Positions 1-64,000 are shown, counted from the first letter of the stretch. The stretch is DNA of 64,000 nucleotides from an uncultured Methylomirabilota bacterium (GCA_963845565.1 CAWJSJ010000005.1:32001-96000); one strand, 5' to 3'. Notes: generated by a model from the sequence alone, not told the origin. Program-made: numbers and translations.

Positions 1-1096
1 CGGAATCCGGAACTCGGCCTGGCCGAGGTCTTCGCCAGCCAGAAGCTCCGTTCTATTCTGGAGGCCGAGGGGTTTTCCGTTGACGCCGGCATCGCCGGCA
101 TGCCGACGGCGTTGCGCGCGGCCCACGGCGCCGGGCACCCAGCGATCGCCTTCCTGGCGGAGTACGATGCGCTGCCGGCCATCGGGCACGGTTGCGGGCA
201 CAACCTGATCGCCGCCTGCTCGACGGTCGCGGCCCTGGCCTGCCGCCACGCGATCCCGCCGGACCGGGGAGGCCGGTGGCTCCTGATCGGGACCCCGGCG
301 GAAGAGACGGTCGGTGGGAAGCTGGCGATGGTGGAGGCGGGGATCGTTCGCGGAGGTGGACGCGGCCTTCATCGCCCACCCGAGCCGGCAGAACGGTCTG
401 GGCGGCAGCTCGTGGGCGAGCCACCCGCTGGAGCTCACGTTCCACGGGCGAGCCTCGCACGCCGGGGCCAGCCCCCAGGACGGGATCAACGCGCTGGACG
501 CGCTGGTCGCGGCGTACACGCAGATCCGCAATCTCAAGCACAGCCTCCGCGACGACGTGCGGCTTGCGGGCATCATCACGCACGGCGGGGATGCGCAGAA
601 CATCGTTCCCGAGCGCGCTCAGGCCCGGTTCACGGTGCGGGCCCGGGACTGGCGCTATCTGGAACAGGTCGTCCTGCCGAAGGTGAAGCAGGCGGCGGAG
701 GGGGCGGCACTGGCGGCGGGGGCCCGTCTGGAGCTTCGCCACCACGAGCCGCTCTTCCGCGAGACGCTGGAACACCCCGTCCTGCGGGACGTTGCCCGGC
801 GCAACTTCGAATACCTGGGCGAAGCGCTCCCGCCCTCCGAGGGCGGGGACGGCGGCGTGACGGACGTGGGGGGCGTGACCTGGGTCACGCCGTGCATCCA
901 GATTCGCTTCGGCATGACGAGCGCGCGGCCGCACTCCAGGGAGCTGGCGGACGACACGGTCACGCCGCGCGGCATCGACGCCACGCTGATGGCGGCCAAG
1001 GTCCTGGCGCTCTCGGCGGCCGATCTGGCGTATAACCCCGCCGCGCTTGACGAGGCTCGGAACACGCTGCGCCGTGTGGCAGATCAGGCACAGTAA
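1..1096 (+). CDS. M20 family amidohydrolase (5' end outside window; +1 frameshift near 346)
   Basis: Frame 1 from base 1 reads RNPELGLAE...AEYDALP...GHGCGHNLI...GTPAEE. It continues in the 314..1096 frame (FHGRASHAG..P.DGINALDA). One extra base lies in GGG ATC G TTC GCG. Confidence 0.85.
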
Positions 1097-1265
1097 CAGA
1101 ATACTGAAGAACTCACTATTGCCCAGGCTGCTCAAAACGGTCCAGATGCAAGGCGGCACGCGCAAGGCCGAGTGAGGCGTACTCCCGGTACGCCGCAACG
1201 AGTGCCAGCGGCGGGGACCCGTGCGCAGGACGGGTCACCGCAGATGGACCGTTTTCAGCAGCCTG
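1097..1265. mobile_element. MITE-like repeat family A, copy 1 (reverse orientation to the other copies)
   Basis: Contains CAGGCTGCTCAAAACGGTCCAGATGC...GCAGATGGACCGTTTTCAGCAGCCTG, homologous to copies at 6699, 31498 and 39927. Confidence 0.8.
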
Positions 1266-1279
1266 GTAGGGAGCGTGGA

Positions 1280-2869
1280 ATGTACGATCTTCTCTTCCGC
1301 CAAGCCACGGTTGTTGACGGGACGGGCACACCGGCTTTCACGGCGGACGTTGCGCTGGCCGAGGGCCGGTATGCCGCCGTGGCGCCACACCTCGACGGCC
1401 AGGCCGCGCAGGTCATCCCAGCGGAGGGGCTGGTCTTGGCCCCGGGCTTCATCGATCTGCACTGCCACTTCGACGCCTATCACCTGGAGCGCCCGGCGGG
1501 GGAGATCAAGATCCGCCAGGGAGTGACGCTGGAGGTGGTGGGGAACTGCGGCGCCTCGCTGGCCCCGTTGGCGTCCGAGCGGGCGCAGATGGGGGTGGAC
1601 TACTGTCTGAGCGGGCCGGGCCGGTTCGGCCAGGCGGTGGACTGGCGGAGCTACGGCCAGTACACTGCCAGGGTCGAGACCGCGCGGCCGGTCCTCAACG
1701 TCGCCGGCCTGGTGGGTCATGGCTCCTTGCGGGTGGCGGCTATGGGATTCGCCGATCGGCCTGCCACGTCCGCCGAGCTGGCCGTCATGACACGCCTGCT
1801 CGAAGAGGCCCTGGAGGCGGGCGCGGCCGGCATGTCCACCGGGTTGTATTACGCCCCAGGCCTCTTCGCCACCACCGAGGAGGTCATCGCCCTGGCCAAG
1901 GTGGTCGCGAGGCGCGGCGGCTATTACGCCAGCCACATCCGGAACGAGGCCGAGGGGCTCCTGGAGGCGCTCGACGAGGCGCTCACCATCGGCCGGGCCT
2001 CGGGGGCTCCCGTTCACATCTCGCACCTCAAGGCGGCCGGGACGCGGAACTGGGGGAAGGCCGAGGCGGCCGTGGCCAAGCTCGAGGCTGCCCGCCGGGA
2101 GGGGCTGGATGTCACCTGCGATGTTTACCCCTACCATTTCTCCAGTACCTCGCTCCAGGCGGTCATCCCGCCCTGGGCGCTGGAGGGGGGAGCGGAGCGC
2201 CTCGTCGCCCGCCTCGCCGACCCGGAGCCGCGGGCCAAGATCATCGCCCAGATCAAGGACGGCCTGCCCGGCTGGGAAAACATCTATCACAACGCCGGCT
2301 GGGAGAAGATCCTCATCTCGTCCGTCAACTCGGCCGCCAATGCCCGGGTGCAGGGTCAAAGCGTGGCCCAAGCCGCCGCCGATGCGGGCGCCGATCCGTT
2401 CGAGTGGGCCATGGATCTGCTGGTCGCCGAGCGGGGGGCGGTGAACATCATCGCCGGCTCGATGAACGAGGAGAATGTCGCGCGCTTCCTGACCCTGCCC
2501 TTTGCCATGATCGGCTCGGACGGGGCGCCGCGGAGCGGCAAGCCGCATCCCAGGGTCTACGGCACCTTCCCCAGAGTCATCCGGCGCTTCGTCCGGGAAC
2601 TGAAGTCCCTCACGCTGGAGGAGGCTGTCCGCAAGATGACGTCCGCCAGCGCCGCCCGCTTGGGTCTCTCCGACCGCGGCGTGGTCCAGGTAGGCCAGCA
2701 GGGGGATGCGGTACTCTTTGACCCGGTGACCTTCAGCGACACGGCGACGTTCGAAAATCCCTGCCAGCACCCGGTGGGACTCGCGGCGGTGACGGTGGCC
2801 GGTCGGCTGGTCGTCCATGGCGACCAGATGACCGGCGAGCGCCCGGGCCGCTTCCGGCGACGGACCTGA
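1280..2869 (+). CDS. N-acyl-D-amino-acid deacylase (D-aminoacylase family amidohydrolase)
   Basis: Motifs APGFIDLHCH, GNCG, SHIRNE, HISHLK, GSDG, HPRVYGTFPR. ATG at 1280; the upstream part of the called ORF is repeat-derived. Confidence 0.9.
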   Translation: MYDLLFRQATVVDGTGTPAFTADVALAEGRYAAVAPHLDGQAAQVIPAEGLVLAPGFIDLHCHFDAYHLERPAGEIKIRQGVTLEVVGNCGASLAPLASERAQMGVDYCLSGPGRFGQAVDWRSYGQYTARVETARPVLNVAGLVGHGSLRVAAMGFADRPATSAELAVMTRLLEEALEAGAAGMSTGLYYAPGLFATTEEVIALAKVVARRGGYYASHIRNEAEGLLEALDEALTIGRASGAPVHISHLKAAGTRNWGKAEAAVAKLEAARREGLDVTCDVYPYHFSSTSLQAVIPPWALEGGAERLVARLADPEPRAKIIAQIKDGLPGWENIYHNAGWEKILISSVNSAANARVQGQSVAQAAADAGADPFEWAMDLLVAERGAVNIIAGSMNEENVARFLTLPFAMIGSDGAPRSGKPHPRVYGTFPRVIRRFVRELKSLTLEEAVRKMTSASAARLGLSDRGVVQVGQQGDAVLFDPVTFSDTATFENPCQHPVGLAAVTVAGRLVVHGDQMTGERPGRFRRRT

Positions 2870-3212
2870 ACCACTCTTCTCTCGGTGCACGCCCGGCGGC
2901 GCGCAGGATTTCTGACTCTGGGGCGGGTACGAGACCACCGTGATCGAGCTGGTGATGCTGCCGAAGGGACAGTAAGGCCGGTCGGGTGCCCGCCAACACG
3001 GCACGCGGCCGGATCGCGAATCTCGAGGTCCTGGCACGGTAGCGGTCGAAGTGCGGCTGCCGCGTGTCACCGAGTGGGCGACCTGCCCTGCATTCCTCCG
3101 CCGAAGTTAGAAAAGGCGGCCAGAGGGGGAGTCGGGATTCCTTCGGCAGCGCCGCGAGACCTCGCATCTTTCGCGTTCACATGCTACCCTGATTCACCCC
3201 AAAGCCGTGCGC

Positions 3213-4760
3213 CTACGGCAGGATCACTTCGATGAGCCGCGGGCCGCGCGTCCGGATGGCGTCCCGGAGTTGATCGATGAATTCTTCGCACGTTCCGGCT
3301 CGACTCCCCGGGACACCCATGCCCTCCGCCAGCTTCACCCAGTCGAGGTTCGGGTTGCCGAGATCCAGCATGGCAGTCGCCTTGGGCCCGGGCGTCGCGA
3401 TCCCCATTTGTCGCAGTTCGCCCCGGAGAATCTTGTAGGCCCGATTGGCGAAGATCACCGTCACGACGTCCAGCCGCTCTCGCGCCTGCGTCCAGAGCGC
3501 CTGCAGCGTGTACATACCGGCCCCATCGCTCTCCATGGCGAACACCTTGCGGTCCGGACACGCCAGCGCCGCCCCCGTGGCCACGGGCAGCCCCTGACCG
3601 ATGGAGCCTCCCGTGACGTTCAGCCAGTCGTGCGGCGGGGCGCCGACGGTCCAGGCCTCGGCGTCGCGGCTCGACGTCACCCCCTCGTCGGAGACGATCG
3701 CGTTCTCGGGCATGAGGGCTGCGAGCGCCCGCCAGACCTTCTCCGCCGCGATCGCGCCCGTGGGCAAAGCGGGGCGGTCGTATGGATATGTCGCCGAGAC
3801 GTCCGACGAGGCGCCGACTTCCTCCGCCAGGGTTGCCATGGCGCCAAGACAATCTTCCTCGGGCGTCGCCAACACGTGGATCCGGCAGTCGTCGGGGATG
3901 ATCCAGTTGGGCTTTCCCGGCCAGGCGAAGAACGGCACGGGTGGCGGCGATCCGGCGAGGATGAGGTGCGCGGTTCCCTTGAGCATCGCCATGGCCGGCT
4001 CGATCGGGTAGGGGAGCCGCTCGACGACGACGCGTCCGGCGCCGCGCTGGGTCCGCGCGTTGACCCGGTTCCCCATGATGCGAGCCCCGGTGGCGCGGGC
4101 GATCCGGCCCGCCAGGCGAAGGCCGTCCTCCATGAACAAGGCACCGGAGAGGAAGAGGGCGGCCGGCTCGCCGCGCCGGAGCAGATCGGCGGTTCGCCGG
4201 ATCGTCGCCGGGTCGACCGCCCTCGGCCGCGGAAGAGCGGGGGCGAAGGCCGGCTCGCGGCTCTCGTTCCAGGAGGCGTCGGCGGGCAGGATCAGCGTGG
4301 CCACCTGTCCCGGCGGCGTCATCGCCGCCACGATGGCATCCGCGGCGTCGCCGGGAACGTCCGCCGCGCATCGGCTCCGCCGCACCCAGCCGGAGAAGCC
4401 CTTCACGATGGATTCGATATCGGTCGTGAGCGGCGGATCGTGCTGCAGGTGATAGGTGGTGTGGTCCCCCACGATATTGATCAGCGGCGTGTTCGCGCGT
4501 CGGGCATTGTGGAGATTGGCGAAGCCGTTGCCGAGCCCCGGCCCCAGATGGAGGAGGGTCGCCGCCGGCTTTCCGGCCATCCGGGCGTAACCGTCGGCCG
4601 CCCCCGTGCAGACGCCCTCGAAGAGGCCGAGGACGGTCCGCATCTCGCGCACGTCATCCGCGGCCGCGACGAAGTGCATCTCGGATGTGCCTGGGTTCGT
4701 GAAGCAGATCTCCACACCGCCGTTCACCAGGGTTTGCAACAGACTCTGCGCACCGGTCAT
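3213..4760 (-). CDS. ThDP-dependent enzyme, acetolactate synthase large subunit-like
   Basis: NPGTSEMHFV, LFEGVCTGAADGYAR, ThDP-binding segment ESDGAGMYTLQALWT...FAN; GGAGAG RBS upstream. Confidence 0.88.
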   Translation of the reverse strand: MTGAQSLLQTLVNGGVEICFTNPGTSEMHFVAAADDVREMRTVLGLFEGVCTGAADGYARMAGKPAATLLHLGPGLGNGFANLHNARRANTPLINIVGDHTTYHLQHDPPLTTDIESIVKGFSGWVRRSRCAADVPGDAADAIVAAMTPPGQVATLILPADASWNESREPAFAPALPRPRAVDPATIRRTADLLRRGEPAALFLSGALFMEDGLRLAGRIARATGARIMGNRVNARTQRGAGRVVVERLPYPIEPAMAMLKGTAHLILAGSPPPVPFFAWPGKPNWIIPDDCRIHVLATPEEDCLGAMATLAEEVGASSDVSATYPYDRPALPTGAIAAEKVWRALAALMPENAIVSDEGVTSSRDAEAWTVGAPPHDWLNVTGGSIGQGLPVATGAALACPDRKVFAMESDGAGMYTLQALWTQARERLDVVTVIFANRAYKILRGELRQMGIATPGPKATAMLDLGNPNLDWVKLAEGMGVPGSRAGTCEEFIDQLRDAIRTRGPRLIEVILP

Positions 4761-5043
4761 TGCGTCTCTCCATGATTGGGCGTCGCGCGCGGGAAGCGTC
4801 TCAGGCGCCAAAGGGGCATCACGCGGCCGGAAACTCGTCACCGCGTGGGTGGCGTCGGTCGCCGGGCATCGCGAGACGACGGACAGCAGAACAAACCGTC
4901 CGGAACGCTACCAGATTGCCGCCATGGGGTCAACGAAGGGCGCGCGTGTCTCGTCGATTGCCATTTGCCAATTCACCCCCTTGCCTGCTACCCTCACGCC
5001 TCGCCATCCCGAGCTATCCGGCCCCCAACGAAAGGACGCGCGC

Positions 5044-6280
5044 ATGACACAGCGGATGCCCGCTTCAACCCGCGGCTGGATCGTGACGGGCGCCGCCGTG
5101 GGTATCAATCTCATCCTCGGCGCGCTCTACGCTTGGGGCGTGATCGGCAAGGCCTTGGTCGTCCAATGGCACTGGACGAAGACCGAGGCTGCCTTGCCCT
5201 TCACGGTGTCGACAGCCGTCCTTTGCGCTCATGATGATCTTCGCCGGCCGCTGGCAGGACAAGATGGGCCCGCGACTGGTGGCGATGGTCGGCGGGGTGA
5301 TGTTCGGGTTGGCGCTCTGCGCCTCCGCCTATGCCGGGACCCCTGTGCTGATGCTGCTCACATTCGGTGTTGTCGGGGGCATCGGGATCGGTCTCTGCTA
5401 TTCGGCGACCACGCCGCCCGCCATCAAGTGGTTTCCGTCGGCGAAGAAGGGGCTCATCACCGGGATCGTCGTCAGCGGCGTCGGACTGGCCGCCGTCTAC
5501 GTGTCGCCACTGACCCAGGTCCTGCTGGAGCGGACGAGTATCCCGACCACGTTCATGTCTTTGGGATTGGGCGCCACGCTGCTGATCTGCATCTTTTCTC
5601 AATTTCTCACCAACCCGCCCGCCGGTTATGTGGCCGTCGCCGCCGGCGCCCCGGCGGCCGCTGCCGCGAAACCGCTCACCGCCCGGCGCGACCTCGACTG
5701 GAACGAGATGCTCCGGGGGGCGCAGTTCTATCAACTGTGGCTGATGTTCATCTTGGCCGCCTCGGCCGGGCTGATGATCATCGCCCATGTGGCCATCATC
5801 GCCAAGGAGCAGGCACGGTGGGAGTGGGGGTTCGTGCCGGTGGCCATGCTGGCGATCTTCAACACCATCGGACGGGTGGTGAGCGGCTACCTGTCGGACC
5901 GAATCGGGCGCACGCGGACGATGGTGCTGGCCTTCGCGCTCCAGGCGCTCAATATGTTCGCCTTCGCCTCCTACACCAGCCCGGCACTCCTGGTGTTTGG
6001 GTCGGCATTCACGGGCCTCTGCTACGGGACGGTGTTCACCCTGATGCCCGCCGCCACTGCGGACTTCTACGGGGTCCGAAATCTCGGGGTGAACTACGGC
6101 CTGGTCTTCACCGCCTTCGGCGTCGCCGGCGTCCTTGGGCCGCTGCTCGGCGGACGGATTCGCGATGTCGCCGGTTCGTACACGATGTCCTACACCATCT
6201 CGGCGTGTATGCTGCTGCTCGCCGCCGTGCTGGCCTTTGTCATCCGCCCACCCGAGGACAAGGTGGGTCCGGGGCGGTAA
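5044..6280 (+). CDS. OFA (oxalate/formate antiporter-like) MFS transporter; +1 frameshift near 5220
   Basis: N-terminus GINLILGALYAWGV lies in the 4606 frame and continues in 5231..6280 (GRWQDKMGPR, KWFP..KGLITG, GVNYGLVFTAFG). Confidence 0.85.
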
Positions 6281-6335
6281 CGATCACCTATCAGCTTGGC
6301 CGCCCGGCAATGCGTTGTCGGAAAGGAGTCGAACG

Positions 6336-6698
6336 ATGGGCGTCATCCACAGGAAGCTTCCCGGGAAGTACGAGTGGGAGAATACCGATCTTGTGACGTA
6401 CAACCATCCGACCGTGAAGGGGGTGTCGAAGCGGGTGTTGATCGGGCCCAAGGATGGGGCGCAGGGGTTCGCCATGCGCTACTTCGAGGTCCAGCCGGGC
6501 GGCAACTCGGCCTTCGAGCATCATCCGGAGATTCACCAGGTCTATGTCCTGCGGGGGCGGGGGCGGGTGCTGATCGGGACGGAGTGGCACGAGATCGTCG
6601 AAGGGGACGTCATCTACATCGGGCCTGAGGAGCAGCATCAACTTCAGGCGGCGCCCGACGCTCCCCTGGGGTTTATCTGCGTGGCGCCGAAGGCCTAG
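6336..6698 (+). CDS. Cupin domain protein
   Basis: FAMRYFEVQPGG..EHHPEIHQVYVLRG...GDVIYIGPEEQHQL; AAGGAG RBS. Confidence 0.85.
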   Translation: MGVIHRKLPGKYEWENTDLVTYNHPTVKGVSKRVLIGPKDGAQGFAMRYFEVQPGGNSAFEHHPEIHQVYVLRGRGRVLIGTEWHEIVEGDVIYIGPEEQHQLQAAPDAPLGFICVAPKA

Positions 6699-6870
6699 CC
6701 GGCTGCTGAAAACGGCCCATCTGCGGTGACCCATCCTGCGGATGGGTGCCCCGCCCGCTTGAGCACTCGCTGCGGCGTACCGTGAGTACGCCTCACTCGG
6801 CTCTACGCGTTCCGCCTTGCATCTGGACCGTTTTGAGCAGCCTGGGGAAAAGCGATTTTTCCGCATCCTG
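6699..6870. mobile_element. MITE-like repeat family A, copy 2
   Basis: GGCTGCTGAAAACGGCCCATCTGC...GCATCTGGACCGTTTTGAGCAGCCTG...TTTTTCCGCATCCTG, located between convergent genes. Confidence 0.8.
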
Positions 6871-7675
6871 CAAGGACGGCGCGTTGACGGGCGCGGAGAC
6901 TGCGGAAGCCTACCCGTGCCAGGGTAACCTCGGTGGTGTCGAGGAGGTCGCCGCGGATGCCGATGGTGACGTCGGTGAGCGGCACGGTGCTTTCGGCGGC
7001 GCGCAGGGCGAACTGGGCGAGACGGGTGAAGCCGGAGCAGCAGGGGACCTCCATGTGGACCACCGTGAGGCTCTTGGGACGCGCCACCCGAAGGATCTCG
7101 GTCAGCTTCTTGGCGTAGAGATCCATCTGGTCCAGCTTGGGGCACCCGATGAGGACCGGTTTGTTCCTGAGAAATCGCTGGTGGAACTCCGGGTAGGCGA
7201 ACGGGACGCAGTCCGCGACCAGCAGGATGTCCGCCCCCTGCAGATACGGCGCCGCCGGCGGAACCAGGGTGAGCTGGATCGGCCAGTGGGTGAGCTCGGA
7301 GGCCACGGCGCCGGTGGCCGCGGACACCGCTGCGGCGTTCGCCGGCCGGCCGAAGCTCCGCATCGCAGAGCCCGGACACTGGTGCGGCGTGTCCATCACC
7401 GGGATCGGCGCGGGCCCGCCGTGCGTCCCCTGCAAGCGGGTGAGGTGTTTCTGGGTTTCGGCTTCGTCGAAGGCGGCGGCCTCGCGCTCCTCGATGGTGA
7501 TGGCGTCCTGCGGACAGTGGCCCAGACAGGCGCCCAGGCCGTCGCAGTAGATCTCACTCACCAGTCGGGCCTTGCCATCGATCACGGCGATCGCGCCCTC
7601 GGCGCAACTCGTCACGCACTCGCCGCACCCGTCACACTTCGCCTCGTCGATCCGGATCACCTTGCGTGTCGCCAT
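6803..7675 (-). CDS. 2x[4Fe-4S] ferredoxin-domain protein of the type usually found with hcp
   Basis: CDGCGECVTSC, CDGLGACLGHCP, WPIQL, ADC, GCPKLD, MEVPCC; AAGGAG RBS. The stop codon lies inside MITE A2. Confidence 0.85.
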   Translation of the reverse strand: MATRKVIRIDEAKCDGCGECVTSCAEGAIAVIDGKARLVSEIYCDGLGACLGHCPQDAITIEEREAAAFDEAETQKHLTRLQGTHGGPAPIPVMDTPHQCPGSAMRSFGRPANAAAVSAATGAVASELTHWPIQLTLVPPAAPYLQGADILLVADCVPFAYPEFHQRFLRNKPVLIGCPKLDQMDLYAKKLTEILRVARPKSLTVVHMEVPCCSGFTRLAQFALRAAESTVPLTDVTIGIRGDLLDTTEVTLARVGFRSLRARQRAVLAGCGKIAFPQAAQNGPDARRNA

Positions 7676-7746
7676 CGTCAGCACTCCTTCGTCTTTCAGC
7701 CGCTCACCCTCGGACCTGAACCGCTATGCGCCCCGACCCTTGTGGG

Positions 7747-7791
7747 AGTATAATGCCGGAACAGCCGCAGGCGGTCCTTGATCCAGATCAA
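7747..7791 (-). promoter_or_regulatory. Perfect FNR/Dnr-type box with a class II promoter for the Fe-S gene
   Basis: TTGAT-CCAG-ATCAA at 7778-7791; minus-strand TATACT (-10) at 7747-7752. Confidence 0.8.
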
Positions 7792-7808
7792 TTCCGGCTT
7801 ATTTGGTA

Positions 7809-7917
7809 CGCCGTGTCAAAAAATTAGTTGAGCGGAGACATTCCGAAACGGCTTAAGGAGCCGTAACGAAATAGAAAGAGATGTCGAGGTTATTTCGTAA
7901 CAGCTCCTAACGGCTCC
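7809..7917. mobile_element. MITE-like repeat family B, copy 1
   Basis: TA|CGCCGTGTCAAA...GTTATTTCGTAACAGCTCC|TA plus a duplicated ACGGCTCC-TA end; highly similar to 49133-49234. Confidence 0.8.
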
Positions 7918-7946
7918 TAACCCGCTGTCGCGAAAGGGTTGCGCCG

Positions 7947-8627
7947 GTGAATATTGACGAAACCCTCGCCGCATGCAGCTTCATTTCCCAGGTGGACGGC
8001 CCGAGCCGGAAACGGCTGACCCGAATGGCCGTCCGGCGCGAATACGGGAAAGGAGAGGTGATCTTCCGGGACGGCGACGCCGCCCCCGGCGTCTTCATCG
8101 TGGCCAGCGGACTGGTGCGAGTGTACAAACTCGCGCCGAGCGGCAAGGAGCACGTCCTGCACCTGGCCGGCCCCGGGATGACCTTTGCGGAGGTCGCCGT
8201 GTTGGGGGATTTTCCGTGTCCGGCGTTCGCGGAGGCCCTGGAGGCGACCGACTGCGTCCTGCTACCCACGGCGCCGTTCATGCAAGCCCTTCAAGAGGAT
8301 CATCGCCTGAGTCTGCAAATCTTGTCCAGCATGGGGATGTGGGTCAAGTCGCTGGTCTCCTTGCTGGAGGACATCGTCCTGCGCGACGCCGCCGGGCGGG
8401 TAGCCGGTTACCTGCTCCAGTCCCAGACCGACCAGGAGGGCGCCATCGCGCTCCCCGGACTGAAGAAGCACGTTGCCAGCCATCTCAACTTGACCAGCGA
8501 GACTCTGTCGCGCACCTTGCGCCAGCTCCGGGAGGAGCGATTGATCAGTGAAACGGCGGAGGGGCTGATCATCCATGACGCGCCGGGGCTGCAGCGCATC
8601 GCAGAGGGGTTCTTCCCGCGCTTGTGA
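7947..8627 (+). CDS. Crp/Fnr family regulator (HcpR/Dnr-like)
   Basis: cNMP-binding domain (VIFRDGD, GLVRVYK, TFAEVAV) and HTH with ETLSR; no N-terminal FNR cysteine cluster. Confidence 0.9.
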   Translation: MNIDETLAACSFISQVDGPSRKRLTRMAVRREYGKGEVIFRDGDAAPGVFIVASGLVRVYKLAPSGKEHVLHLAGPGMTFAEVAVLGDFPCPAFAEALEATDCVLLPTAPFMQALQEDHRLSLQILSSMGMWVKSLVSLLEDIVLRDAAGRVAGYLLQSQTDQEGAIALPGLKKHVASHLNLTSETLSRTLRQLREERLISETAEGLIIHDAPGLQRIAEGFFPRL

Positions 8628-8859
8628 CCGGCGTGGCGCCGAATTACCGAGCCTGCCGCCGCGGCCGGCGGCGGGGTGTCGCAGAATCGCCACGGAAAAC
8701 TCCTCGACAGGGTCGGCTTTCCGAGTGTAATCTGTATTGAATAGGGTCCGTTTGCCCGTTGCGGGTGGACCATCGTCCCGATTCCTTCTCCCCGGTGTCA
8801 CGCTTTCCGCCGTCGGGAAATTTCCCGGCAGGGCCAGGTTGGTTCCACTCAACCACAGG

Positions 8860-10257
8860 ATGAGCATGGATTTTCTCTCCCTTGATTTGCCCGAATCCGT
8901 GATGCGAGGGATTCAGATCGCCGGATTCACGACCTGCACTCCCATCCAGGAAGAAACGCTGCCGATCGCGCTCCGCGGGCGCGACGTGGCCGGCCAGGCC
9001 CAAACCGGGACCGGCAAGACGGCCGCCTTTCTGATCGCGATCTTCACGCGCCTCTTGCGGGAGCCCGACCGGCGCCGGAAGGGCATGGCTGCGCCCCGCG
9101 CCCTGGTGGTCGCGCCGACGCGGGAACTGGCCGTGCAGATCTACAACGACGCCTGCCTCCTCGGGCAGGAGACGGGCCTTGACATGCAGGTGGTCTACGG
9201 CGGCGTGGACTACCACAAGCAGCGCGAAACGCTCCGGGCCGGCGTGGACCTGCTCGTCGGGACGCCCGGGCGACTCATCGACTACTTCAAGCAGGGCGTG
9301 TTCGAACTGAACGCCGTGGAGGTGCTGGTCATCGACGAGGCGGACCGGATGTTCGATATGGGGTTCATCAAGGACATCCGCTACTTCGTCCGACACCTGC
9401 CGCCGCCGGAAAAGCGTCAATCCTCGCTCTTCTCGGCAACGCTGAGCCAGCAAGTGCTGGAGTTGGCGTACGAGTCCATGAACAATCCGACCATGGTAGC
9501 GGTGGCGCCGGAACGGGTGACCGCAGACGGTATCGAAGAGGTGCTCTACCATGTGTCGCGGGAGGAGAAGTTCCCGCTGTTCCTCGGCCTCATGGCGCGG
9601 GAGCAAGGAAAACGGATCCTGATTTTCGCCAACATGAAGCACGAGGTGGAGCGGCTGGCCGACCGACTGATCCGGCAGGGGTACCACGCCCGGGCTATTA
9701 CCGGCGATGTGGATCAGCATAAGCGTCTGAAAATCATGGAGGCCTTCAAGGAGGGGGGACTTCACATCCTGGTCGCCACGGATGTCGCCTCCCGGGGCCT
9801 GCACATCGAGGCCGTGACCCACGTCGTGAACTACGACCTGCCGCAGGACCCCGAAGACTACGTCCATCGGATCGGTCGGACGGCCCGCGCCGGCGCCTCG
9901 GGGAAGGCCATCAGCCTGGCGGACGAGGCCTGCGTGCTCGCCCTCCCGGCCATCGAGGAACTCATCGGCCACAAGATTCCCGTGGAGTGGGCAGGCGACG
10001 ACCTCTTCGTGAAACCTACGTGGGGCGCGGATGCGCCGTCTTCGGCGGCTCCGCGCCGCCGTCCGGCGCGCGGCAAGTCGACCGGCCCGTCCCGTCCAAG
10101 GCGCCCGTCCGGTCCGGCCCGGCCAAGTCGACCGGCCCAGCCTGCCCGCCCTGCCCAACCGGTGGCCCAAGAGGGCGAGGTGAAGAAGAAGCGCCGGCGT
10201 CGCCGAAAAAAACCGGCGGGCGCTGGGACGCCGCCGCCTGGAGGCGGCGAGCCCTAA
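8860..10257 (+). CDS. rhlB: DEAD-box RNA helicase, RhlB-like
   Basis: AQTGTGKT, PTRELA, DEADRMFDMGF, SAT, HRIGRTAR; basic low-complexity tail. Start could also be 8866. Confidence 0.85.
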   Translation: MSMDFLSLDLPESVMRGIQIAGFTTCTPIQEETLPIALRGRDVAGQAQTGTGKTAAFLIAIFTRLLREPDRRRKGMAAPRALVVAPTRELAVQIYNDACLLGQETGLDMQVVYGGVDYHKQRETLRAGVDLLVGTPGRLIDYFKQGVFELNAVEVLVIDEADRMFDMGFIKDIRYFVRHLPPPEKRQSSLFSATLSQQVLELAYESMNNPTMVAVAPERVTADGIEEVLYHVSREEKFPLFLGLMAREQGKRILIFANMKHEVERLADRLIRQGYHARAITGDVDQHKRLKIMEAFKEGGLHILVATDVASRGLHIEAVTHVVNYDLPQDPEDYVHRIGRTARAGASGKAISLADEACVLALPAIEELIGHKIPVEWAGDDLFVKPTWGADAPSSAAPRRRPARGKSTGPSRPRRPSGPARPSRPAQPARPAQPVAQEGEVKKKRRRRRKKPAGAGTPPPGGGEP

Positions 10258-10307
10258 GCCGTTGTCAAAGACCGACTTGAATGGACAGGTTATTTCGTAA
10301 CGGCTCC
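10257..10307. mobile_element. MITE-like repeat family B, short copy
   Basis: AGCCGTTGTCAAAG...GGACAGGTTATTTCGTAACGGCTCC, overlapping the helicase TAA stop. Confidence 0.7.
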
Positions 10308-10344
10308 GAACGGCCGCGCTGATGTTCCCGAGAGGAGATCGTGT

Positions 10345-10662
10345 ATGCCGACGAAGGACGAGCACTTTGGAATCGGCCTGGGCCTGTACGGGAAGAGCCG
10401 GTACGAGGAAGCCTTGGCCGAGCTCGCCAAGGCGGTGGAGCTGGATCCCCAATTCGCCGATGCACACCTGGCCATCGGGCACACGCTGCACAAGCTGAAG
10501 CGGCTACCCGAGGCGGTGGATGCGATCAAGAAGGCGATCGCCATCAACGCGCAAGAGGTCCTGTACCATACGAGCCTTTCCACCGTCTACCGGGACATGG
10601 GGATGATTCCCGAGGCGGAGGAAGAGATGGCGGTCTCGTTTCAATTGCAGCGCGGGTACTAG
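10345..10662 (+). CDS. Tetratricopeptide repeat protein
   Basis: TPR pattern YEEALAELAKAVELDPQFADAHLAIG; GAGGAG RBS. Confidence 0.85.
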   Translation: MPTKDEHFGIGLGLYGKSRYEEALAELAKAVELDPQFADAHLAIGHTLHKLKRLPEAVDAIKKAIAINAQEVLYHTSLSTVYRDMGMIPEAEEEMAVSFQLQRGY

Positions 10663-10666
10663 AGGA

Positions 10667-10751
10667 ATTGTCGATTGACGATTGTCGATTGACGATTCGA
10701 TTCCTCGGACCGTGTCTGCAATCTGCAATCGACAATCGGCAATCGTAAATT
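10667..10751. repeat. Inverted pair of degenerate 7-mer tandem repeats (ATTGNCG / CAATCGN)
   Basis: ATTGTCGATTGACGATTGTCGATTGACGATT...CAATCTGCAATCGACAATCGGCAATCG. Confidence 0.75.
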
Positions 10752-10769
10752 CCGTCAGCGGAGTTCCCC

Positions 10770-11132
10770 GTGAGCCAGACCAACTCGACCGATCCGGCCG
10801 ACATTGCCGTCAGTCGCGAGCAGCGCGAACTGCGCATGCGCTGGGCGGATGGTCACGAGAGCGTGTATCCCTTCGACCTGCTTCGCAGGGAGTGTCCGTG
10901 CGCCCTCTGCAACGACCAGCGGAGCAAGAGAGCCGCCGGCGGAGGGTTGAGCCTCACCGTTCTGAGCGGGCCGGTGCTGCAGGCGGGGGAGGTGCAGGCG
11001 ACGAGTGTCACGCCGGTCGGGCGCTACGCCATCAACTTCGTCTGGAGCGACGGGCACGACAGCGGGATCTATGCGTTCGAGTATCTGCGAGGACTGTGCC
11101 CATGTCCCGTGTGCCGAGCCGCAGGCACATGA
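10770..11132 (+). CDS. DUF971 / GBBH-like N-terminal domain protein
   Basis: W.DGHES.Y....LRRECPCALC; VGRYAINFVWSDGHDSGIY.FEYLR. Confidence 0.85.
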   Translation: MSQTNSTDPADIAVSREQRELRMRWADGHESVYPFDLLRRECPCALCNDQRSKRAAGGGLSLTVLSGPVLQAGEVQATSVTPVGRYAINFVWSDGHDSGIYAFEYLRGLCPCPVCRAAGT

Positions 11133-11238
11133 TCGGTCGCCGGCTCCCGTGGGTCGGCCGCGGCTCCTTGTGCCGTTTCCGGAAGTTCCCGGGCCAAGTC
11201 ATTCTTCGACAGCGGTTTGGCCGGGGATGAGGGGTGTA

Positions 11239-11733
11239 ATGGATCAGCCGGGAGGAAGTAAGACAGACGCGCGTCAGCCCAATAGCGAGAAGGCTGGAGG
11301 TGCGTTGGGGGCGCAGCGCCGGGGGCGCCGGCGCCGTGGGCGACGACCGCCGGAATCGACACCGCCGCAACCAGCGCCGGCGATTCCTCGGTGGGGCGCC
11401 GAGCCCGGGGCCAAGATCTGTCGGAAATGCGGTGGCCGAATGCATGCGGCGGACTGGATCTGGCAGAAGTACGGGCTCTGCCTCGGATGGCGCTGTGCCA
11501 ACTGCAAGGAAAAGGTCATGGCGCGCTCGTTGCCGTTCAAGGGGCTGCGGAAGCGGACGCTCGACCCCGACGAAGCGCCGCCCGTTGCTGCGCCTCGCGC
11601 CGCCTCGGATCGGATGCCAACGACGCCGAGACCTGGACTGCCACAAACCGGGAACCGCGCCGATACCGGGAGGCCCCGCCCGGCCCGCCCCACCCGGCGC
11701 CCATCCGCGGGTGGGCGCCCGAGGCCGACCTGA
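11239..11733 (+). CDS. Hypothetical protein with a CxxC...CxxC zinc ribbon in a low-complexity context
   Basis: CRKCGGRM...WRCANC; ends 3 nt before the next gene. Confidence 0.5.
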   Translation: MDQPGGSKTDARQPNSEKAGGALGAQRRGRRRRGRRPPESTPPQPAPAIPRWGAEPGAKICRKCGGRMHAADWIWQKYGLCLGWRCANCKEKVMARSLPFKGLRKRTLDPDEAPPVAAPRAASDRMPTTPRPGLPQTGNRADTGRPRPARPTRRPSAGGRPRPT

Positions 11734-11736
11734 TCC

Positions 11737-12756
11737 ATGAAGGCTATTCTTCCCCTTGCCTCCGGCGGCTTCGGCCTATCGGAGGTTGTGCCGCCGACCA
11801 TCGGACCGGGCGAGATCCTGCTCGAAATGCGGGCTTGCGGCTTGTGCGGGACCGATCTGGCGAAGCTTGCCCACCCGCAGGATTCGCAGGGGGCGCGGCT
11901 CGGCCACGAATTTTCCGGGGTGGTACGGGCCGTGGGTGCGCAGGTGACCCGCTTCGCCCCCGGAGATCGCATCGCGGCCGCGCATCACGTTCCCTGCGGC
12001 TCGTGCTGGTCTTGCCGGCACGGCAACGAATCCATGTGCCGGCAGTTCAAGACCACCAACGTCGATCCTTGCGGCTTCGCCGAGCTGATCCGGATTCCCC
12101 GGCCGCACGTGGAGCAGGTCACCTTCCGCCTCCCCGATGACCTGACGTACGAGGAGGCGTCTTTCGCGGAGCCGCTGGCGTGCGCGGTACGGGCCGTGGA
12201 GCGGTCCCAGGTCCTTTCGGGCGACCGGATCGCCGTGGTGGGCGGCGGCGGCATGGGACTGCTCATCGCACAGGTGATCCTCGCCCAGGGGGCGGACGCG
12301 ATCGTCTTGGATATCTCGGACGCTCGCCTCGCGCTGGCGGTCCAGGTCGGCGTGCGGCTGGCCGTCAACCCCGGCGCGGCCGGTGTGGGCCGGACGCTGG
12401 CGGACCTGACCGAGGGTGTGGGCGTGGATGGGGCGATTCTCACGGTGGTGAACGGCCGGATTCTGGAGGACACGCAGCGCGCCGTGCGCGCGGGCGGCCG
12501 CATCAACGTGTTTGCGGAGGCGGCGGACGGGCCGCGCCTCGCCATGGATTTCGTGGATCTCTATCATCGGGAACTGGCCGTCTTCGCGACCTATTCCTCG
12601 ACGCCCGCGACGCTCGCCCGGGCGGTCGAACTCCTTTCCGGCCGCCGGATCCGCGTGGCGCCGCTCATCAGCCATCGCTTGCCGCTCGAGGCATTCGATG
12701 AGGGGGTGCGTCTGCAGCGGGAGGGGAAGGCGACCAAGGTGGTGTACCACCCATGA
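11737..12756 (+). CDS. Zn-dependent alcohol dehydrogenase (MDR, sorbitol/threonine dehydrogenase-like)
   Basis: CGLCGTD, GHEFSG, CGSCWSCRHG...C, GGGGMG. Confidence 0.88.
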   Translation: MKAILPLASGGFGLSEVVPPTIGPGEILLEMRACGLCGTDLAKLAHPQDSQGARLGHEFSGVVRAVGAQVTRFAPGDRIAAAHHVPCGSCWSCRHGNESMCRQFKTTNVDPCGFAELIRIPRPHVEQVTFRLPDDLTYEEASFAEPLACAVRAVERSQVLSGDRIAVVGGGGMGLLIAQVILAQGADAIVLDISDARLALAVQVGVRLAVNPGAAGVGRTLADLTEGVGVDGAILTVVNGRILEDTQRAVRAGGRINVFAEAADGPRLAMDFVDLYHRELAVFATYSSTPATLARAVELLSGRRIRVAPLISHRLPLEAFDEGVRLQREGKATKVVYHP

Positions 12757-13865
12757 CGCCTCCGTCAGTTGAATCGAGCGCCTTCACCCCGGCGCTGCCG
12801 GCATCCCGGCAGATGCGCGCCGCCCTCCTCTATGGCGCCGAAGACGTCCGTTTCGAAGAGGTCCCCATTCCACGGACCGGGCCGGGCGAGGTGCTGGTCC
12901 GGGTGGACGTGGCCTCGGTGGATTTCACGGACCGGAAGGTATTCCTCCGCGGCCATCACCCCATGATCAAGACGCCCGGTCTCTTCGGCCACGAGTGGGC
13001 CGGCATGATCGCAGAAGTGGGCGCGGGCGTCGAGATCCGCTGGCGTCCAGGGCAACGCGTGGCATCCGCGAATTCCGCCCCGTGTCAACCGGCGGAAGGC
13101 CCTCTCTGTCGGCAGTGTCGGCGCGGCCGGCCGAGCATGTGCGAGACCATCGAGTACCTGAACGGCGCGTTCGCGCCATACATTCTTGTGCCCAAGCGAT
13201 TGGCCAGCGTCAACCTGCATCCCGTGCCGGGCGGTGTCTCTCTGGAGCAGATGGTGTTCACCGAACCATACGCCTGCGCCGTCCAGGCCGCGCGGCGAGT
13301 GTCGGTGCTTCCGGGTGACGTCGTGGTGGTTCTGGGGGCGGGCCCCATGGGTCTGTTCATGGTGAACGCGTTGCGCCGCCGCCACGGTCGGGAATTCATC
13401 ATTGTCTCGCTGGATCGGCTCGACAGTCGTCTGCGCGTGGCGACGGCCTTTGGAGCCACCCATGCGTTGAACACGACCGATCGCCCCTCCCGCGATGCTT
13501 TGCAGGAGGCGATCGGGCGACCCGATGCCGACGTGGTCATCGAGGTGATCGGCGCCGTGGAGACACACCGCGAGGCCCTGAGCCTGGTGGGCCGAGGCGG
13601 AACGCTCATCTCCTTCGGCGGTGTGGCCCCGGGTCAGACTTTGCCGGTGGACATCGGCCACCTGCATTACCAAGAGATCGCCATCCAGCCCATCTACCAT
13701 CACACCCCCATCGACGTCGCCGAGGCGGTGCGCCAACTGGTCGCCGGCGAGGTCCCGGTCGAACAACTCATTACGGCCCGGCTCCCGATGTCAGAGCTCA
13801 AGACCGCTCTCCAGATGGTGGCCGACCGGACCACGCTACGGACGATACTTCTTCCGGATCGGTGA
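12753..13865 (+). CDS. Zn-binding dehydrogenase (MDR family)
   Basis: GHEWAG, C...CRQC...C, GAGPMG; ATGA overlap with the upstream gene; DFTD replaces CGTD. Confidence 0.85.
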   Translation: MTPPSVESSAFTPALPASRQMRAALLYGAEDVRFEEVPIPRTGPGEVLVRVDVASVDFTDRKVFLRGHHPMIKTPGLFGHEWAGMIAEVGAGVEIRWRPGQRVASANSAPCQPAEGPLCRQCRRGRPSMCETIEYLNGAFAPYILVPKRLASVNLHPVPGGVSLEQMVFTEPYACAVQAARRVSVLPGDVVVVLGAGPMGLFMVNALRRRHGREFIIVSLDRLDSRLRVATAFGATHALNTTDRPSRDALQEAIGRPDADVVIEVIGAVETHREALSLVGRGGTLISFGGVAPGQTLPVDIGHLHYQEIAIQPIYHHTPIDVAEAVRQLVAGEVPVEQLITARLPMSELKTALQMVADRTTLRTILLPDR

Positions 13866-13901
13866 TCCGTTCGTCACCCGACAGACCTTCGCGGTTTCCC
13901 G

Positions 13902-13929
13902 TTGACACCACCTCGGAGCTTGATACCAT
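13902..13929 (+). promoter_or_regulatory. Putative sigma70 promoter of the nucleotidyltransferase module
   Basis: TTGACA at 13902, 16-nt spacer, extended -10 TGnTACCAT. Confidence 0.5.
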
Positions 13930-13974
13930 CGCCCACAGCCACGACACGGTGAGGCCGGAGGATGGCCCCTGACG

Positions 13975-14493
13975 ATGATCGGTGAGATCGAAGCGGTCGT
14001 CGATTCCCTGAATCGGGCACAGGTTCGCTACCTCGTTGTGGGAGGCGTCGCCGTCGTTTTGCATGGATACCTACGAACCACGGCGGATCTTGACCTTGTC
14101 ATTCACCTAGCCCCCGACAATGCCCTGAGGGCGGTCAAAGCCCTGGCGGCCCTACAGTACCGCCCGCGAGCTCCGGTCAACTTCGAGGCCTTCGCGCAAC
14201 GGGAAGCGCGCGAGTCCTGGTTACGCGAGAAGGGCCTGACGGTTTTCTCGCTGTGGAGCCCCGCCCGCCCAACTCTGGAGATCGATCTCTTCGTTTCCGA
14301 GCCATTCGATTTCGAAGTCGTGTATGCGCGGGCGCTTCGGGTGCGGCTGCAGAGATCCGAGGCGACGGTGGTGTCCCTCGACGATCTGATCGATCTCAAG
14401 AGGCAAGTGAACCGCCCGCGCGATCAGGAAGACGTAGCCGCCCTGGAGGCCTTGAAGGGGGAAACGATGCAAGAAGGCGGCCCCGATGAGTGA
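13975..14493 (+). CDS. Putative nucleotidyltransferase (Pol-beta/AbiEii-like fold)
   Basis: YLVVGGVAVVLHGYLRTTADLDL...EIDL...LDDLIDLK...RPRDQEDV. Confidence 0.8.
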   Translation: MIGEIEAVVDSLNRAQVRYLVVGGVAVVLHGYLRTTADLDLVIHLAPDNALRAVKALAALQYRPRAPVNFEAFAQREARESWLREKGLTVFSLWSPARPTLEIDLFVSEPFDFEVVYARALRVRLQRSEATVVSLDDLIDLKRQVNRPRDQEDVAALEALKGETMQEGGPDE

Positions 14494-14701
14494 GGCCGGT
14501 GCGAATCTCTGGGCGAAAGGGCACGCGGGATTCGATCGTGGGTTCGACGGGCACTGGCGCCGTCAAGTCCGGCTTGGACTTGCCCTGACGCCGGCCCAGC
14601 GACTGCGCTGGCTCGAACAGACCATGGACGAGCTTCGGCCACTCGTCGGCCGTGCCCGCCTTGCCAAGTCCTCTTCCGAGAAAAGTCCGGGAGCAGCCTG
14701 A
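14486..14701 (+). CDS. Small hypothetical protein, partner of the nucleotidyltransferase
   Basis: 8-nt overlap with the upstream gene; LALTPAQRLRWL motif. Confidence 0.6.
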   Translation: MSEAGANLWAKGHAGFDRGFDGHWRRQVRLGLALTPAQRLRWLEQTMDELRPLVGRARLAKSSSEKSPGAA

Positions 14702-14874
14702 CCCGTTCCGTCGCCATCATTTTCCGCGACAGTAATGGCGACCGGCACGTCGCGCCTTCCCATGTCCGAACTCACCGCCACCCTCCAGATGGTGGCCGAC
14801 CGGACCACCTTGCGGACGGATATGCGTCGGGACCGCCACTAAGTCTTTAACCGCCACCCCGCCGACCTTTCCGC

Positions 14875-14930
14875 TTGACAGGCACGATGCGCCTCGGCTA
14901 GTCTGCCGCATTATTGAAACCGGTTTCAAT
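14875..14930 (+). promoter_or_regulatory. Sigma70 promoter and LacI-type operator
   Basis: TTGACA at 14875, TAGTCT at 14899, then a perfect 18-bp palindrome ATTGAAACCGGTTTCAAT at 14913-14930. Confidence 0.8.
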
Positions 14931-14947
14931 GAATCCTTTTTTGGACC

Positions 14948-16057
14948 GTGGCCGTGCCCGAACAGCGCGCACCGATCCATTCTCCCACCGTGTCCGACGT
15001 GGCGCGCCGCGCGCGTGTCTCGCGCGCCACCGTGTCCCGAGTGCTCAACCGGTACCCCCACGTCCGCTCTGAGGTCCGCGCCCGCGTGGAGCGGGCCATG
15101 GCAGCGCTCGCGTATCGACCGGACGCGGTAGCGCGCAGCCTGGCCCGGCGTGAGACGCGGACCCTCGGGTTGGTGGTGACCGACATCACAAACCCGTTCT
15201 ACGCGGAGACGGCGGCGGCCATCGTCAAGACCGCGCGTGCCCACGGCTACACCGTGATCCTCTGCGACACCGACAATATCGCGGATCTGCAGGCAGAGTA
15301 CATCGAGGTCCTCCGCCAGCGGCGGGTGGACGGGATCATCCTGGGTTCGGTGTTCCTCCGCGACCCGGCGGTGGAGCGACTGATCGACTCCGGCATGCCC
15401 TGCATGCTCTACAACCGTCGGCTCCGCTCGGGCCGAGGGAACTACGTGGTCCTGGACAACCTCCGGGCGGGGCGGGAGCTCACCCGGCATCTGCTGGGGC
15501 TCGGCCACTGCCGCATCGGCTTCATCGGGACGCTGGCCGGACTGTCGTCCGCCGCCGACCGACGGCGTGGGTACGGGGCGGCTCTGCGGGAGGCCGGCGT
15601 CCGCCCGCAGGCGCAGTTCGTCCGTATGCGCGGGGTGAAGCCGGAACTGGCGCGGGAAGCGGCCCGGGAGATTCTAGCCCTCCCGGATCGGCCGACCGCC
15701 ATCGTGGCAAGCAGCGACCGGGTGGCGTTGAGCGTGATGGAGATCGCCGCGGAGATGGGGTTGTCCGTCCCCGGTGACCTGGCCGTGGTCGGGGTGGACA
15801 ACATCCCCATGGCCGCCCACCAGGCCATCCAGCTCACGACGGTGGACCAGCACCTCGCCGAGATGGGCCGCCTGGCCGTGGAGGGCCTTCTGGGCATCAT
15901 TCGTGACCCGGAGCGCTATCGGCGGAGTCCGTTGCAGCAGGTCCTGGCGCCGACGCTCATCGTGCGGCGGACCTGCGGGGCGCTCGACCCGCGAGCGACG
16001 GTGCGGGGACGGCGGCTGCGATCATCCGCAGACCACAAAGGAGGCAGTCGTGGCTGA
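14948..16057 (+). CDS. LacI family transcriptional regulator
   Basis: TVSDVARRARVSRATVSRVLN, YRPDAVARSL, NPFY, VPGDLAVVGVD. Confidence 0.92.
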   Translation: MAVPEQRAPIHSPTVSDVARRARVSRATVSRVLNRYPHVRSEVRARVERAMAALAYRPDAVARSLARRETRTLGLVVTDITNPFYAETAAAIVKTARAHGYTVILCDTDNIADLQAEYIEVLRQRRVDGIILGSVFLRDPAVERLIDSGMPCMLYNRRLRSGRGNYVVLDNLRAGRELTRHLLGLGHCRIGFIGTLAGLSSAADRRRGYGAALREAGVRPQAQFVRMRGVKPELAREAAREILALPDRPTAIVASSDRVALSVMEIAAEMGLSVPGDLAVVGVDNIPMAAHQAIQLTTVDQHLAEMGRLAVEGLLGIIRDPERYRRSPLQQVLAPTLIVRRTCGALDPRATVRGRRLRSSADHKGGSRG

Positions 16058-17642
16058 GCGCAAGAAACCGATTCTCACGGCGGAGGAAGCTGCCCAGCTC
16101 GTTCCGAGTGGCGCCACGGTCACCGTGAGCAGCTCGGCGGCCCAGCTCGTTCCGGACAAGGTGCTGGCGGGGATCGGGGCGCGCTTTCTGGCGACGGGGG
16201 AGCCGAAGGGACTCACCATGCTCTTCCCGGTGGCGGTGGGCGACTCCTTCGGCACCGTGGGGATGGATCACCTGGCCCACATCGGCCTGATCAAGCGGCT
16301 CATCGGCGGCTCGTACGTGAACGGTCCGGCCTCGAAGCCGCCTCCGAAGATCTACGCCATGATCTTGAACGACCAGGTGGAGGCCTACAACCTTCCCCTT
16401 GGGGTCCTGATGCACCTGCACCGGGATATCGCAGCCAGGAAGCCGGGGGTCATCACCAAGATCGGATTGGGGACGTTCGTGGACCCCCGGGACCGAGGCG
16501 GGCGGATGAATGGCGTGACGCCGCCGGACCTGGTCGAGGTCATCCAGTTGCTGGGAGAGGAATGGCTGCTCTACCGGAGCTTCCCCATCCAGGTGGCCAT
16601 CATCCGGGGGACCTCGGCGGACGTGAATGGGAACATCACCACGGAGCACGAGGGGGTGACGCTGGCCGTCCTGGCCCAGGCGACGGCAGCGCACAACTCC
16701 GGCGGTAAGGTCATCGCCCAGGTGAAGCGCGTGGTGGCCGCGGGCACGCTTGACCCCCAGAAGGTGAAAGTCCCGGGAATCCTGGTGGACGCACTGGTGG
16801 TGGACCCGGACCAGCGCCAGAACACGGGGATTGCTTATGATCCGGCCATCAGCGGCGAAATCCACGCCGCGACGTTTCCGGTCGAGCCGGTGCCGCTCGG
16901 CCCGGAGAAGGTCATTGCGCGGCGCGCGCTCATGCAGATCCGGTCCGGCGACATCGTGAATCTGGGGTTCGGCATCTCCTCCCTGGTTCCGCAGATCGCT
17001 TTCGAGGAGGGGGTGTTCGACCGACTGAACTTCACGGTCGAGCAGGGGGCGGTGAATGGGCTGCCGCTCACCGGCTTCGCCTTCGGCGCCTCCCACAACC
17101 CCGAGGCGATCATCGACTCGCCGGCGCAGTTCGACCTGATCGACGGGGGCGGCGTGACGGTCGGCTGCCTGGCATTTGCCGAGGTGGACGGTGCGGGGAA
17201 CGTGAACGTCAGCCGACTGAAAGCCCAACCCCACGTGCTGGCGGGGGCGGGCGGCTTCATCAATATTGCCATGGGGACGCGAAAACTGGTGTATTGCGGG
17301 ACGCTGATGGCGGGCGGCCTGGACATCCGGATCGAGGACGGCCGGGTCCGGATCGTCCAGGAGGGGCGGTTCCAGAAGTTCGTGGAACGGGCGCAGGATG
17401 TGACATTCAACGGGCCGCGGGCGGCCGAGCAGGGGCAGGAGGTCTGGTACTTCACGGAACGCGGCGTGTTCCGCCTGGATCGCCAGGGACTGCTTCTGGT
17501 TGAGGTGGCGCCGGGCGTGGACCTGGACCGGGACATCCGGTCGAAGGTGGGCTTCCCGCTCCGGGTGGCGCCGGAGTGCCGGACGATGGATGCGCGCATC
17601 TTCCGCCCCGAGCCGATGGGGTTGGCGGCGGAGTGGACGTAG
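16050..17642 (+). CDS. Acyl-CoA:acetate/propionate CoA-transferase (YdiF/Pct-like, fused family I)
   Basis: EAYNLPLG, IGLGTFVDPR, NLGFGI, catalytic ExG (VEQG), GAGGFINI, TERGVF; AAAGGAGG RBS before GTG. Confidence 0.88.
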   Translation: MAERKKPILTAEEAAQLVPSGATVTVSSSAAQLVPDKVLAGIGARFLATGEPKGLTMLFPVAVGDSFGTVGMDHLAHIGLIKRLIGGSYVNGPASKPPPKIYAMILNDQVEAYNLPLGVLMHLHRDIAARKPGVITKIGLGTFVDPRDRGGRMNGVTPPDLVEVIQLLGEEWLLYRSFPIQVAIIRGTSADVNGNITTEHEGVTLAVLAQATAAHNSGGKVIAQVKRVVAAGTLDPQKVKVPGILVDALVVDPDQRQNTGIAYDPAISGEIHAATFPVEPVPLGPEKVIARRALMQIRSGDIVNLGFGISSLVPQIAFEEGVFDRLNFTVEQGAVNGLPLTGFAFGASHNPEAIIDSPAQFDLIDGGGVTVGCLAFAEVDGAGNVNVSRLKAQPHVLAGAGGFINIAMGTRKLVYCGTLMAGGLDIRIEDGRVRIVQEGRFQKFVERAQDVTFNGPRAAEQGQEVWYFTERGVFRLDRQGLLLVEVAPGVDLDRDIRSKVGFPLRVAPECRTMDARIFRPEPMGLAAEWT

Positions 17643-17710
17643 GGAAAAATTCGAATTTCGAAATCCGAAATTGAGAGACGGGCGAAAGACCGGCCGAAAG
17701 GGGAGTTGCG

Positions 17711-18160
17711 ATGGAGCGGTACTACGAGGACATGATGGTCGGAGAGGAGCACGTCTCGCCGGCGCGTACCATCACCGAGGCCGACGTGGTGAACTTCTCG
17801 GCCTTCTCGGGGGACTGGAGCCCGGTCCACAGCGACGAGGAGTGGTGCAAGCAGACGCCCTTCAAGACGCGGATTGCCCACGGGCTCCTCGGGCTGGCTC
17901 TGACCGAAGGGCTCAAGTTCCGCATTCCCGAATTCAGCGCGGCGCGCTACATGGCGTCGCTCTACTGGAACTACAAATTCACGGCGCCGATCCTGATCGG
18001 GGATACGGTCCGGCTGAGGGTGACTATCCAGAGCAAACGGGAGACAAAAAAACCGGACCGTGGGATCGTGATCGAGTACGTGGCGATGCTGAACCAACGG
18101 AATGAGGTGGTCGGCGAAGGCGAGCACGGCCTGATGGTCTACCGCAAGGGCAGTCTGTGA
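17711..18160 (+). CDS. MaoC family dehydratase (hot-dog fold)
   Basis: RTITEADVVNF...GDWSPVHSD...RIAHG; P.LIGDT. Confidence 0.88.
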   Translation: MERYYEDMMVGEEHVSPARTITEADVVNFSAFSGDWSPVHSDEEWCKQTPFKTRIAHGLLGLALTEGLKFRIPEFSAARYMASLYWNYKFTAPILIGDTVRLRVTIQSKRETKKPDRGIVIEYVAMLNQRNEVVGEGEHGLMVYRKGSL

Positions 18161-18177
18161 CACGAGGGAACCCAAGT

Positions 18178-18260
18178 AACCGCAGATTACGCAGATTGCG
18201 CAGATTCTCCGAGAACCCAAGTGGCGGGATCCATCTGTGTCATCTGTGAAATTAGCGGTT
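18178..18260. repeat. Inverted pair of 9-mer trimers
   Basis: AACCGCAGATTACGCAGATTGCGCAGATT...ATCTGTGTCATCTGTGAAATTAGCGGTT; homologous to 19492 and 30378. Confidence 0.75.
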
Positions 18261-18317
18261 TAGGCCAGATCGCTTGGTGGCCCAGTTGCCAAATTGCCAT
18301 CACTTATGGAGGCGGGA

Positions 18318-19460
18318 ATGGATTTCGAGTTGAACGATGCGCAGCGGATGCTGCGGGACATGGTGCGGGACTTTGCCGAAAAGGAGATCAAACCACGGGC
18401 CGCAGAGATCGACCGGACGGACGAGTTTCCGTGGGATCTGTGGAAGCGCATGGCCGAGCTGGGCATCCTGGGGATGACCCTGCCGCCCGAGTACGGCGGC
18501 TCGGGCATGGACATCGTGAGCTGGGCCATCGCGCAAGAGGAGATGGCGCGTGCTTCGGTGGTAGTGGCCGATATCCAACTTCTCAGCACGCTGATGCAGA
18601 ACATGATCCTCAAGAACGGGACCGACGCCCAGAAGCAGAAGTACCTGCCGGCTCTCGGCTCGGGAGAGAAGATCTGCATCATCGCGCAAACCGAGCCCGG
18701 CGCAGGGTCCGATGTGGCCGGGATCCAGACCACGGCGAAACCGGAGCGGAACGGGTACGTCCTGAACGGCACCAAACGGTTCTTGACCTGCGCCATGCTG
18801 GCCGACCTGGCGATCGTGGTGGCGACCGTGGACAGGAGCAAGGGGCACAAGGGGATCACGCTGTTCCTGGTGGAGAAGGGGACGCCCGGCTTCTCGCCCG
18901 GATCCAAAGAGCACTTGATGGGTGTCAAGGGGATGGGGACGGGCGAGGTGGTCCTGGACAACTGCTGGGTACCGAAGGAGAACCTGCTAGGCGGCGAAGG
19001 GGAAGGATTCAAGCGCGCCATGATGTCCCTCGACACGGGGCGCATCGGCATCGGCTGCCAGGCGGTGGGGCTGGCGCAGGCTGCCATGGAGGAGGCCATC
19101 CGCTACGCCAAGCAGCGGACCGCTTTCGGCGGCCCCATCGCGAACCTCCAGGCTATCCAATTCATGCTGGCGGACATGTCGGCGGGGATCGAGGCGGCTC
19201 GGCTGCGCCTTCGGCACGCCGCGTGGCTGAAGGACCAGGGGCGGTCGATCATTCGCGAAGCCGCCGAGGCGAAGCTGCTGGCGTCGGATCTGGCGGTGAA
19301 GGTGACGGCGGACGCGCTCCAGATCCATGGCGCATACGGCTACAGCGTCGACTTTCCCATCGAGCGGATGTACCGCGAGGCAAAGGTGTATCAGATCTGG
19401 GAGGGCACCAGCGAGATCCAGCGGGTGGTGATCGCGCGACAGTTGTTGAAAGAGTATTAG
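18318..19460 (+). CDS. Acyl-CoA dehydrogenase
   Basis: PPEYGGSG, TEPGAGSD, LNGTK, GRIGI, QIHGAYGY, catalytic IWEGTSEIQR. Confidence 0.92.
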   Translation: MDFELNDAQRMLRDMVRDFAEKEIKPRAAEIDRTDEFPWDLWKRMAELGILGMTLPPEYGGSGMDIVSWAIAQEEMARASVVVADIQLLSTLMQNMILKNGTDAQKQKYLPALGSGEKICIIAQTEPGAGSDVAGIQTTAKPERNGYVLNGTKRFLTCAMLADLAIVVATVDRSKGHKGITLFLVEKGTPGFSPGSKEHLMGVKGMGTGEVVLDNCWVPKENLLGGEGEGFKRAMMSLDTGRIGIGCQAVGLAQAAMEEAIRYAKQRTAFGGPIANLQAIQFMLADMSAGIEAARLRLRHAAWLKDQGRSIIREAAEAKLLASDLAVKVTADALQIHGAYGYSVDFPIERMYREAKVYQIWEGTSEIQRVVIARQLLKEY

Positions 19461-19491
19461 TGCTTCATCCGGGCCGCGCAGAATCGGGGGG

Positions 19492-19700
19492 AACCACAGA
19501 TTACGCAGATTCCACAGATTTCAGAGGAAACGGGTCGGGGGAATAGTTTTGAAAGGAGACTCCGAGGGACCGAGGAAATCGCTGATGATGCACATGTCGC
19601 AGACTTCACGGGAGAGCGGAAGGGTAGAATTCGAATCTGCGTAATCTGCGAAATCTGTGGTTCCATTCCGTCCTCTGGCGTTCTTGGTGCCTTGGCGGTT
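19492..19700. repeat. Inverted 9-mer repeat cassette plus a second 9-mer arm
   Basis: AACCACAGATTACGCAGATTCCACAGATT...AATCTGCGTAATCTGCGAAATCTGTGGTT, then CTGGCGTTCTTGGTGCCTTGGCGGTT. Confidence 0.75.
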
Positions 19701-19722
19701 CACAGCTCTTGGGGAGGGTGAC

Positions 19723-20469
19723 ATGCAATTCGCGGGGAAGGTGGCGTTGGTGACGGGCGGGGGGTCGGGGATCGGGAGGGCGACCTGCGAGCTCTTTGCC
19801 GGGCGGGGCGGGGCCGTGGTGGCGGCGGATGTGAACGAAGCGGCGGCCGCGGCGACGGCCGAGGGGATCCGGAAAACGGGAGGGCGAGCGATAGCAGTGC
19901 GCTGCGATGTCACGCTCTGGGATCACGTCCAGGCGGCTGTGGATCGCGCACGGACGGAGTACGGCAGCCTGGATGTGGTCGTCAACTGCGCCGGCATCTT
20001 GAAGGGCCACCTTCTGGAGGAGACGCCGGAAGCCGAGTGGAGACAGATGCTGGACGTGAATCTCACGGGTGCCTTCTTGGTCACCAAAGCGGCGCTCAAG
20101 GCGATGCGGGAGCAGGGTGGCGGTGCCATCGTCCACATCGCGTCGCGCATGGCCATCCGGGTCAAGGAGGGGCACGGCGCCTATGCCGCGGCCAAGGCGG
20201 GCATCCTGCAACTGACCCAGATGGCCGCGCTGGAGGGCGCGCCCCACAAGATCCGGGTCAACTGCGTCTGCCCTGGTTTTGTGGATTCGCCGATGACGCG
20301 CGGCGGATACCAGGACGACGCGTTCGAGGGCTGGAACAAGGTCTGTCCGCTGGGCCGGCCCGCCGTCCCCGAGGATATCGCCAAGGCGATGCTGTTCCTG
20401 GCCTCGGACGAGGCGGCGTTCATCACCGGGGTGGCGTTGCCGGTGGACGGGGGGCGGACGATTCTCTGA
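19723..20469 (+). CDS. SDR family oxidoreductase
   Basis: TGGGSGIG, NCAG, YAAAK, IRVNCVCPG, VDGG. Confidence 0.92.
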   Translation: MQFAGKVALVTGGGSGIGRATCELFAGRGGAVVAADVNEAAAAATAEGIRKTGGRAIAVRCDVTLWDHVQAAVDRARTEYGSLDVVVNCAGILKGHLLEETPEAEWRQMLDVNLTGAFLVTKAALKAMREQGGGAIVHIASRMAIRVKEGHGAYAAAKAGILQLTQMAALEGAPHKIRVNCVCPGFVDSPMTRGGYQDDAFEGWNKVCPLGRPAVPEDIAKAMLFLASDEAAFITGVALPVDGGRTIL

Positions 20470-20624
20470 TGAGCCGGCCAATCCGCGCTTTGTCTTTGAC
20501 GGGGGCGCCGGTTCCTGATACCGCTACATGGCCTCAATGTGGCGTGAGGTCCGGGCCGAGGCGGCACGCTTTCCTGGGCCGGCCGCGTTTCGACCGTAGG
20601 TTGTGAGACGATGGGAGTGGCGGC

Positions 20625-21665
20625 GTGAAGTTGCGAGGCGGCGTTTTTGGCTGCGGGATGATCTCGGAGTTTCACCTGCGGGGCTGGCAGCGCATCCCCG
20701 AGGTGGAGATCGTGGCGCTCGGCAATCGCACCCTCAGCCGCGCCGAGGCCCGACGCGACGAGTTCGTTCCGGCGGCCCGCGTGTACGCAGACCTCGACAC
20801 CATGCTTCGCGAGGAGCGGCTGGACTTCGTGGACATCCTCAGCGTGCCCTGGCTCCACAGGGAGCACTGCGTCCAGGCCAAGGCGGCCGGCGTCCATGTG
20901 ATCTGCCAGAAGCCGCTTTGCGATTCGCTGGAGGACGCCCAGGCGCTGCTTCAGGAGATGAAGGGGTATCCCAAGCTCTTCGCCGTGCATGAGAACCACC
21001 CGTATCGTCCGTGGTTTCAGACTGTTCTCGCATGCCATCGAGATGGCAAATTCGGTACGCCCCGTTTCCTGCGCCTCGCGCAATACGATGGAAAGGAGCC
21101 GCCGGAGGCCTATAAGAACGAGGCGAAGCTGGGAGTCCTGCTGGAGTATGGCACGCATCTGATTGACATGCTCCTGACCCTCCTTGGGACTCCGACTCGC
21201 GTGTATGCGCGCCTGAGCCATGGAAATCCCCGAATGCGGGGAGAGCATCTGGCGTTCGTGGTGTTCGAGTATCCGGAGACCACGGCGGTCGTCGACATCG
21301 CGTGGAAACCGGGCGGACTGCCCCACGGCGGGTTCATCCTGGAAGGGGACACGGGCGCGGTCCTGTACGAGGGCACGATGACGCGCGGTACCGCTTCGCG
21401 GTTCCGGGTCACCCAGGGGGATGCCGGAGTGATCGACGAGATGCGGTCGCCCTACGACGACTACGTGGAGAGCTTTTACCGCTTGGAGCGTGAGTGTGCG
21501 GACTGCATGCTCACCGGAAGGCCGGTCACCCAGTCGGCCGCGCGAAACTTTCAAACGCTCGCGGTGACTTTCGCGGCGTACCGGTCGGCGGAGACCGGCC
21601 GGATCATCGAGATTGACCGCTTCCTGGAGACCGAGTCGAAGGGGCAGGGGTCTTGCCGCCATTGA
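20625..21665 (+). CDS. Gfo/Idh/MocA family oxidoreductase
   Basis: GCGMIS..H, HVICQKP, HENH, EYGTHLID. Confidence 0.88.
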   Translation: MKLRGGVFGCGMISEFHLRGWQRIPEVEIVALGNRTLSRAEARRDEFVPAARVYADLDTMLREERLDFVDILSVPWLHREHCVQAKAAGVHVICQKPLCDSLEDAQALLQEMKGYPKLFAVHENHPYRPWFQTVLACHRDGKFGTPRFLRLAQYDGKEPPEAYKNEAKLGVLLEYGTHLIDMLLTLLGTPTRVYARLSHGNPRMRGEHLAFVVFEYPETTAVVDIAWKPGGLPHGGFILEGDTGAVLYEGTMTRGTASRFRVTQGDAGVIDEMRSPYDDYVESFYRLERECADCMLTGRPVTQSAARNFQTLAVTFAAYRSAETGRIIEIDRFLETESKGQGSCRH

Positions 21666-21706
21666 TGCGTGACCATCCCGCGGGTCTTGCCGAAGGAGGA
21701 ACGAGT

Positions 21707-22192
21707 GTGGTCAATGTATTGCTGAAGGTGCTCGACTGGTTCTGCAACGTGACATCGCTCATCATCCTCTATGTCACCGTGGTGGTGATCTTCGTCCAGG
21801 TGATCTGCCGCTATGTTCTCGAGGTGGCCCTTCCCTGGACCGAGGAGTTCGCCCGCTTTGCGTTTCTCTGGCTGATCTTCCTGGCCAACGCCATGGCCGA
21901 GCGCCAGAAGGAGCACTTCCGGGTGAGTTACTTCGTGGAGCAGGCCCCACGGAGGCTGCGCTACGGCTTCTGGGTCGCCGGCGAAATCCTCATCTTCACC
22001 TTCTTCATCTGGCTGCTCATGGATAGCCTGGCCTTCGTGCAGATGGGCAAACGGATGATCTCACCCGTGATGCAGCTTCGCCTAGACTGGATCTACTGGG
22101 GGCTCCCGGCAGCCGTGATGCTCAGCCTCCTGAACCGGTCCCGTAACATCGTGGCCGTCCTTCACGAGCGGCCCGACAACCCGTTCGCTTGA
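21707..22192 (+). CDS. dctQ: TRAP transporter small permease
   Basis: QVICRY..PWTEEFAR..H.RV; four TM segments; AAGGAGG RBS. Confidence 0.88.
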   Translation: MVNVLLKVLDWFCNVTSLIILYVTVVVIFVQVICRYVLEVALPWTEEFARFAFLWLIFLANAMAERQKEHFRVSYFVEQAPRRLRYGFWVAGEILIFTFFIWLLMDSLAFVQMGKRMISPVMQLRLDWIYWGLPAAVMLSLLNRSRNIVAVLHERPDNPFA

Positions 22193-22210
22193 GCCGCGGA
22201 GGAGTCGTCC

Positions 22211-23503
22211 ATGCTGAGTGGAACCGTCTTATTGCTGCTCTTCTTGGTGTTGATGTTCATGGGCATCCCGGTCGCGCACTCCATGATCATCACCGCCTAC
22301 ATCACCATCAAGTTCATCCATCCCGAGATCCCGACGATCATCGTGGCGCAGCGGCTCTTCGGGGGGGCCGATAATTACATTCTCCTCTGCATTCCCTTCT
22401 TCATCTTGGCCGGCGATCTGATGTCCATGACGACCCTCTTCGACCGCCTGATCAAGGTGGCCAACGCGATGGTGGGACACATTCGAGGGGCGCTCTCCCA
22501 CATCACCATCGTGGTGGCGATGTTCTTCGCCGGGATCACCGGGGCGGCGGTCGCCGACACCTCGGCCGTGGGGACGGTCCTCATCCCGGCCATGATCAAA
22601 CAGGGGTACAGCCGGGCCTACTCCACGGCGCTTACTGTCGTGTCCTCGACCATCGGCGTAATCATCCCGCCGAGCAACCTTATGGTGGTGGCGGCACTGG
22701 TGTCCTCTTCCTCGGTCGCCGCGCTGCTTCTGGGCGGGGTGATCCCGGGCGTCCTGGCGGCGGCTTCGCTCCTTGTCGTGAGCGTGTACTATGGGATCAA
22801 GTACAACTTCCCGAAAGAGCCCAAGCTCACCTGGGGGGGGCGCGCCAAGGCGCTCTGGCACGGCATCCCGGCGCTCGGCATCCCCGTCGTCCTCATGGGC
22901 GGCATCCTCACCGGCATCGTGACCCCGACCGAGGCGGCCAACATCTCCATCATCTACGCCATCATCGTCGGGCCCATCATGATGCGCGGGTTCCCACCGT
23001 TGAAAGAGATCTACAGGAGCTCGGTCGGGGTGTGTACCCGGACATCGGCCGTGATGATCGCCGTGGGCGCCTCGGTCATCTTCGGCTGGATCCTGGCCAT
23101 CGCCCAGGTGCCGGAGGCCATCGCCGAGTTCATCACCACTTACACCTCCAGCAAGATTCTCATCATCGCCGGGATGCTGTTTACCTACCTCGCCATTGGG
23201 ACGTTCCTGGACGCCATACCCATCATCCTGATCTTCACGCCGATCTTTCTTCCCTTGGCCGAGAAGCTGGGCATCCCGGTGGTGGCCTTCATGGTGACGA
23301 TGGTCTTCGCCTCGGCTATGGGGTTGGCCAGTCCCCCTTGCGGTTCCTGTTTGTGGGTAGGCGCGGCCATCGGCGATATTCAGGTGGAGAAATTCACCTG
23401 GGAATTGATTCCGTTCCTGAGCGCGATGACCGCCATCCTGGCGCTGATTGCATACTGGCCTGACGTCATCATGTGGTTGCCGAATCTCTTGCTCGGAAAA
23501 TGA
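22211..23503 (+). CDS. dctM: TRAP transporter large permease
   Basis: IPFFILAG, FAGITGAAVAD, IIPPS, TPTEAA, SPPCG. Confidence 0.92.
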   Translation: MLSGTVLLLLFLVLMFMGIPVAHSMIITAYITIKFIHPEIPTIIVAQRLFGGADNYILLCIPFFILAGDLMSMTTLFDRLIKVANAMVGHIRGALSHITIVVAMFFAGITGAAVADTSAVGTVLIPAMIKQGYSRAYSTALTVVSSTIGVIIPPSNLMVVAALVSSSSVAALLLGGVIPGVLAAASLLVVSVYYGIKYNFPKEPKLTWGGRAKALWHGIPALGIPVVLMGGILTGIVTPTEAANISIIYAIIVGPIMMRGFPPLKEIYRSSVGVCTRTSAVMIAVGASVIFGWILAIAQVPEAIAEFITTYTSSKILIIAGMLFTYLAIGTFLDAIPIILIFTPIFLPLAEKLGIPVVAFMVTMVFASAMGLASPPCGSCLWVGAAIGDIQVEKFTWELIPFLSAMTAILALIAYWPDVIMWLPNLLLGK

Positions 23504-23606
23504 GAGGGGGTGATTGCCGCCGGAAGCAGTCGTGGGGGCTAGGGCAACATGGGTCGGCCTTGGCTCCTGTCGTTGGAGAATCGTGAATCCCACGAAGGAG
23601 GCATCC

Positions 23607-24611
23607 ATGGATCGCAAGCGCGTTGCACGGTTTGTTTTCACGGTCGCCGTCCTGGCGGTAGCCGGCCTGATCGCGGCCGTTCCTGTCGCCCAGGCCGGGC
23701 AGGTGACGCTGAAGCTGGCAACGAGCCAGCCGCCGAAGGGCGGATTTCTGGGCGATACCCCCAAGGTGTTCGCCGACGAGGTGGAAAAACTCACCAAGGG
23801 GCAGGTGAAGGTCCAGGTTTTCCACTCCGGCTCGCTCAGCTCCAACGAGGCCGAGCTGTTCCAGATGGCCCAGAGCGGCGCGGTGGATCTCGCGATCGGG
23901 GCCACCACTTATATCCTGGGCTGGACTCCTCGGGCCAAGGTTTTCGATCTCCCCTACCTGTTCGAGGGCGCGCCCCACTTCAAGAAGGTGGTGCAGGGGA
24001 AGGTGGGTGAGGTCATCGCCAAGGAGGTCGAGGACGACGGGGTCTATCTCATCACCTACATCCTTCCCGGCGTGCGGAGCATCTTCAGCACCAAGCGGTC
24101 CATCGAGAAGATCGAGGACGCCAAGGGCATGAAGATCCGCAGCATGCAGAGCCCGGTGTACATCGATATGTTCAAGAACATGGGCATGCTGCCGACCGCT
24201 CTCCCCGCCTCGGAGCTGTACACCTCGCTCCAAACGGGCGTGGTGGACGCCGGCGAGAACGACGCCGCCAGCGTGGTGAGCTGGGGCTGGGTGGACGTGA
24301 TCAAGTTCTACTCGTTGAACGAACACTCCATCTCCTGCAACGTGATGATCGTGAACAAGAAGAAGATGGACAGCCTGCCCGCCGACGTTCAGAAGGCCAT
24401 CCGCGAGGCGGGAAAGAAGGCGGAGAACTACCAGCTCGACTACATCCAGAAGGCGCTGGCCGAGAACCTGGAGAAGATCAAGGCCAAGGGGGTCAAGGTC
24501 AACGTCATCACGGACCGGAAGCCCTTCCAGGATGCGGTGAAGGACATCATCGCCAAGTACGAGCCGGAGATCGGCAAGGACCTGATCCAGGCCGTCCGCG
24601 ACGCGAAGTAG
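23607..24611 (+). CDS. dctP: TRAP substrate-binding protein, paralog 1
   Basis: Signal peptide; FDLPYLF, GMKIR (carboxylate-binding Arg), ELYTSLQTGVVDA.EN. Confidence 0.9.
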   Translation: MDRKRVARFVFTVAVLAVAGLIAAVPVAQAGQVTLKLATSQPPKGGFLGDTPKVFADEVEKLTKGQVKVQVFHSGSLSSNEAELFQMAQSGAVDLAIGATTYILGWTPRAKVFDLPYLFEGAPHFKKVVQGKVGEVIAKEVEDDGVYLITYILPGVRSIFSTKRSIEKIEDAKGMKIRSMQSPVYIDMFKNMGMLPTALPASELYTSLQTGVVDAGENDAASVVSWGWVDVIKFYSLNEHSISCNVMIVNKKKMDSLPADVQKAIREAGKKAENYQLDYIQKALAENLEKIKAKGVKVNVITDRKPFQDAVKDIIAKYEPEIGKDLIQAVRDAK

Positions 24612-24809
24612 CCGCCCCGAGCCACCCGAAGCCCGGAGGCGTGGGGCATTTCTGCCCTGCGTCTCCGGGGCGGCACCCTGTCAGATCCAGGATGCCTGGG
24701 CGGTCAGGATCGGTCGCGCCGACCTTCCGCTGCAGGAGCGCTGCGAGATGTCGACATACGGTCCGTCGAGTCGGCGGCGGAGCCGGCGACGGCCGAGGAG
24801 GCAAATGCG

Positions 24810-25808
24810 ATGAGTATCTGGAGCGTAATGCGCTGCGCGATGGTTCCGCTGGTCGTGTGTGTGGTCGTCTTGGCCGGGTTCGCGGAGGCTGGCGAGTTCA
24901 CCCTGAAGCTGGCGACCAGTCAGCCACCCAAGGGGGGATACCTCGGCGGGATGGAGAAGGTCTTCGCCGATGAATTGGAGAAACTGACCAAGGGCCAGGT
25001 CAAGACGCGAATCTTCCACTCCGGTTCGCTCAGCTCCAACGAGGCGGAACTGGCCCAGATGGCCCAGAGCGGGGCCGTGGACGCCTCAATCGCCGCCACC
25101 ACCTACATTCTCGGCTGGGCCCCATCCATGAAGGTGTTCGATCTGCCGTATCTCTTCGAGGGCGCGGGCCATTTCAAGCGGGTGGTGCAGGGGCCGGTGG
25201 GCGAGAAGCTGGCCAGGCAGGTCGAGGATGACGGCGTGGTGTTGGTTGCGTATACTCTTCCCGGCATTCGGAGCATCTTCAACACCAAGCGTCCCATCGG
25301 GAGCCTCGAGGACGCCAAGGGGATGAAGATCCGCAGCATGCAGAGCCCCGTCTATGTCGACATGTTCAAGTCCTTCGGGATGCTGCCCACTCCGATGCCA
25401 TCCTCCGAGCTCTACACCTCGCTCCAGACGGGCGTGGTGGACGCCGGCGAGAACGATCCGGCCAGCGTGGTGAGCTGGGGCTGGGTGGACGTGATCAAGT
25501 ATTACTCGCTGGACGAACACTCGCTCACAGCATGCGTGCTCCTGCTGAACAAGAAGCGGTTCGACGGTTTCTCCCCCGAGATACAGAAGGCCATCCGCGA
25601 GGCGGGGAAGAAGGCCGAAACCTACCAGCTTGACTACATCGAAAAGGCGGCCCTCGAGAATCTGGAGAAGATCAAAGCCAAGGGGGTCAAGGTCAACGTC
25701 ATCGCGAACAAGAAGCCTTTCCAGGATTCGGTCAAGCACATTGTCGCCCAGTACGAGAAAGAGATCGGCCCCGACATCGTGCAGGCGGTGCGAGACGCAG
25801 CGAAGTAG
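24810..25808 (+). CDS. dctP: TRAP substrate-binding protein, paralog 2
   Basis: Same motifs, with long stretches identical to paralog 1. Confidence 0.9.
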   Translation: MSIWSVMRCAMVPLVVCVVVLAGFAEAGEFTLKLATSQPPKGGYLGGMEKVFADELEKLTKGQVKTRIFHSGSLSSNEAELAQMAQSGAVDASIAATTYILGWAPSMKVFDLPYLFEGAGHFKRVVQGPVGEKLARQVEDDGVVLVAYTLPGIRSIFNTKRPIGSLEDAKGMKIRSMQSPVYVDMFKSFGMLPTPMPSSELYTSLQTGVVDAGENDPASVVSWGWVDVIKYYSLDEHSLTACVLLLNKKRFDGFSPEIQKAIREAGKKAETYQLDYIEKAALENLEKIKAKGVKVNVIANKKPFQDSVKHIVAQYEKEIGPDIVQAVRDAAK

Positions 25809-25887
25809 GGGTGCGGACGCCTGGGCGGAGTCAGGGCTTCGCCCCGGCAGACCGGCTGGGAACGCAGGAGTGATGGAGGACCCGACG

Positions 25888-28257
25888 ATGCGTGCGCCGC
25901 AAGATCGGACGGCGAGGCTGCGCAACCGACTCATGGGCCACGAGCCTTCCGTGTGCCATGAGCGCGCGGCGATCGTGACGGAAGTATACGAACGACTGTC
26001 GGGCACCCTATCGCCGATCCTGCTCCGGGCGCACGCGCTGGCCGCTGTCCTGGACCGAATGTCCGTTTTCATCGGGCCCGATGAGCTGATCGTCGGCAAC
26101 CAGGCCAGCCGGCCGCGCTCGGCGCCGATCTTTCCGGAATACTCCTGGGAGTGGATTCTCGAGGAGTTGGACACGCTGCCGACGCGCGCGGCCGATCGGT
26201 ATGCCGTTCCGCCCGAATCACGGGAGGCGCTCCGGGACATCCTGCCCCGGTGGCAGGGGAAGTCGTTCCGCGACCGGGCCGTTCACGCGTTACCCGAGGA
26301 CGTCCTCCAGTCCCATCAATCGCTGCTCTTCCTGCTCACCAGCATGGGTTGCGGCGTGGGGCACCTGGCGCCGGATTACGCGCGGGTGCTCACCCGGGGT
26401 CTTTCGGCGATCGCCCGGGATTCGCGGGAGCGGCTGACAGCGCTGGATCTGACCGATCCGGACTCGATCCGGAAGCGGGACTTCTGCCAGGCCGTCGCGG
26501 TGGTGGCCGAAGCGGCGATCCGGTTCGCCGGCCGTTTCGCGGAGCGTGCGGAACAGATGGCGGCCGCAGAGGCATGCCCGGACCGGCGAGCCGAGTTATC
26601 GGAGCTCGCGCGAATCTGCCGGAAGGTGCCGGCCGAACCGGCGGACACCTTCCACGAGGCGCTGCAATCCTTCTGGTTCGTTCACCTCGTCATCCAGATC
26701 GAGTCGAACGGCCACTCCATCTCGCCGGGCCGCTTCGATCAGTACATGAGCCCGTTCTGCGAGGCCGACCGGATCGGCGGGCGTCTCGATCGCGACGGCG
26801 CGCTGGAGCTGCTCGACTGCCTCTGGGTCAAGTTCAACGAGATCATGAAGCTGCGCGACAAGACGGCCTCGATCGGGTTTGGGGGATACCCGCTGTTCCA
26901 GAACCTGATCGTCGGCGGGTTGACACGCGACGGCCGGGACGCCACCAACGACCTTTCGTATCTGTGCTTGGAGGCCACCCGGCGGACGCGCCTCCCGCAG
27001 CCGTCGCTGTCGGTCCGCATCCACGCCGATACACCGCGCGAGCTCCTCCGCGCGGCCGCGGACCTGGCGCGGGAAGGGCTGGGACTTCCGGCGTTCTTCA
27101 ACGACGACGCCATCGTCCCGGTGCTCCAGAACATGGGTGTGCCCCTGGAAGAGGCCCGGGGCTATGCCGAGGTCGGTTGCGTCGAACCCCAGGTGCCGGG
27201 CAAGACCAACGGGTATTATCCGGCAGGCTTTCTGAACCTGGGCAAGGTGCTGACCATGGCCCTCCATAACGGGACCGACCCGGTAACCGGGAAACAGCTC
27301 GGTCCGGCCGATCCGGAGGGCCAGGGCTTCGCGTGTTACGGCGACATCGTGGCGGCGCTCGACCGGCAACTCGACCACGTCATCCGGCTGATCGTGATCG
27401 GCGACAACATCCTCGACGACCTGCACGGGAGGCTCGCGCCGAACCCGTTCGTCTCCCTGCTGGTGGACGATTGTCTGGCGCACGGCCTGGCGTACGAGCA
27501 GGGCGGAGCGGTCTACAACTACACGGGGCCGAACAGTGTGGGGCTGGCCAACGTGGCGGACGCCCTGATGGCGATCAAGCGCCTGGTCTTCGAGGAGCGG
27601 CGGGTCGAGATGAACGCCCTCTTGGCGATGCTCGACGAGGACTTCGTTGAACGTGAGAGCGGCCGGCTCCTCCTGCTCAACCGTGCCCCCAAGTTCGGCA
27701 ACGACAACGAGGAGGTGGACCAGATCGCCCGCGACCTCGCCACGCGAATCCTGACGGGATTCAAGCAGTACCGGAACCCGCGCGGTGGCCGGTACGAGCC
27801 GGGGTTGCAGAGTATCTCCGCGCATGCGCTCTTCCGCGACGCGGTCGCCGCCACACCAGACGGCCGGACGACCACGATGCTGCTGGCCGACGGCGGGATC
27901 TCTCCCGCCCAGGGGCGCGATCGGCGCGGCCCCACCGCGGTGATCCGGTCGGCGGCCCGGCTGGACCATCGGGAGGCCTCGAACGGAACGCTCCTCAATG
28001 TCAAGCTGAGTCCCCAGTCGGTCGCCGGGGAGGCGGGGTTGGAGAACCTTGCAGCACTGGTGCGAACGTACTTCGGCCTGGGGGGGCAGCACATCCAGTT
28101 CAATGTGATCAACACCGCCGTCCTGCGCGACGCCCAACGACACCCCGAATGCCACCGAGACCTGGTCGTGCGCGTGGCGGGCTTCAGCGTCCTCTTCACC
28201 ACCATCGACCCGGTGCTGCAAGAGGACATCATCGAGCGCACCGAGCACCGTGTCTGA
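25888..28257 (+). CDS. Glycyl radical enzyme, dehydratase/eliminase (PFL2/GD-like) type
   Basis: ELIVG, IESNGHSISPGRFDQ, Cys loop VGCVEP, PKFGND, ATPDGR, HIQFNV, glycyl loop DLVVRVAGF; GGAGG RBS. Confidence 0.92.
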   Translation: MRAPQDRTARLRNRLMGHEPSVCHERAAIVTEVYERLSGTLSPILLRAHALAAVLDRMSVFIGPDELIVGNQASRPRSAPIFPEYSWEWILEELDTLPTRAADRYAVPPESREALRDILPRWQGKSFRDRAVHALPEDVLQSHQSLLFLLTSMGCGVGHLAPDYARVLTRGLSAIARDSRERLTALDLTDPDSIRKRDFCQAVAVVAEAAIRFAGRFAERAEQMAAAEACPDRRAELSELARICRKVPAEPADTFHEALQSFWFVHLVIQIESNGHSISPGRFDQYMSPFCEADRIGGRLDRDGALELLDCLWVKFNEIMKLRDKTASIGFGGYPLFQNLIVGGLTRDGRDATNDLSYLCLEATRRTRLPQPSLSVRIHADTPRELLRAAADLAREGLGLPAFFNDDAIVPVLQNMGVPLEEARGYAEVGCVEPQVPGKTNGYYPAGFLNLGKVLTMALHNGTDPVTGKQLGPADPEGQGFACYGDIVAALDRQLDHVIRLIVIGDNILDDLHGRLAPNPFVSLLVDDCLAHGLAYEQGGAVYNYTGPNSVGLANVADALMAIKRLVFEERRVEMNALLAMLDEDFVERESGRLLLLNRAPKFGNDNEEVDQIARDLATRILTGFKQYRNPRGGRYEPGLQSISAHALFRDAVAATPDGRTTTMLLADGGISPAQGRDRRGPTAVIRSAARLDHREASNGTLLNVKLSPQSVAGEAGLENLAALVRTYFGLGGQHIQFNVINTAVLRDAQRHPECHRDLVVRVAGFSVLFTTIDPVLQEDIIERTEHRV

Positions 28258-29170
28258 GCCGGCGACCGACCCATCCGGGATCATCTTCGACATCCAGCGG
28301 TTCTCGGTGCACGACGGGCCGGGTATCCGTACGCTGGTCTTCTTCAAGGGCTGTCCGCTCGCCTGCCTGTGGTGCTCGAACCCCGAGTCGCAGCGGTTCG
28401 ATCCCGAACTCCTCTTCGATCCGACGAATTGCCTCGCCTGCGGCGGCTGTGCGGAGGTGTGCCCTCACGGAGCCGTCTGGCGCACTGCCGAAAAGTTGGC
28501 GTATGACAGGGGCCGATGTCTTGCGTGCGGCGCGTGCGCCGACGCCTGCCCGGCCGAGGCGCGGACGGTGGCCGGGCGGCGGGTCGCGGCCCCAGACGTG
28601 GTGGCCGAGGTCTTGAAGGACGCCCCGTTCTACGCCAACTCCGGTGGGGGGGTGACCCTGGGGGGCGGTGAGCCGCTGGCCCAATCGGATTTCGCCCGTG
28701 CGATCCTCGCGGGGTGCCGTTTCCATGGGCTCCATACCGCGATCGAGACTTGCGGCCATGTCCCGTGGGCGGCCTTCGAGTCGATCCTGCCCTGGACCAA
28801 TCTGTTCCTCTACGACCTCAAGCACGTGGATGCGGCGACGCACCGGGGGCAGACGGGTGGGGACATCGCGCTCATCCTCTCCAACCTGGAGCGGCTCGTC
28901 GGCGCCAGCGCGACGGTGGTCGTCCGTGTGCCGGTTGTCCCGGGATTCAACGATTCGGCGGAAGATATCCGGGCTATCGCCCGGCAGGTCGCCCGACTTG
29001 GGATCGGGGCGCTTCACCTTTTACCCTACCACCGGCTCGGTCAGAACAAGTATCGGCTGGCGGGTCGGCAGTACGAATTCGCGGGCGGCGACCCAGTGGG
29101 GGACGGTACATTGGCAACACTCCGGGACGCAGTTGCACATCTTGGCCTGTCCGTCACGATCGGCGGGTAA
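28250..29170 (+). CDS. Glycyl-radical enzyme activating protein (radical SAM with ferredoxin insert)
   Basis: HDGPGIRT, GCPLACLWCSNPE, two CxxCxxCxxxCP motifs, GGEP, LLPYH. Confidence 0.92.
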   Translation: MSEPATDPSGIIFDIQRFSVHDGPGIRTLVFFKGCPLACLWCSNPESQRFDPELLFDPTNCLACGGCAEVCPHGAVWRTAEKLAYDRGRCLACGACADACPAEARTVAGRRVAAPDVVAEVLKDAPFYANSGGGVTLGGGEPLAQSDFARAILAGCRFHGLHTAIETCGHVPWAAFESILPWTNLFLYDLKHVDAATHRGQTGGDIALILSNLERLVGASATVVVRVPVVPGFNDSAEDIRAIARQVARLGIGALHLLPYHRLGQNKYRLAGRQYEFAGGDPVGDGTLATLRDAVAHLGLSVTIGG

Positions 29171-29236
29171 TCGGTTTGGTTTCGGCTTGACGCCTGCGGG
29201 GGGATGTGGTCTGCTTTTCGGCGGGAGGTGGTCGGC

Positions 29237-29425
29237 GTGACGACATGGGGTATCGTTGGACTGGCGTTGCTGTTGGCCTACATTGCGGTCTGCTTCGGGA
29301 GGATCGCCGGCAAGCACGGACGGAACCCGATCCTCTACGGTGTTCTGTCCATCATCTCGCCGGTCAATCTGATCCTGCTCGGAATCTGGGCGTTCTCTCG
29401 GACGGAAACTACAACGAGACGTTGA
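29237..29425 (+). CDS. Small membrane protein
   Basis: Two hydrophobic segments around RIAGKHGRNP; GGAGG RBS. Confidence 0.6.
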   Translation: MTTWGIVGLALLLAYIAVCFGRIAGKHGRNPILYGVLSIISPVNLILLGIWAFSRTETTTRR

Positions 29426-29461
29426 ACGATCTCGTTCCGCGCTGGTCAAAGGAGCGTCATC

Positions 29462-30364
29462 ATGCCTGATACCGCACTTGGCTTTCTCGGACTGGGCGTC
29501 ATGGGCGGGCCGATGGCCCGGAATCTGGTGAAGGCCGGCTATCCGGTGACCGCCTACGATCCCGACCCCGGCCGGCTGAAGGCCTTCACCGACGCCGGGG
29601 GCAACGCCGCGGCCTCGGCGGCCGCGATCGCCCGGGCGGGAGAGATCGTTTTCCTGTCGCTTCCCACCGGGGACGTGGTCCGGCAGGTGGTCATGGCGGA
29701 CGGGGGGCTCGCCTCCACGATGCCCTCGGGCAGCCTCATCGCCGACCTGAGCACCACGGAGGCAAAGTTGGCCCAGGACGCGGCGGCGGCCTGTGCCACG
29801 CGCGGGATCACCTTCATGGATACCCCGGTGAGCGGGGGCGAGCAGGGGGCCATCGACGCGACCCTGTCCATCATGGTGGGCGGGGCCGCCGCCGGCTTCG
29901 CCCGCGTTGCGCCCATCCTGGCCTGCATGGGCCGTTCCGTCGTGCACATGGGGGGGAGCGGCCTGGGGCAGGCGACCAAGCTCATCAACAACATGATCGT
30001 CGCCGCCGGCTTCGCCGCGGTCTGCGAGGCGTGGGCGCTCGGCGCCAAGGTCGGCCTGGATCCGGCCATGCTGCACGAGGCCATCAAGGGGGGCTGGGCG
30101 GGATCGCGGGTCATGGAAGAGACGGTCCCCCGCCTCTTGGCCAGGAACTTCGTCCCCGGCGGGACCGTGGACATCGCGGTCCGGGACGTCGCCTACGGCC
30201 TGAACATGGCCCGCGGCCTGGATGTCCCGGTTCCGGTGGCGAGCCTGGCCCATGAGCTGTTCCGCATGGCCAAGTCCCAGGGGCAGGGGCCGAAGGCCCA
30301 GCCGATACTCATCACCCTCTGGGAGCAGTGGCTGGGGATCACCGTCGGCGGGGGGAAAAGCTAG
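29462..30364 (+). CDS. NAD(P)-dependent beta-hydroxyacid dehydrogenase (3-hydroxyisobutyrate/tartronate semialdehyde reductase family)
   Basis: GLGVMGGPMARNL, DTPVSGG, LSIMVGG, GQATKLINN. Confidence 0.9.
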   Translation: MPDTALGFLGLGVMGGPMARNLVKAGYPVTAYDPDPGRLKAFTDAGGNAAASAAAIARAGEIVFLSLPTGDVVRQVVMADGGLASTMPSGSLIADLSTTEAKLAQDAAAACATRGITFMDTPVSGGEQGAIDATLSIMVGGAAAGFARVAPILACMGRSVVHMGGSGLGQATKLINNMIVAAGFAAVCEAWALGAKVGLDPAMLHEAIKGGWAGSRVMEETVPRLLARNFVPGGTVDIAVRDVAYGLNMARGLDVPVPVASLAHELFRMAKSQGQGPKAQPILITLWEQWLGITVGGGKS

Positions 30365-30377
30365 CGTATGGAGACGT

Positions 30378-30458
30378 AACCACAGATTTCATGGATGACA
30401 CAGGTTATGCTTGGGATTCCCGTCCCGTGAAATCCGCGTAATCTGTGTAATCTGTGGT
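30378..30458. repeat. Inverted 9-mer repeat cassette
   Basis: AACCACAGATTTCATGGATGACACAGGTT...AATCCGCGTAATCTGTGTAATCTGTGGT. Confidence 0.7.
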
Positions 30459-30474
30459 CCCATCGGGGGTGAGG

Positions 30475-30756
30475 GTGGAACGGACGCGACGTCAGGAAAT
30501 CCGCGCGCTGTTACTCGAACGCGCCTGGTCCCTGGACGAGTTGGCGGCGAGGTATCTTGTCCCCAAGCGCGTCATCGTGAACGACATGGAGCACATCGCG
30601 CGATCCGTGGCGCCGCGGCAGCGGATCGAGATCCAGGCTCCGGTTTGCGGGGCGTGCGGCTTTCGGTTCAAGGACCGCAAGCGCTTCTCCGATCCGTCGC
30701 GCTGTCCGCGGTGCAAGAACGAACACCTGAGTGCTCAGCGTCTTCGCATTGCGTGA
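30475..30756 (+). CDS. HTH plus Zn-ribbon predicted transcriptional regulator (COG3357-like)
   Basis: TRRQEI..LL, DMEHIARS, P.CGACGF.F, PSRCPRCK.E. Confidence 0.75.
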   Translation: MERTRRQEIRALLLERAWSLDELAARYLVPKRVIVNDMEHIARSVAPRQRIEIQAPVCGACGFRFKDRKRFSDPSRCPRCKNEHLSAQRLRIA

Positions 30757-30775
30757 GGAGGTCCGAAGGGGGTTA

Positions 30776-30875
30776 GGAGCCGTTACGAAATAACTTGTCC
30801 ATTTTTGTAATCTCGTTACGGCTCCTTATGCCGTTCCCGAGATTTCTCCGGTCAAGTTATTCTTTGACAACGGCT
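30776..30875. mobile_element. MITE-like repeat family B, full-length copy
   Basis: TA|GGAGCCGTTACGAAATAACTTGTCC...TTGACAACGGCT|TA. Confidence 0.8.
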
Positions 30876-30905
30876 TACCGCCTGGCCCGGTTGCGGGGGA
30901 CGCTC

Positions 30906-31097
30906 ATGCGGATCTGGATCAGTCTGGCCTACCTCAGTCTGGGGACGTCACTCATCAGCCTGGCGATTGCCAACGCCTCGTGGCTGCTCAACGCGCCCGC
31001 CGCCGGCTTGAGCCCGCGGGCCTACGCGGGCGGCGCGGTCATCGCACTTCTCTACGCGATCACGTTTCTTCTTTTCGATCTGGCTCAACGACGCTGA
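30906..31097 (+). CDS. Small two-TM hypothetical protein
   Basis: Hydrophobic 63-aa ORF with GGGGA RBS. Confidence 0.5.
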   Translation: MRIWISLAYLSLGTSLISLAIANASWLLNAPAAGLSPRAYAGGAVIALLYAITFLLFDLAQRR

Positions 31098-31112
31098 TCG
31101 GAGGGCATCAGA

Positions 31113-31301
31113 TCAGTTCCGCATAGCCCGGACCTGCGTCTCGAACTTCGGATCACGCTCCAGGCGGAACTCCCCGCCGCACTTGCTGCAGTGCCCATGC
31201 CAGGAGGCATCCTGTTGCCGCTCCAGGACGACGACTCCGCAGACTTCCTTTCGAGGAATCCGATGCAACGTGATGGCTATCTGTTGGCTATCCGTGGCCA
31301 T
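31113..31301 (-). CDS. Small cysteine-containing hypothetical protein (possible Zn ribbon)
   Basis: H...CG...HCSKCG; AAGGGA RBS. Confidence 0.55.
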   Translation of the reverse strand: MATDSQQIAITLHRIPRKEVCGVVVLERQQDASWHGHCSKCGGEFRLERDPKFETQVRAMRN

Positions 31302-31314
31302 GCGTGTTCCCTTG

Positions 31315-31414
31315 GGAGCCGTTACGAAATAACTTGTCCATTTTTATAATTTCGTTACGGCTCCTTATGCCGTTCGCCGAAATTCTCCGTTCCCGTTATT
31401 CGTTGACAACGGCT
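31315..31414. mobile_element. MITE-like repeat family B, full-length copy
   Basis: TG|GGAGCCGTTACGAAATAACTTGTCC...TTGACAACGGCT|TG; direct repeat of 30776-30875. Confidence 0.8.
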
Positions 31415-31497
31415 TGCCGCGATGTTTTGGCGCCGAGCAACTCCAGAATGCCACTAAAGGGGCATCCAGGTCAAGGGGAACGGAGGCGGGGAGCTAA

Positions 31498-31666
31498 CAG
31501 GCTGCTGAAAAAGGCCCATCTGCGGCGTTGGAGCGCCTCGCCACTCGCTGCGACGTACCTCCAGTACGCCTGGACCCAGCTCCGCTGGGTTCCCCGGCTG
31601 CAGCGCTCCGCCTTGCGTCTGGGCCTTTTTGAGCAGCCTGGGCAAAACGGGTTTTTCAGCATCCTG
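31498..31666. mobile_element. MITE-like repeat family A, copy 3
   Basis: CAGGCTGCTGAAAAAGGCCCATCTGC...TTTTTGAGCAGCCTG...TTTTTCAGCATCCTG. Confidence 0.8.
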
Positions 31667-31840
31667 TCACGAGAACCGAAAACCGAAAACCGAGAGCCTG
31701 AACCCGAGAGTCGGGGGTGGCGCGCCGGCACTTGATGAATACCCGCGGACGCTCCACGCGTATGGTCACCCGCTTGACGCTTCGCGGACTGGCCTCGTAT
31801 GCTGCGCCCGCGGGCGACGGACAGACGATCGGGAGGACGG

Positions 31841-32584
31841 ATGAAGCGCTACCAGGCTGTGCTCATGGATATGTTCGATACGCTGGTCAACTTCCACTGG
31901 GATCGTCTGCCGCTGATCCGGTTAGACGGACAGGATGTGCGGACGACCAGCCCGCTGCTTTATGAAAGCCTCAGGCCCGGTTTTCCAGATGTGTCCTGCG
32001 AGGACTTCTGTCGTGCCTTCGTGGGCGCGTCCCGGACGGTGCAGGAGCTTCGCAACCGGCATCATCGAGAGATCACGGCGCGTGAGCGCTTCCAGCGCTT
32101 TTTCGACGCGTTGGGTATTCCGACCGGGCCGGACGCCGACCGTCTCCTGGAGGCGGGAATCGCGGAGCACATGCGACTGCTCGCCCGCGCCATGGAGTTT
32201 CCCGACGCGCATCGGGCCGTTCTGGAACGACTGCATCCCCGCTTTCGGCTGGCCGTGGTCTCCAATTTCGACTACGCCCCCACGGTCAACGCCACCCTGC
32301 GGGCCGAGGGTATCCTGGATCGCTTCGAGACGGTGGTAGTCTCGGCGGACGTGGGGTGGTGCAAGCCCCGGCCGGAGATCTTTGCCGAGACGCTGCGGCG
32401 GATGGGCCTCGCCCCCGCGGATGCCATCTTCGTCGGGGACACGCCGGAGGCGGACGTGGTCGGCGCGCAGGGGATGGGCCTGGACGTTGTCTGGATCGAT
32501 CGTGGGACCGTGCCACTCCCGCCCGAGACTCCTGCACCGACGCACACGGTGTCGAGTTTTGCAGGGGTCGCCGATCTGCTTTAG
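31841..32584 (+). CDS. HAD family hydrolase
   Basis: DMFDTL, VVSN, KP.PEIF, FVGD...DVVGA; GGGAGG RBS. Confidence 0.9.
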   Translation: MKRYQAVLMDMFDTLVNFHWDRLPLIRLDGQDVRTTSPLLYESLRPGFPDVSCEDFCRAFVGASRTVQELRNRHHREITARERFQRFFDALGIPTGPDADRLLEAGIAEHMRLLARAMEFPDAHRAVLERLHPRFRLAVVSNFDYAPTVNATLRAEGILDRFETVVVSADVGWCKPRPEIFAETLRRMGLAPADAIFVGDTPEADVVGAQGMGLDVVWIDRGTVPLPPETPAPTHTVSSFAGVADLL

Positions 32585-32674
32585 CCGGACCCGCCCGCCG
32601 CTTGCATTTTGGAGCGGGATGTAGTACCCGTATCCCGGGGTCAGACAAACCCGTAACCGATAAGGAGGCGAACC

Positions 32675-33691
32675 ATGGCACGGACAGGAAGGTGGCTGGC
32701 AGGGGTGGGTTTCGTCGCGTGCGTGCTGGCCGGGGTCCTGGGGACGGCCTGGGCGCAGGGCAAGCCGGAAAACACCGTGGTGGTTTACTCGGCGGCCGAC
32801 TCCGACATGGTGAACGCGGTGGCGGCGGCCTTCGAGAAGAAGTATCCCGGCATCAAGGTCTCCACCGTGGTGGCCGGGACGGGGGAGATCATCAAGCGCA
32901 TGGAGGCGGAGCAGGCGCGACCACTGGGCGACGTGGGCTGGAGCTTCGGACCGGAGGCGATCGGCGACAAGAAGGGGCTGTTCGAGCCATACCTTTCCGC
33001 AGAGGCGTCCAGCTTCTTCCCCGGTCAGGTGCCGGCGGACCGGGTCTGGTCGCCCTTCACCACCATGCCGTACGTGATCATGTACAACAAGAAGCTGGTG
33101 AGCGAGGCGGAGAAGCCGAAGGCCTGGAAGGACGTCCTGGACCCGAAGTGGAAGGGGAAGGTGGCCTACGCCGATGCCTCGAAGTCTGGGTCGTCCTACA
33201 CCTTGCTTGTCACCTGGCTGACCCTCTATGGGAAGAACGAGACCGGTTGGAAATTTGTCGAGGATCTGCTCCGCCAGTGCAAAGTCCTGCCCAAGTCCAG
33301 CATGACCTACCAGGGCGTCGCGAACGGCGAGTATCCCATCGGGCTGACCTTCGAGCAGGCGGCCTTCGAATACCTGAAGGGCGGGGCGCCCATCGGCCTG
33401 ATCTACCCCTCGGAGGGGACGGCCATCACGCTGGACGGCAGTGCCGTCATCAAGAACGCGCCGCACCCGAACGCGGCCAAGCTGTTCCTGGATTGGACCG
33501 TGTCGAAAGAGATGCAGCAGCTCATGGTGGAGCGGTTCGGCCGCCGCTCGGTGCGGAAGGACGTCGGCTCGCCCGCCGGTCTGCCGGTCCTGGACCAGAT
33601 CAAAGCCATCCAGTACGACCTGGATTATGCGGCCAAGACGCGCACCGAACTCCTCAAGCGGTTCCAGGATGCGTTGATCAAGACCCAGTGA
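32675..33691 (+). CDS. ABC transporter substrate-binding protein (AfuA/FbpA-like family)
   Basis: Signal peptide; VVVYSA, GTGE, P..W.D.LDPKWKG, YPSEG, APHPNAAKLFLD. Confidence 0.88.
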   Translation: MARTGRWLAGVGFVACVLAGVLGTAWAQGKPENTVVVYSAADSDMVNAVAAAFEKKYPGIKVSTVVAGTGEIIKRMEAEQARPLGDVGWSFGPEAIGDKKGLFEPYLSAEASSFFPGQVPADRVWSPFTTMPYVIMYNKKLVSEAEKPKAWKDVLDPKWKGKVAYADASKSGSSYTLLVTWLTLYGKNETGWKFVEDLLRQCKVLPKSSMTYQGVANGEYPIGLTFEQAAFEYLKGGAPIGLIYPSEGTAITLDGSAVIKNAPHPNAAKLFLDWTVSKEMQQLMVERFGRRSVRKDVGSPAGLPVLDQIKAIQYDLDYAAKTRTELLKRFQDALIKTQ

Positions 33692-33720
33692 ACGGGGCCG
33701 ATTCGGCGATGCGATCGTCG

Positions 33721-33758
33721 GGGAAGCGAGGCGAGTCTGCGGCCTCGCTTCCCTTTTT
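33721..33758 (+). terminator. Intrinsic terminator or stabilising hairpin after the binding-protein gene
   Basis: 12-bp perfect stem GGGAAGCGAGGC/GCCTCGCTTCCC followed by TTTTT. Confidence 0.75.
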
Positions 33759-33779
33759 GCGCGGGCAGGATGGGACACC

Positions 33780-34871
33780 ATGACACGCGTCCAAGTCCAG
33801 GGGGTCGTCAAGCGATTCGGGGAGATGCCGGCCATTGACGGCATCAGTCTGGAGGTCAGGCCGGGCGAACTGTTCACGCTGGTCGGTCCCAGCGGCTGTG
33901 GCAAGACCACGCTCCTTAGAATCATCGCGGGTCTCCTGGAGCAGGATGCGGGCAGTGTCCTCTTCAATGAAGACCGGATGGACGAGGTTCCCCCCTACCT
34001 TCGCAACATCGGCGTCGTCTTCCAGAGCTACGCCATCTTCCCCCATCTCACGGTGGGCGAAAACATCGCCTATGGCTTGAAGGCGCGCCGCGTTTCACCC
34101 GATCGGATTACCGCCAAGGTGGCGGAGGCGGGCCACCTGGTGCAACTTGAAGGCCTCCTGGACCGGATGCCCAGTCAGCTTTCCGGCGGGCAGCAGCAGC
34201 GGGTGGTCCTGGCCCGGGCGCTGGTGATCGAGCCGCGGCTGCTCCTGATGGACGAGCCGCTGTCGAACCTGGACGCGAAGCTGCGCGTCCAGATCCGCTC
34301 GCTGATCCGGGCCGTGCAACGTGAGCTCCAGATCACCACCATCTATGTGACCCACGACCAGGAGGAGGCTCTGGCCATCTCGGATACCATCGCGGTGATG
34401 GATCGGGGCCGGGTGCTCCAGGTGGGGAAGCCTTGGGAGCTGTACCTCAAGCCGGCCAACCGTTTCGTGGCGGACTTCATCGGCACCATGAACGTCTTCC
34501 GCGGTCGCGTGGAGGACGGTGGCGCGGGCGAACTGCGGGCGTTGGTGACGGGTTTCGGCGAACGCTGGCAGGTGCCCGCCGCAGGCGCGCCAGGGGCCTC
34601 GATCTCGGTCGGGGTGCGGCCCGAGTCGCTCGCACTGGAGCCGGGCGCAAACGCTGGTGAGGCGTGGAACTCGCTCACGGGAACGGTCACAGAAGCGGCC
34701 TACCTGGGGGCGGTCGTCCGGTACGAGGTGCGGGTGGCGGACGGCCTCACCGTCACCGCCGACATCCACAATCCGGACTTCGCCGCCATCCGGATGGTGG
34801 GGGACCGCGTGACGCTGTGGTTTGCCGCCAATCGGGCCGTTCTCCTGCCCGACCACGCGGGCGAGGCATAG
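33780..34871 (+). CDS. ABC transporter ATP-binding protein (PotA/FbpC-like)
   Basis: GPSGCGKT, LSGGQQQR, DEPLSNLD, VTHDQEEA, TOBE domain. Confidence 0.92.
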   Translation: MTRVQVQGVVKRFGEMPAIDGISLEVRPGELFTLVGPSGCGKTTLLRIIAGLLEQDAGSVLFNEDRMDEVPPYLRNIGVVFQSYAIFPHLTVGENIAYGLKARRVSPDRITAKVAEAGHLVQLEGLLDRMPSQLSGGQQQRVVLARALVIEPRLLLMDEPLSNLDAKLRVQIRSLIRAVQRELQITTIYVTHDQEEALAISDTIAVMDRGRVLQVGKPWELYLKPANRFVADFIGTMNVFRGRVEDGGAGELRALVTGFGERWQVPAAGAPGASISVGVRPESLALEPGANAGEAWNSLTGTVTEAAYLGAVVRYEVRVADGLTVTADIHNPDFAAIRMVGDRVTLWFAANRAVLLPDHAGEA

Positions 34872-34872
34872 G

Positions 34873-36522
34873 ATGCGCGGCCGACGCCGAGACCTCTGGT
34901 GGACCGTGACGGTCGCGGCCTTCCTCACGGTCCTGGCGTTCCTCGTCTATCCACTGGTCACCGTTCTTGTCACCAGCTTCAGCGGCGACGACAAGCGCTT
35001 CGTCCTGGCCGCCAACTATGAGCGCTTTTTCACTCACCGGTACTACTATTCCAGCATCATTAACAGTCTGTATTTGAGCACCCTCGCCACGCTGGGGGCG
35101 CTTCTTCTCGGTACGACCCTGGCCTTTGCCGTGGCCCGGTATCCGTTGCCCGGCAGGCCGTTCCTGCGCGCCGCAGCCAATCTGGCTCTCCTGTCGCCCC
35201 CCTTCATCGGGGCCTATTCCTGGGTGGTGTTGTTCGGTCGCATGGGGCTCGTGAACCGGATACTGGGGGAGTTCGGCTGGAGCCTGCCCACCATTTACGG
35301 CTGGCGCGGGATCCTGCTGGTCTTCATCGTGCAATACTTTCCCTTCGTCTTCCTCCTGGTGTCGGCGGCCCTCCGATCCGTGGATCAGTCCATCGAGGAC
35401 GCGGCCCTGAGCCTGGGCTCCCCGCCCCGGCGGACGATCCGCACGGCCATCTTGCCCATCTTGGCTCCGTCGCTCACGGCCGGCGGCCTGCTGGTGTTCA
35501 TGGGGACCATGGCCGATTTCGGCACGCCCATGATCATCGGTGAGGGATTGCGCACGCTGCCCACGCTGATGTACGGGGAGTTCATGAACGAGTTGGGCGG
35601 CAACCCGGCCATGGCGAGTACGCTGGGGAGCCTGCTCATCCTGGTGAACACCGTCGCGCTGATGGCGCAGCGGTACTACGCCTTCCGCAAGGCCTACAAC
35701 GTGGTCTGCATCCAGCCGCTGCAGGTGAAGCGCACCAGCCGCCGGCAGCTCCTCCTGCTGACCGTATTCGCCTACGCGGTGGTGATCGTGGCCCTCATCC
35801 CGGCCCTCACCATCATCATCTCCTCGTTCATGCCGACCAAGGGCCCGGTGATGTACGCGGGCTTCAGTCTGCAGAGCTACCAGACCATCTTCTTCCGGGT
35901 CCCGCGCGCCATCGCCAACACGTTCGGTCTCACGGCGCTGGCCGTGGTCCTGGACGTGTTCCTGGGCGTGCTCGTGGCCTACCTCTTGGCGCGGCGGCGA
36001 TCGCGGGCCCACGCGATTCTGGACAGCCTGATCATGCTGGCCTACGCGATCCCGGGTACGGTGGTCGGGGTAGGGCTGATCGTGGTCTACAACCGGCCGC
36101 CGGTCGTCCTGACGGGCACCTGGGTCATCCTCCTGGTGTCCTATTTCATCCGGCATCTCCCGTACCCGGTTCGCTCCTGCACGGCCATGCTCCAGCAGAT
36201 CGACATCCGAGTGGAGGAGGCCTCGGTCAGTCTGGGTGTGCCGCCGTTCCGCACGTTCGTCAAGGTGACCATTCCCCTGATGTTTCCCGCCATCATCTCG
36301 GGGGCGGCGCTGGCGTGGATGACCACCATCGGCGAGCTCAGCTCCAGCATCCTGCTCTACTCGGGTCCCTGGGCCACCATGTCTGTCGCCATCTTCACAG
36401 AGGTCTTCAGCAACCATTTCGGGACCGCCTCGGCCCTGGCCTCGATCCTGATCGTGGCGGCCTTCGTGCCGCTGTTCCTGACTTATCGAGTGCTGGGGGA
36501 GCGCGGAGCGCTCGGGGTGTGA
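34873..36522 (+). CDS. ABC transporter permease (FbpB-like, duplicated domain)
   Basis: Two EAA loops (IEDAALSLG, VEEASVSLG), DFGTP, many TM segments. Confidence 0.9.
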   Translation: MRGRRRDLWWTVTVAAFLTVLAFLVYPLVTVLVTSFSGDDKRFVLAANYERFFTHRYYYSSIINSLYLSTLATLGALLLGTTLAFAVARYPLPGRPFLRAAANLALLSPPFIGAYSWVVLFGRMGLVNRILGEFGWSLPTIYGWRGILLVFIVQYFPFVFLLVSAALRSVDQSIEDAALSLGSPPRRTIRTAILPILAPSLTAGGLLVFMGTMADFGTPMIIGEGLRTLPTLMYGEFMNELGGNPAMASTLGSLLILVNTVALMAQRYYAFRKAYNVVCIQPLQVKRTSRRQLLLLTVFAYAVVIVALIPALTIIISSFMPTKGPVMYAGFSLQSYQTIFFRVPRAIANTFGLTALAVVLDVFLGVLVAYLLARRRSRAHAILDSLIMLAYAIPGTVVGVGLIVVYNRPPVVLTGTWVILLVSYFIRHLPYPVRSCTAMLQQIDIRVEEASVSLGVPPFRTFVKVTIPLMFPAIISGAALAWMTTIGELSSSILLYSGPWATMSVAIFTEVFSNHFGTASALASILIVAAFVPLFLTYRVLGERGALGV

Positions 36523-36532
36523 GGAGCGGATC

Positions 36533-37448
36533 ATGCCGGACGGATTCCGCCGGACCTTACTCCGGCTCCTGGGGCGAATGCCCGCGCGGTGCGCCCTCCG
36601 CGCCGCGACGATAGAGCGTGTGGCGATTCCCGGGGGGGTCCGGGAGAAGGTCAGCTACACGGTGGAGCGCGGGGACCGGGTGCACGCCTACCTGTTCCTT
36701 CCCGAAGCGCCCGGCCCCCATCCCGCCGTCCTCTGCGTCCACCAGCACAACCGCGAATTCCATCTGGGGAAGAGCGAACCGGCGGGCCTGGCCGGGAATC
36801 CGGAGCAGGCGTACGCTCTGGAGCTGTCCCGGCGCGGCTACGTGACGTTGGCGCCGGATGCGATCGGGTTCGAGGAGCGCCAGCATCCGATCCTGCGGGG
36901 CCAGGACTACGAGCGGTTCGAGGCCACCAAGCGGCTGACCGAGGGGTCGTCTCTCCAGGCGAAGATGCTCTGGGACCTGAGGCGTGGCCTGGATTATCTC
37001 ACCGCCCGGAGAGAGGTGGACCCAAACCGGGTCGGCTGTCTCGGGCATTCGCTGGGGGGACAGGAGACGCTCTTCCTCTCCGCCGTGGACCGACGGGTTG
37101 CGGCGGCGGTGTCGAGCTGCGGGTTCAGCAGTTACCAGGCGATCTTCGACGCCGCGATCAATCACAACTTCGCCGCGTACGTGCCGGGGCTGCTGCGCCA
37201 TGGGGGCGTGGGGCGTGTCCTTGGCCTGGCGGCGCCGCGACCGTTTCTGGCGCTGGCGGGGCGCGACGATCCCATCTTTCCCCTGGCCGGCGTCCGGGCC
37301 ACCGTGCGCGCCGCGCGGGGACCGTACGCGGGGGCGAAGGATGGCGTGCGGCTCCGAGTTTTCCCGGGGGGCCACGGCTTCTCGGCCGCCATGCGGGGGG
37401 CCGCCTACGCCTGGTTCGACCGCTGGCTTTGTGCGTGGAGGATCGTGA
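36533..37448 (+). CDS. Alpha/beta hydrolase (dienelactone hydrolase/esterase-like); fused in frame to the next gene in this assembly
   Basis: GHSLGG nucleophile, DPIFP, GGHGF. The probable true stop is TGA at 37446-37448, reached if one T near 37428 is removed. Confidence 0.75.
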
Positions 37449-38068
37449 TGGAACAGGACTCGGCAATTCGGCTGATCATCAGCGACTTTGGGGGCGTCAT
37501 CTGCACCTATGACTACCGGATCTTTTGCGGGCGACTGGCTGAGCGGATCGGCAAGAGTGCCGACGAGATCTACGCGGCGGTGTACGGCAGCGACCTACAG
37601 ATCGAGTTCGAGCGAGGGGGGTTGTCCGGACCGGAATACCACCGGAAGGTGATGGGGCTCTTCGGGGTGGACATGCCGTATGCCGAATTTTTCCGGATGT
37701 ATGGGGACATCTTCACCGAAATACCGGCCACGTGCGACCTGCTGCGCCGGCTGCGTACGCGGTACCCCCTCTACCTGCTCTCCGATACCAACGAGATCCA
37801 CTTCGGCTATGTCCGGCAGACAGTCGAGGTGCTCCAAATCTTCGAGGCCTTCATCGTGTCGTACGAAGTCCGCGCCATGAAGCCGGACCCGCCGATTTTT
37901 TTGGAGGCCGTGCGTCGGTCGGGTATCCCGGCGGAGGCCTGCGTCTTCATCGACGATCGGCCCGGAAACGTCGAGGGAGCGAGGCGGGTGGGGATGCACG
38001 CCGTTCAGTTCCACTCTCCGGAGCAGTGCGCCGCCGACCTCGCCCGGCTGGGGGTGGTCATTCCGTGA
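37448..38068 (+). CDS. HAD family phosphatase (YihX-like)
   Basis: DFGGV, LSDTN..H, MKPDP.IF, FIDD; has its own GGAGGA RBS and ATG at 37448. Confidence 0.8.
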   Translation: MEQDSAIRLIISDFGGVICTYDYRIFCGRLAERIGKSADEIYAAVYGSDLQIEFERGGLSGPEYHRKVMGLFGVDMPYAEFFRMYGDIFTEIPATCDLLRRLRTRYPLYLLSDTNEIHFGYVRQTVEVLQIFEAFIVSYEVRAMKPDPPIFLEAVRRSGIPAEACVFIDDRPGNVEGARRVGMHAVQFHSPEQCAADLARLGVVIP

Positions 38069-38985
38069 ACGACGATGCGAAGATCTTCGACGGGCACATG
38101 CACCTCCTCACGGCGGAGACCCAGCGTGAGGAATTGGCGTGGCTTCCGGCCGGGTCGCCCCGCGTGGCGGCGGCGGCGCGGGCGCGACGCGAGCGGTACG
38201 AACGGGAGCAGTCCATCGCGTCTGCCGTGCCCACCGACGAGCCAGTGGAGAGCGCGTCCGCTCGCTGGGTGGCAGAGCTGGATCGGCACGGCGTGGCCGC
38301 CGCGGCCGTCCTGGCCCTGGCCCCCCGACCCGACGCATTGCGTCGTTTCGCGGCCTGCCGCCCCGACCGGTTTTTCGCCTTCACCTTCGTGAACCCCTGG
38401 GAGGCCGATGCGCCGGCGGTTCTGGAGGAGGACGTTCGACGGCGGGGCTTTCGCGGGTTGAAGCTTTATCCCTCCATCCAGCAGTTCCACGCCTACGACG
38501 AGCGGGCCTATCCGGTGTACGAGCGGGCCGAGGCCCTGGGCATCCCGATCGTGTTTCATTTCGGCATCACGCTGGACTACCGATCCGACCTGCGCTACTC
38601 GAATCCTCTCGACCTGCACCCGGTGGCCCGCGACTTTCCGGCGTTGCCCTTGATCGTGGCCCATGCCGGGGCGGGCTTCTTCCGCGAAACCCTCTTTCTC
38701 GCCTACCATTGCGCCAACGTCCATGCGGATACCTCCGGTTCGGGAACGTGGATGCGGTACCTGCCGCAACCGTTGACCCTGCCGGCAGTGCTGGAGCGGC
38801 TCCTGGACGTCTTCGGTCCCGACCGGATTCTCTTCGGCACGGATTCGCGCCACGCCGCGGAAGGCTACCGGCACTGGCTGTTGCGATCGCACCGGGAGGC
38901 ACTGGAGGCGCTCCAGGTGTCGGATGCAGGACGCCGGGCCATCCTGGGGGGGAACATGGCCCGGCTGCTTCGGATACCATGGTGA
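38065..38985 (+). CDS. Amidohydrolase family protein (Amidohydro_2)
   Basis: DGHMH, GLKLYP, FHFG, AHAG, DTS, LFGTD; GTGA overlap with the upstream gene. Confidence 0.88.
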   Translation: MNDDAKIFDGHMHLLTAETQREELAWLPAGSPRVAAAARARRERYEREQSIASAVPTDEPVESASARWVAELDRHGVAAAAVLALAPRPDALRRFAACRPDRFFAFTFVNPWEADAPAVLEEDVRRRGFRGLKLYPSIQQFHAYDERAYPVYERAEALGIPIVFHFGITLDYRSDLRYSNPLDLHPVARDFPALPLIVAHAGAGFFRETLFLAYHCANVHADTSGSGTWMRYLPQPLTLPAVLERLLDVFGPDRILFGTDSRHAAEGYRHWLLRSHREALEALQVSDAGRRAILGGNMARLLRIPW

Positions 38986-38989
38986 GTGC

Positions 38990-39937
38990 ATGAGCGGGCT
39001 GGACGTGGTCGCGGTCGGAGAGCTCAACCCGGACCTGATCCTGGACGGCATGGCCGGCCCGCCGCGGTTGGGCCGGGAGATCCTGGCGGAGCGCGCGACC
39101 TTCACCTTGGGCAGCTCGACCGCCCTCTGCGCCGCGAACCTGGCTGCCCTGGGCCTTTCGGTGGGAATTATAGGCAAGGTGGGGGCCGACCAGTTCGGCG
39201 AGTTCGTGGTCCAGGCGCTGTCCGGGCGAGGCATAGACGTCAGTCACGTGATCCGAGATGCCTCCGTGCGCACCGGGGTCACGGTGTCGCTGGCGTACCC
39301 GGAGGACCGCGCCATGGTGACCTACCCCGGCGCCATGGCGCACCTGTCGGCGGCGGAGCTGGACCTGGGTTACCTGACGTCGGCGAGACACGTGCACGTG
39401 TCGTCCCTCTTTCTCCAGCGGGCACTGCAGCCGGGATGCGCCGCGGTGATCCGGCAGCTACGGACGGACGGCCTGACCGTGTCGCTCGACCCCGGCTGGG
39501 ATCCCTTCGAGGCGTGGGACGCGGGGATCGAGGGCCTGTATGGCGACCTGAACATCTTGTTCGTGAATCGGGTCGAGGCGACGGCGTTGGGGAAGGATCC
39601 CGACTGGCGGCGGGCGGCCACCCGGCTCGCAGCGCGGGTGCCTCTGGTGGCCGTGAAGCGCGGCCCGGAGGGCGCGAGCGTCATCCGGGGTGGCGTGTGG
39701 CAGGACCATCCGGGGTTCTCGGTGAAGGCGGTGGACCCCACGGGTGCGGGCGACGCCTTCAATGCGGGGTTCCTGCTGGGGTACCTGAACGGGTGGACGG
39801 TGGAAGCGTGCGCCACCTGGGCGAACGCCTGCGGGGCGTTGACCGTGGGCCGGCCGGGCGGCAGCGGTGCCTTTGCCGGCCGGACCGAGGTGGAGGGGTT
39901 CATCCGGTCCCAGGCGGGGACTGGGGCAGGCTGCTGA
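38990..39937 (+). CDS. PfkB family carbohydrate kinase
   Basis: GELNPD, GKVGADQFG, N..EA, DPTGAGDAFNAG. The stop lies inside the MITE A4 terminus. Confidence 0.9.
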   Translation: MSGLDVVAVGELNPDLILDGMAGPPRLGREILAERATFTLGSSTALCAANLAALGLSVGIIGKVGADQFGEFVVQALSGRGIDVSHVIRDASVRTGVTVSLAYPEDRAMVTYPGAMAHLSAAELDLGYLTSARHVHVSSLFLQRALQPGCAAVIRQLRTDGLTVSLDPGWDPFEAWDAGIEGLYGDLNILFVNRVEATALGKDPDWRRAATRLAARVPLVAVKRGPEGASVIRGGVWQDHPGFSVKAVDPTGAGDAFNAGFLLGYLNGWTVEACATWANACGALTVGRPGGSGAFAGRTEVEGFIRSQAGTGAGC

Positions 39938-40097
39938 AAAAGGCCCATCTGCAGCGTTGGCCCGCCTCGCCACTCGCTGCGGCGTACTTCCAGTACGCCT
40001 GGACCCATCTGCGATGGGTACCCCGGCCTTAGGCGCGCCGCCTTGCATCTGGACCTTTTTGAGCAGCCTGAGTGAAAGCGTGTTTTTCAGCATCCTG
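39927..40097. mobile_element. MITE-like repeat family A, copy 4
   Basis: CAGGCTGCTGAAAAAGGCCCATCTGC...TTTTTGAGCAGCCTG...TTTTTCAGCATCCTG. Confidence 0.8.
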
Positions 40098-40179
40098 TTT
40101 AGGGGTGGGCGGTGGGTCCGAGGAGGTCGGCCCTCCTCTCCCCTCACCCCGATTCCCTTCCAAGAAAGGACGTTTCATC

Positions 40180-41217
40180 ATGCGAGGTGCACTGACGCTT
40201 CGAGAGATCCAGGATCAACCGTTGGCGTGGGCGGCGGCGCTCCAGCGTTTCGAACGGGACACCGCACGGGTGAACCGGTTCTTCGAGAAGCGGCCTCCCG
40301 ATGCCGCGGTCTTCACGGGGTGCGGATCGTCCTATTATCTCTCGATGACGGCGGCGGCGGTCTTCCAGGAGATCACCGGCCTACCGGCCAAGGCCGTACC
40401 GGCGTCGGAGATCCTGCAGTTCCCCGACAGCGTGTTCGCGCAGGACTCGACACCCGTGCTGGTGGCCGCGTCGCGGTCGGGGACCACTACCGAAACGGTC
40501 CGCGCCGTGAAGGCGGCCCGCCGCCGGGGTGTCGCCACGCTGTGCCTCACGTGCGCGGCTCGAAGTCCGCTGGCGCTGGCGGCGGAGGCGACGCTCTCGT
40601 CTCCGAAAGGCGGCGAGCGCAGTGTGGTCATGACCAAGTCGTTCAGCAGCCTGTTGCTTCTCGGGCTTGCCCTGGCCGCGGAGCGGGGCGGGAACGAACG
40701 GCTGCGGTGCGAGTTGCAGCGGCTGCCGGCGCTGGGGAAGCGGGCGCTTCGGACCGCCATCCCGTTGATGCGGGACGTCGGTACGAGCGCCGCTCGCTTT
40801 GCGTTTCTCGGCGGCGGGCCGGCCCACGGCATCGCCTGGGAGGCTATGTTGAAGATGACCGAGATGGCCCAGCGGATGGCGGTGGCGTATCATCCGCTGG
40901 AGTTCCGGCACGGCCCGATCGCCGTGGCGGGGCCGGGGACGGTGGCGGTGATGTTCGGGACCGAGGCCGGGGCTCGGCTGGAGGCGGCCCTGATCCGGGA
41001 CCTGCGGCGACTCGGGGCCACGGTGGTGCTCCTGCGGGACGAAGGGCGGGCCGCCACGGAGGCCGACGTGGACGTGACCCTGGGGATGGGCCTGTCCGAT
41101 GCCGCCCGGTCGCTCCTCTACCTCCCCTTCGCCCAGGCGCTGGCGTACTGGCGAGCCGTCGGATCCGGCCTGGACCCCGATCGGCCGCAGCATCTGACGG
41201 CGGCCGTCCACCTGTGA
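40180..41217 (+). CDS. Double-SIS domain sugar-phosphate isomerase/deaminase (AgaS/FrlB/GlmS C-terminal-like)
   Basis: EIQDQP, GCGSSY, SRSGTTTET, VMTKSF, LKMTE, EFRHGP, DPDRP..L. Confidence 0.88.
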   Translation: MRGALTLREIQDQPLAWAAALQRFERDTARVNRFFEKRPPDAAVFTGCGSSYYLSMTAAAVFQEITGLPAKAVPASEILQFPDSVFAQDSTPVLVAASRSGTTTETVRAVKAARRRGVATLCLTCAARSPLALAAEATLSSPKGGERSVVMTKSFSSLLLLGLALAAERGGNERLRCELQRLPALGKRALRTAIPLMRDVGTSAARFAFLGGGPAHGIAWEAMLKMTEMAQRMAVAYHPLEFRHGPIAVAGPGTVAVMFGTEAGARLEAALIRDLRRLGATVVLLRDEGRAATEADVDVTLGMGLSDAARSLLYLPFAQALAYWRAVGSGLDPDRPQHLTAAVHL

Positions 41218-41225
41218 GCGGGTTC

Positions 41226-41252
41226 GGAGCCGTTGCGAAATAACTTGTCCAT
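41226..41252. repeat. MITE family B left-end remnant
   Basis: GGAGCCGTTGCGAAATAACTTGTCCAT. Confidence 0.6.
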
Positions 41253-41356
41253 GGCTTGCGCCGCCGCCGGCGCGTTGACGAAGAGCGGTCTAGGGGGATA
41301 CCCTTGCCTGGGTCGGTGCTGGGGCAATGGCGGCCGACCGGGGAGGGGGCGGACCG

Positions 41357-42337
41357 ATGGATGGAATCTCTCGCAGGACGCTTCTCAAGGCAGGTGTCGC
41401 CATGGCGGTAACGGCAGGAACGGCCCGAGCAGCGACTTCTCCAATATATCTCGTACGAACCACCGATCGGGCGGACGGCATCCGTCGGGGATTGGCGGCG
41501 CTCGGGTTTCCCGCCACCCGCGGAAAACGCGTGGTCATCAAGCCGAATTTCAACAGCGCCGACGCGTTCCCGGCCTCGACGCACCCGGAAACGCTGGGCG
41601 CCATCGTTCGCCAGGTACAGGCGGGCGGCGCCGGCGAGGTCGTGGTGGCCGATCGGAGCGGGATGGGCGACACTCGCGGCGTCATGGAGCGGAAGGGGAT
41701 CTTCGCCCAGGCCGGCCAGCTCGGTTTCCGCCCCGTGGTGCTGGACGAGACGGCGCCCGAGGGTTGGGCAGAGGAGCGTCTTCCCGGCGGCCACTGGTCC
41801 CGCGGGGTGTTGTTCCCCCGTCTCTTCCAGGAGGCGGACCTCGTCGTGCAGACCTGTTGCCTGAAGACGCATCGGTACGGCGGACACTTCACCATGTCGC
41901 TCAAGAATTCCGTCGGGATGGTGGCCAAGTATTCGCCCCGCGACAACTACAATTACATGGGAGAGCTGCACGGATCCTCCTACCAGCGGCAAATGATCGC
42001 GGAGATCAACCAGCTTTATCGGCCGACCATGGTCGTTCTCGACGGCCTGGAGGGCTTCACCGATGGCGGCCCGGAGAGCGGCACGCTGGTCAAGCCGCAG
42101 GTCATGCTGCTGGGGGCCGATCGGCTGGCGGTGGACGCGGTGGGGGTGGCCATTCTGCGGATGCACGGCGGGAATGCGACCATCTCGCGCGGCCGGGTCT
42201 TCGATCAAGAGCAGATCGCTCGAGCGGCACGATTGGGACTGGGGGCCCAGGGTGCGGACCAGATCGATCTGGTGACCGACGATCCGGAAAGTCGGAAGAC
42301 GGCTGATCGCGTTCGCCAGGCGCTGAAGCAAGGGTAA
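41357..42337 (+). CDS. DUF362 domain protein with Tat signal
   Basis: SRRTLLK; VVIKPN, THPE, LKTH...TMSLKNSVG, D.LAVD. Confidence 0.85.
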   Translation: MDGISRRTLLKAGVAMAVTAGTARAATSPIYLVRTTDRADGIRRGLAALGFPATRGKRVVIKPNFNSADAFPASTHPETLGAIVRQVQAGGAGEVVVADRSGMGDTRGVMERKGIFAQAGQLGFRPVVLDETAPEGWAEERLPGGHWSRGVLFPRLFQEADLVVQTCCLKTHRYGGHFTMSLKNSVGMVAKYSPRDNYNYMGELHGSSYQRQMIAEINQLYRPTMVVLDGLEGFTDGGPESGTLVKPQVMLLGADRLAVDAVGVAILRMHGGNATISRGRVFDQEQIARAARLGLGAQGADQIDLVTDDPESRKTADRVRQALKQG

Positions 42338-42397
42338 AGGAGATGGCCCGCGCCGAGAGAGGCGCGGGCCATAGTCATCACCGCCAAGTTGTTCAAG

Positions 42398-42610
42398 CTA
42401 CGGCCGGTAGTAGGCCCCCACGCACAGGACCACGAATCCCGCTACACCGACGATCGTCTTCACGATCTGCAACGCGGATCCTTGCTCGGTAGGGAAGAAG
42501 AACCACGGGATCAGGATCATGAGGCCGCCGGCCACCATGACGCCAATGGATCCGTTCTTCGACAGGTGCTTTTTCGGGCCGAGCCCCTTCTGGGTCGTTT
42601 CTTCGCTCAT
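42398..42610 (-). CDS. Small two-TM membrane protein
   Basis: Two hydrophobic helices; AAGGAGAG RBS. Confidence 0.6.
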   Translation of the reverse strand: MSEETTQKGLGPKKHLSKNGSIGVMVAGGLMILIPWFFFPTEQGSALQIVKTIVGVAGFVVLCVGAYYRP

Positions 42611-43380
42611 GGCTTCTCTCCTTCATGGCATCCCAAGCGCTGCGCGGGCGAACTCGCGCCCGGCGCCACCGTTCATTGTGAAAAGCGACAGGTCAGGAGA
42701 GTGGCGATGCGGCTAGAAACGGCTCACCCGAGTCGCTCGGGTCGCGCGCAGCGAGGTGGTGCGACGGAAGGAAACGCCGAGGAAGCGTATGAGAGGCGAG
42801 GGACGGCTGGAGCATGGGTCGGATGGCGCGCGTCCGCTCGACCCAAGACGGATGACCGTTCCGGTCCGGTTTCGGGAAGGTCACGCGATTGGAGTGGGCC
42901 TGTTTTTCCAGCCGGACGAGGGCGGCAGCCCCCAGCGCCGCTAGGGGAATCTCGGGGGCGCGAAGGGTGACTGACGCGGCGCCATCTGCCGGCGCGATGG
43001 GAGGGCACACGGCAGACCCGGCGACCAACACCAGGGTGACGAGTCCGGCCAAGATCCAGCGGCCCACGAGAAAAGTGCGGAGGTGTCGACAAAGCATGCG
43101 AGGCGGCCCCGATCGAGAGTGTGGCCTAACCTATACGCCGCGGCCTGGGCGAAGTCAATGACAGAGTCGGATAGGGGTGCGACAGGGCACGCCCAGCGGG
43201 CGCCAGCCGCCGGCCGGGAAATACGCCGAGCCTCCCGCGGTCGGGATCAACAGGTCGGCGAAATGCTTTCTGCTTGACGCTCACCGCCTGGTTCGGTAGC
43301 GTCCCAACCATCCCACCGCGACGATGGTGGCGGCTTCTCTAGGGAGGTTCGGGCCGAGGGCGGCGGGGGGTGTGACAGGC

Positions 43381-44079
43381 ATGCGGAACTGGATGGACGC
43401 GGGGCGGCCGGCGGGAGTGGCCGGTGTGTTGCTGGTCCTGCTGTTTACGGCTGCGGGGTGTTCTCGTTCCGGCGCGCTCAGCGGAGACGTCGTCGTCCGG
43501 ACGGCCGCGGGCGAACTGATACGCGGCGCACGAATCGGCGTTCAAATCGTCACCTCCACCGAGGCGTTCGAGCGCGAATGGGCGGATGCCATCGCTACAT
43601 TCCGTCATGAGGTAGCGCCCGCCGCAGACGCACAGAAGGCCGCGGCGCAGAAGGCCGAGCAAGCCAGACTGGCATGGACCCGCGCCTTGACCGCACGGGG
43701 AAAAGATCGGGCGCGCGGGGGCCAGTGGACCCTGTCGCTCCGAGACACCAACACCGCCGGCTCGCAGGAACTCTGGAGAAGTGTGCGGGCGACGGAAGGC
43801 CTGGTCTTCCAGGCCCGCAAGCGGGTGGAGGAGATCGTGCGCACGCATGATGCGCAGGCGGTCACGCTCCTCGACAAGCATGCGACGCAGCGCGTCCAGA
43901 CAGACGAGACCGGCCGCTACGTCCTGGTGAAGATCCCGTCGGGAAAGGCCTATCTTGCCGCCCGGCTCCGAGTGGACAAGGCGCAGTTTGTGTGGTTCAT
44001 TCCGGTCCAGGTCCAGGGCGGCGCCCAGCAGCTCGACCTGACAGAACAGAATCAGGGGGGTTGGCCGTTCACGCCCTAG
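43381..44079 (+). CDS. Hypothetical exported (lipo)protein with a coiled-coil insert
   Basis: Lipobox-like AAGC; TDETGRY beta-sandwich-like C-terminus. Confidence 0.6.
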   Translation: MRNWMDAGRPAGVAGVLLVLLFTAAGCSRSGALSGDVVVRTAAGELIRGARIGVQIVTSTEAFEREWADAIATFRHEVAPAADAQKAAAQKAEQARLAWTRALTARGKDRARGGQWTLSLRDTNTAGSQELWRSVRATEGLVFQARKRVEEIVRTHDAQAVTLLDKHATQRVQTDETGRYVLVKIPSGKAYLAARLRVDKAQFVWFIPVQVQGGAQQLDLTEQNQGGWPFTP

Positions 44080-44144
44080 CCGGGTAAGATCCGCGGGGGA
44101 CCTTCTGATTCTCCGTATGTTCCTGGCGACGAGGGGAGAGGGTC

Positions 44145-44816
44145 GTGTGCGGACGATTCAGCCTTGGCGGCACGGTCCGGGTCGGACAGCTCTTTGAGCT
44201 GCCGAACTGGCCCGAGACGCCGCCGCGGTACAACATCGCCCCGAGCCAGGAGGTCTCCGCGGTAATCCGGACTCGCGAGACGGCGGTGCGAGAGTTCCGG
44301 TCTTTCCGGTGGGGCCTCGTGCCGTCCTGGGCAAGAGACCCGACCCTCGGTAACCGGCTCATCAACGCTCGCGCCGAAACCGTGGCAGTGAAGCCGGCCT
44401 TCCGCAAACCGCTCCGTGAGCGCCGCTGTCTTGTCCTCGCCGACGGCTTCTACGAGTGGGAGCAGCAAGGCCGGCGGAAGCAGCCCTGGTTTTTTCGAAT
44501 GCGCGACAGCCGACCGTTCGCCTTCGCCGGACTCTGGGACCGGTGGCAACTCCCCTCGGGCGAGCCGTTCGAGACATGTGCGATCGTGACCACCGAGGCG
44601 AACGAAGTTGTCGGACGTGTCCATGGCCGGATGCCGGTGATCCTGCCCCCCGCAGCCTATAGCCTCTGGCTGGACCCGATATGTCAGGATGTCGAGCAGG
44701 CGCAGGCGGTTCTGCGCCCCTATGCTGCCGAGGAAATGGTGGCGTATCCGGTCGGTACGCAAGTGAACAGTCCCGCGCACGATTCTCCGGACCTGATCGT
44801 TCCCTTGGTTGGCTGA
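44145..44816 (+). CDS. SOS response-associated peptidase (SRAP/YedK family)
   Basis: MCGRF, RYNIAP, WGLVP.W, INARAET, GFYEW, HGRMPVIL. Confidence 0.92.
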   Translation: MCGRFSLGGTVRVGQLFELPNWPETPPRYNIAPSQEVSAVIRTRETAVREFRSFRWGLVPSWARDPTLGNRLINARAETVAVKPAFRKPLRERRCLVLADGFYEWEQQGRRKQPWFFRMRDSRPFAFAGLWDRWQLPSGEPFETCAIVTTEANEVVGRVHGRMPVILPPAAYSLWLDPICQDVEQAQAVLRPYAAEEMVAYPVGTQVNSPAHDSPDLIVPLVG

Positions 44817-44875
44817 CGGGGGCCGCGGTGCGGGAGCCCAGCGGGCGGTTTCCGGTGGGCGTGGAGGCGTGAGGG

Positions 44876-45901
44876 ATGAAGATTCGGGCCAGGTATCGTT
44901 GCGGGTGTCTTCTTCTCGCAGGATGCGCCGCGCTCACCGCCTGCGCCCCGTCGGCGCCGCCGACCGTCTCGACATCCGAAAGCCAGGCGGGCGTCAAGGC
45001 TCTCGCCCAGGACGCGCTGTCTCGACGCGACCGGCTCATGCCGGAACCCTACCCCTGCGGGACCGGCTGGACCGAGACACCGACCGGGTATGTGGTCGCG
45101 GTTTCGTCGTGGGCGGAACAGGCCGGACTCCGTCCCGGTGATCGGATCGTGACCGTCGGCGGCGTGCAGGTGTCCGGCGACCAGGAACGCACTCAGGCAT
45201 ACCGCCGGGTTCCGGCAGGGGGACCGTTCGTCGTCGGGGTGATCCGGCGGAACCAGTCCGCCACGGTGTCGCTGCCTTGCCGGTATCAGCCCGACCTCTT
45301 CGGGGCCGAACGGCGGACACTCGACGCGGCCAGCCGCGGCGATTGGGATGGGTGCCTTGTCGCCGCACGAGAGGCGAGGCGCTTCGCGGGGTTCACGGCG
45401 TACGCGAACGTCATATGGGAGCAATCATGCCTCAGGGCGAAGAATCCGTCCATGACGTCACCCGAAGGAGCGGAGTTTGCCGCGCGGTCTTTCGAGGCCG
45501 CCCAGCTGTTATTGCGGGATAGCCGTTTCGTTCCGGGAGGAACCGTGGATGCGCAGGGGACGGTGCGTCAGATCGCCGACGACCTCAAGCGATCCGGCTT
45601 CCCTGCGTATGCGAACGATCTGGAGGCGCAACTCCAAGCAGCCTTGGCGACTCTTCCGCGGCTGCAGTTGACCTGGGCGGACAACTCCACCAACGAGGAG
45701 AGTTTCGTCGTGGAGCGAAAGACCGGACAGGCGGGAACGTACCAGCACGTTGCCACACTGCCCCCGAACACGACGACGTACGTAGATATGTCCGTCGAGG
45801 AGGGCGTGACATACTGCTATCGCATCAGGGCGGTGAACGCCGCCGGTCGCTCCGGCTACACCAACGAAGGGTGCGCCTTGCCGAAAACGCCAACCCCCTA
45901 G
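44876..45901 (+). CDS. Lipoprotein with PDZ and fibronectin type III domains
   Basis: Lipobox; AEQAGLRPGDRIVTVGG (PDZ); LTWADNSTNE..F.VER...TYCYRIRAVN (FN3). Confidence 0.75.
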   Translation: MKIRARYRCGCLLLAGCAALTACAPSAPPTVSTSESQAGVKALAQDALSRRDRLMPEPYPCGTGWTETPTGYVVAVSSWAEQAGLRPGDRIVTVGGVQVSGDQERTQAYRRVPAGGPFVVGVIRRNQSATVSLPCRYQPDLFGAERRTLDAASRGDWDGCLVAAREARRFAGFTAYANVIWEQSCLRAKNPSMTSPEGAEFAARSFEAAQLLLRDSRFVPGGTVDAQGTVRQIADDLKRSGFPAYANDLEAQLQAALATLPRLQLTWADNSTNEESFVVERKTGQAGTYQHVATLPPNTTTYVDMSVEEGVTYCYRIRAVNAAGRSGYTNEGCALPKTPTP

Positions 45902-46018
45902 CCCGCATTACTCGCGAACACAACTCGCGAACAATGCGGGCTTCCCAAGAAACTCCCACATTCCGTACCGTATCCCACCGCGGGCTCGACGACGCGCTTT
46001 CGCATCTTTGACAACGGC

Positions 46019-46804
46019 TCACGTGGCCTTAGACGGAACAGGAGAGGCCAGCAAGGTCTCGACAAAGGCAGCGATGGCCACCCGTGCCTCGGGCGGCAAT
46101 TCCACGAACTTGACGGCCATGCCTGCGGGGTACGGGTGTTCGTCTCCCGGGCCCCGGATCCATACGACCCGGGCGGTGCTCTCGACGGGGTCGGAGTCCG
46201 GGAGCGCGAAGTGGAGGGTGATGTGGGTTCCGATTTCCGGTGGTTTCTCGGTTACGATGAACATCCCGTCCTGGCTGAGATTGAGTGTCTTGGCTGTGCC
46301 TGTGCAATCAGCATGGGTGTAATCCACACCGAGCGCCACCGAGGCGCGGGGAGCGGTGCGGCGGGTCAGGGGCGTGTTGAAGACCATCTGCACCATGTTC
46401 AGGAGGCGCGCCGTGTCGATGCCTATCGGGACGGACGCCACGGCGTTCGGCTCGGAGATGTTCCGGTTCGACGGCGTCTGAGACCCGGCGGTGAGCAGGA
46501 TCACGGGGATCGCCTCGGTGAGCGGGTCCACGCGAAGGCGCCTGCACACCTCCGCGCCATCCAGATCCGGGAGTTCGGCGTCGAGCAGGATAGCGTCGGG
46601 CGGGACCGTCCGCGCCACCTTCAGACCCTCCGCTCCGCTGACGGCCACGAGCACCTTGGACGCTCCGGAACGGAGAAGGCTCTGGCGCAGGGCAACGAAT
46701 AAGGGTTTGTCACCTACCAAGAGGATCCGTCGGAGAGACGCCTTGCCCGTTTGCGCGGACTTCGATCCGTTTCCCTGGCCGCCGTTCGCTCGATCGGTTC
46801 CCAT
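46019..46804 (-). CDS. Receiver domain-PilZ (TIGR02266-like) protein
   Basis: PDAILLDAELPDLDG.EVC, IPVILLT; RRTAPR, NLSQDGMFI, ARVVW, GMAVKF. Confidence 0.82.
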   Translation of the reverse strand: MGTDRANGGQGNGSKSAQTGKASLRRILLVGDKPLFVALRQSLLRSGASKVLVAVSGAEGLKVARTVPPDAILLDAELPDLDGAEVCRRLRVDPLTEAIPVILLTAGSQTPSNRNISEPNAVASVPIGIDTARLLNMVQMVFNTPLTRRTAPRASVALGVDYTHADCTGTAKTLNLSQDGMFIVTEKPPEIGTHITLHFALPDSDPVESTARVVWIRGPGDEHPYPAGMAVKFVELPPEARVAIAAFVETLLASPVPSKAT

Positions 46805-47110
46805 GGCGTTTCCCCCTCTGATCCGGAAAGATGGCCGAGCGGAATCAGACTTTTCCCCCTAACCGGTAGAGGACCGTTTTACGGTTGTCAACTGGAACGT
46901 GTGCAGGGGCCCAACGAGGGTACGTAACTCCACCATCGATGCGCGTGCGTTCTTGGCGGACCCCGCGAGGCCGACGCGCACCGAGACCGGCGCTCGCTTG
47001 ACACGACACAGTTACGGCGATACGGTCACCCCTAGTGCGGCGCGTCGGCTGTTTTCCCTGGGGTACGCGCCGGAGTGCATTTCCTGCACGCGACCGCGTC
47101 GAGGTGTGTG

Positions 47111-47500
47111 ATGGCCGAGTATCAAGAGAAGCGTGCCGCGCCGCGGACGTCTCTCCCCAAAGACTATATCGCGCTGGCACAAAACGCCGTCGAGGTTCAC
47201 CTCGTGGACCTCAGCCTCACGGGCGCTCGGATCGAACACTGGGGACTGCTCAACCCGGGCGCGAAGTGCGAGTTGCGCCTTCCGGCGCCACTGGGGAACG
47301 TGACCATCTCCGCCCAGGTTGTGTGGTGCACGATTCTGCGCGCAGAACGCCGGGCCGGCGGAGACCGACAACTCCGCTCGTCCAGCGGGCTAAGGTTTGC
47401 GGCACTCACGACCCATCAGCAAGCGGTCTTGGCCGGAACCTTGGAACAATTGACACGGACGACCCTCCCTTCGCTTGACAGTCATAGCCGCTCGGCGTAA
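47111..47500 (+). CDS. PilZ domain protein, paralog 1
   Basis: KRAAPR, DLSLTGA, AQVVWC, SGLRF. Confidence 0.8.
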   Translation: MAEYQEKRAAPRTSLPKDYIALAQNAVEVHLVDLSLTGARIEHWGLLNPGAKCELRLPAPLGNVTISAQVVWCTILRAERRAGGDRQLRSSSGLRFAALTTHQQAVLAGTLEQLTRTTLPSLDSHSRSA

Positions 47501-47548
47501 CCTTCCGACGGATTCTTCTCTCCCACACCAGGATACGAGGCGTCAATT

Positions 47549-48082
47549 ATGGGTCGGACGACCGTTTGCCCCATTTGCCGATCGACCCAACCGGCGAATG
47601 GGGATCACGTCGAAGATCGGCCCGTGTCGGTCTGCGCCGGGTGCGGTGCGCCGCTCGGCGAGCCATCGTGCGACGAGGGACAACCGTCATCCGGTCGGCC
47701 GACGGTACTCTGCATCGATGACGATCCATTCGTGCTCAGCTTCTACGTCACCTTCCTCGAATCGCGCGGTTATCGAACGCTTACCGTCGAAGACGGACTC
47801 CGGGGCATCGAGATCGCCAAGCGTGAACTCCCGGACGTGATCTTGCTGGACGTCATGCTGCGCGGACTGAGCGGATTCGATATCTGCCGGAAGCTTCACG
47901 ACGTCGATGAACTGCAAAGCACACCCATCATTCTGCTGACCGTTCTGGACGAACCCGGCATCAGCATTACCGGACGAGAAGCCGGGGCCACGATCATCCT
48001 GCGCAAGGCTGCGGGGCCCGAGATGATCGTGGCCGCCATAGCGCAGGTGCTCGGCTTGAGCACCGGCCCGGCTCTGTTGTAA
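47549..48082 (+). CDS. Response regulator receiver with N-terminal Zn ribbon
   Basis: CPIC...CAGC; LCIDDD, PDVILLDVML, PIILLT, K. Confidence 0.8.
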   Translation: MGRTTVCPICRSTQPANGDHVEDRPVSVCAGCGAPLGEPSCDEGQPSSGRPTVLCIDDDPFVLSFYVTFLESRGYRTLTVEDGLRGIEIAKRELPDVILLDVMLRGLSGFDICRKLHDVDELQSTPIILLTVLDEPGISITGREAGATIILRKAAGPEMIVAAIAQVLGLSTGPALL

Positions 48083-48256
48083 GCGGCCGCCGCGCCGCGC
48101 TTCCTTGGACCAGGAGGCGTCAGGGCGGACGCCCGCGTTCCGCGGCACGCGCGCCGGCACGCACCGGACGCGTTTCACCATGCCGCGGCATGGCGGGCGG
48201 CACGAGTTCGCCGGCCCCCAAAAGACACTGCTGGCAAAGAGGAGACGATTACCACG

Positions 48257-48995
48257 ATGGAATCCCCCGAAGGCATGCAGTCCAATGCGTTGCTCCGGCG
48301 CTTGGAAGAGGACGGGGCGGTCGCGTATGCGAACCGCATCCCCGTCGGATTCAAATTACAGCCGGTGGCCGTCCAGCCGGATTGGCGATTCGAGGTGGCC
48401 CGAAAGGAGGCCATCGAAGAGCACTGCGAGGGGCACTTTCTGCTGCCCTCCGGCAAGCATACCAATGTGTATATCCAGGTGTCGCTCGGACTACGTTACG
48501 TCGGGACGAGTAAGGCCATCGGCTTTCAGTTGTACAAGCGACTCCGCGAGGCGGGACTCCTGGACCAGATCGATGTAATCCTCGGGCCGCCGGTCGGGGC
48601 CCTGGCCGTCGTGACCGCGCTCCAGTACACCATCGACTCCGCCAAGATCGAGGCGATGTACCTGGATCGGGATCCGGCGGGGACGTTCCGGCTCGGCCGC
48701 GGTTTCCAACTGCAGGGAGGGAAGCGGATCCTGCTTGTCGATGACGTCTTTACGACCGGGGGGTCGCTCCGCAAAGCCATACGGGCCTGCAATGAGTCCG
48801 TCCGGGACCGCGGGGAGGAGTGCAACTTTCGTCGGGGCGGCCGTCGTGCTGAATCGTGTGAGCGATCCTGACGTGTTCCGCCTCGCCACGGTCACGATGC
48901 CCATCGTCTCTGCCGTCGACTACCCCCTCCAGGATTGGGATCCCTCGCTGTGCCCCTATTGTGCCCGCCACGTTCCCTTGTTCGCCGTTCAATAG
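48257..48995 (+). CDS. pyrE: Orotate phosphoribosyltransferase-like protein; +1 frameshift near 48828
   Basis: GHFLLPSGKHT..YIQ, ILLVDDVFTTGGS; the C-terminus VGAAVVLNR...CPYC lies in the 48735..48995 frame. Confidence 0.65.
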
Positions 48996-49132
48996 GATCG
49001 GAGGGCGGGGAGCGAGGGGAGACGGCCAGGTCGGCGTTGTCGCGGCCGCTATCGACTCGTGCGCCCCAAGATGTGTGTGCGCGGATGGGCATCGTTGCGG
49101 CTACACTGTATGCCGCTTGCAGGTACGAGGTA

Positions 49133-49234
49133 CGCCGTCGTCAAAGAATTAGTTGAGCGGAGACATTCCGAAACGGCTTAAGGAGCCGTAGCTGAGATAG
49201 AACAGAGATGTATAGGTTATTTCGTAACGGCTCC
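49133..49234. mobile_element. MITE-like repeat family B inserted between RBS and start codon, with TA duplication
   Basis: GAGG-TA|element|TA-GCCATG, versus the empty paralogous site GAGGTCGCCATG at 51464-51475. Confidence 0.85.
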
Positions 49235-49239
49235 TAGCC

Positions 49240-49631
49240 ATGGCTGAGGTACGGGACAGGCGCGCGGTGCCGCGAATGGCGCTGGTCGAGCGCCCCGAGG
49301 CGCGGGTGCGAGGCATGCGGGAGGTCCGCCTCCTCGACCTCAGTCTCACCGGCGCGCAGATCGAGCACCTCGACCTCTTCCGGCTCGGTGCCGCCTGTGC
49401 TCTCGATCTCCCACCGCCCTTCGGCGCCCCAAGCCTGCCCGCCGAGGTAGTCTGGTGCACCGTGGTCGGACGGAAGCGCACGCGGGGAGGCGAATCCCAT
49501 CTCGTGGCCCGCAGCGGCCTCCGGTTCGCCACGCTCACCGTCTGCGCAGCAGGCGGCCCTCGCCGACACCCTGCAGCACGTTGCGGCAGCGCTCCAGCCC
49601 ATCGCTTGACACCCCACGACGTTCGGCGTAC
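49240..49631 (+). pseudogene. PilZ domain protein, paralog 2 (disrupted)
   Basis: Aligns with 51473..51862 but has +1 shifts near 49542 and 49601, TAC at the paralog's TAG stop, and a MITE separating RBS from ATG. Confidence 0.6.
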
Positions 49632-49893
49632 TTTCGGTTCGACCATCCCCGTATCATTCGGTGTCCCGGTTGGGACGCTGACCGCTCGCGGCCCGTCGGC
49701 CACCGTTCTTGACATAAAGCCCACGCGTGTCTTTGCCAGTCGTCTCCGTGCCACTGGGAGGCATCATCGCGTCCTTGAGGTTGCGACACTTGCGAAGTGG
49801 CGACGGCGCGATTTCCAGCCTGGAAGTCGACAACCGGAGACAATCGCTCGTCCGGGACCGATGAGGTGACGACGGGCAAGGAGGTGGGACATC

Positions 49894-50449
49894 ATGTGCA
49901 GATCGCGTCTCTTATTCCTGTTGGCGATGATATTGTTGGTGTCCTCCTGCGCGTCGCCGCGATTCATGAAACCGACGACGACGTCGTTGCAGCCGACCGA
50001 GGGAAAGGCAGTTGGTGCGGTTGTTGTTCCGCGGACCGGCGGGTACCTTTGGGCTGGTGAGACGTTTCTGGGGACTGGGTGGCGATCAGCCCAGTTCGAC
50101 TACCACGCGAGTCCCGGGAAGCATATCTTCTTCATGACCGCGGAGAACAAAGCCTTCCTGGAGGCTGACCTGGACGGCGGCAAGACGTATTACATCGTCG
50201 GGCGAGTCTGGTCAGGGTGCCTGGCGACATGCGGGTCGGCCTGGTGGCCGTGAATCGGGGAGGCGAGTACTGGGAAAAGGTCAACGAGTGGGAGCAGAGC
50301 CTCACGCGATACGCGCTCGACCCCGACGCGTTGGCGAAATATGAGGCGGAACACAAAGACGAGCATGCGGGCGCTGCTCGCCGAGTATGAGCGAACCGTG
50401 GAAACACGAGTATGGCTGGCCGAAGTTGAACCGGGAGGACGGCAGGTAA
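49894..50449 (+). pseudogene. Lipoprotein (DUF2846-like) with several frameshifts
   Basis: Lipobox VSSC; PGKHIF..AEN..FLEADLDGGKTYY. The reading continues after shifts near 50225, 50364 and 50398 to ...LNREDGR*. Confidence 0.55.
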
Positions 50450-50562
50450 CTGAAATAAGTAAAGGGCGTCCCCTATACGTGCGAAGGTGAAAACACCACG
50501 AGCGCCGAGGGGATCCCCGACGCTCGTGCAGGAACTCCGTCGCGGTAGCGTGTTGGCCCCGG

Positions 50563-50868
50563 TCACGCGGGCGGGTACTCGATCCGAAACCGAGGGACAG
50601 TCTCCTTGATCATGGCGGCGAACCATTGGGCCGTTTCGGCCCGTTCTTTGCGGAGGCGCTCGGTCTCGACCTGGAGCCTCCGGACCTCTTCGCGCAATTC
50701 CTCACAATTCTGCTGGAATCGCTCGCATTCCTTCTGGGCAGCCTCCGCCACCACCTTGAACTGGCTGCGCTCGCGCAGAACCTGGCGAATCCTCTCGAAG
50801 GCTGCCGGACTTTCTTCCATCCACCGAATTGCCCGCTCCCCCTCTGGTCCCACCATCACACTTGTCAT
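50563..50868 (-). CDS. Small coiled-coil hypothetical protein
   Basis: Heptad-rich E/R sequence; GGGGAGAG RBS before ATG at 50868. Confidence 0.55.
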   Translation of the reverse strand: MTSVMVGPEGERAIRWMEESPAAFERIRQVLRERSQFKVVAEAAQKECERFQQNCEELREEVRRLQVETERLRKERAETAQWFAAMIKETVPRFRIEYPPA

Positions 50869-51472
50869 GGGTCGCTCTCCCCGGCGTTTCGTTTCCTGAT
50901 GCTGATCGTGGGTGGTGACGCCTCTGGAACACTGATATCTCCAGGCAAGGTAGCCCACCACTAGAGGGGCGCAGGCGAGGAGCATCAGGGTGATGAACGA
51001 GGGCATCTGCGCCCTGCCTCCCAGCGGCGCGCGGACTACTTGCGGTGCCGTCTCCAGACGGTGTCACCTGGGGCCAGAGCGACCTCCCGCGCCAAGGGGA
51101 GGAGGCCGTCATGGCACACTGCCCCTTTTGGACAGAGTCCTGTTTATGACCAAGAGCATAGAACGTGCCTAGCTATTGGACATTACGACGTGCTGACCCT
51201 CGTCTTTGCATCATCCAGAATGGTGGCACGCAGTTGCAGTACAGTGGGTCTGGCGGGGTATCGGGAGGACGCATTCGTGCCGGGGCGGAAAGTGTAAGGT
51301 CGGCCGACGGTCGGGGCAGCGGCAACTGGACCGGAGCGCGGCGGCGACGCGCGCGCGCACGCCACGATCCGGCGCAGCTCGCGGTCACGGCCTCCTCGCG
51401 AACTGCACGATTGTCCGTGGGCTGGGCGCGTCGCTGTGGTAGACTGCTTCCGGTCGCAGATACGAGGTCGCC

Positions 51473-51862
51473 ATGACTGAGGGACGGGACAGGCGTGCGG
51501 TGCCGCGCACGACGTTGGCCGAGCATCCCGCCGTGCACGTGCAGGGCATGCACGAGGTGCGCCTTCTCGACCTCAGCCTCATGGGCGCACAGATCGAGCA
51601 CCTCGACCTCTTCCACCTCAGCGCGTCCTGCGCCCTCGACTTCCCGCCCCCGTTCGGGGCGCTGACCCTTCCCGCCCAGGTGGTCTGGTGTGCAGTGATC
51701 GGGCGACAGCGCAAGCTCGGGGGCTCGGCGCATCTCGTGGCGCGGAGTGGCCTTCGGTTCACTCGGCTCACCGGGGCGCAGCACACGACCCTCGCCGACA
51801 CCCTGCGACACCTTGCGGCCACGCGGCACCCCGGCGTTGACAGCCAGCAGCGGTCGGCGTAG
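51473..51862 (+). CDS. PilZ domain protein, paralog 3
   Basis: RRAVPR, DLSLMGA, AQVVWC, SGLRF; GAGG RBS. Confidence 0.8.
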   Translation: MTEGRDRRAVPRTTLAEHPAVHVQGMHEVRLLDLSLMGAQIEHLDLFHLSASCALDFPPPFGALTLPAQVVWCAVIGRQRKLGGSAHLVARSGLRFTRLTGAQHTTLADTLRHLAATRHPGVDSQQRSA

Positions 51863-52227
51863 CGTCGTCCTACCCTTCTCCGCCTGATCCGGTGTTCCGG
51901 TTGGGGCGCTGACCACTCGTGGCCCATCGGCCACCGTCCCTGATATAAAGCGCACACCTTTCGTAATGAGGGACCCTTAACTTATTTAACTTATACGTAG
52001 AAATACACGGGAACCCGCCAGGGTGGGAAAGGATCTCTTCGCGATGTCTCCCGCGGTGGGGCCCTGCCTCACGCCCTCGGGATGCCCGCCGGCGGGCTCC
52101 GCGGGAACACCTCTCGCCGGATCACATGCGGGCGGCAGTGGAGCGGCTAGCAGTGGAAGTGGCACCCAGAGTGGCACCAAGGGATTTGGAGGAAATCCCG
52201 GCGATGGCGTAACTGCAGAAGAACAAA

Positions 52228-52303
52228 TGGTGACCCGGCTGGGAATCGAACCCAGAACACCCGGCTTAAAAGGCCGGTACTCTGCCAATTGAGCTACCGG
52301 GTC
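52228..52303 (-). tRNA. tRNA-Lys(TTT)
   Basis: GACCCGG TAGCTCAATTGGCAGAGT A CCGGC CTTTTAA GCCGG ... GGGTTCGATTCCC ... CCGGGTC ACCA; 76 nt with encoded CCA. Confidence 0.95.
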
Positions 52304-52367
52304 ATATTCGAGGCGTTGCGGACGAACACTCGGCGGTCAACCGCGGACGCATTATACCTTCTCGCCC

Positions 52368-52488
52368 AAGAATGACCAATGACAAACGACCAATGACGGA
52401 TCGCCAAAAAAACAAGGACCATTGACCAATCACTGAAGGTGTCGCGCGATGCCGGCACACGGTCATTCGTCAATCGTCAATCATCAGT
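52368..52488. repeat. Inverted pair of degenerate 7-mer repeats (AATGACC / GTCATT)
   Basis: AATGACCAATGACAAACGACCAATGAC...GGTCATTCGTCAATCGTCAATCATCAGT. Confidence 0.65.
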
Positions 52489-52494
52489 GACGGC

Positions 52495-55138
<2,644 letters not shown>

Positions 55139-55180
55139 GACGGATCACATTCCAAAGACGAGTGCCAAAAGACCAAGGGC

Positions 55181-55256
55181 GCGAGCCGCGAGCCGCGAAC
55201 TATGAGCTACGAGCCGAGAGCCGCGAGCCGAGAGCCACGAACTGTGGGCCGCGAGC
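55181..55256. repeat. Degenerate 7-mer tandem repeat (GCGAGCC), about 11 units
   Basis: GCGAGCC GCGAGCC GCGAACT ATGAGCT ACGAGCC GAGAGCC GCGAGCC GAGAGCC ACGAACT... Confidence 0.75.
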
Positions 55257-55297
55257 AGAATAGCACATACCTGGCTGCCGAGCCAGCCGTCGAAGGG

Positions 55298-56908
55298 CTA
55301 CACGTGGACCAGCTTGGCGTACACGATATTCGGGATCCGTCGGATCTTGTCGAGCACCGGCCGGGGGATCGGGTCGTCCACGTTGACGACCGACACGGCG
55401 CGGCCGCCCCGCTGTTGCCGTCCGAGCTGCATTCCGGCGATGTTCACGTTGTTCTGGCCCAAGAGCGTGCCGATTCTGCCTATGACCCCAGGGACGTCCA
55501 TGTTGGAATAAATCAACAAGAGACCGTCCAGGACCGCCTCCACCCGGAAGCCGTCCAGTTCCACCAGCCGGGGATCCTGCTGGCTGTACAGGGTTCCCGC
55601 CACGTCAGTCCGCTTCTGGTCGGTGACGAGCGTCACCGAGACCAGGCTGGCGAAATCCGTCAGTTCGGTGGACTTGCTCTCCACCACCCGCACGCCCCGC
55701 ACCTTGGTGATGGCCAGGGCGTTGATCGTGTTGACGGCGTCGTGCATCGGCTCCAGCACGCCCTTCACGGTGGCCGCCGTCAGCGGCGAGCAGTCCAGGG
55801 CGGCGATATCGCCGCGGAACGCCAAGCGAATCTCGGCCAGTCGTCCCTCGGAAAGCTGCGTGGCCAACCGCCCCAGTTTCTCGCCCAGAGCCAGGTAGGG
55901 CTGTAGCTTCCGCAGAACCTCCAGGGGGACCGACGGCGCGTTGACCGCGTTCCGGATGATGCCCTTCTGCAGGAAGTCGATCACCTGCTGGGCGATCTCC
56001 ACAGCCACCGCTTCCTGTGCCTCCTCGCTGGCAGCGCCCAGGTGCGGCGTCGAAATGAAGGTGGGCAGCGCGAAGAGCGGGCTGTCCGTGGTCGGCTCCG
56101 TGGCAAAGACGTCCAGCGCGGCGCCCGCCACCTTGCCGCTCGCGAGGGCATCGTGGAGGTCTGCCTCGTTCACGATGCCCCCCCGGGCGCAGTTCACGAT
56201 CCGGACACCGTCTTTCATCTGGGCGATGGCGGGGGCGGAGATGAGGTCCTTGGTTTCTTTCGTCCCGGGGACGTGGATGGTGATGAAGTCCGCCTGCCGA
56301 TACAGGTCCGGGAGATCCACCAGTTCCACACCCATGGCCTCGGCCCGCTCGGCGCTGACGTAGGGGTCATGGACCAGGATCCGCAGGTTGAAGGCCTTGG
56401 CCCGCTTGGCGACCTCGCTGCCGATCCGCCCCAGGCCGATGATGCCCAACGCTTTGCCGGAGAGTTCGGTGCTGAGGAACCGCCCCTTCTCCCACTTGCC
56501 CGCCCTCATGGAGGCCGCTGCCTGCGGGATATTCTTGACGAGGCTGAGGAGCATGGAGAGGGTATGCTCGGCGGCGCTGATGGCGTTGCCCCCCGGGGTG
56601 TTCATCACAACCACACCCCGCGCGGTGGCTGCCTCCAAGTCCACGTTGTCCACGCCGACCCCGGCGCGACCGACGACTTTCAGTTGCGGCGCGCCGGCGA
56701 GCAGATCCGCCGTGACCCGGCTGGCGCTCCGGACGATCAGGGCGTCGGCGGTTCGACATGCCTCCCGCAGAGCGGCCGCGTCCAGGTCGTCCTGGACCAG
56801 GACGTCGAAGCCGGGCGTCTCCCGCAGCAGGTCCACACCCCGTTGGGCCAAATGGTCGGTGACCAGGACCCGTGCACGCGGGCCTGGCAGTTCGTATTGG
56901 CCGGTCAT
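55298..56908 (-). CDS. serA: D-3-phosphoglycerate dehydrogenase (with ASB and ACT domains)
   Basis: GRAGVGVDN, GLGRIG, NCARGG, TPHLGAS, C-terminal DVPGVIG..G..LG...VNIA.M. Confidence 0.95.
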   Translation of the reverse strand: MTGQYELPGPRARVLVTDHLAQRGVDLLRETPGFDVLVQDDLDAAALREACRTADALIVRSASRVTADLLAGAPQLKVVGRAGVGVDNVDLEAATARGVVVMNTPGGNAISAAEHTLSMLLSLVKNIPQAAASMRAGKWEKGRFLSTELSGKALGIIGLGRIGSEVAKRAKAFNLRILVHDPYVSAERAEAMGVELVDLPDLYRQADFITIHVPGTKETKDLISAPAIAQMKDGVRIVNCARGGIVNEADLHDALASGKVAGAALDVFATEPTTDSPLFALPTFISTPHLGAASEEAQEAVAVEIAQQVIDFLQKGIIRNAVNAPSVPLEVLRKLQPYLALGEKLGRLATQLSEGRLAEIRLAFRGDIAALDCSPLTAATVKGVLEPMHDAVNTINALAITKVRGVRVVESKSTELTDFASLVSVTLVTDQKRTDVAGTLYSQQDPRLVELDGFRVEAVLDGLLLIYSNMDVPGVIGRIGTLLGQNNVNIAGMQLGRQQRGGRAVSVVNVDDPIPRPVLDKIRRIPNIVYAKLVHV

Positions 56909-56959
56909 GTGTCCCCTCGCGTTCCCCTGCGCGGGCGTAGCGCCCGTGCTCTCCGTTTA

Positions 56960-57005
56960 GGAGCCGTTACGAAATACCTCGTCCACTTATTCTTCGACAA
57001 CGGCT
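56960..57005. mobile_element. MITE-like repeat family B, short copy
   Basis: TA|GGAGCCGTTACGAAATAC...TTCGACAACGGCT|TA, overlapping the aminotransferase stop. Confidence 0.7.
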
Positions 57006-58132
57006 TACGCCCGGAGGATTTCTTCGGCGGCGCGGATCCCTGCGCCGAGTGTCACCGGATGACCGAGATCGGCCAGGACCATTTCCAGGCCTCCCAGAGC
57101 GGTCAGGACATCGAAGGCGTCGACATAGCCCATGTGGGAGATCCGAAACATCGCGCCCTTCATGCTGCCCTGGCCGCCGGCGATGGTGATGCCCCGCTTG
57201 GCCATTCCCTTCACGACGGCGCCGCCGTCGGTCCTGCCGGGGGCCTTGACCGCGGTGCAGGCTGCCCCGGGCTGCGCTGCGAACAGCGTCAGCCCCAGGG
57301 CCTGGACGCCTGCCCGAGTGGCGCGGGCCAGGCGGTCGTGCCGGGCGAAGACGTTCGGAAGCCCTTCCGCCAAAATGAGGCGCAGCGACTCGCGAAGCCC
57401 CACGACGAGCGAGACGGCCGGCGTGTAGGCGCTCTGGTTCTCGGCGATCGCCTTGCGTTCTCTGGCGAAGTTGAAATAGAACTTGGGCAGACGGGCCTCC
57501 GGCACCCGAGCCCAGGCCTTGTCGGACAGGGCGGCAAAGGCCAAGCCCGGCGGCAGCATCAGGGCTTTCTGGGAACCGGACACCACGACGTCCACCCCCC
57601 AGGCGTCCATGGGCAGATCCATCACGCCCAGACTGGTGATGGCGTCCACCACCAGGAGTGCGCCCGTCTCGCGGACGATGCCGGCGAGGGCTTGGACGTC
57701 GTGGACCGCCCCGGTGGATGTCTCGCTCTGGGTGGCAAAGACGGCTTTGCTGTCAGGCGCTTCCCGGAGGGCGGCGGCGACGGCCGCCGGCATGACGCTC
57801 TTGCCGTAGGGGACATCGACGGGCACCACGCGCAGGCCGTACGCCTGGCAGATCTCCGCCCACCGCTCCCCGAACTTCCCGCCCTGGACGACGATCACCT
57901 GGTCGCCGGGGGAGAGGGTGTTCACCACCGCCCCTTCCATGGCGCCCGTCCCCGAGGCCGCGAACATCAGGACCTCGTTCTTGCACTGAAAGAGCAGCCG
58001 AAGGTCCCGGCGCACGTCCGCGAAGAGCGCCTCATACGCCGGCGTCCGGTGATGGATCATGGGCTGCGCCATGGCCAGCAAGACGACGGGCGGAACGGGC
58101 GTGGGGCCCGGGGCGAGCAAATACTGTTTCAT
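57005..58132 (-). CDS. Class V PLP aminotransferase (serine-pyruvate type; probably the phosphoserine aminotransferase by context)
   Basis: PGPTP, SGTGAMEG, GKFGERW, SETSTG, VDAITS, GSQKALMLPPG, FRISHMG; upstream of serA. Confidence 0.9.
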   Translation of the reverse strand: MKQYLLAPGPTPVPPVVLLAMAQPMIHHRTPAYEALFADVRRDLRLLFQCKNEVLMFAASGTGAMEGAVVNTLSPGDQVIVVQGGKFGERWAEICQAYGLRVVPVDVPYGKSVMPAAVAAALREAPDSKAVFATQSETSTGAVHDVQALAGIVRETGALLVVDAITSLGVMDLPMDAWGVDVVVSGSQKALMLPPGLAFAALSDKAWARVPEARLPKFYFNFARERKAIAENQSAYTPAVSLVVGLRESLRLILAEGLPNVFARHDRLARATRAGVQALGLTLFAAQPGAACTAVKAPGRTDGGAVVKGMAKRGITIAGGQGSMKGAMFRISHMGYVDAFDVLTALGGLEMVLADLGHPVTLGAGIRAAEEILRA

Positions 58133-58197
58133 GAGCGAACCCCCTTCCTCTGGCGTGGGCGTGCGGGGAAGGCCCGGATCGCGGGGCAGGCCAGACG

Positions 58198-58289
58198 AAA
58201 AAACCCGGCCGCAATATGGCGCCGGGATGGGAATCGGCTGAAGACGGTCAACCGCTGCGGACTATAGCCAGCGTGCCTGGGCGTGTCAA
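58198..58289 (-). promoter_or_regulatory. Promoter and leader terminator-like hairpin of the aminotransferase-serA-hisZ-purA operon
   Basis: Minus strand TTGACA-17nt-TATAGT, then CCCGGC..GCCGGG-TTTTTT before the RBS. Confidence 0.55.
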
Positions 58290-58389
58290 GGCGAATCCCC
58301 GACCATCGGCCATGCGACCATCGCGGGGCCGGCGTGCGGGCTTGTGGTCGGATGGGGACCTGTGTTAGGGTCCGCCGGATTGACGGAGA

Positions 58390-58522
58390 AGCGATCAGGC
58401 AACTCGGCAACCAGGCAATTTGACAATCAGGCGAACAGGCAATTCGGCGACCCCGGGGTTTGGGTCGACCCCTAGTTGCGCAATCGCCAAATTGCCCACT
58501 CGCCCACTCGCCCAGTTGCCAG
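58390..58522. repeat. Inverted pair of degenerate 8-mer repeats (GGCAAnnn / TTGCCnnn)
   Basis: GGCAACTC GGCAACCA GGCAATTT GACAATCA GGCGAACA GGCAATTC...TTGCCCAC TCGCCCAC TCGCCCAG TTGCC. Confidence 0.7.
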
Positions 58523-58546
58523 TTCTTGTCGGAATAGGAGTCGGCA

Positions 58547-59428
58547 GTGGTCGAGCCGAATCGCTGGCGTGGCGTGGTGATGATCGTGGGGGCGGCCACC
58601 TGCTGGGGAGCGATGGCGGCGGTGATCAAGCTCCTCTTCCGCGACCGGGGGGTCGACCCGTTGCTCCTGGTCGTGATCCGGGCCTACCTGGCCACACTCA
58701 TCCTCTTCGCCGGATTAGCGATCATCGCACCCACCCGGCTGCGGATCAGCAGGGGAGGGCTTCGCGCTGCCGCACTGGTCGGCATCGGCGGCTTGCTCAC
58801 CAACAACTATCTCTACTTCCAGGCCATCCATCTGACCAGTGTGGCGATGGCGCTGCTCTTGCAGTATCAGGCACCCGTCCTGGTGGCGATCTATGGTGCG
58901 CTGGTGAGTCGGAAGCGCATCTCGCTTCGGCTGGGCCTGTCCCTGCTCCTGACCGTCCTCGGGTGCGCGTTGGTGGTGCGGATCTATGACCCGGCGGCGA
59001 TTCGCCTGAACCTGGTGGGTGTCCTGGCTGGTCTGGGGACGGCGTTCAGCTTTGCCTTCTACATTCTGGCCAGTCGTGCGGCACTCAAGACCACGGGGTC
59101 GTGGACGCTGGTGGCGTACGGGTACCTGGCGGCCAGCCTGGCCTGGCTGCCGGTCGTCCCACCATGGCGGATCCTGGAGGTGGGTTTTCCTCTGGAGACC
59201 TGGGGCGGGTTCCTGGCGGTCGCGACCGTCGGGACGGTCATCCCCTTCGGTCTCTTCATCGGCGGGTTAGCCTATCTCCCGCCGGCGCCCGCCAGCATCC
59301 TGGCGATGCTGGAACCCGTGGTGGCAGCCGTCGCGGCGTACCTCATTCTGGGGGAGACCCTGCTGCCCCTCCAGATCCTCGGGGGGCTTCTGGTCCTGGC
59401 CGGGGTCGCGGTGGTGGAGCGATCCTGA
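58547..59428 (+). CDS. EamA/DMT family transporter
   Basis: About ten TM segments, LLQYQAP, ASILAMLEPVVAA, LILGE. Confidence 0.88.
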   Translation: MVEPNRWRGVVMIVGAATCWGAMAAVIKLLFRDRGVDPLLLVVIRAYLATLILFAGLAIIAPTRLRISRGGLRAAALVGIGGLLTNNYLYFQAIHLTSVAMALLLQYQAPVLVAIYGALVSRKRISLRLGLSLLLTVLGCALVVRIYDPAAIRLNLVGVLAGLGTAFSFAFYILASRAALKTTGSWTLVAYGYLAASLAWLPVVPPWRILEVGFPLETWGGFLAVATVGTVIPFGLFIGGLAYLPPAPASILAMLEPVVAAVAAYLILGETLLPLQILGGLLVLAGVAVVERS

Positions 59429-59601
59429 CCCGGTCCCGGCCGAGCCGTGGAGCGGTACACCTTGAGGCCCGGCGCCTCATGCCGAGCCGAGGCCGGGCTG
59501 TCCCGCGGGGCCCAGGCGGTGGGTGGTGGGCGCGTGTTGACAGGAGGCGGGTTCCCTGGTAGCTTCGCTACGCTCTCCCGATTTCCGAGATGGGTCTGAC
59601 G

Positions 59602-59625
59602 ACGCCCCGACCGGGGCGTTTTTTT
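59602..59625 (+). terminator. Intrinsic terminator-like hairpin upstream of ileS
   Basis: ACGCCCC-GACC-GGGGCGT followed by a T run. Confidence 0.6.
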
Positions 59626-59678
59626 GGTAGTGCCCGGCCCGTGCGGGGCCACGGGCCCTGTCGAGGGTAGAACGCGCC

Positions 59679-62459
59679 ATGGATTACAAGACCACCCTGA
59701 ACTTGCCCAAGACCGATTTTCCCATGAAGGCCAACCTCACCGAGCGGGAGCCGCAGCTCCTGCGCGAGTGGGAGGATATGGCGCTGTACGAGACGTTGCG
59801 GGAGATCCGGAAGGGCCGTCCACGCTGGGTCTTGCACGACGGACCCCCGTATGCCAACGGCCACATCCACATGGGGCACGCGCTGAACAAGATCCTGAAG
59901 GACATGATCGTCAAGTCCCGATCCATGTTCGGCTATGACGCGCCCTACGTGCCGGGCTGGGACTGCCACGGGCTGCCCATCGAGCACCAGGTGGACCGGG
60001 AGCTGGGGTCCAAGGCGCGCGAGGTGCCCATCCCCGAGAAGCGAAAGCTGTGCCGCGCCTACGCCCAGAAGTTCATCGACATCCAGCGGGAGGAGTTCAA
60101 GCGGCTGGGCGGCCTGGGGAGCTGGGGCGACCCGTATCGGACGATGGCGTTCCGGTACGAGGCGGATATCCTGCGCGAACTGGGGAAGTTCGTCGGCACG
60201 GGTGGGGTGTACCGCGGCCTGAAGCCGGTCCACTGGTGCACCTCGTGTCTCACGGCGCTGGCCGAGGCCGAGGTGGAGTACGAGGACGACCGCTCCCCCT
60301 CGGTCTACGTGGCGTTTCCGCTGACGTCGGACCCGACCGGACTGGATCCGGCGCTGGCCGGCCGCCCGGTGTCGGTGGCGATCTGGACCACCACGCCCTG
60401 GACGCTCCCGGCCAATCTGGCCATCGTGGTGCATCCCGAGGAGGAGTATGTCGTCGTCCGGACGGGCGATCGGTACCTCCTGCTGGCCGCCAAGCTCCTG
60501 GACGAGACCGTCAGGAAGTGTCGGCTGGTCTCGCCGGAGGTCGTCTGCCGGGTGCCGGGTGCGCGCCTGGAGGGCCTCCAGGCGAAGCACCCCTGGATCG
60601 ACCGACCGTCGCCGATCTTCGCCGCCGGGTACGTCACCATGGACCAGGGGACCGGCTGCGTCCATACGGCGCCGGGCCACGGTGCGGATGACTACGAGAC
60701 CGGGGTGAAACACGGCCTCCCGGTCTACAACCCGGTGGACGATCACGGCCGATTCATCCCCGAGGTCGAGCACTTCGCCGGCATGGCCGTCTGGGAGGCA
60801 AATGCGGCGATCATCGCCAAGCTCAAGGCGGACGGGACGCTGCTCCACGCCGAGGAGTTCCAGCACTCGTATCCGCACTGCTGGCGCTGCAAGAAGCCCG
60901 TGCTGTTCCGGGCGACCAACCAGTGGTTCATCTCCATGGAGAAGAACGGCTTCCGGGAGCGCGCACTGGCGGCCATCCGGCAGGTGCAGTGGATTCCGAC
61001 CTGGGGCGAGGAACGGATCTACGGCATGATCGCCAACCGCCCCGACTGGTGCATCTCGCGCCAGCGGGCGTGGGGCGTTCCCATCGCCGTCTTCTATTGC
61101 GGGAAGTGCAACGCGCTGCTCGCCGAGCAGCGGCTGGTGGAGCACGTGGCGTCCCTGATGGACCGGGAAGGCGCCGACGTGTGGTTCGCGCGGCCGGCGA
61201 AGGAACTTGTCCCGCCGGGCACGCGGTGCGCGAAATGCGGCCACGACGACTTCAAGAAGGAAACCGACATCCTCGACGTCTGGTTCGATTCGGGCGTGAG
61301 CCAAGCGGCGGTGTTGCGCGTGCGGCCGGACCAGCACTGGCCGGCCGACCTGTATCTGGAAGGGAGCGACCAGCATCGCGGCTGGTTTCATTCCTCGCTC
61401 CTCGCCGCCGTCGGGGTGCAAGGCGGCCCGCCGTACAAGGCGGTGCTCACGCACGGCTTCGTGGTCGACGGCGACGGGCGGAAGATGTCCAAGTCCCAGG
61501 GGAACGTCATCGCTCCGCAACAGGTCATCGCCAAGCACGGGGCCGAGGTGCTGCGGCTCTGGGTGGCGGCGATGGACTACCGGGACGACATCCGCCTGTC
61601 CGAGGAGATTCTGACCCGGCTGGTGGAAGGCTACCGGCGGATCCGCAATACCTGCCGGTACCTGTTGGGGAACCTCGCCGATTTTGACCCGGCCAGGGAC
61701 GCGGTGCCGGCGGCCGACCTCCTGCCCATCGACCGGTTCATCCTCCACCGGCTGCAGCGGCTGGTCGAGCGGGTGCGCAAGGCCTATGAGGACTACGAGT
61801 TTCACATCCTCTACCACGGTCTGCACAATTTCTGCGCCGTGGACCTGTCCGCCTTCTATCTGGATGTCCTGAAGGACCGGCTCTACACCTCGGCGCCGAA
61901 ATCGCTGGTGCGCCGCTCGGCGCAGACGGCCCTGCACGAGATTCTGGTGAGCCTGGTGAAGCTGATGGCCCCGGTCCTCTCCTTCACGGCGGACGAGGTC
62001 TGGCGGCACATCCCGATCCCGGACCGACCGGCGAGCGTGCACCTGACCGAGTTTCCGGCCGGTCGCCCGGAGCTGGTGGACGAGCCGCTGGCCGCGGATT
62101 GGGAGCGCCTCCTCCAGGTCCGCGACGCGGTCCTGCGCGGTCTGGAGACGGCGCGGCAGGAGAAGCGCATCGGCAGCGCACAGGAGGCCGCCGTGGCACT
62201 CTCCGTCGCCGATGCGGACTTCGAGTTCCTGGCGGCACGGCGCGAAGAGTTGGAGACGATCTGCATCGTCTCCCGCTTGACGGTTGAGCGGGGTGCGGGG
62301 TCCGCCGCGGATTCCGCCATTGCGGTCCGGGTGGAACGGGCGCCGGGCGCGAAGTGCCCGCGGTGCTGGAATTACCGGGAGACGGTGGGGACCTCGGCGG
62401 CACATCCCAGTCTGTGCGGGCGGTGTGCCGGGGCCCTGGACGACCGGCCTATGGACTGA
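59679..62459 (+). CDS. ileS: Isoleucine--tRNA ligase (type 1)
   Basis: [43 protein letters not shown]-terminal Zn finger. Confidence 0.97.
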
Positions 62460-62460
62460 C

Positions 62461-62940
62461 ATGAGCTTCTATCTCATCGCGCTGGCGATCGTCCTGACGG
62501 ACCAAATCACCAAAGAGATCGTCATCCGATCCATGCGGCTGGGGCAAAGCATTCCCATTGTCCCCGGATACTTCGATTTGACCTTCGTCCTGAACCCGGG
62601 GGCCGCCTTCAGCCTCTTCGCCACGCTGCCCGAGGGCATCCGAAATCCCTTCTTCATCGGCATCTCGGTGACGGCGGCCATCCTGATCATTTTCTATCGT
62701 GCTCGGTATCTCCGGCAACACCGTCTGGCCTCCGCCAGCCTCGGGCTGATCCTCGGCGGCGCCGTCGGCAACCTGATCGACCGGGTGCGGTTCGGCGTCG
62801 TGGTGGATTTCTTGGACGCGCACCTGCACCAGTACCACTGGCCAGTCTTCAACGTGGCGGATTCGGCCATCTCGGTCGGTGTCACGTTGATGCTGCTCGA
62901 CATGGTCCTGGAGTGGCGGAGGGAGAAGGGAAGCCATTAG
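62461..62940 (+). CDS. lspA: Lipoprotein signal peptidase
   Basis: DQITK, NPGAAFS, GAVGNLIDR, VVDFL, FNVADSAI. Confidence 0.95.
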   Translation: MSFYLIALAIVLTDQITKEIVIRSMRLGQSIPIVPGYFDLTFVLNPGAAFSLFATLPEGIRNPFFIGISVTAAILIIFYRARYLRQHRLASASLGLILGGAVGNLIDRVRFGVVVDFLDAHLHQYHWPVFNVADSAISVGVTLMLLDMVLEWRREKGSH

Positions 62941-63021
62941 CTTTCAGCAGTCAGCATTCAGCTTGGGAGGCCCGTCACGGTTGGTTCCCGGGTGCAGGGC
63001 TGACGCCTGACGACTGACGGC
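62940..63021. repeat. Inverted pair of degenerate 7-mer repeats (TCAGC / GCTGA)
   Basis: GCTTTCAGCAGTCAGCATTCAGC...GCTGACGCCTGACGACTGACGGC. Confidence 0.65.
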
Positions 63022-63031
63022 GTGAAGACCA

Positions 63032-64000
63032 ATGGCCGATCTACGCGAGTTCATCGTCGATGCGGCGGATGCCGGGCAGCGCCTGGATGTCTTCGTGGCC
63101 CGCGTCAGCGGTCTTTCGCGCGCCCGGGTGCACGCCCTGATCGAGGCGGGGTCCGTCCGCGTCGCGGACCACCCGCAGAAGCCGCGGTACGCGGTCAAAT
63201 CCGGGGACCGTGTGGCGCTGACGGTCCCACCCGCCGAACCCCTGGCCCTCACGCCCGAACCGATTCCCCTCGAGATCCTTTACGAGGACGACCACCTGCT
63301 GGTCCTGAACAAGCCGGCGGGACTCGTCGTCCATCCCGGCGCCGGGCGGGCGACCGGAACGCTGGTTCACGCGCTCCTGGCCCACTGCCCGAACCTGCCC
63401 GGGATCGGGGGAGTGGAACGGCCGGGTATCGTGCACCGACTGGACCGCGACACCTCGGGGGTGATGGTGGTGGCGAAGAGCGAGGCCGCGCACCGATCGC
63501 TGAGCCTGCAATTCAAGAACCGCATCGTCCGGAAGCGGTATCTGGCCCTGGTGTATGGCGCGGTGCGACAGGAGGCGGGGCGGATCGAGGCCCCCATCGG
63601 GCGGCGGGAGCGCGACCGGAAGCGGATGGGAGTGAAAATGGAGGGCGGGCGGACGGCCCGGACGACCTACCGCGTCCTGCGCCGGCTACCCGACATGACG
63701 CTGGTCGAACTGGGGCTCGAAACGGGGCGCACCCACCAGATCCGGGTTCATCTCGCCCACATCGGCCATCCCGTGGTGGGCGACGAGGTGTACGGCGGTC
63801 GCCGCGAACGGCGTGGCGCGGCGGGCGCCCCGCGTGCGCCCCGACAATTGCTGCACGCCTGGCGGCTCGGGTTCCGCCATCCGACGGGCGGGGAGTGGTT
63901 GGAGTTTGCGGCGCCGATCCCCGCCGATTTCACGACCGTGGCCGCTCTCGACCCGGTGGACCTGTCGAATCCTCCGTCGGGTCGCCGCTCGTCTCCCTGA
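63032..64000 (+). CDS. rluD: RluA family pseudouridine synthase with S4 domain (RluD-like)
   Basis: RLD..., NKPAGLVVHP, HRLDRDTSG, TGRTHQIRVH, LHA. Confidence 0.9.
   Translation: MADLREFIVDAADAGQRLDVFVARVSGLSRARVHALIEAGSVRVADHPQKPRYAVKSGDRVALTVPPAEPLALTPEPIPLEILYEDDHLLVLNKPAGLVVHPGAGRATGTLVHALLAHCPNLPGIGGVERPGIVHRLDRDTSGVMVVAKSEAAHRSLSLQFKNRIVRKRYLALVYGAVRQEAGRIEAPIGRRERDRKRMGVKMEGGRTARTTYRVLRRLPDMTLVELGLETGRTHQIRVHLAHIGHPVVGDEVYGGRRERRGAAGAPRAPRQLLHAWRLGFRHPTGGEWLEFAAPIPADFTTVAALDPVDLSNPPSGRRSSP

Follow-up and report, generated by a model that had tools for sequence, protein, structure and literature searches.

Characterized glycyl radical eliminases

The characterized enzymes closest to the glycyl radical enzyme (GRE) described here are the B12-independent glycerol dehydratase (GD) of C. 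butyricum (1R8W/1R9D) and the GRE propanediol dehydratase (PD; 5I2A, 9RCO), with 43 and 46% identity, respectively. E. coli YbiW and PflD share 38.5 to 39.8% identity with it (YbiW, 38.5%). YbiW abstracts at C2 and cleaves the C1-O bond, and the resulting 1-deoxy-ketose is then cleaved by an aldolase (PMC13450708). In E. coli, fsaA adjoins ybiW, and pflD lies among PTS genes. An Arg/Gln/Arg sulfonate triad marks the C-S lyases IslA, IseG and HpsG (PMC13450708). HypD (6VXC/6VXE; 34.8% identity) acts on a carboxylate, which it binds through neutral residues (PMC7077986). In the extended sulfo-transaldolase pathway, an isomerase, a transaldolase, a beta-hydroxyacid reductase and a GRE are encoded in one cluster (PMC11489063).

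Organization and control of the locus

The locus lies in a 64-kb window, which is the whole stretch of DNA that was analyzed. From the LacI gene to the beta-hydroxyacid dehydrogenase (bHAD) gene there are 13 genes, all co-oriented on the + strand in the order of Table 1. As a first-pass annotation of this DNA had proposed, they encode the named proteins, with curated family matches (Pfam, NCBIfam) and intact catalytic motifs. The perfect LacI operator recognized at that stage was also confirmed. The window contains 10 palindromes of at least 14 bp, of which this operator is the longest, and it is single-copy in the 5.36-Mb genome when up to three mismatches are allowed. Six related loci (L012, L017, L070, L086, L088 and L080) have an exact copy of its 16-bp core where the LacI gene or the operon begins, and L079 has a copy with one mismatch. 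The spacing of the promoter is repeated in L012, L079 and L080, and the promoter was not among the matches listed by a consensus promoter scan. The two absences claimed earlier held as well: microcompartment (BMC) shell genes gave 0 matches across the 98.7% complete genome (the control was positive in 2 of 14), and no locus protein matched an aldehyde dehydrogenase family in Pfam. The source is a wetland bacterium, and the GRE is predicted to be oxygen-sensitive.

Table 1. Features of the locus and its upstream flank, in window coordinates.
Feature	Position	Strand	Family match or motif
Two Zn-dependent dehydrogenases (backbone pair)	11737..13865	+	PF08240, PF00107
Sigma-70-like promoter	14875..14904	+	TTGACA (14875-14880), 18 nt, TAGTCT (14899-14904)
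LacI-family-type operator	14913..14930	.	perfect 18-bp palindrome, central CG
LacI-family regulator (CoA cassette)	14948..16057	+	PF00356, PF00532, PF13377
Fused family I CoA-transferase (CoA cassette)	16050..17642	+	PF01144
MaoC-type (R)-enoyl-CoA hydratase/dehydratase (CoA cassette)	17711..18160	+	PF01575; D..H motif
Acyl-CoA dehydrogenase (ACAD) / enoyl-CoA reductase (CoA cassette)	18318..19460	+	PF00441, PF02770, PF02771
SDR oxidoreductase (CoA cassette)	19723..20469	+	PF13561, PF00106; YxxxK intact
Gfo/Idh/MocA oxidoreductase	20625..21665	+	PF01408
TRAP small permease DctQ	21707..22192	+	PF04290
TRAP large permease DctM	22211..23503	+	PF06808; TIGR00786 335.9 > 268.45
TRAP binding protein DctP1	23607..24611	+	PF03480
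TRAP binding protein DctP2	24810..25808	+	76% identical to DctP1; predicted model pLDDT 95.1
GRE	25888..28257	+	PF02901, PF01228; GLQSISAH signature
Radical-SAM activase, ferredoxin-like insert	28250..29170	+	TIGR02494 355.5 > 174.35
bHAD	29462..30364	+	PF03446, PF14833; catalytic Lys intact

A GRE subfamily with a different conserved pocket

The most likely start codon of the GRE is ATG 25888, giving 789 amino acids; residue numbers are counted from codon 25885. It passes TIGR01774 (779.8 bits, cut-off 678.2) and none of the curated cut-offs of characterized GREs. The GCVEP and RVAGF motifs are intact, as is the CxxxCxxC motif at residues 35-42 of the activase. The highest-scoring folds for the predicted model (pLDDT 93.9) are those of 5I2A (Z 58.0) and 1R8W (Z 56.9), with an rmsd of 1.4 over about 780 residues. 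With its Gly loop, Cys-X-Glu loop, PFL barrel and cognate activase, the protein is a PFL-like GRE of the 1,2-eliminase type.

GD/PD and this enzyme have the His/His/Ser/Phe/Cys/Glu core in common. Specifically, H160, H277, S278, K322, F332, C432 and E434 correspond to GD H164, H281, S282, K323, F333, C433 and E435. In contrast, the GD/PD residues D447, H446, Y640, S642 (or V) and N645 are replaced, as is the NYYYN loop, the changes from GD being D447→P446, H446→Y445, Y640→Q642, S642→I644, A449→G448 and N645→H647. The distal pocket of GD, formed by Y339, D447, Y640 and S642, is not kept, and F338, P446, Q642 and I644 stand in its place. Across 88 subfamily rows Q642, H647, G448, F332 and F338 are invariant, and none has Asp at position 446. 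In a tree that included no HpfG sequence, a branch with support of 100 sets the 19 subfamily rows apart, next to the GD/PD group and YbiW. Judged by sequence, the GRE represents an uncharacterized subfamily with the GD/PD catalytic core but a different conserved pocket, in agreement with its earlier description as an uncharacterized C-O eliminase.

Several assignments to characterized enzymes were considered and rejected. F338 and I644 resemble the Phe/Val pair of PD, but the equivalents of D447 and Y640 are lost, the branch is separate and the genome has no microcompartment locus. Also unlike GD/PD, the GRE is TRAP-linked and has no adjoining Fe-ADH. YbiW likewise lacks the GD Asp and Tyr (C454 and S662 in YbiW), and its I664, G456, S161, H165, H282 and S283 are common to the GRE, whereas S338 and R453 differ from F332 and Y445. 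Placement among the YbiW/PflD isomerases fails on the separate branch, the only partly similar pocket (S338, Y344, R453) and NF007437 (646.5 against 1109). F332 is a bulky Phe, as in GD, at a site where Ser is present in YbiW and HypD, both of which bind larger anionic substrates, an observation that counts against the sugar-acid reading developed below.

HypD has the same Gly and His at positions 448 and 647, and its D278, S334, T645 and R156 are missing. Its diagnostic set (D278, S334, D339, F340, Y450, T645) meets H277, F332 and I644 in the GRE (NF043068, 641.7 against 1100). The scores are equally far under cut-off for the DHPS dehydratase HpfG (NF048009, 577.7 against 1000), for CutC (TIGR04394, 548.4 against 1050), which has Asp at the GD H164 position where the GRE has H160, and for HpsG (554 against 1000). 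At the sulfonate-triad sites, placed by alignment to L009 with its R204/Q208/R692, the GRE has C156, H160 and G640. Despite the GCVE motif and an importer fold that ties with the isethionate binder IseP (Z 40.9), it is thus very improbable that the enzyme is a diverged copy of such a sulfonate, amine or hydroxyproline GRE (HpfG, HpsG, IslA, CutC, HypD) acting on a compound imported by the TRAP system: the equivalog scores, the triad positions and the missing Asp, Ser and Thr of HypD and Asp of CutC all argue against it, and the neighboring genes are sugar-acid genes.

An importer for organic acids and a sugar-acid neighborhood

DctQ most likely starts at GTG 21707. Arg127 and Arg148 are invariant in 25 of 25 aligned DctPs, and this conserved pair identifies the importer as apparently of the carboxylate type. 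The proposed pairing of GRE and importer was upheld across the subfamily, in which a TRAP gene occurs at 17 of the 20 loci from genomes and at 22 of the 40 from metagenomes. Orthologues of DctP1 with 50-62% identity adjoin the GRE in Spirochaetota and Bacillota. That GRE loci carry their own TRAP importer argues for an imported substrate. Two DctP classes are found across these loci, and the subfamily may comprise more than one specificity. In a DctP fold search the top rows, with 23-33% identity, tied at Z 40-41.5 and included the sugar-acid binder 7BBR as well as IseP, so the search does not discriminate between sugar-acid and isethionate binders.

Relatives of the GRE span several phyla, gut bacteria included. 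In other phyla the GRE gene lies near genes for isomerases, epimerases and reductases of sugar acids, for a rare transaldolase-like aldolase together with tartronate-semialdehyde reductase (GarR), or for a thiamine-dependent E1/E2 set. Most of these matches score below curated cut-offs, among them an IolO-like 5-keto-gluconate epimerase (178.7 and 267 against 300 bits) and a gluconate-5-dehydrogenase-like SDR (350.9 against 408). An NPN group 22 isomerase (524.8 against 400) and a true GarR (455 against 397), the latter alongside two TAL-family proteins, exceed theirs. Additionally, there are an RpiB-like isomerase, read as lacking the usual phosphate-binding residues, a KduI/IolB-like isomerase and PDH/acetoin-type E1a/E1b/E2. 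Oscillibacter operons combine an isomerase, a reductase (Gfo), the GRE and TRAP genes with no C3 enzymes, and L019, L024, L029 and L037 are minimal GRE-activase-TRAP operons.

Because its relatives mostly adjoin an organic-acid importer and sugar-acid enzymes, the GRE likely deoxygenates an imported sugar acid, and an imported sugar or polyhydroxy acid is its probable substrate class. We assign a rough probability of 0.4 to the more specific reading, in which it would cleave the terminal C-O bond of an imported aldonate (or anhydro form) to give a deoxy-keto acid. We know of no such GRE reaction described so far. The adjacent TRAP system would import the acid, the Cys432 thiyl radical would abstract hydrogen from the second-last carbinol, Glu434 would deprotonate the hydroxyl of that carbinol and the oxygen leaving the terminal carbon would be protonated by His160. 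This would yield a methyl ketone, such as 6-deoxy-5-keto-hexonate from a hexonate, with the regiochemistry of YbiW/PflD. Isomerases (RpiB-like, KduI/IolB-like), 5-reductases (Gfo, SDR) and C2-epimerases (LarA/NPN) would feed in related acids. The ketone would then be split by the transaldolase-like aldolase into hydroxyacetone and tartronate semialdehyde, which GarR would convert to glycerate, or alternatively by the E1/E2 set into acetyl-CoA and an aldehyde acid. YbiW/PflD (with FsaA/FsaB) are likewise linked to TAL/FSA-family aldolases, although their substrates are phosphorylated, in contrast to the predicted TRAP-imported acid. Known non-radical dehydratases process an ordinary hexonate at lower cost, and the true substrate may therefore be an unusual one. 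More tentatively still, this may be the first GRE family acting on sugar acids, making 6-deoxy-5-keto-aldonates (or opening anhydro-aldonates); the products would then be split by a transaldolase-like aldolase of a new kind or by an acyloin-cleaving complex that depends on thiamine. If true, an unrecognized anaerobic sugar-acid pathway would operate in wetlands, digesters and the gut.

Other regiochemistries were weighed against terminal cleavage. GD and PD are the nearest folds and sequences, and with GD-type regiochemistry on a longer acid, hydrogen would be taken from the terminal CH2OH and the neighboring hydroxyl lost, converting tetronate to malate semialdehyde or 3,4-dihydroxybutyrate to succinic semialdehyde. 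With smaller residues at positions 446 and 642 the distal pocket could be longer, and the top DctP sequence matches include 4PDH, 4P9K and 4NQ8, presumably erythronate or pantoate binders. Such a reaction is nevertheless unlikely, since across the family neither an aldehyde dehydrogenase nor a conserved reductase adjoins the GRE, and omega-semialdehydes are not substrates for MaoC, the isomerases or the aldolase. Slightly less probable again is a reaction in which a modified sugar acid loses a substituent and becomes a 2-keto-3-deoxy acid, with the GRE replacing the dehydratase of the uronate-isomerase pathway; methanol loss from an O-methylated uronate-derived aldonate is a hypothetical candidate. 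The Oscillibacter layout is that of a uronate pathway, the minimal operons need a product usable by common enzymes and E1/E2 sets act on 2-oxo acids, but the links to the aldolase, GarR and the IolO-like epimerase would be left unexplained.

The sugar-acid assignment of the subfamily and the aldolase link are new in this analysis. At L045, TAL and GarR genes share one operon with the GRE, a cluster resembling that of the sulfo-transaldolase pathway (PMC11489063), except that the reductase is a tartronate-semialdehyde reductase and not an SLA reductase (198.6 against 348). Six of the eight GRE-bearing gut-Bacillota genomes carry an aldolase orthologue (73-84%) on another contig, among TRAP, IolO-like and SDR genes. 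Among 350 other genomes of the same family, the aldolase occurs in four and the GRE in none; an aldolase found without the GRE and with feeder genes of its own could therefore equally supply glycerate to the GRE. Spirochaete genomes have aldolase homologues of 28-37% only, and none was found in G017, G258, G259, G260, G265 or G267. The link is limited to gut Bacillota, where the genomes are kin and incomplete.

The CoA cassette and the glycerate route

The first-pass interpretation combined a GRE class and TRAP partner, which stand, with a single GRE-CoA pathway, which as one evolved unit is not supported. Within the genus, the CoA cassette, including the CoA-transferase, is present in 18 of 21 genomes versus 5 for the GRE, and 13 genomes have the cassette without the GRE. 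The L079 operon is identical except that GRE and activase are missing, and outside the genus no CoA-transferase, MaoC or ACAD gene adjoined the GRE in the loci examined. Co-occurrence of these genes with the GRE, proposed as a test, thus largely fails, and the reading as one evolved unit is therefore unsupported. The CoA genes are a separate module, often found without the GRE. Similarly, bHAD had been taken for the semialdehyde reductase of the GRE. It is found in 16 of 21 genus genomes, directly 3' of the upstream Zn-dehydrogenase in 6 of those, and therefore is not GRE-specific. Instead, it is a backbone gene partnered with the upstream Zn-dehydrogenases, the second of which is present in 19 of 21 genomes, and the cassettes are inserted between that pair and bHAD. 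The bHAD fails the GarR model NF008592 (265.8 against 397), and a true GarR (471.4 bits) is encoded elsewhere in the genome.

In the sugar-acid reading, the TRAP-GRE-activase module of this genus lies within an older LacI-controlled CoA-ester cassette. The chance that the cassette consumes the GRE product seems slightly less than even; if true, a sugar-acid pathway would be wired into a CoA-ester cassette in Methylomirabilales.

In the main rival explanation, the GRE would act on a 2,3-dihydroxy acid and eliminate its 2-hydroxyl, converting glycerate to malonate semialdehyde or longer aldonates to 3-oxo acids. Reduction of the product by CoA-transferase, SDR or bHAD, MaoC and ACAD would then serve as an electron sink and yield propionyl-CoA or a longer acyl-CoA. 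The route in gut Bacillota would be the carboxylate counterpart of the extended sulfo-transaldolase pathway, leading from uronate through 5-keto-aldonate, tartronate semialdehyde and glycerate to the GRE. Removal of an alpha-hydroxyl is chemistry that requires a radical, the GRE retains F332 and the catalytic core of GD, and the missing acidic D447 suits an anion, for which HypD and its neutral residues are a precedent (PMC7077986). The four cassette enzymes fit reverse beta-oxidation of a 3-oxo acid. The cassette, including MaoC, is found in all five GRE genomes of the genus, and the same TRAP accompanies it in three further genomes. The operon shared by TAL, GarR and GRE at L045 is consistent with this route, as are the sulfo-transaldolase precedent with HpfG (PMC11489063) and the racemization of glycerate by LarA enzymes (PMC11770544). 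However, the 13 genus genomes with the cassette and no GRE have other feeders, namely an IlvD/Edd dehydratase (L091), a class III aminotransferase (L095) and an SdhA-like flavoprotein. In addition, the backbone bHAD is just 38% identical to true GarR, GRE operons own an importer, and those of Oscillibacter pair an isomerase and Gfo with no C3 enzymes. The E1/E2 neighbors mismatch malonate semialdehyde, and the family-wide neighbors favor longer sugar acids. Overall, 2-hydroxyl removal appears less probable, and conversion of glycerate through malonate semialdehyde to propionyl-CoA is a possibility.

Within the cassette, the CoA-transferase scores below the FadX model cut-off (362.9 against 750). 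The ACAD, whose catalytic Glu is intact, fails the acryloyl-CoA reductase AcrC model NF042972 (465.8 against 640), though this is the best of 22 families, and ETF genes are located elsewhere in the genome. The sole PDB match of the Gfo/Idh/MocA oxidoreductase at E<=1e-15 is 5UHW.

The glycyl radical enzyme and its subfamily

What is new at this locus, as judged from sequence, is a distinct glycyl radical enzyme (GRE) subfamily, which has no counterpart among characterised GREs and is lodged in a CoA-ester cassette. The nearest relatives of the window's GRE are the glycerol and propanediol dehydratases (GD and PD), with 43-46% identity, and the enzyme retains their catalytic set of H160, H277, S278, F332, C432, E434 and G766 (numbering from the codon at 25885). 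In contrast, the pocket differs from that of GD. Specifically, P446 replaces D447, Y445 replaces H446, G448 replaces A449, Q642 replaces Y640, I644 replaces S642 and H647 replaces N645, while the 152-156 loop is shorter and smaller. In GD, D447 and Y640 presumably have contact roles in the pocket. The signature was found in 88 of 121 aligned rows (the 120 best homologues and the query), the other 32 counted being GD/PD-like, and Q642, H647, G448, F332 and F338 are invariant across the 88.

Trees were built with FastTree. When GD, PD, YbiW, PflD, HypD and CutC were included as references, the 19 subfamily rows formed one side of a branch with a support of 100, in a tree that used 18 of the 87 subfamily homologues and left out the loci L007, L010 and L011. 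None of the profile models of characterised GREs reaches its cut-off with the window enzyme. A June 2026 review covers six C-O eliminases, three C-S lyases, three isomerases and CutC, with a sugar-acid substrate for none. In its eliminase and isomerase sections, whole clades are said to be without a function, and neither glycerate nor any aldonate or uronate is given as the substrate of a GRE (PMC13450708). Likewise, a literature search, mostly of titles and abstracts and with most subscription journals outside its scope, turned up neither a sugar-acid substrate nor this neighbourhood for any GRE. Because it has its own branch, reaches no model cut-off and is absent from those sections of the review, the GRE corresponds to no known enzyme. 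The first-pass annotation would have been refuted at this point by a GRE that clusters with a characterised enzyme and keeps all of its substrate residues; the window's GRE does neither. By these sequence comparisons, the subfamily is distinct, real and uncharacterised. The plasmid collection contained no member of it (55 records, all < 60%).

Two other GREs were observed. The window's genome encodes a second, divergent one, with the Cys loop GCCNP (no Glu) and RVTGY, which adjoins TRAP, creatininase-like and amidohydrolase genes and scores under every curated cut-off. A further uncharacterised type occurs in the genus (L006 and L008, from genomes G010 and G015), with the pocket residues F281, R326, S336 and G342 and PflD as its nearest relative in the tree.

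Coordinates of the locus and of associated features
Feature	Sequence	Coordinates	Remark
Operon	window	14948-30364	13 genes
GRE	window	25888-28257 (+)	
RNA-run contig piece X15	window	25640-26194	555 nt, DctP2-GRE
Nucleotidyltransferase-like gene	window	13975-14493	DUF6036/DUF2204
Intergenic repeats	window	18160-18318; 19460-19723	also after bHAD
Interspersed repeat, ~105 nt	window	30771-30880; 31315-31420	inverted arms
SdhA-like flavoprotein	L012	4777-6510	also L081, L085, L090, L092, L093
Transaldolase-like family	L045	15539-17688	also L107-L112, L119-L122
Spirochaete activase	L022	7495-8079	likewise L050
Second GRE	G000:C1	940706-942511	L105:8281-10500
Sugar-acid cluster L100	G000:C2	861000-877000	

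A separate CoA-ester cassette

The locus had been read as one anaerobic pathway in which a hydroxy-acid passes through the GRE to the CoA genes, for example from glycerate to propionyl-CoA. The gene content was confirmed, as all 13 named genes are present, co-oriented and intact by family matches and catalytic motifs. The unit itself, however, proved to be a mosaic. Among the 21 genomes of the genus, a CoA-transferase orthologue is present in 18, whereas a GRE orthologue (at least 72%) is present in 5, one of them with in-frame stops (251 genomes of the phylum searched). Genome G009 carries LacI, CoA-transferase, MaoC, ACAD, SDR, Gfo, DctQMP and the beta-hydroxyacid dehydrogenase (bHAD) in the window's order, with GRE and activase absent. 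CoA-transferase and ACAD orthologues lie beside the GRE in 2 of 60 loci, both from close kin of the window, a count that understates the linkage of the CoA-transferase within the genus because the 10-kb flank, which may leave this gene outside the locus even in the window's own layout, can miss it. In other phyla the GRE is accompanied by none of these CoA genes, as judged from long loci whose operons are closed by unrelated genes. The CoA genes are thus a module separate from the GRE, a genus-wide cassette in which the GRE is lodged.

GRE-less cassettes in the fetched regions follow the order LacI-(SdhA-like)-CoA-transferase-(MaoC)-ACAD-SDR, and in other genomes the front position is taken either by an IlvD/Edd dehydratase or by an aminotransferase of class III. 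The second Zn-dehydrogenase is found in 19 of the 21 genus genomes, bHAD in 16 and the window-type DctP in 8, and the Zn-dehydrogenase directly adjoins bHAD in 6 genomes. In G017, the TRAP-GRE-activase genes follow a second LacI that has a variant operator. Cassette and GRE may be linked by the imported acid, since the cassette, MaoC included, is present in all five GRE genomes of the genus and a window-type TRAP lies beside it in three GRE-less genomes. An SdhA/fumarate-reductase-like flavoprotein, not found in the window's copy, is part of the cassette in six genomes and suggests an enoate intermediate. Elsewhere in the window's genome, the cluster L100 combines TRAP, IolO-like, IolB-like, gluconate-5-dehydrogenase-like SDR, Gfo and KDPG-type aldolase genes. 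It includes a CoA-transferase paralogue, and therefore this family does meet sugar-acid genes in the window's genome.

The importer

A motif scan that accepts only exact degenerate matches yielded at least 20 loci from GTDB genomes of Bacillota, Spirochaetota, Methylomirabilota and a deltaproteobacterium and at least 40 from metagenomes, near-copies among them being L045/L056/L065/L073, L021 and L018, L030 and L014, and L057 and the window. A TRAP gene accompanies the GRE in 17 of the 20 genome loci and 22 of the 40 metagenome loci; those without one are mostly short contigs, with L027, at 19 kb, a true exception. There are two DctP classes. The first, with 50-81% identity to the window's, is common to spirochaetes, the Methylomirabilales and part of the Bacillota, whereas gut Bacillota are served by the second. 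The scores of a DctP fold search did not tell candidate ligands apart.

The activase of a spirochaete GRE is only 195 aa by ORF call, so that either the enzyme is shortened or its start was called wrongly. Gut metagenomes often hold a deletion allele in which the N-terminal 60% of the GRE is fused to DctM (P0129-P0150; L042, L047). It is without the Gly loop, activase and DctP/Q, but the LacI behind is retained; one such cluster has 481 members.

Sugar-acid neighbours and proposed chemistry

Outside the genus, the neighbours of the GRE are sugar-acid enzymes. RpiB-like and KduI/IolB-like isomerases occupy the same operon slot in Oscillospiraceae loci, the KduI-like protein having no PDB match. 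Gfo reductases, gluconate-5-dehydrogenase-like SDR, IolO-like epimerases and LarA/NPN enzymes also occur, the last having 2-hydroxy acids as substrates according to PMC11770544. E1a/E1b/E2 sets lie near the GRE in five low-GC loci, and the gut element L045 carries two transaldolase-like proteins and GarR (tartronate-semialdehyde reductase) above the cut-off. The substrate of the subfamily is probably a sugar acid.

The aldolase family is rare, 350 aa long and matches solved transaldolases with E ~1e-12; its only Atlas label is TAL_FSA. It clusters with an IolO-like epimerase, SDRs, GarR and TRAP, and these clusters may constitute a separate 5-keto-aldonate transaldolase pathway, so far undescribed. 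The aldolase serves as a marker: in 6 of 8 gut-Bacillota genomes with the GRE, an orthologue (73-84%) is encoded elsewhere in the genome, clustered with TRAP, IolO-like and SDR genes. Of 350 further genomes of the same taxonomic family, only 4 had the orthologue, and a GRE was seen in none of these 4. This co-occurrence is a pointer and carries no statistic, because the genomes are related to each other and incomplete. In other phyla the link is weak or absent; the window's genome encodes a homologue at 49% identity and, likewise elsewhere, a true GarR, neither beside sugar-acid genes.

Formation of tartronate semialdehyde by an aldolase requires a 5-keto-hexonate. In the chemistry proposed here, all steps of which we infer, the GRE would abstract at C5 and release O6, and so make this substrate as a 6-deoxy-5-keto compound. 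Alternatively, the GRE would act after the aldolase, on glycerate, an order that agrees with the retention of F332, suits the CoA cassette and has a precedent in sulfo-TAL/HpfG (PMC11489063). It is less favoured than the 6-deoxy-5-keto order because the GRE operons carry their own importer, because an acyloin methyl ketone also fits the IolO-like epimerase as well as the E1/E2 set, and because the pocket changes parallel those of YbiW. YbiW performs the same kind of cleavage, abstraction followed by C-O loss, on a C6 sugar, as stated in PMC13450708. It is paired with an FSA aldolase, and an aldolase of the FSA/TAL kind is linked to both enzymes, for the GRE in L045 and gut Bacillota.

With its sharp signature, a predicted dedicated importer whose ligand is open to screening and a gut member (P0084) that represents 802 sequences at the 90% cluster level, the subfamily lends itself to a study of new radical chemistry on sugar acids derived from plants and hosts. 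The mosaic origin of what looked like a pathway in one genome alters which substrates to try first.

Operator, sequencing-run data and flanking elements

The operator at the operon head is a perfect 18-bp palindrome, unique in the window's genome at up to 3 mismatches, and a promoter of the TTGACA-18-TAGTCT type precedes its core. The core recurs exactly at the heads of the related operons L012, L017, L070, L080, L086 and L088, and with one mismatch in L079. The absence of a microcompartment extends to the whole genome of the window, which lacks BMC shell genes. The window's Gfo matches PDB entry 5UHW, which we take to be an apiose-pathway oxidoreductase. Rfam gave 0 matches within window positions 10000-34000. 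Contigs from RNA runs, such as X15, overlap parts of the locus and say nothing on transcription or its level. The names that homologues carry assign the organism to Ca. Methylomirabilota, order Methylomirabilales. At least half of the sampled words were present in 14 DNA runs, 8 of them labelled wetland (7) or freshwater (1).

A nucleotidyltransferase-like gene lies between the Zn-dehydrogenases and the promoter, a slot held by PIN-domain genes in L087 and L088; such genes may be passengers of the toxin-antitoxin type in a hot spot for insertion. Between the cassette genes and after bHAD lie intergenic repeats of the form GATTACGCAGATT...AATCTGCGTAATC. The ~105-nt interspersed repeat has no Rfam match; with 191 blastn matches of at least 70 nt in the window's genome and very deep coverage in all four runs mapped, it appears MITE- or REP-like.
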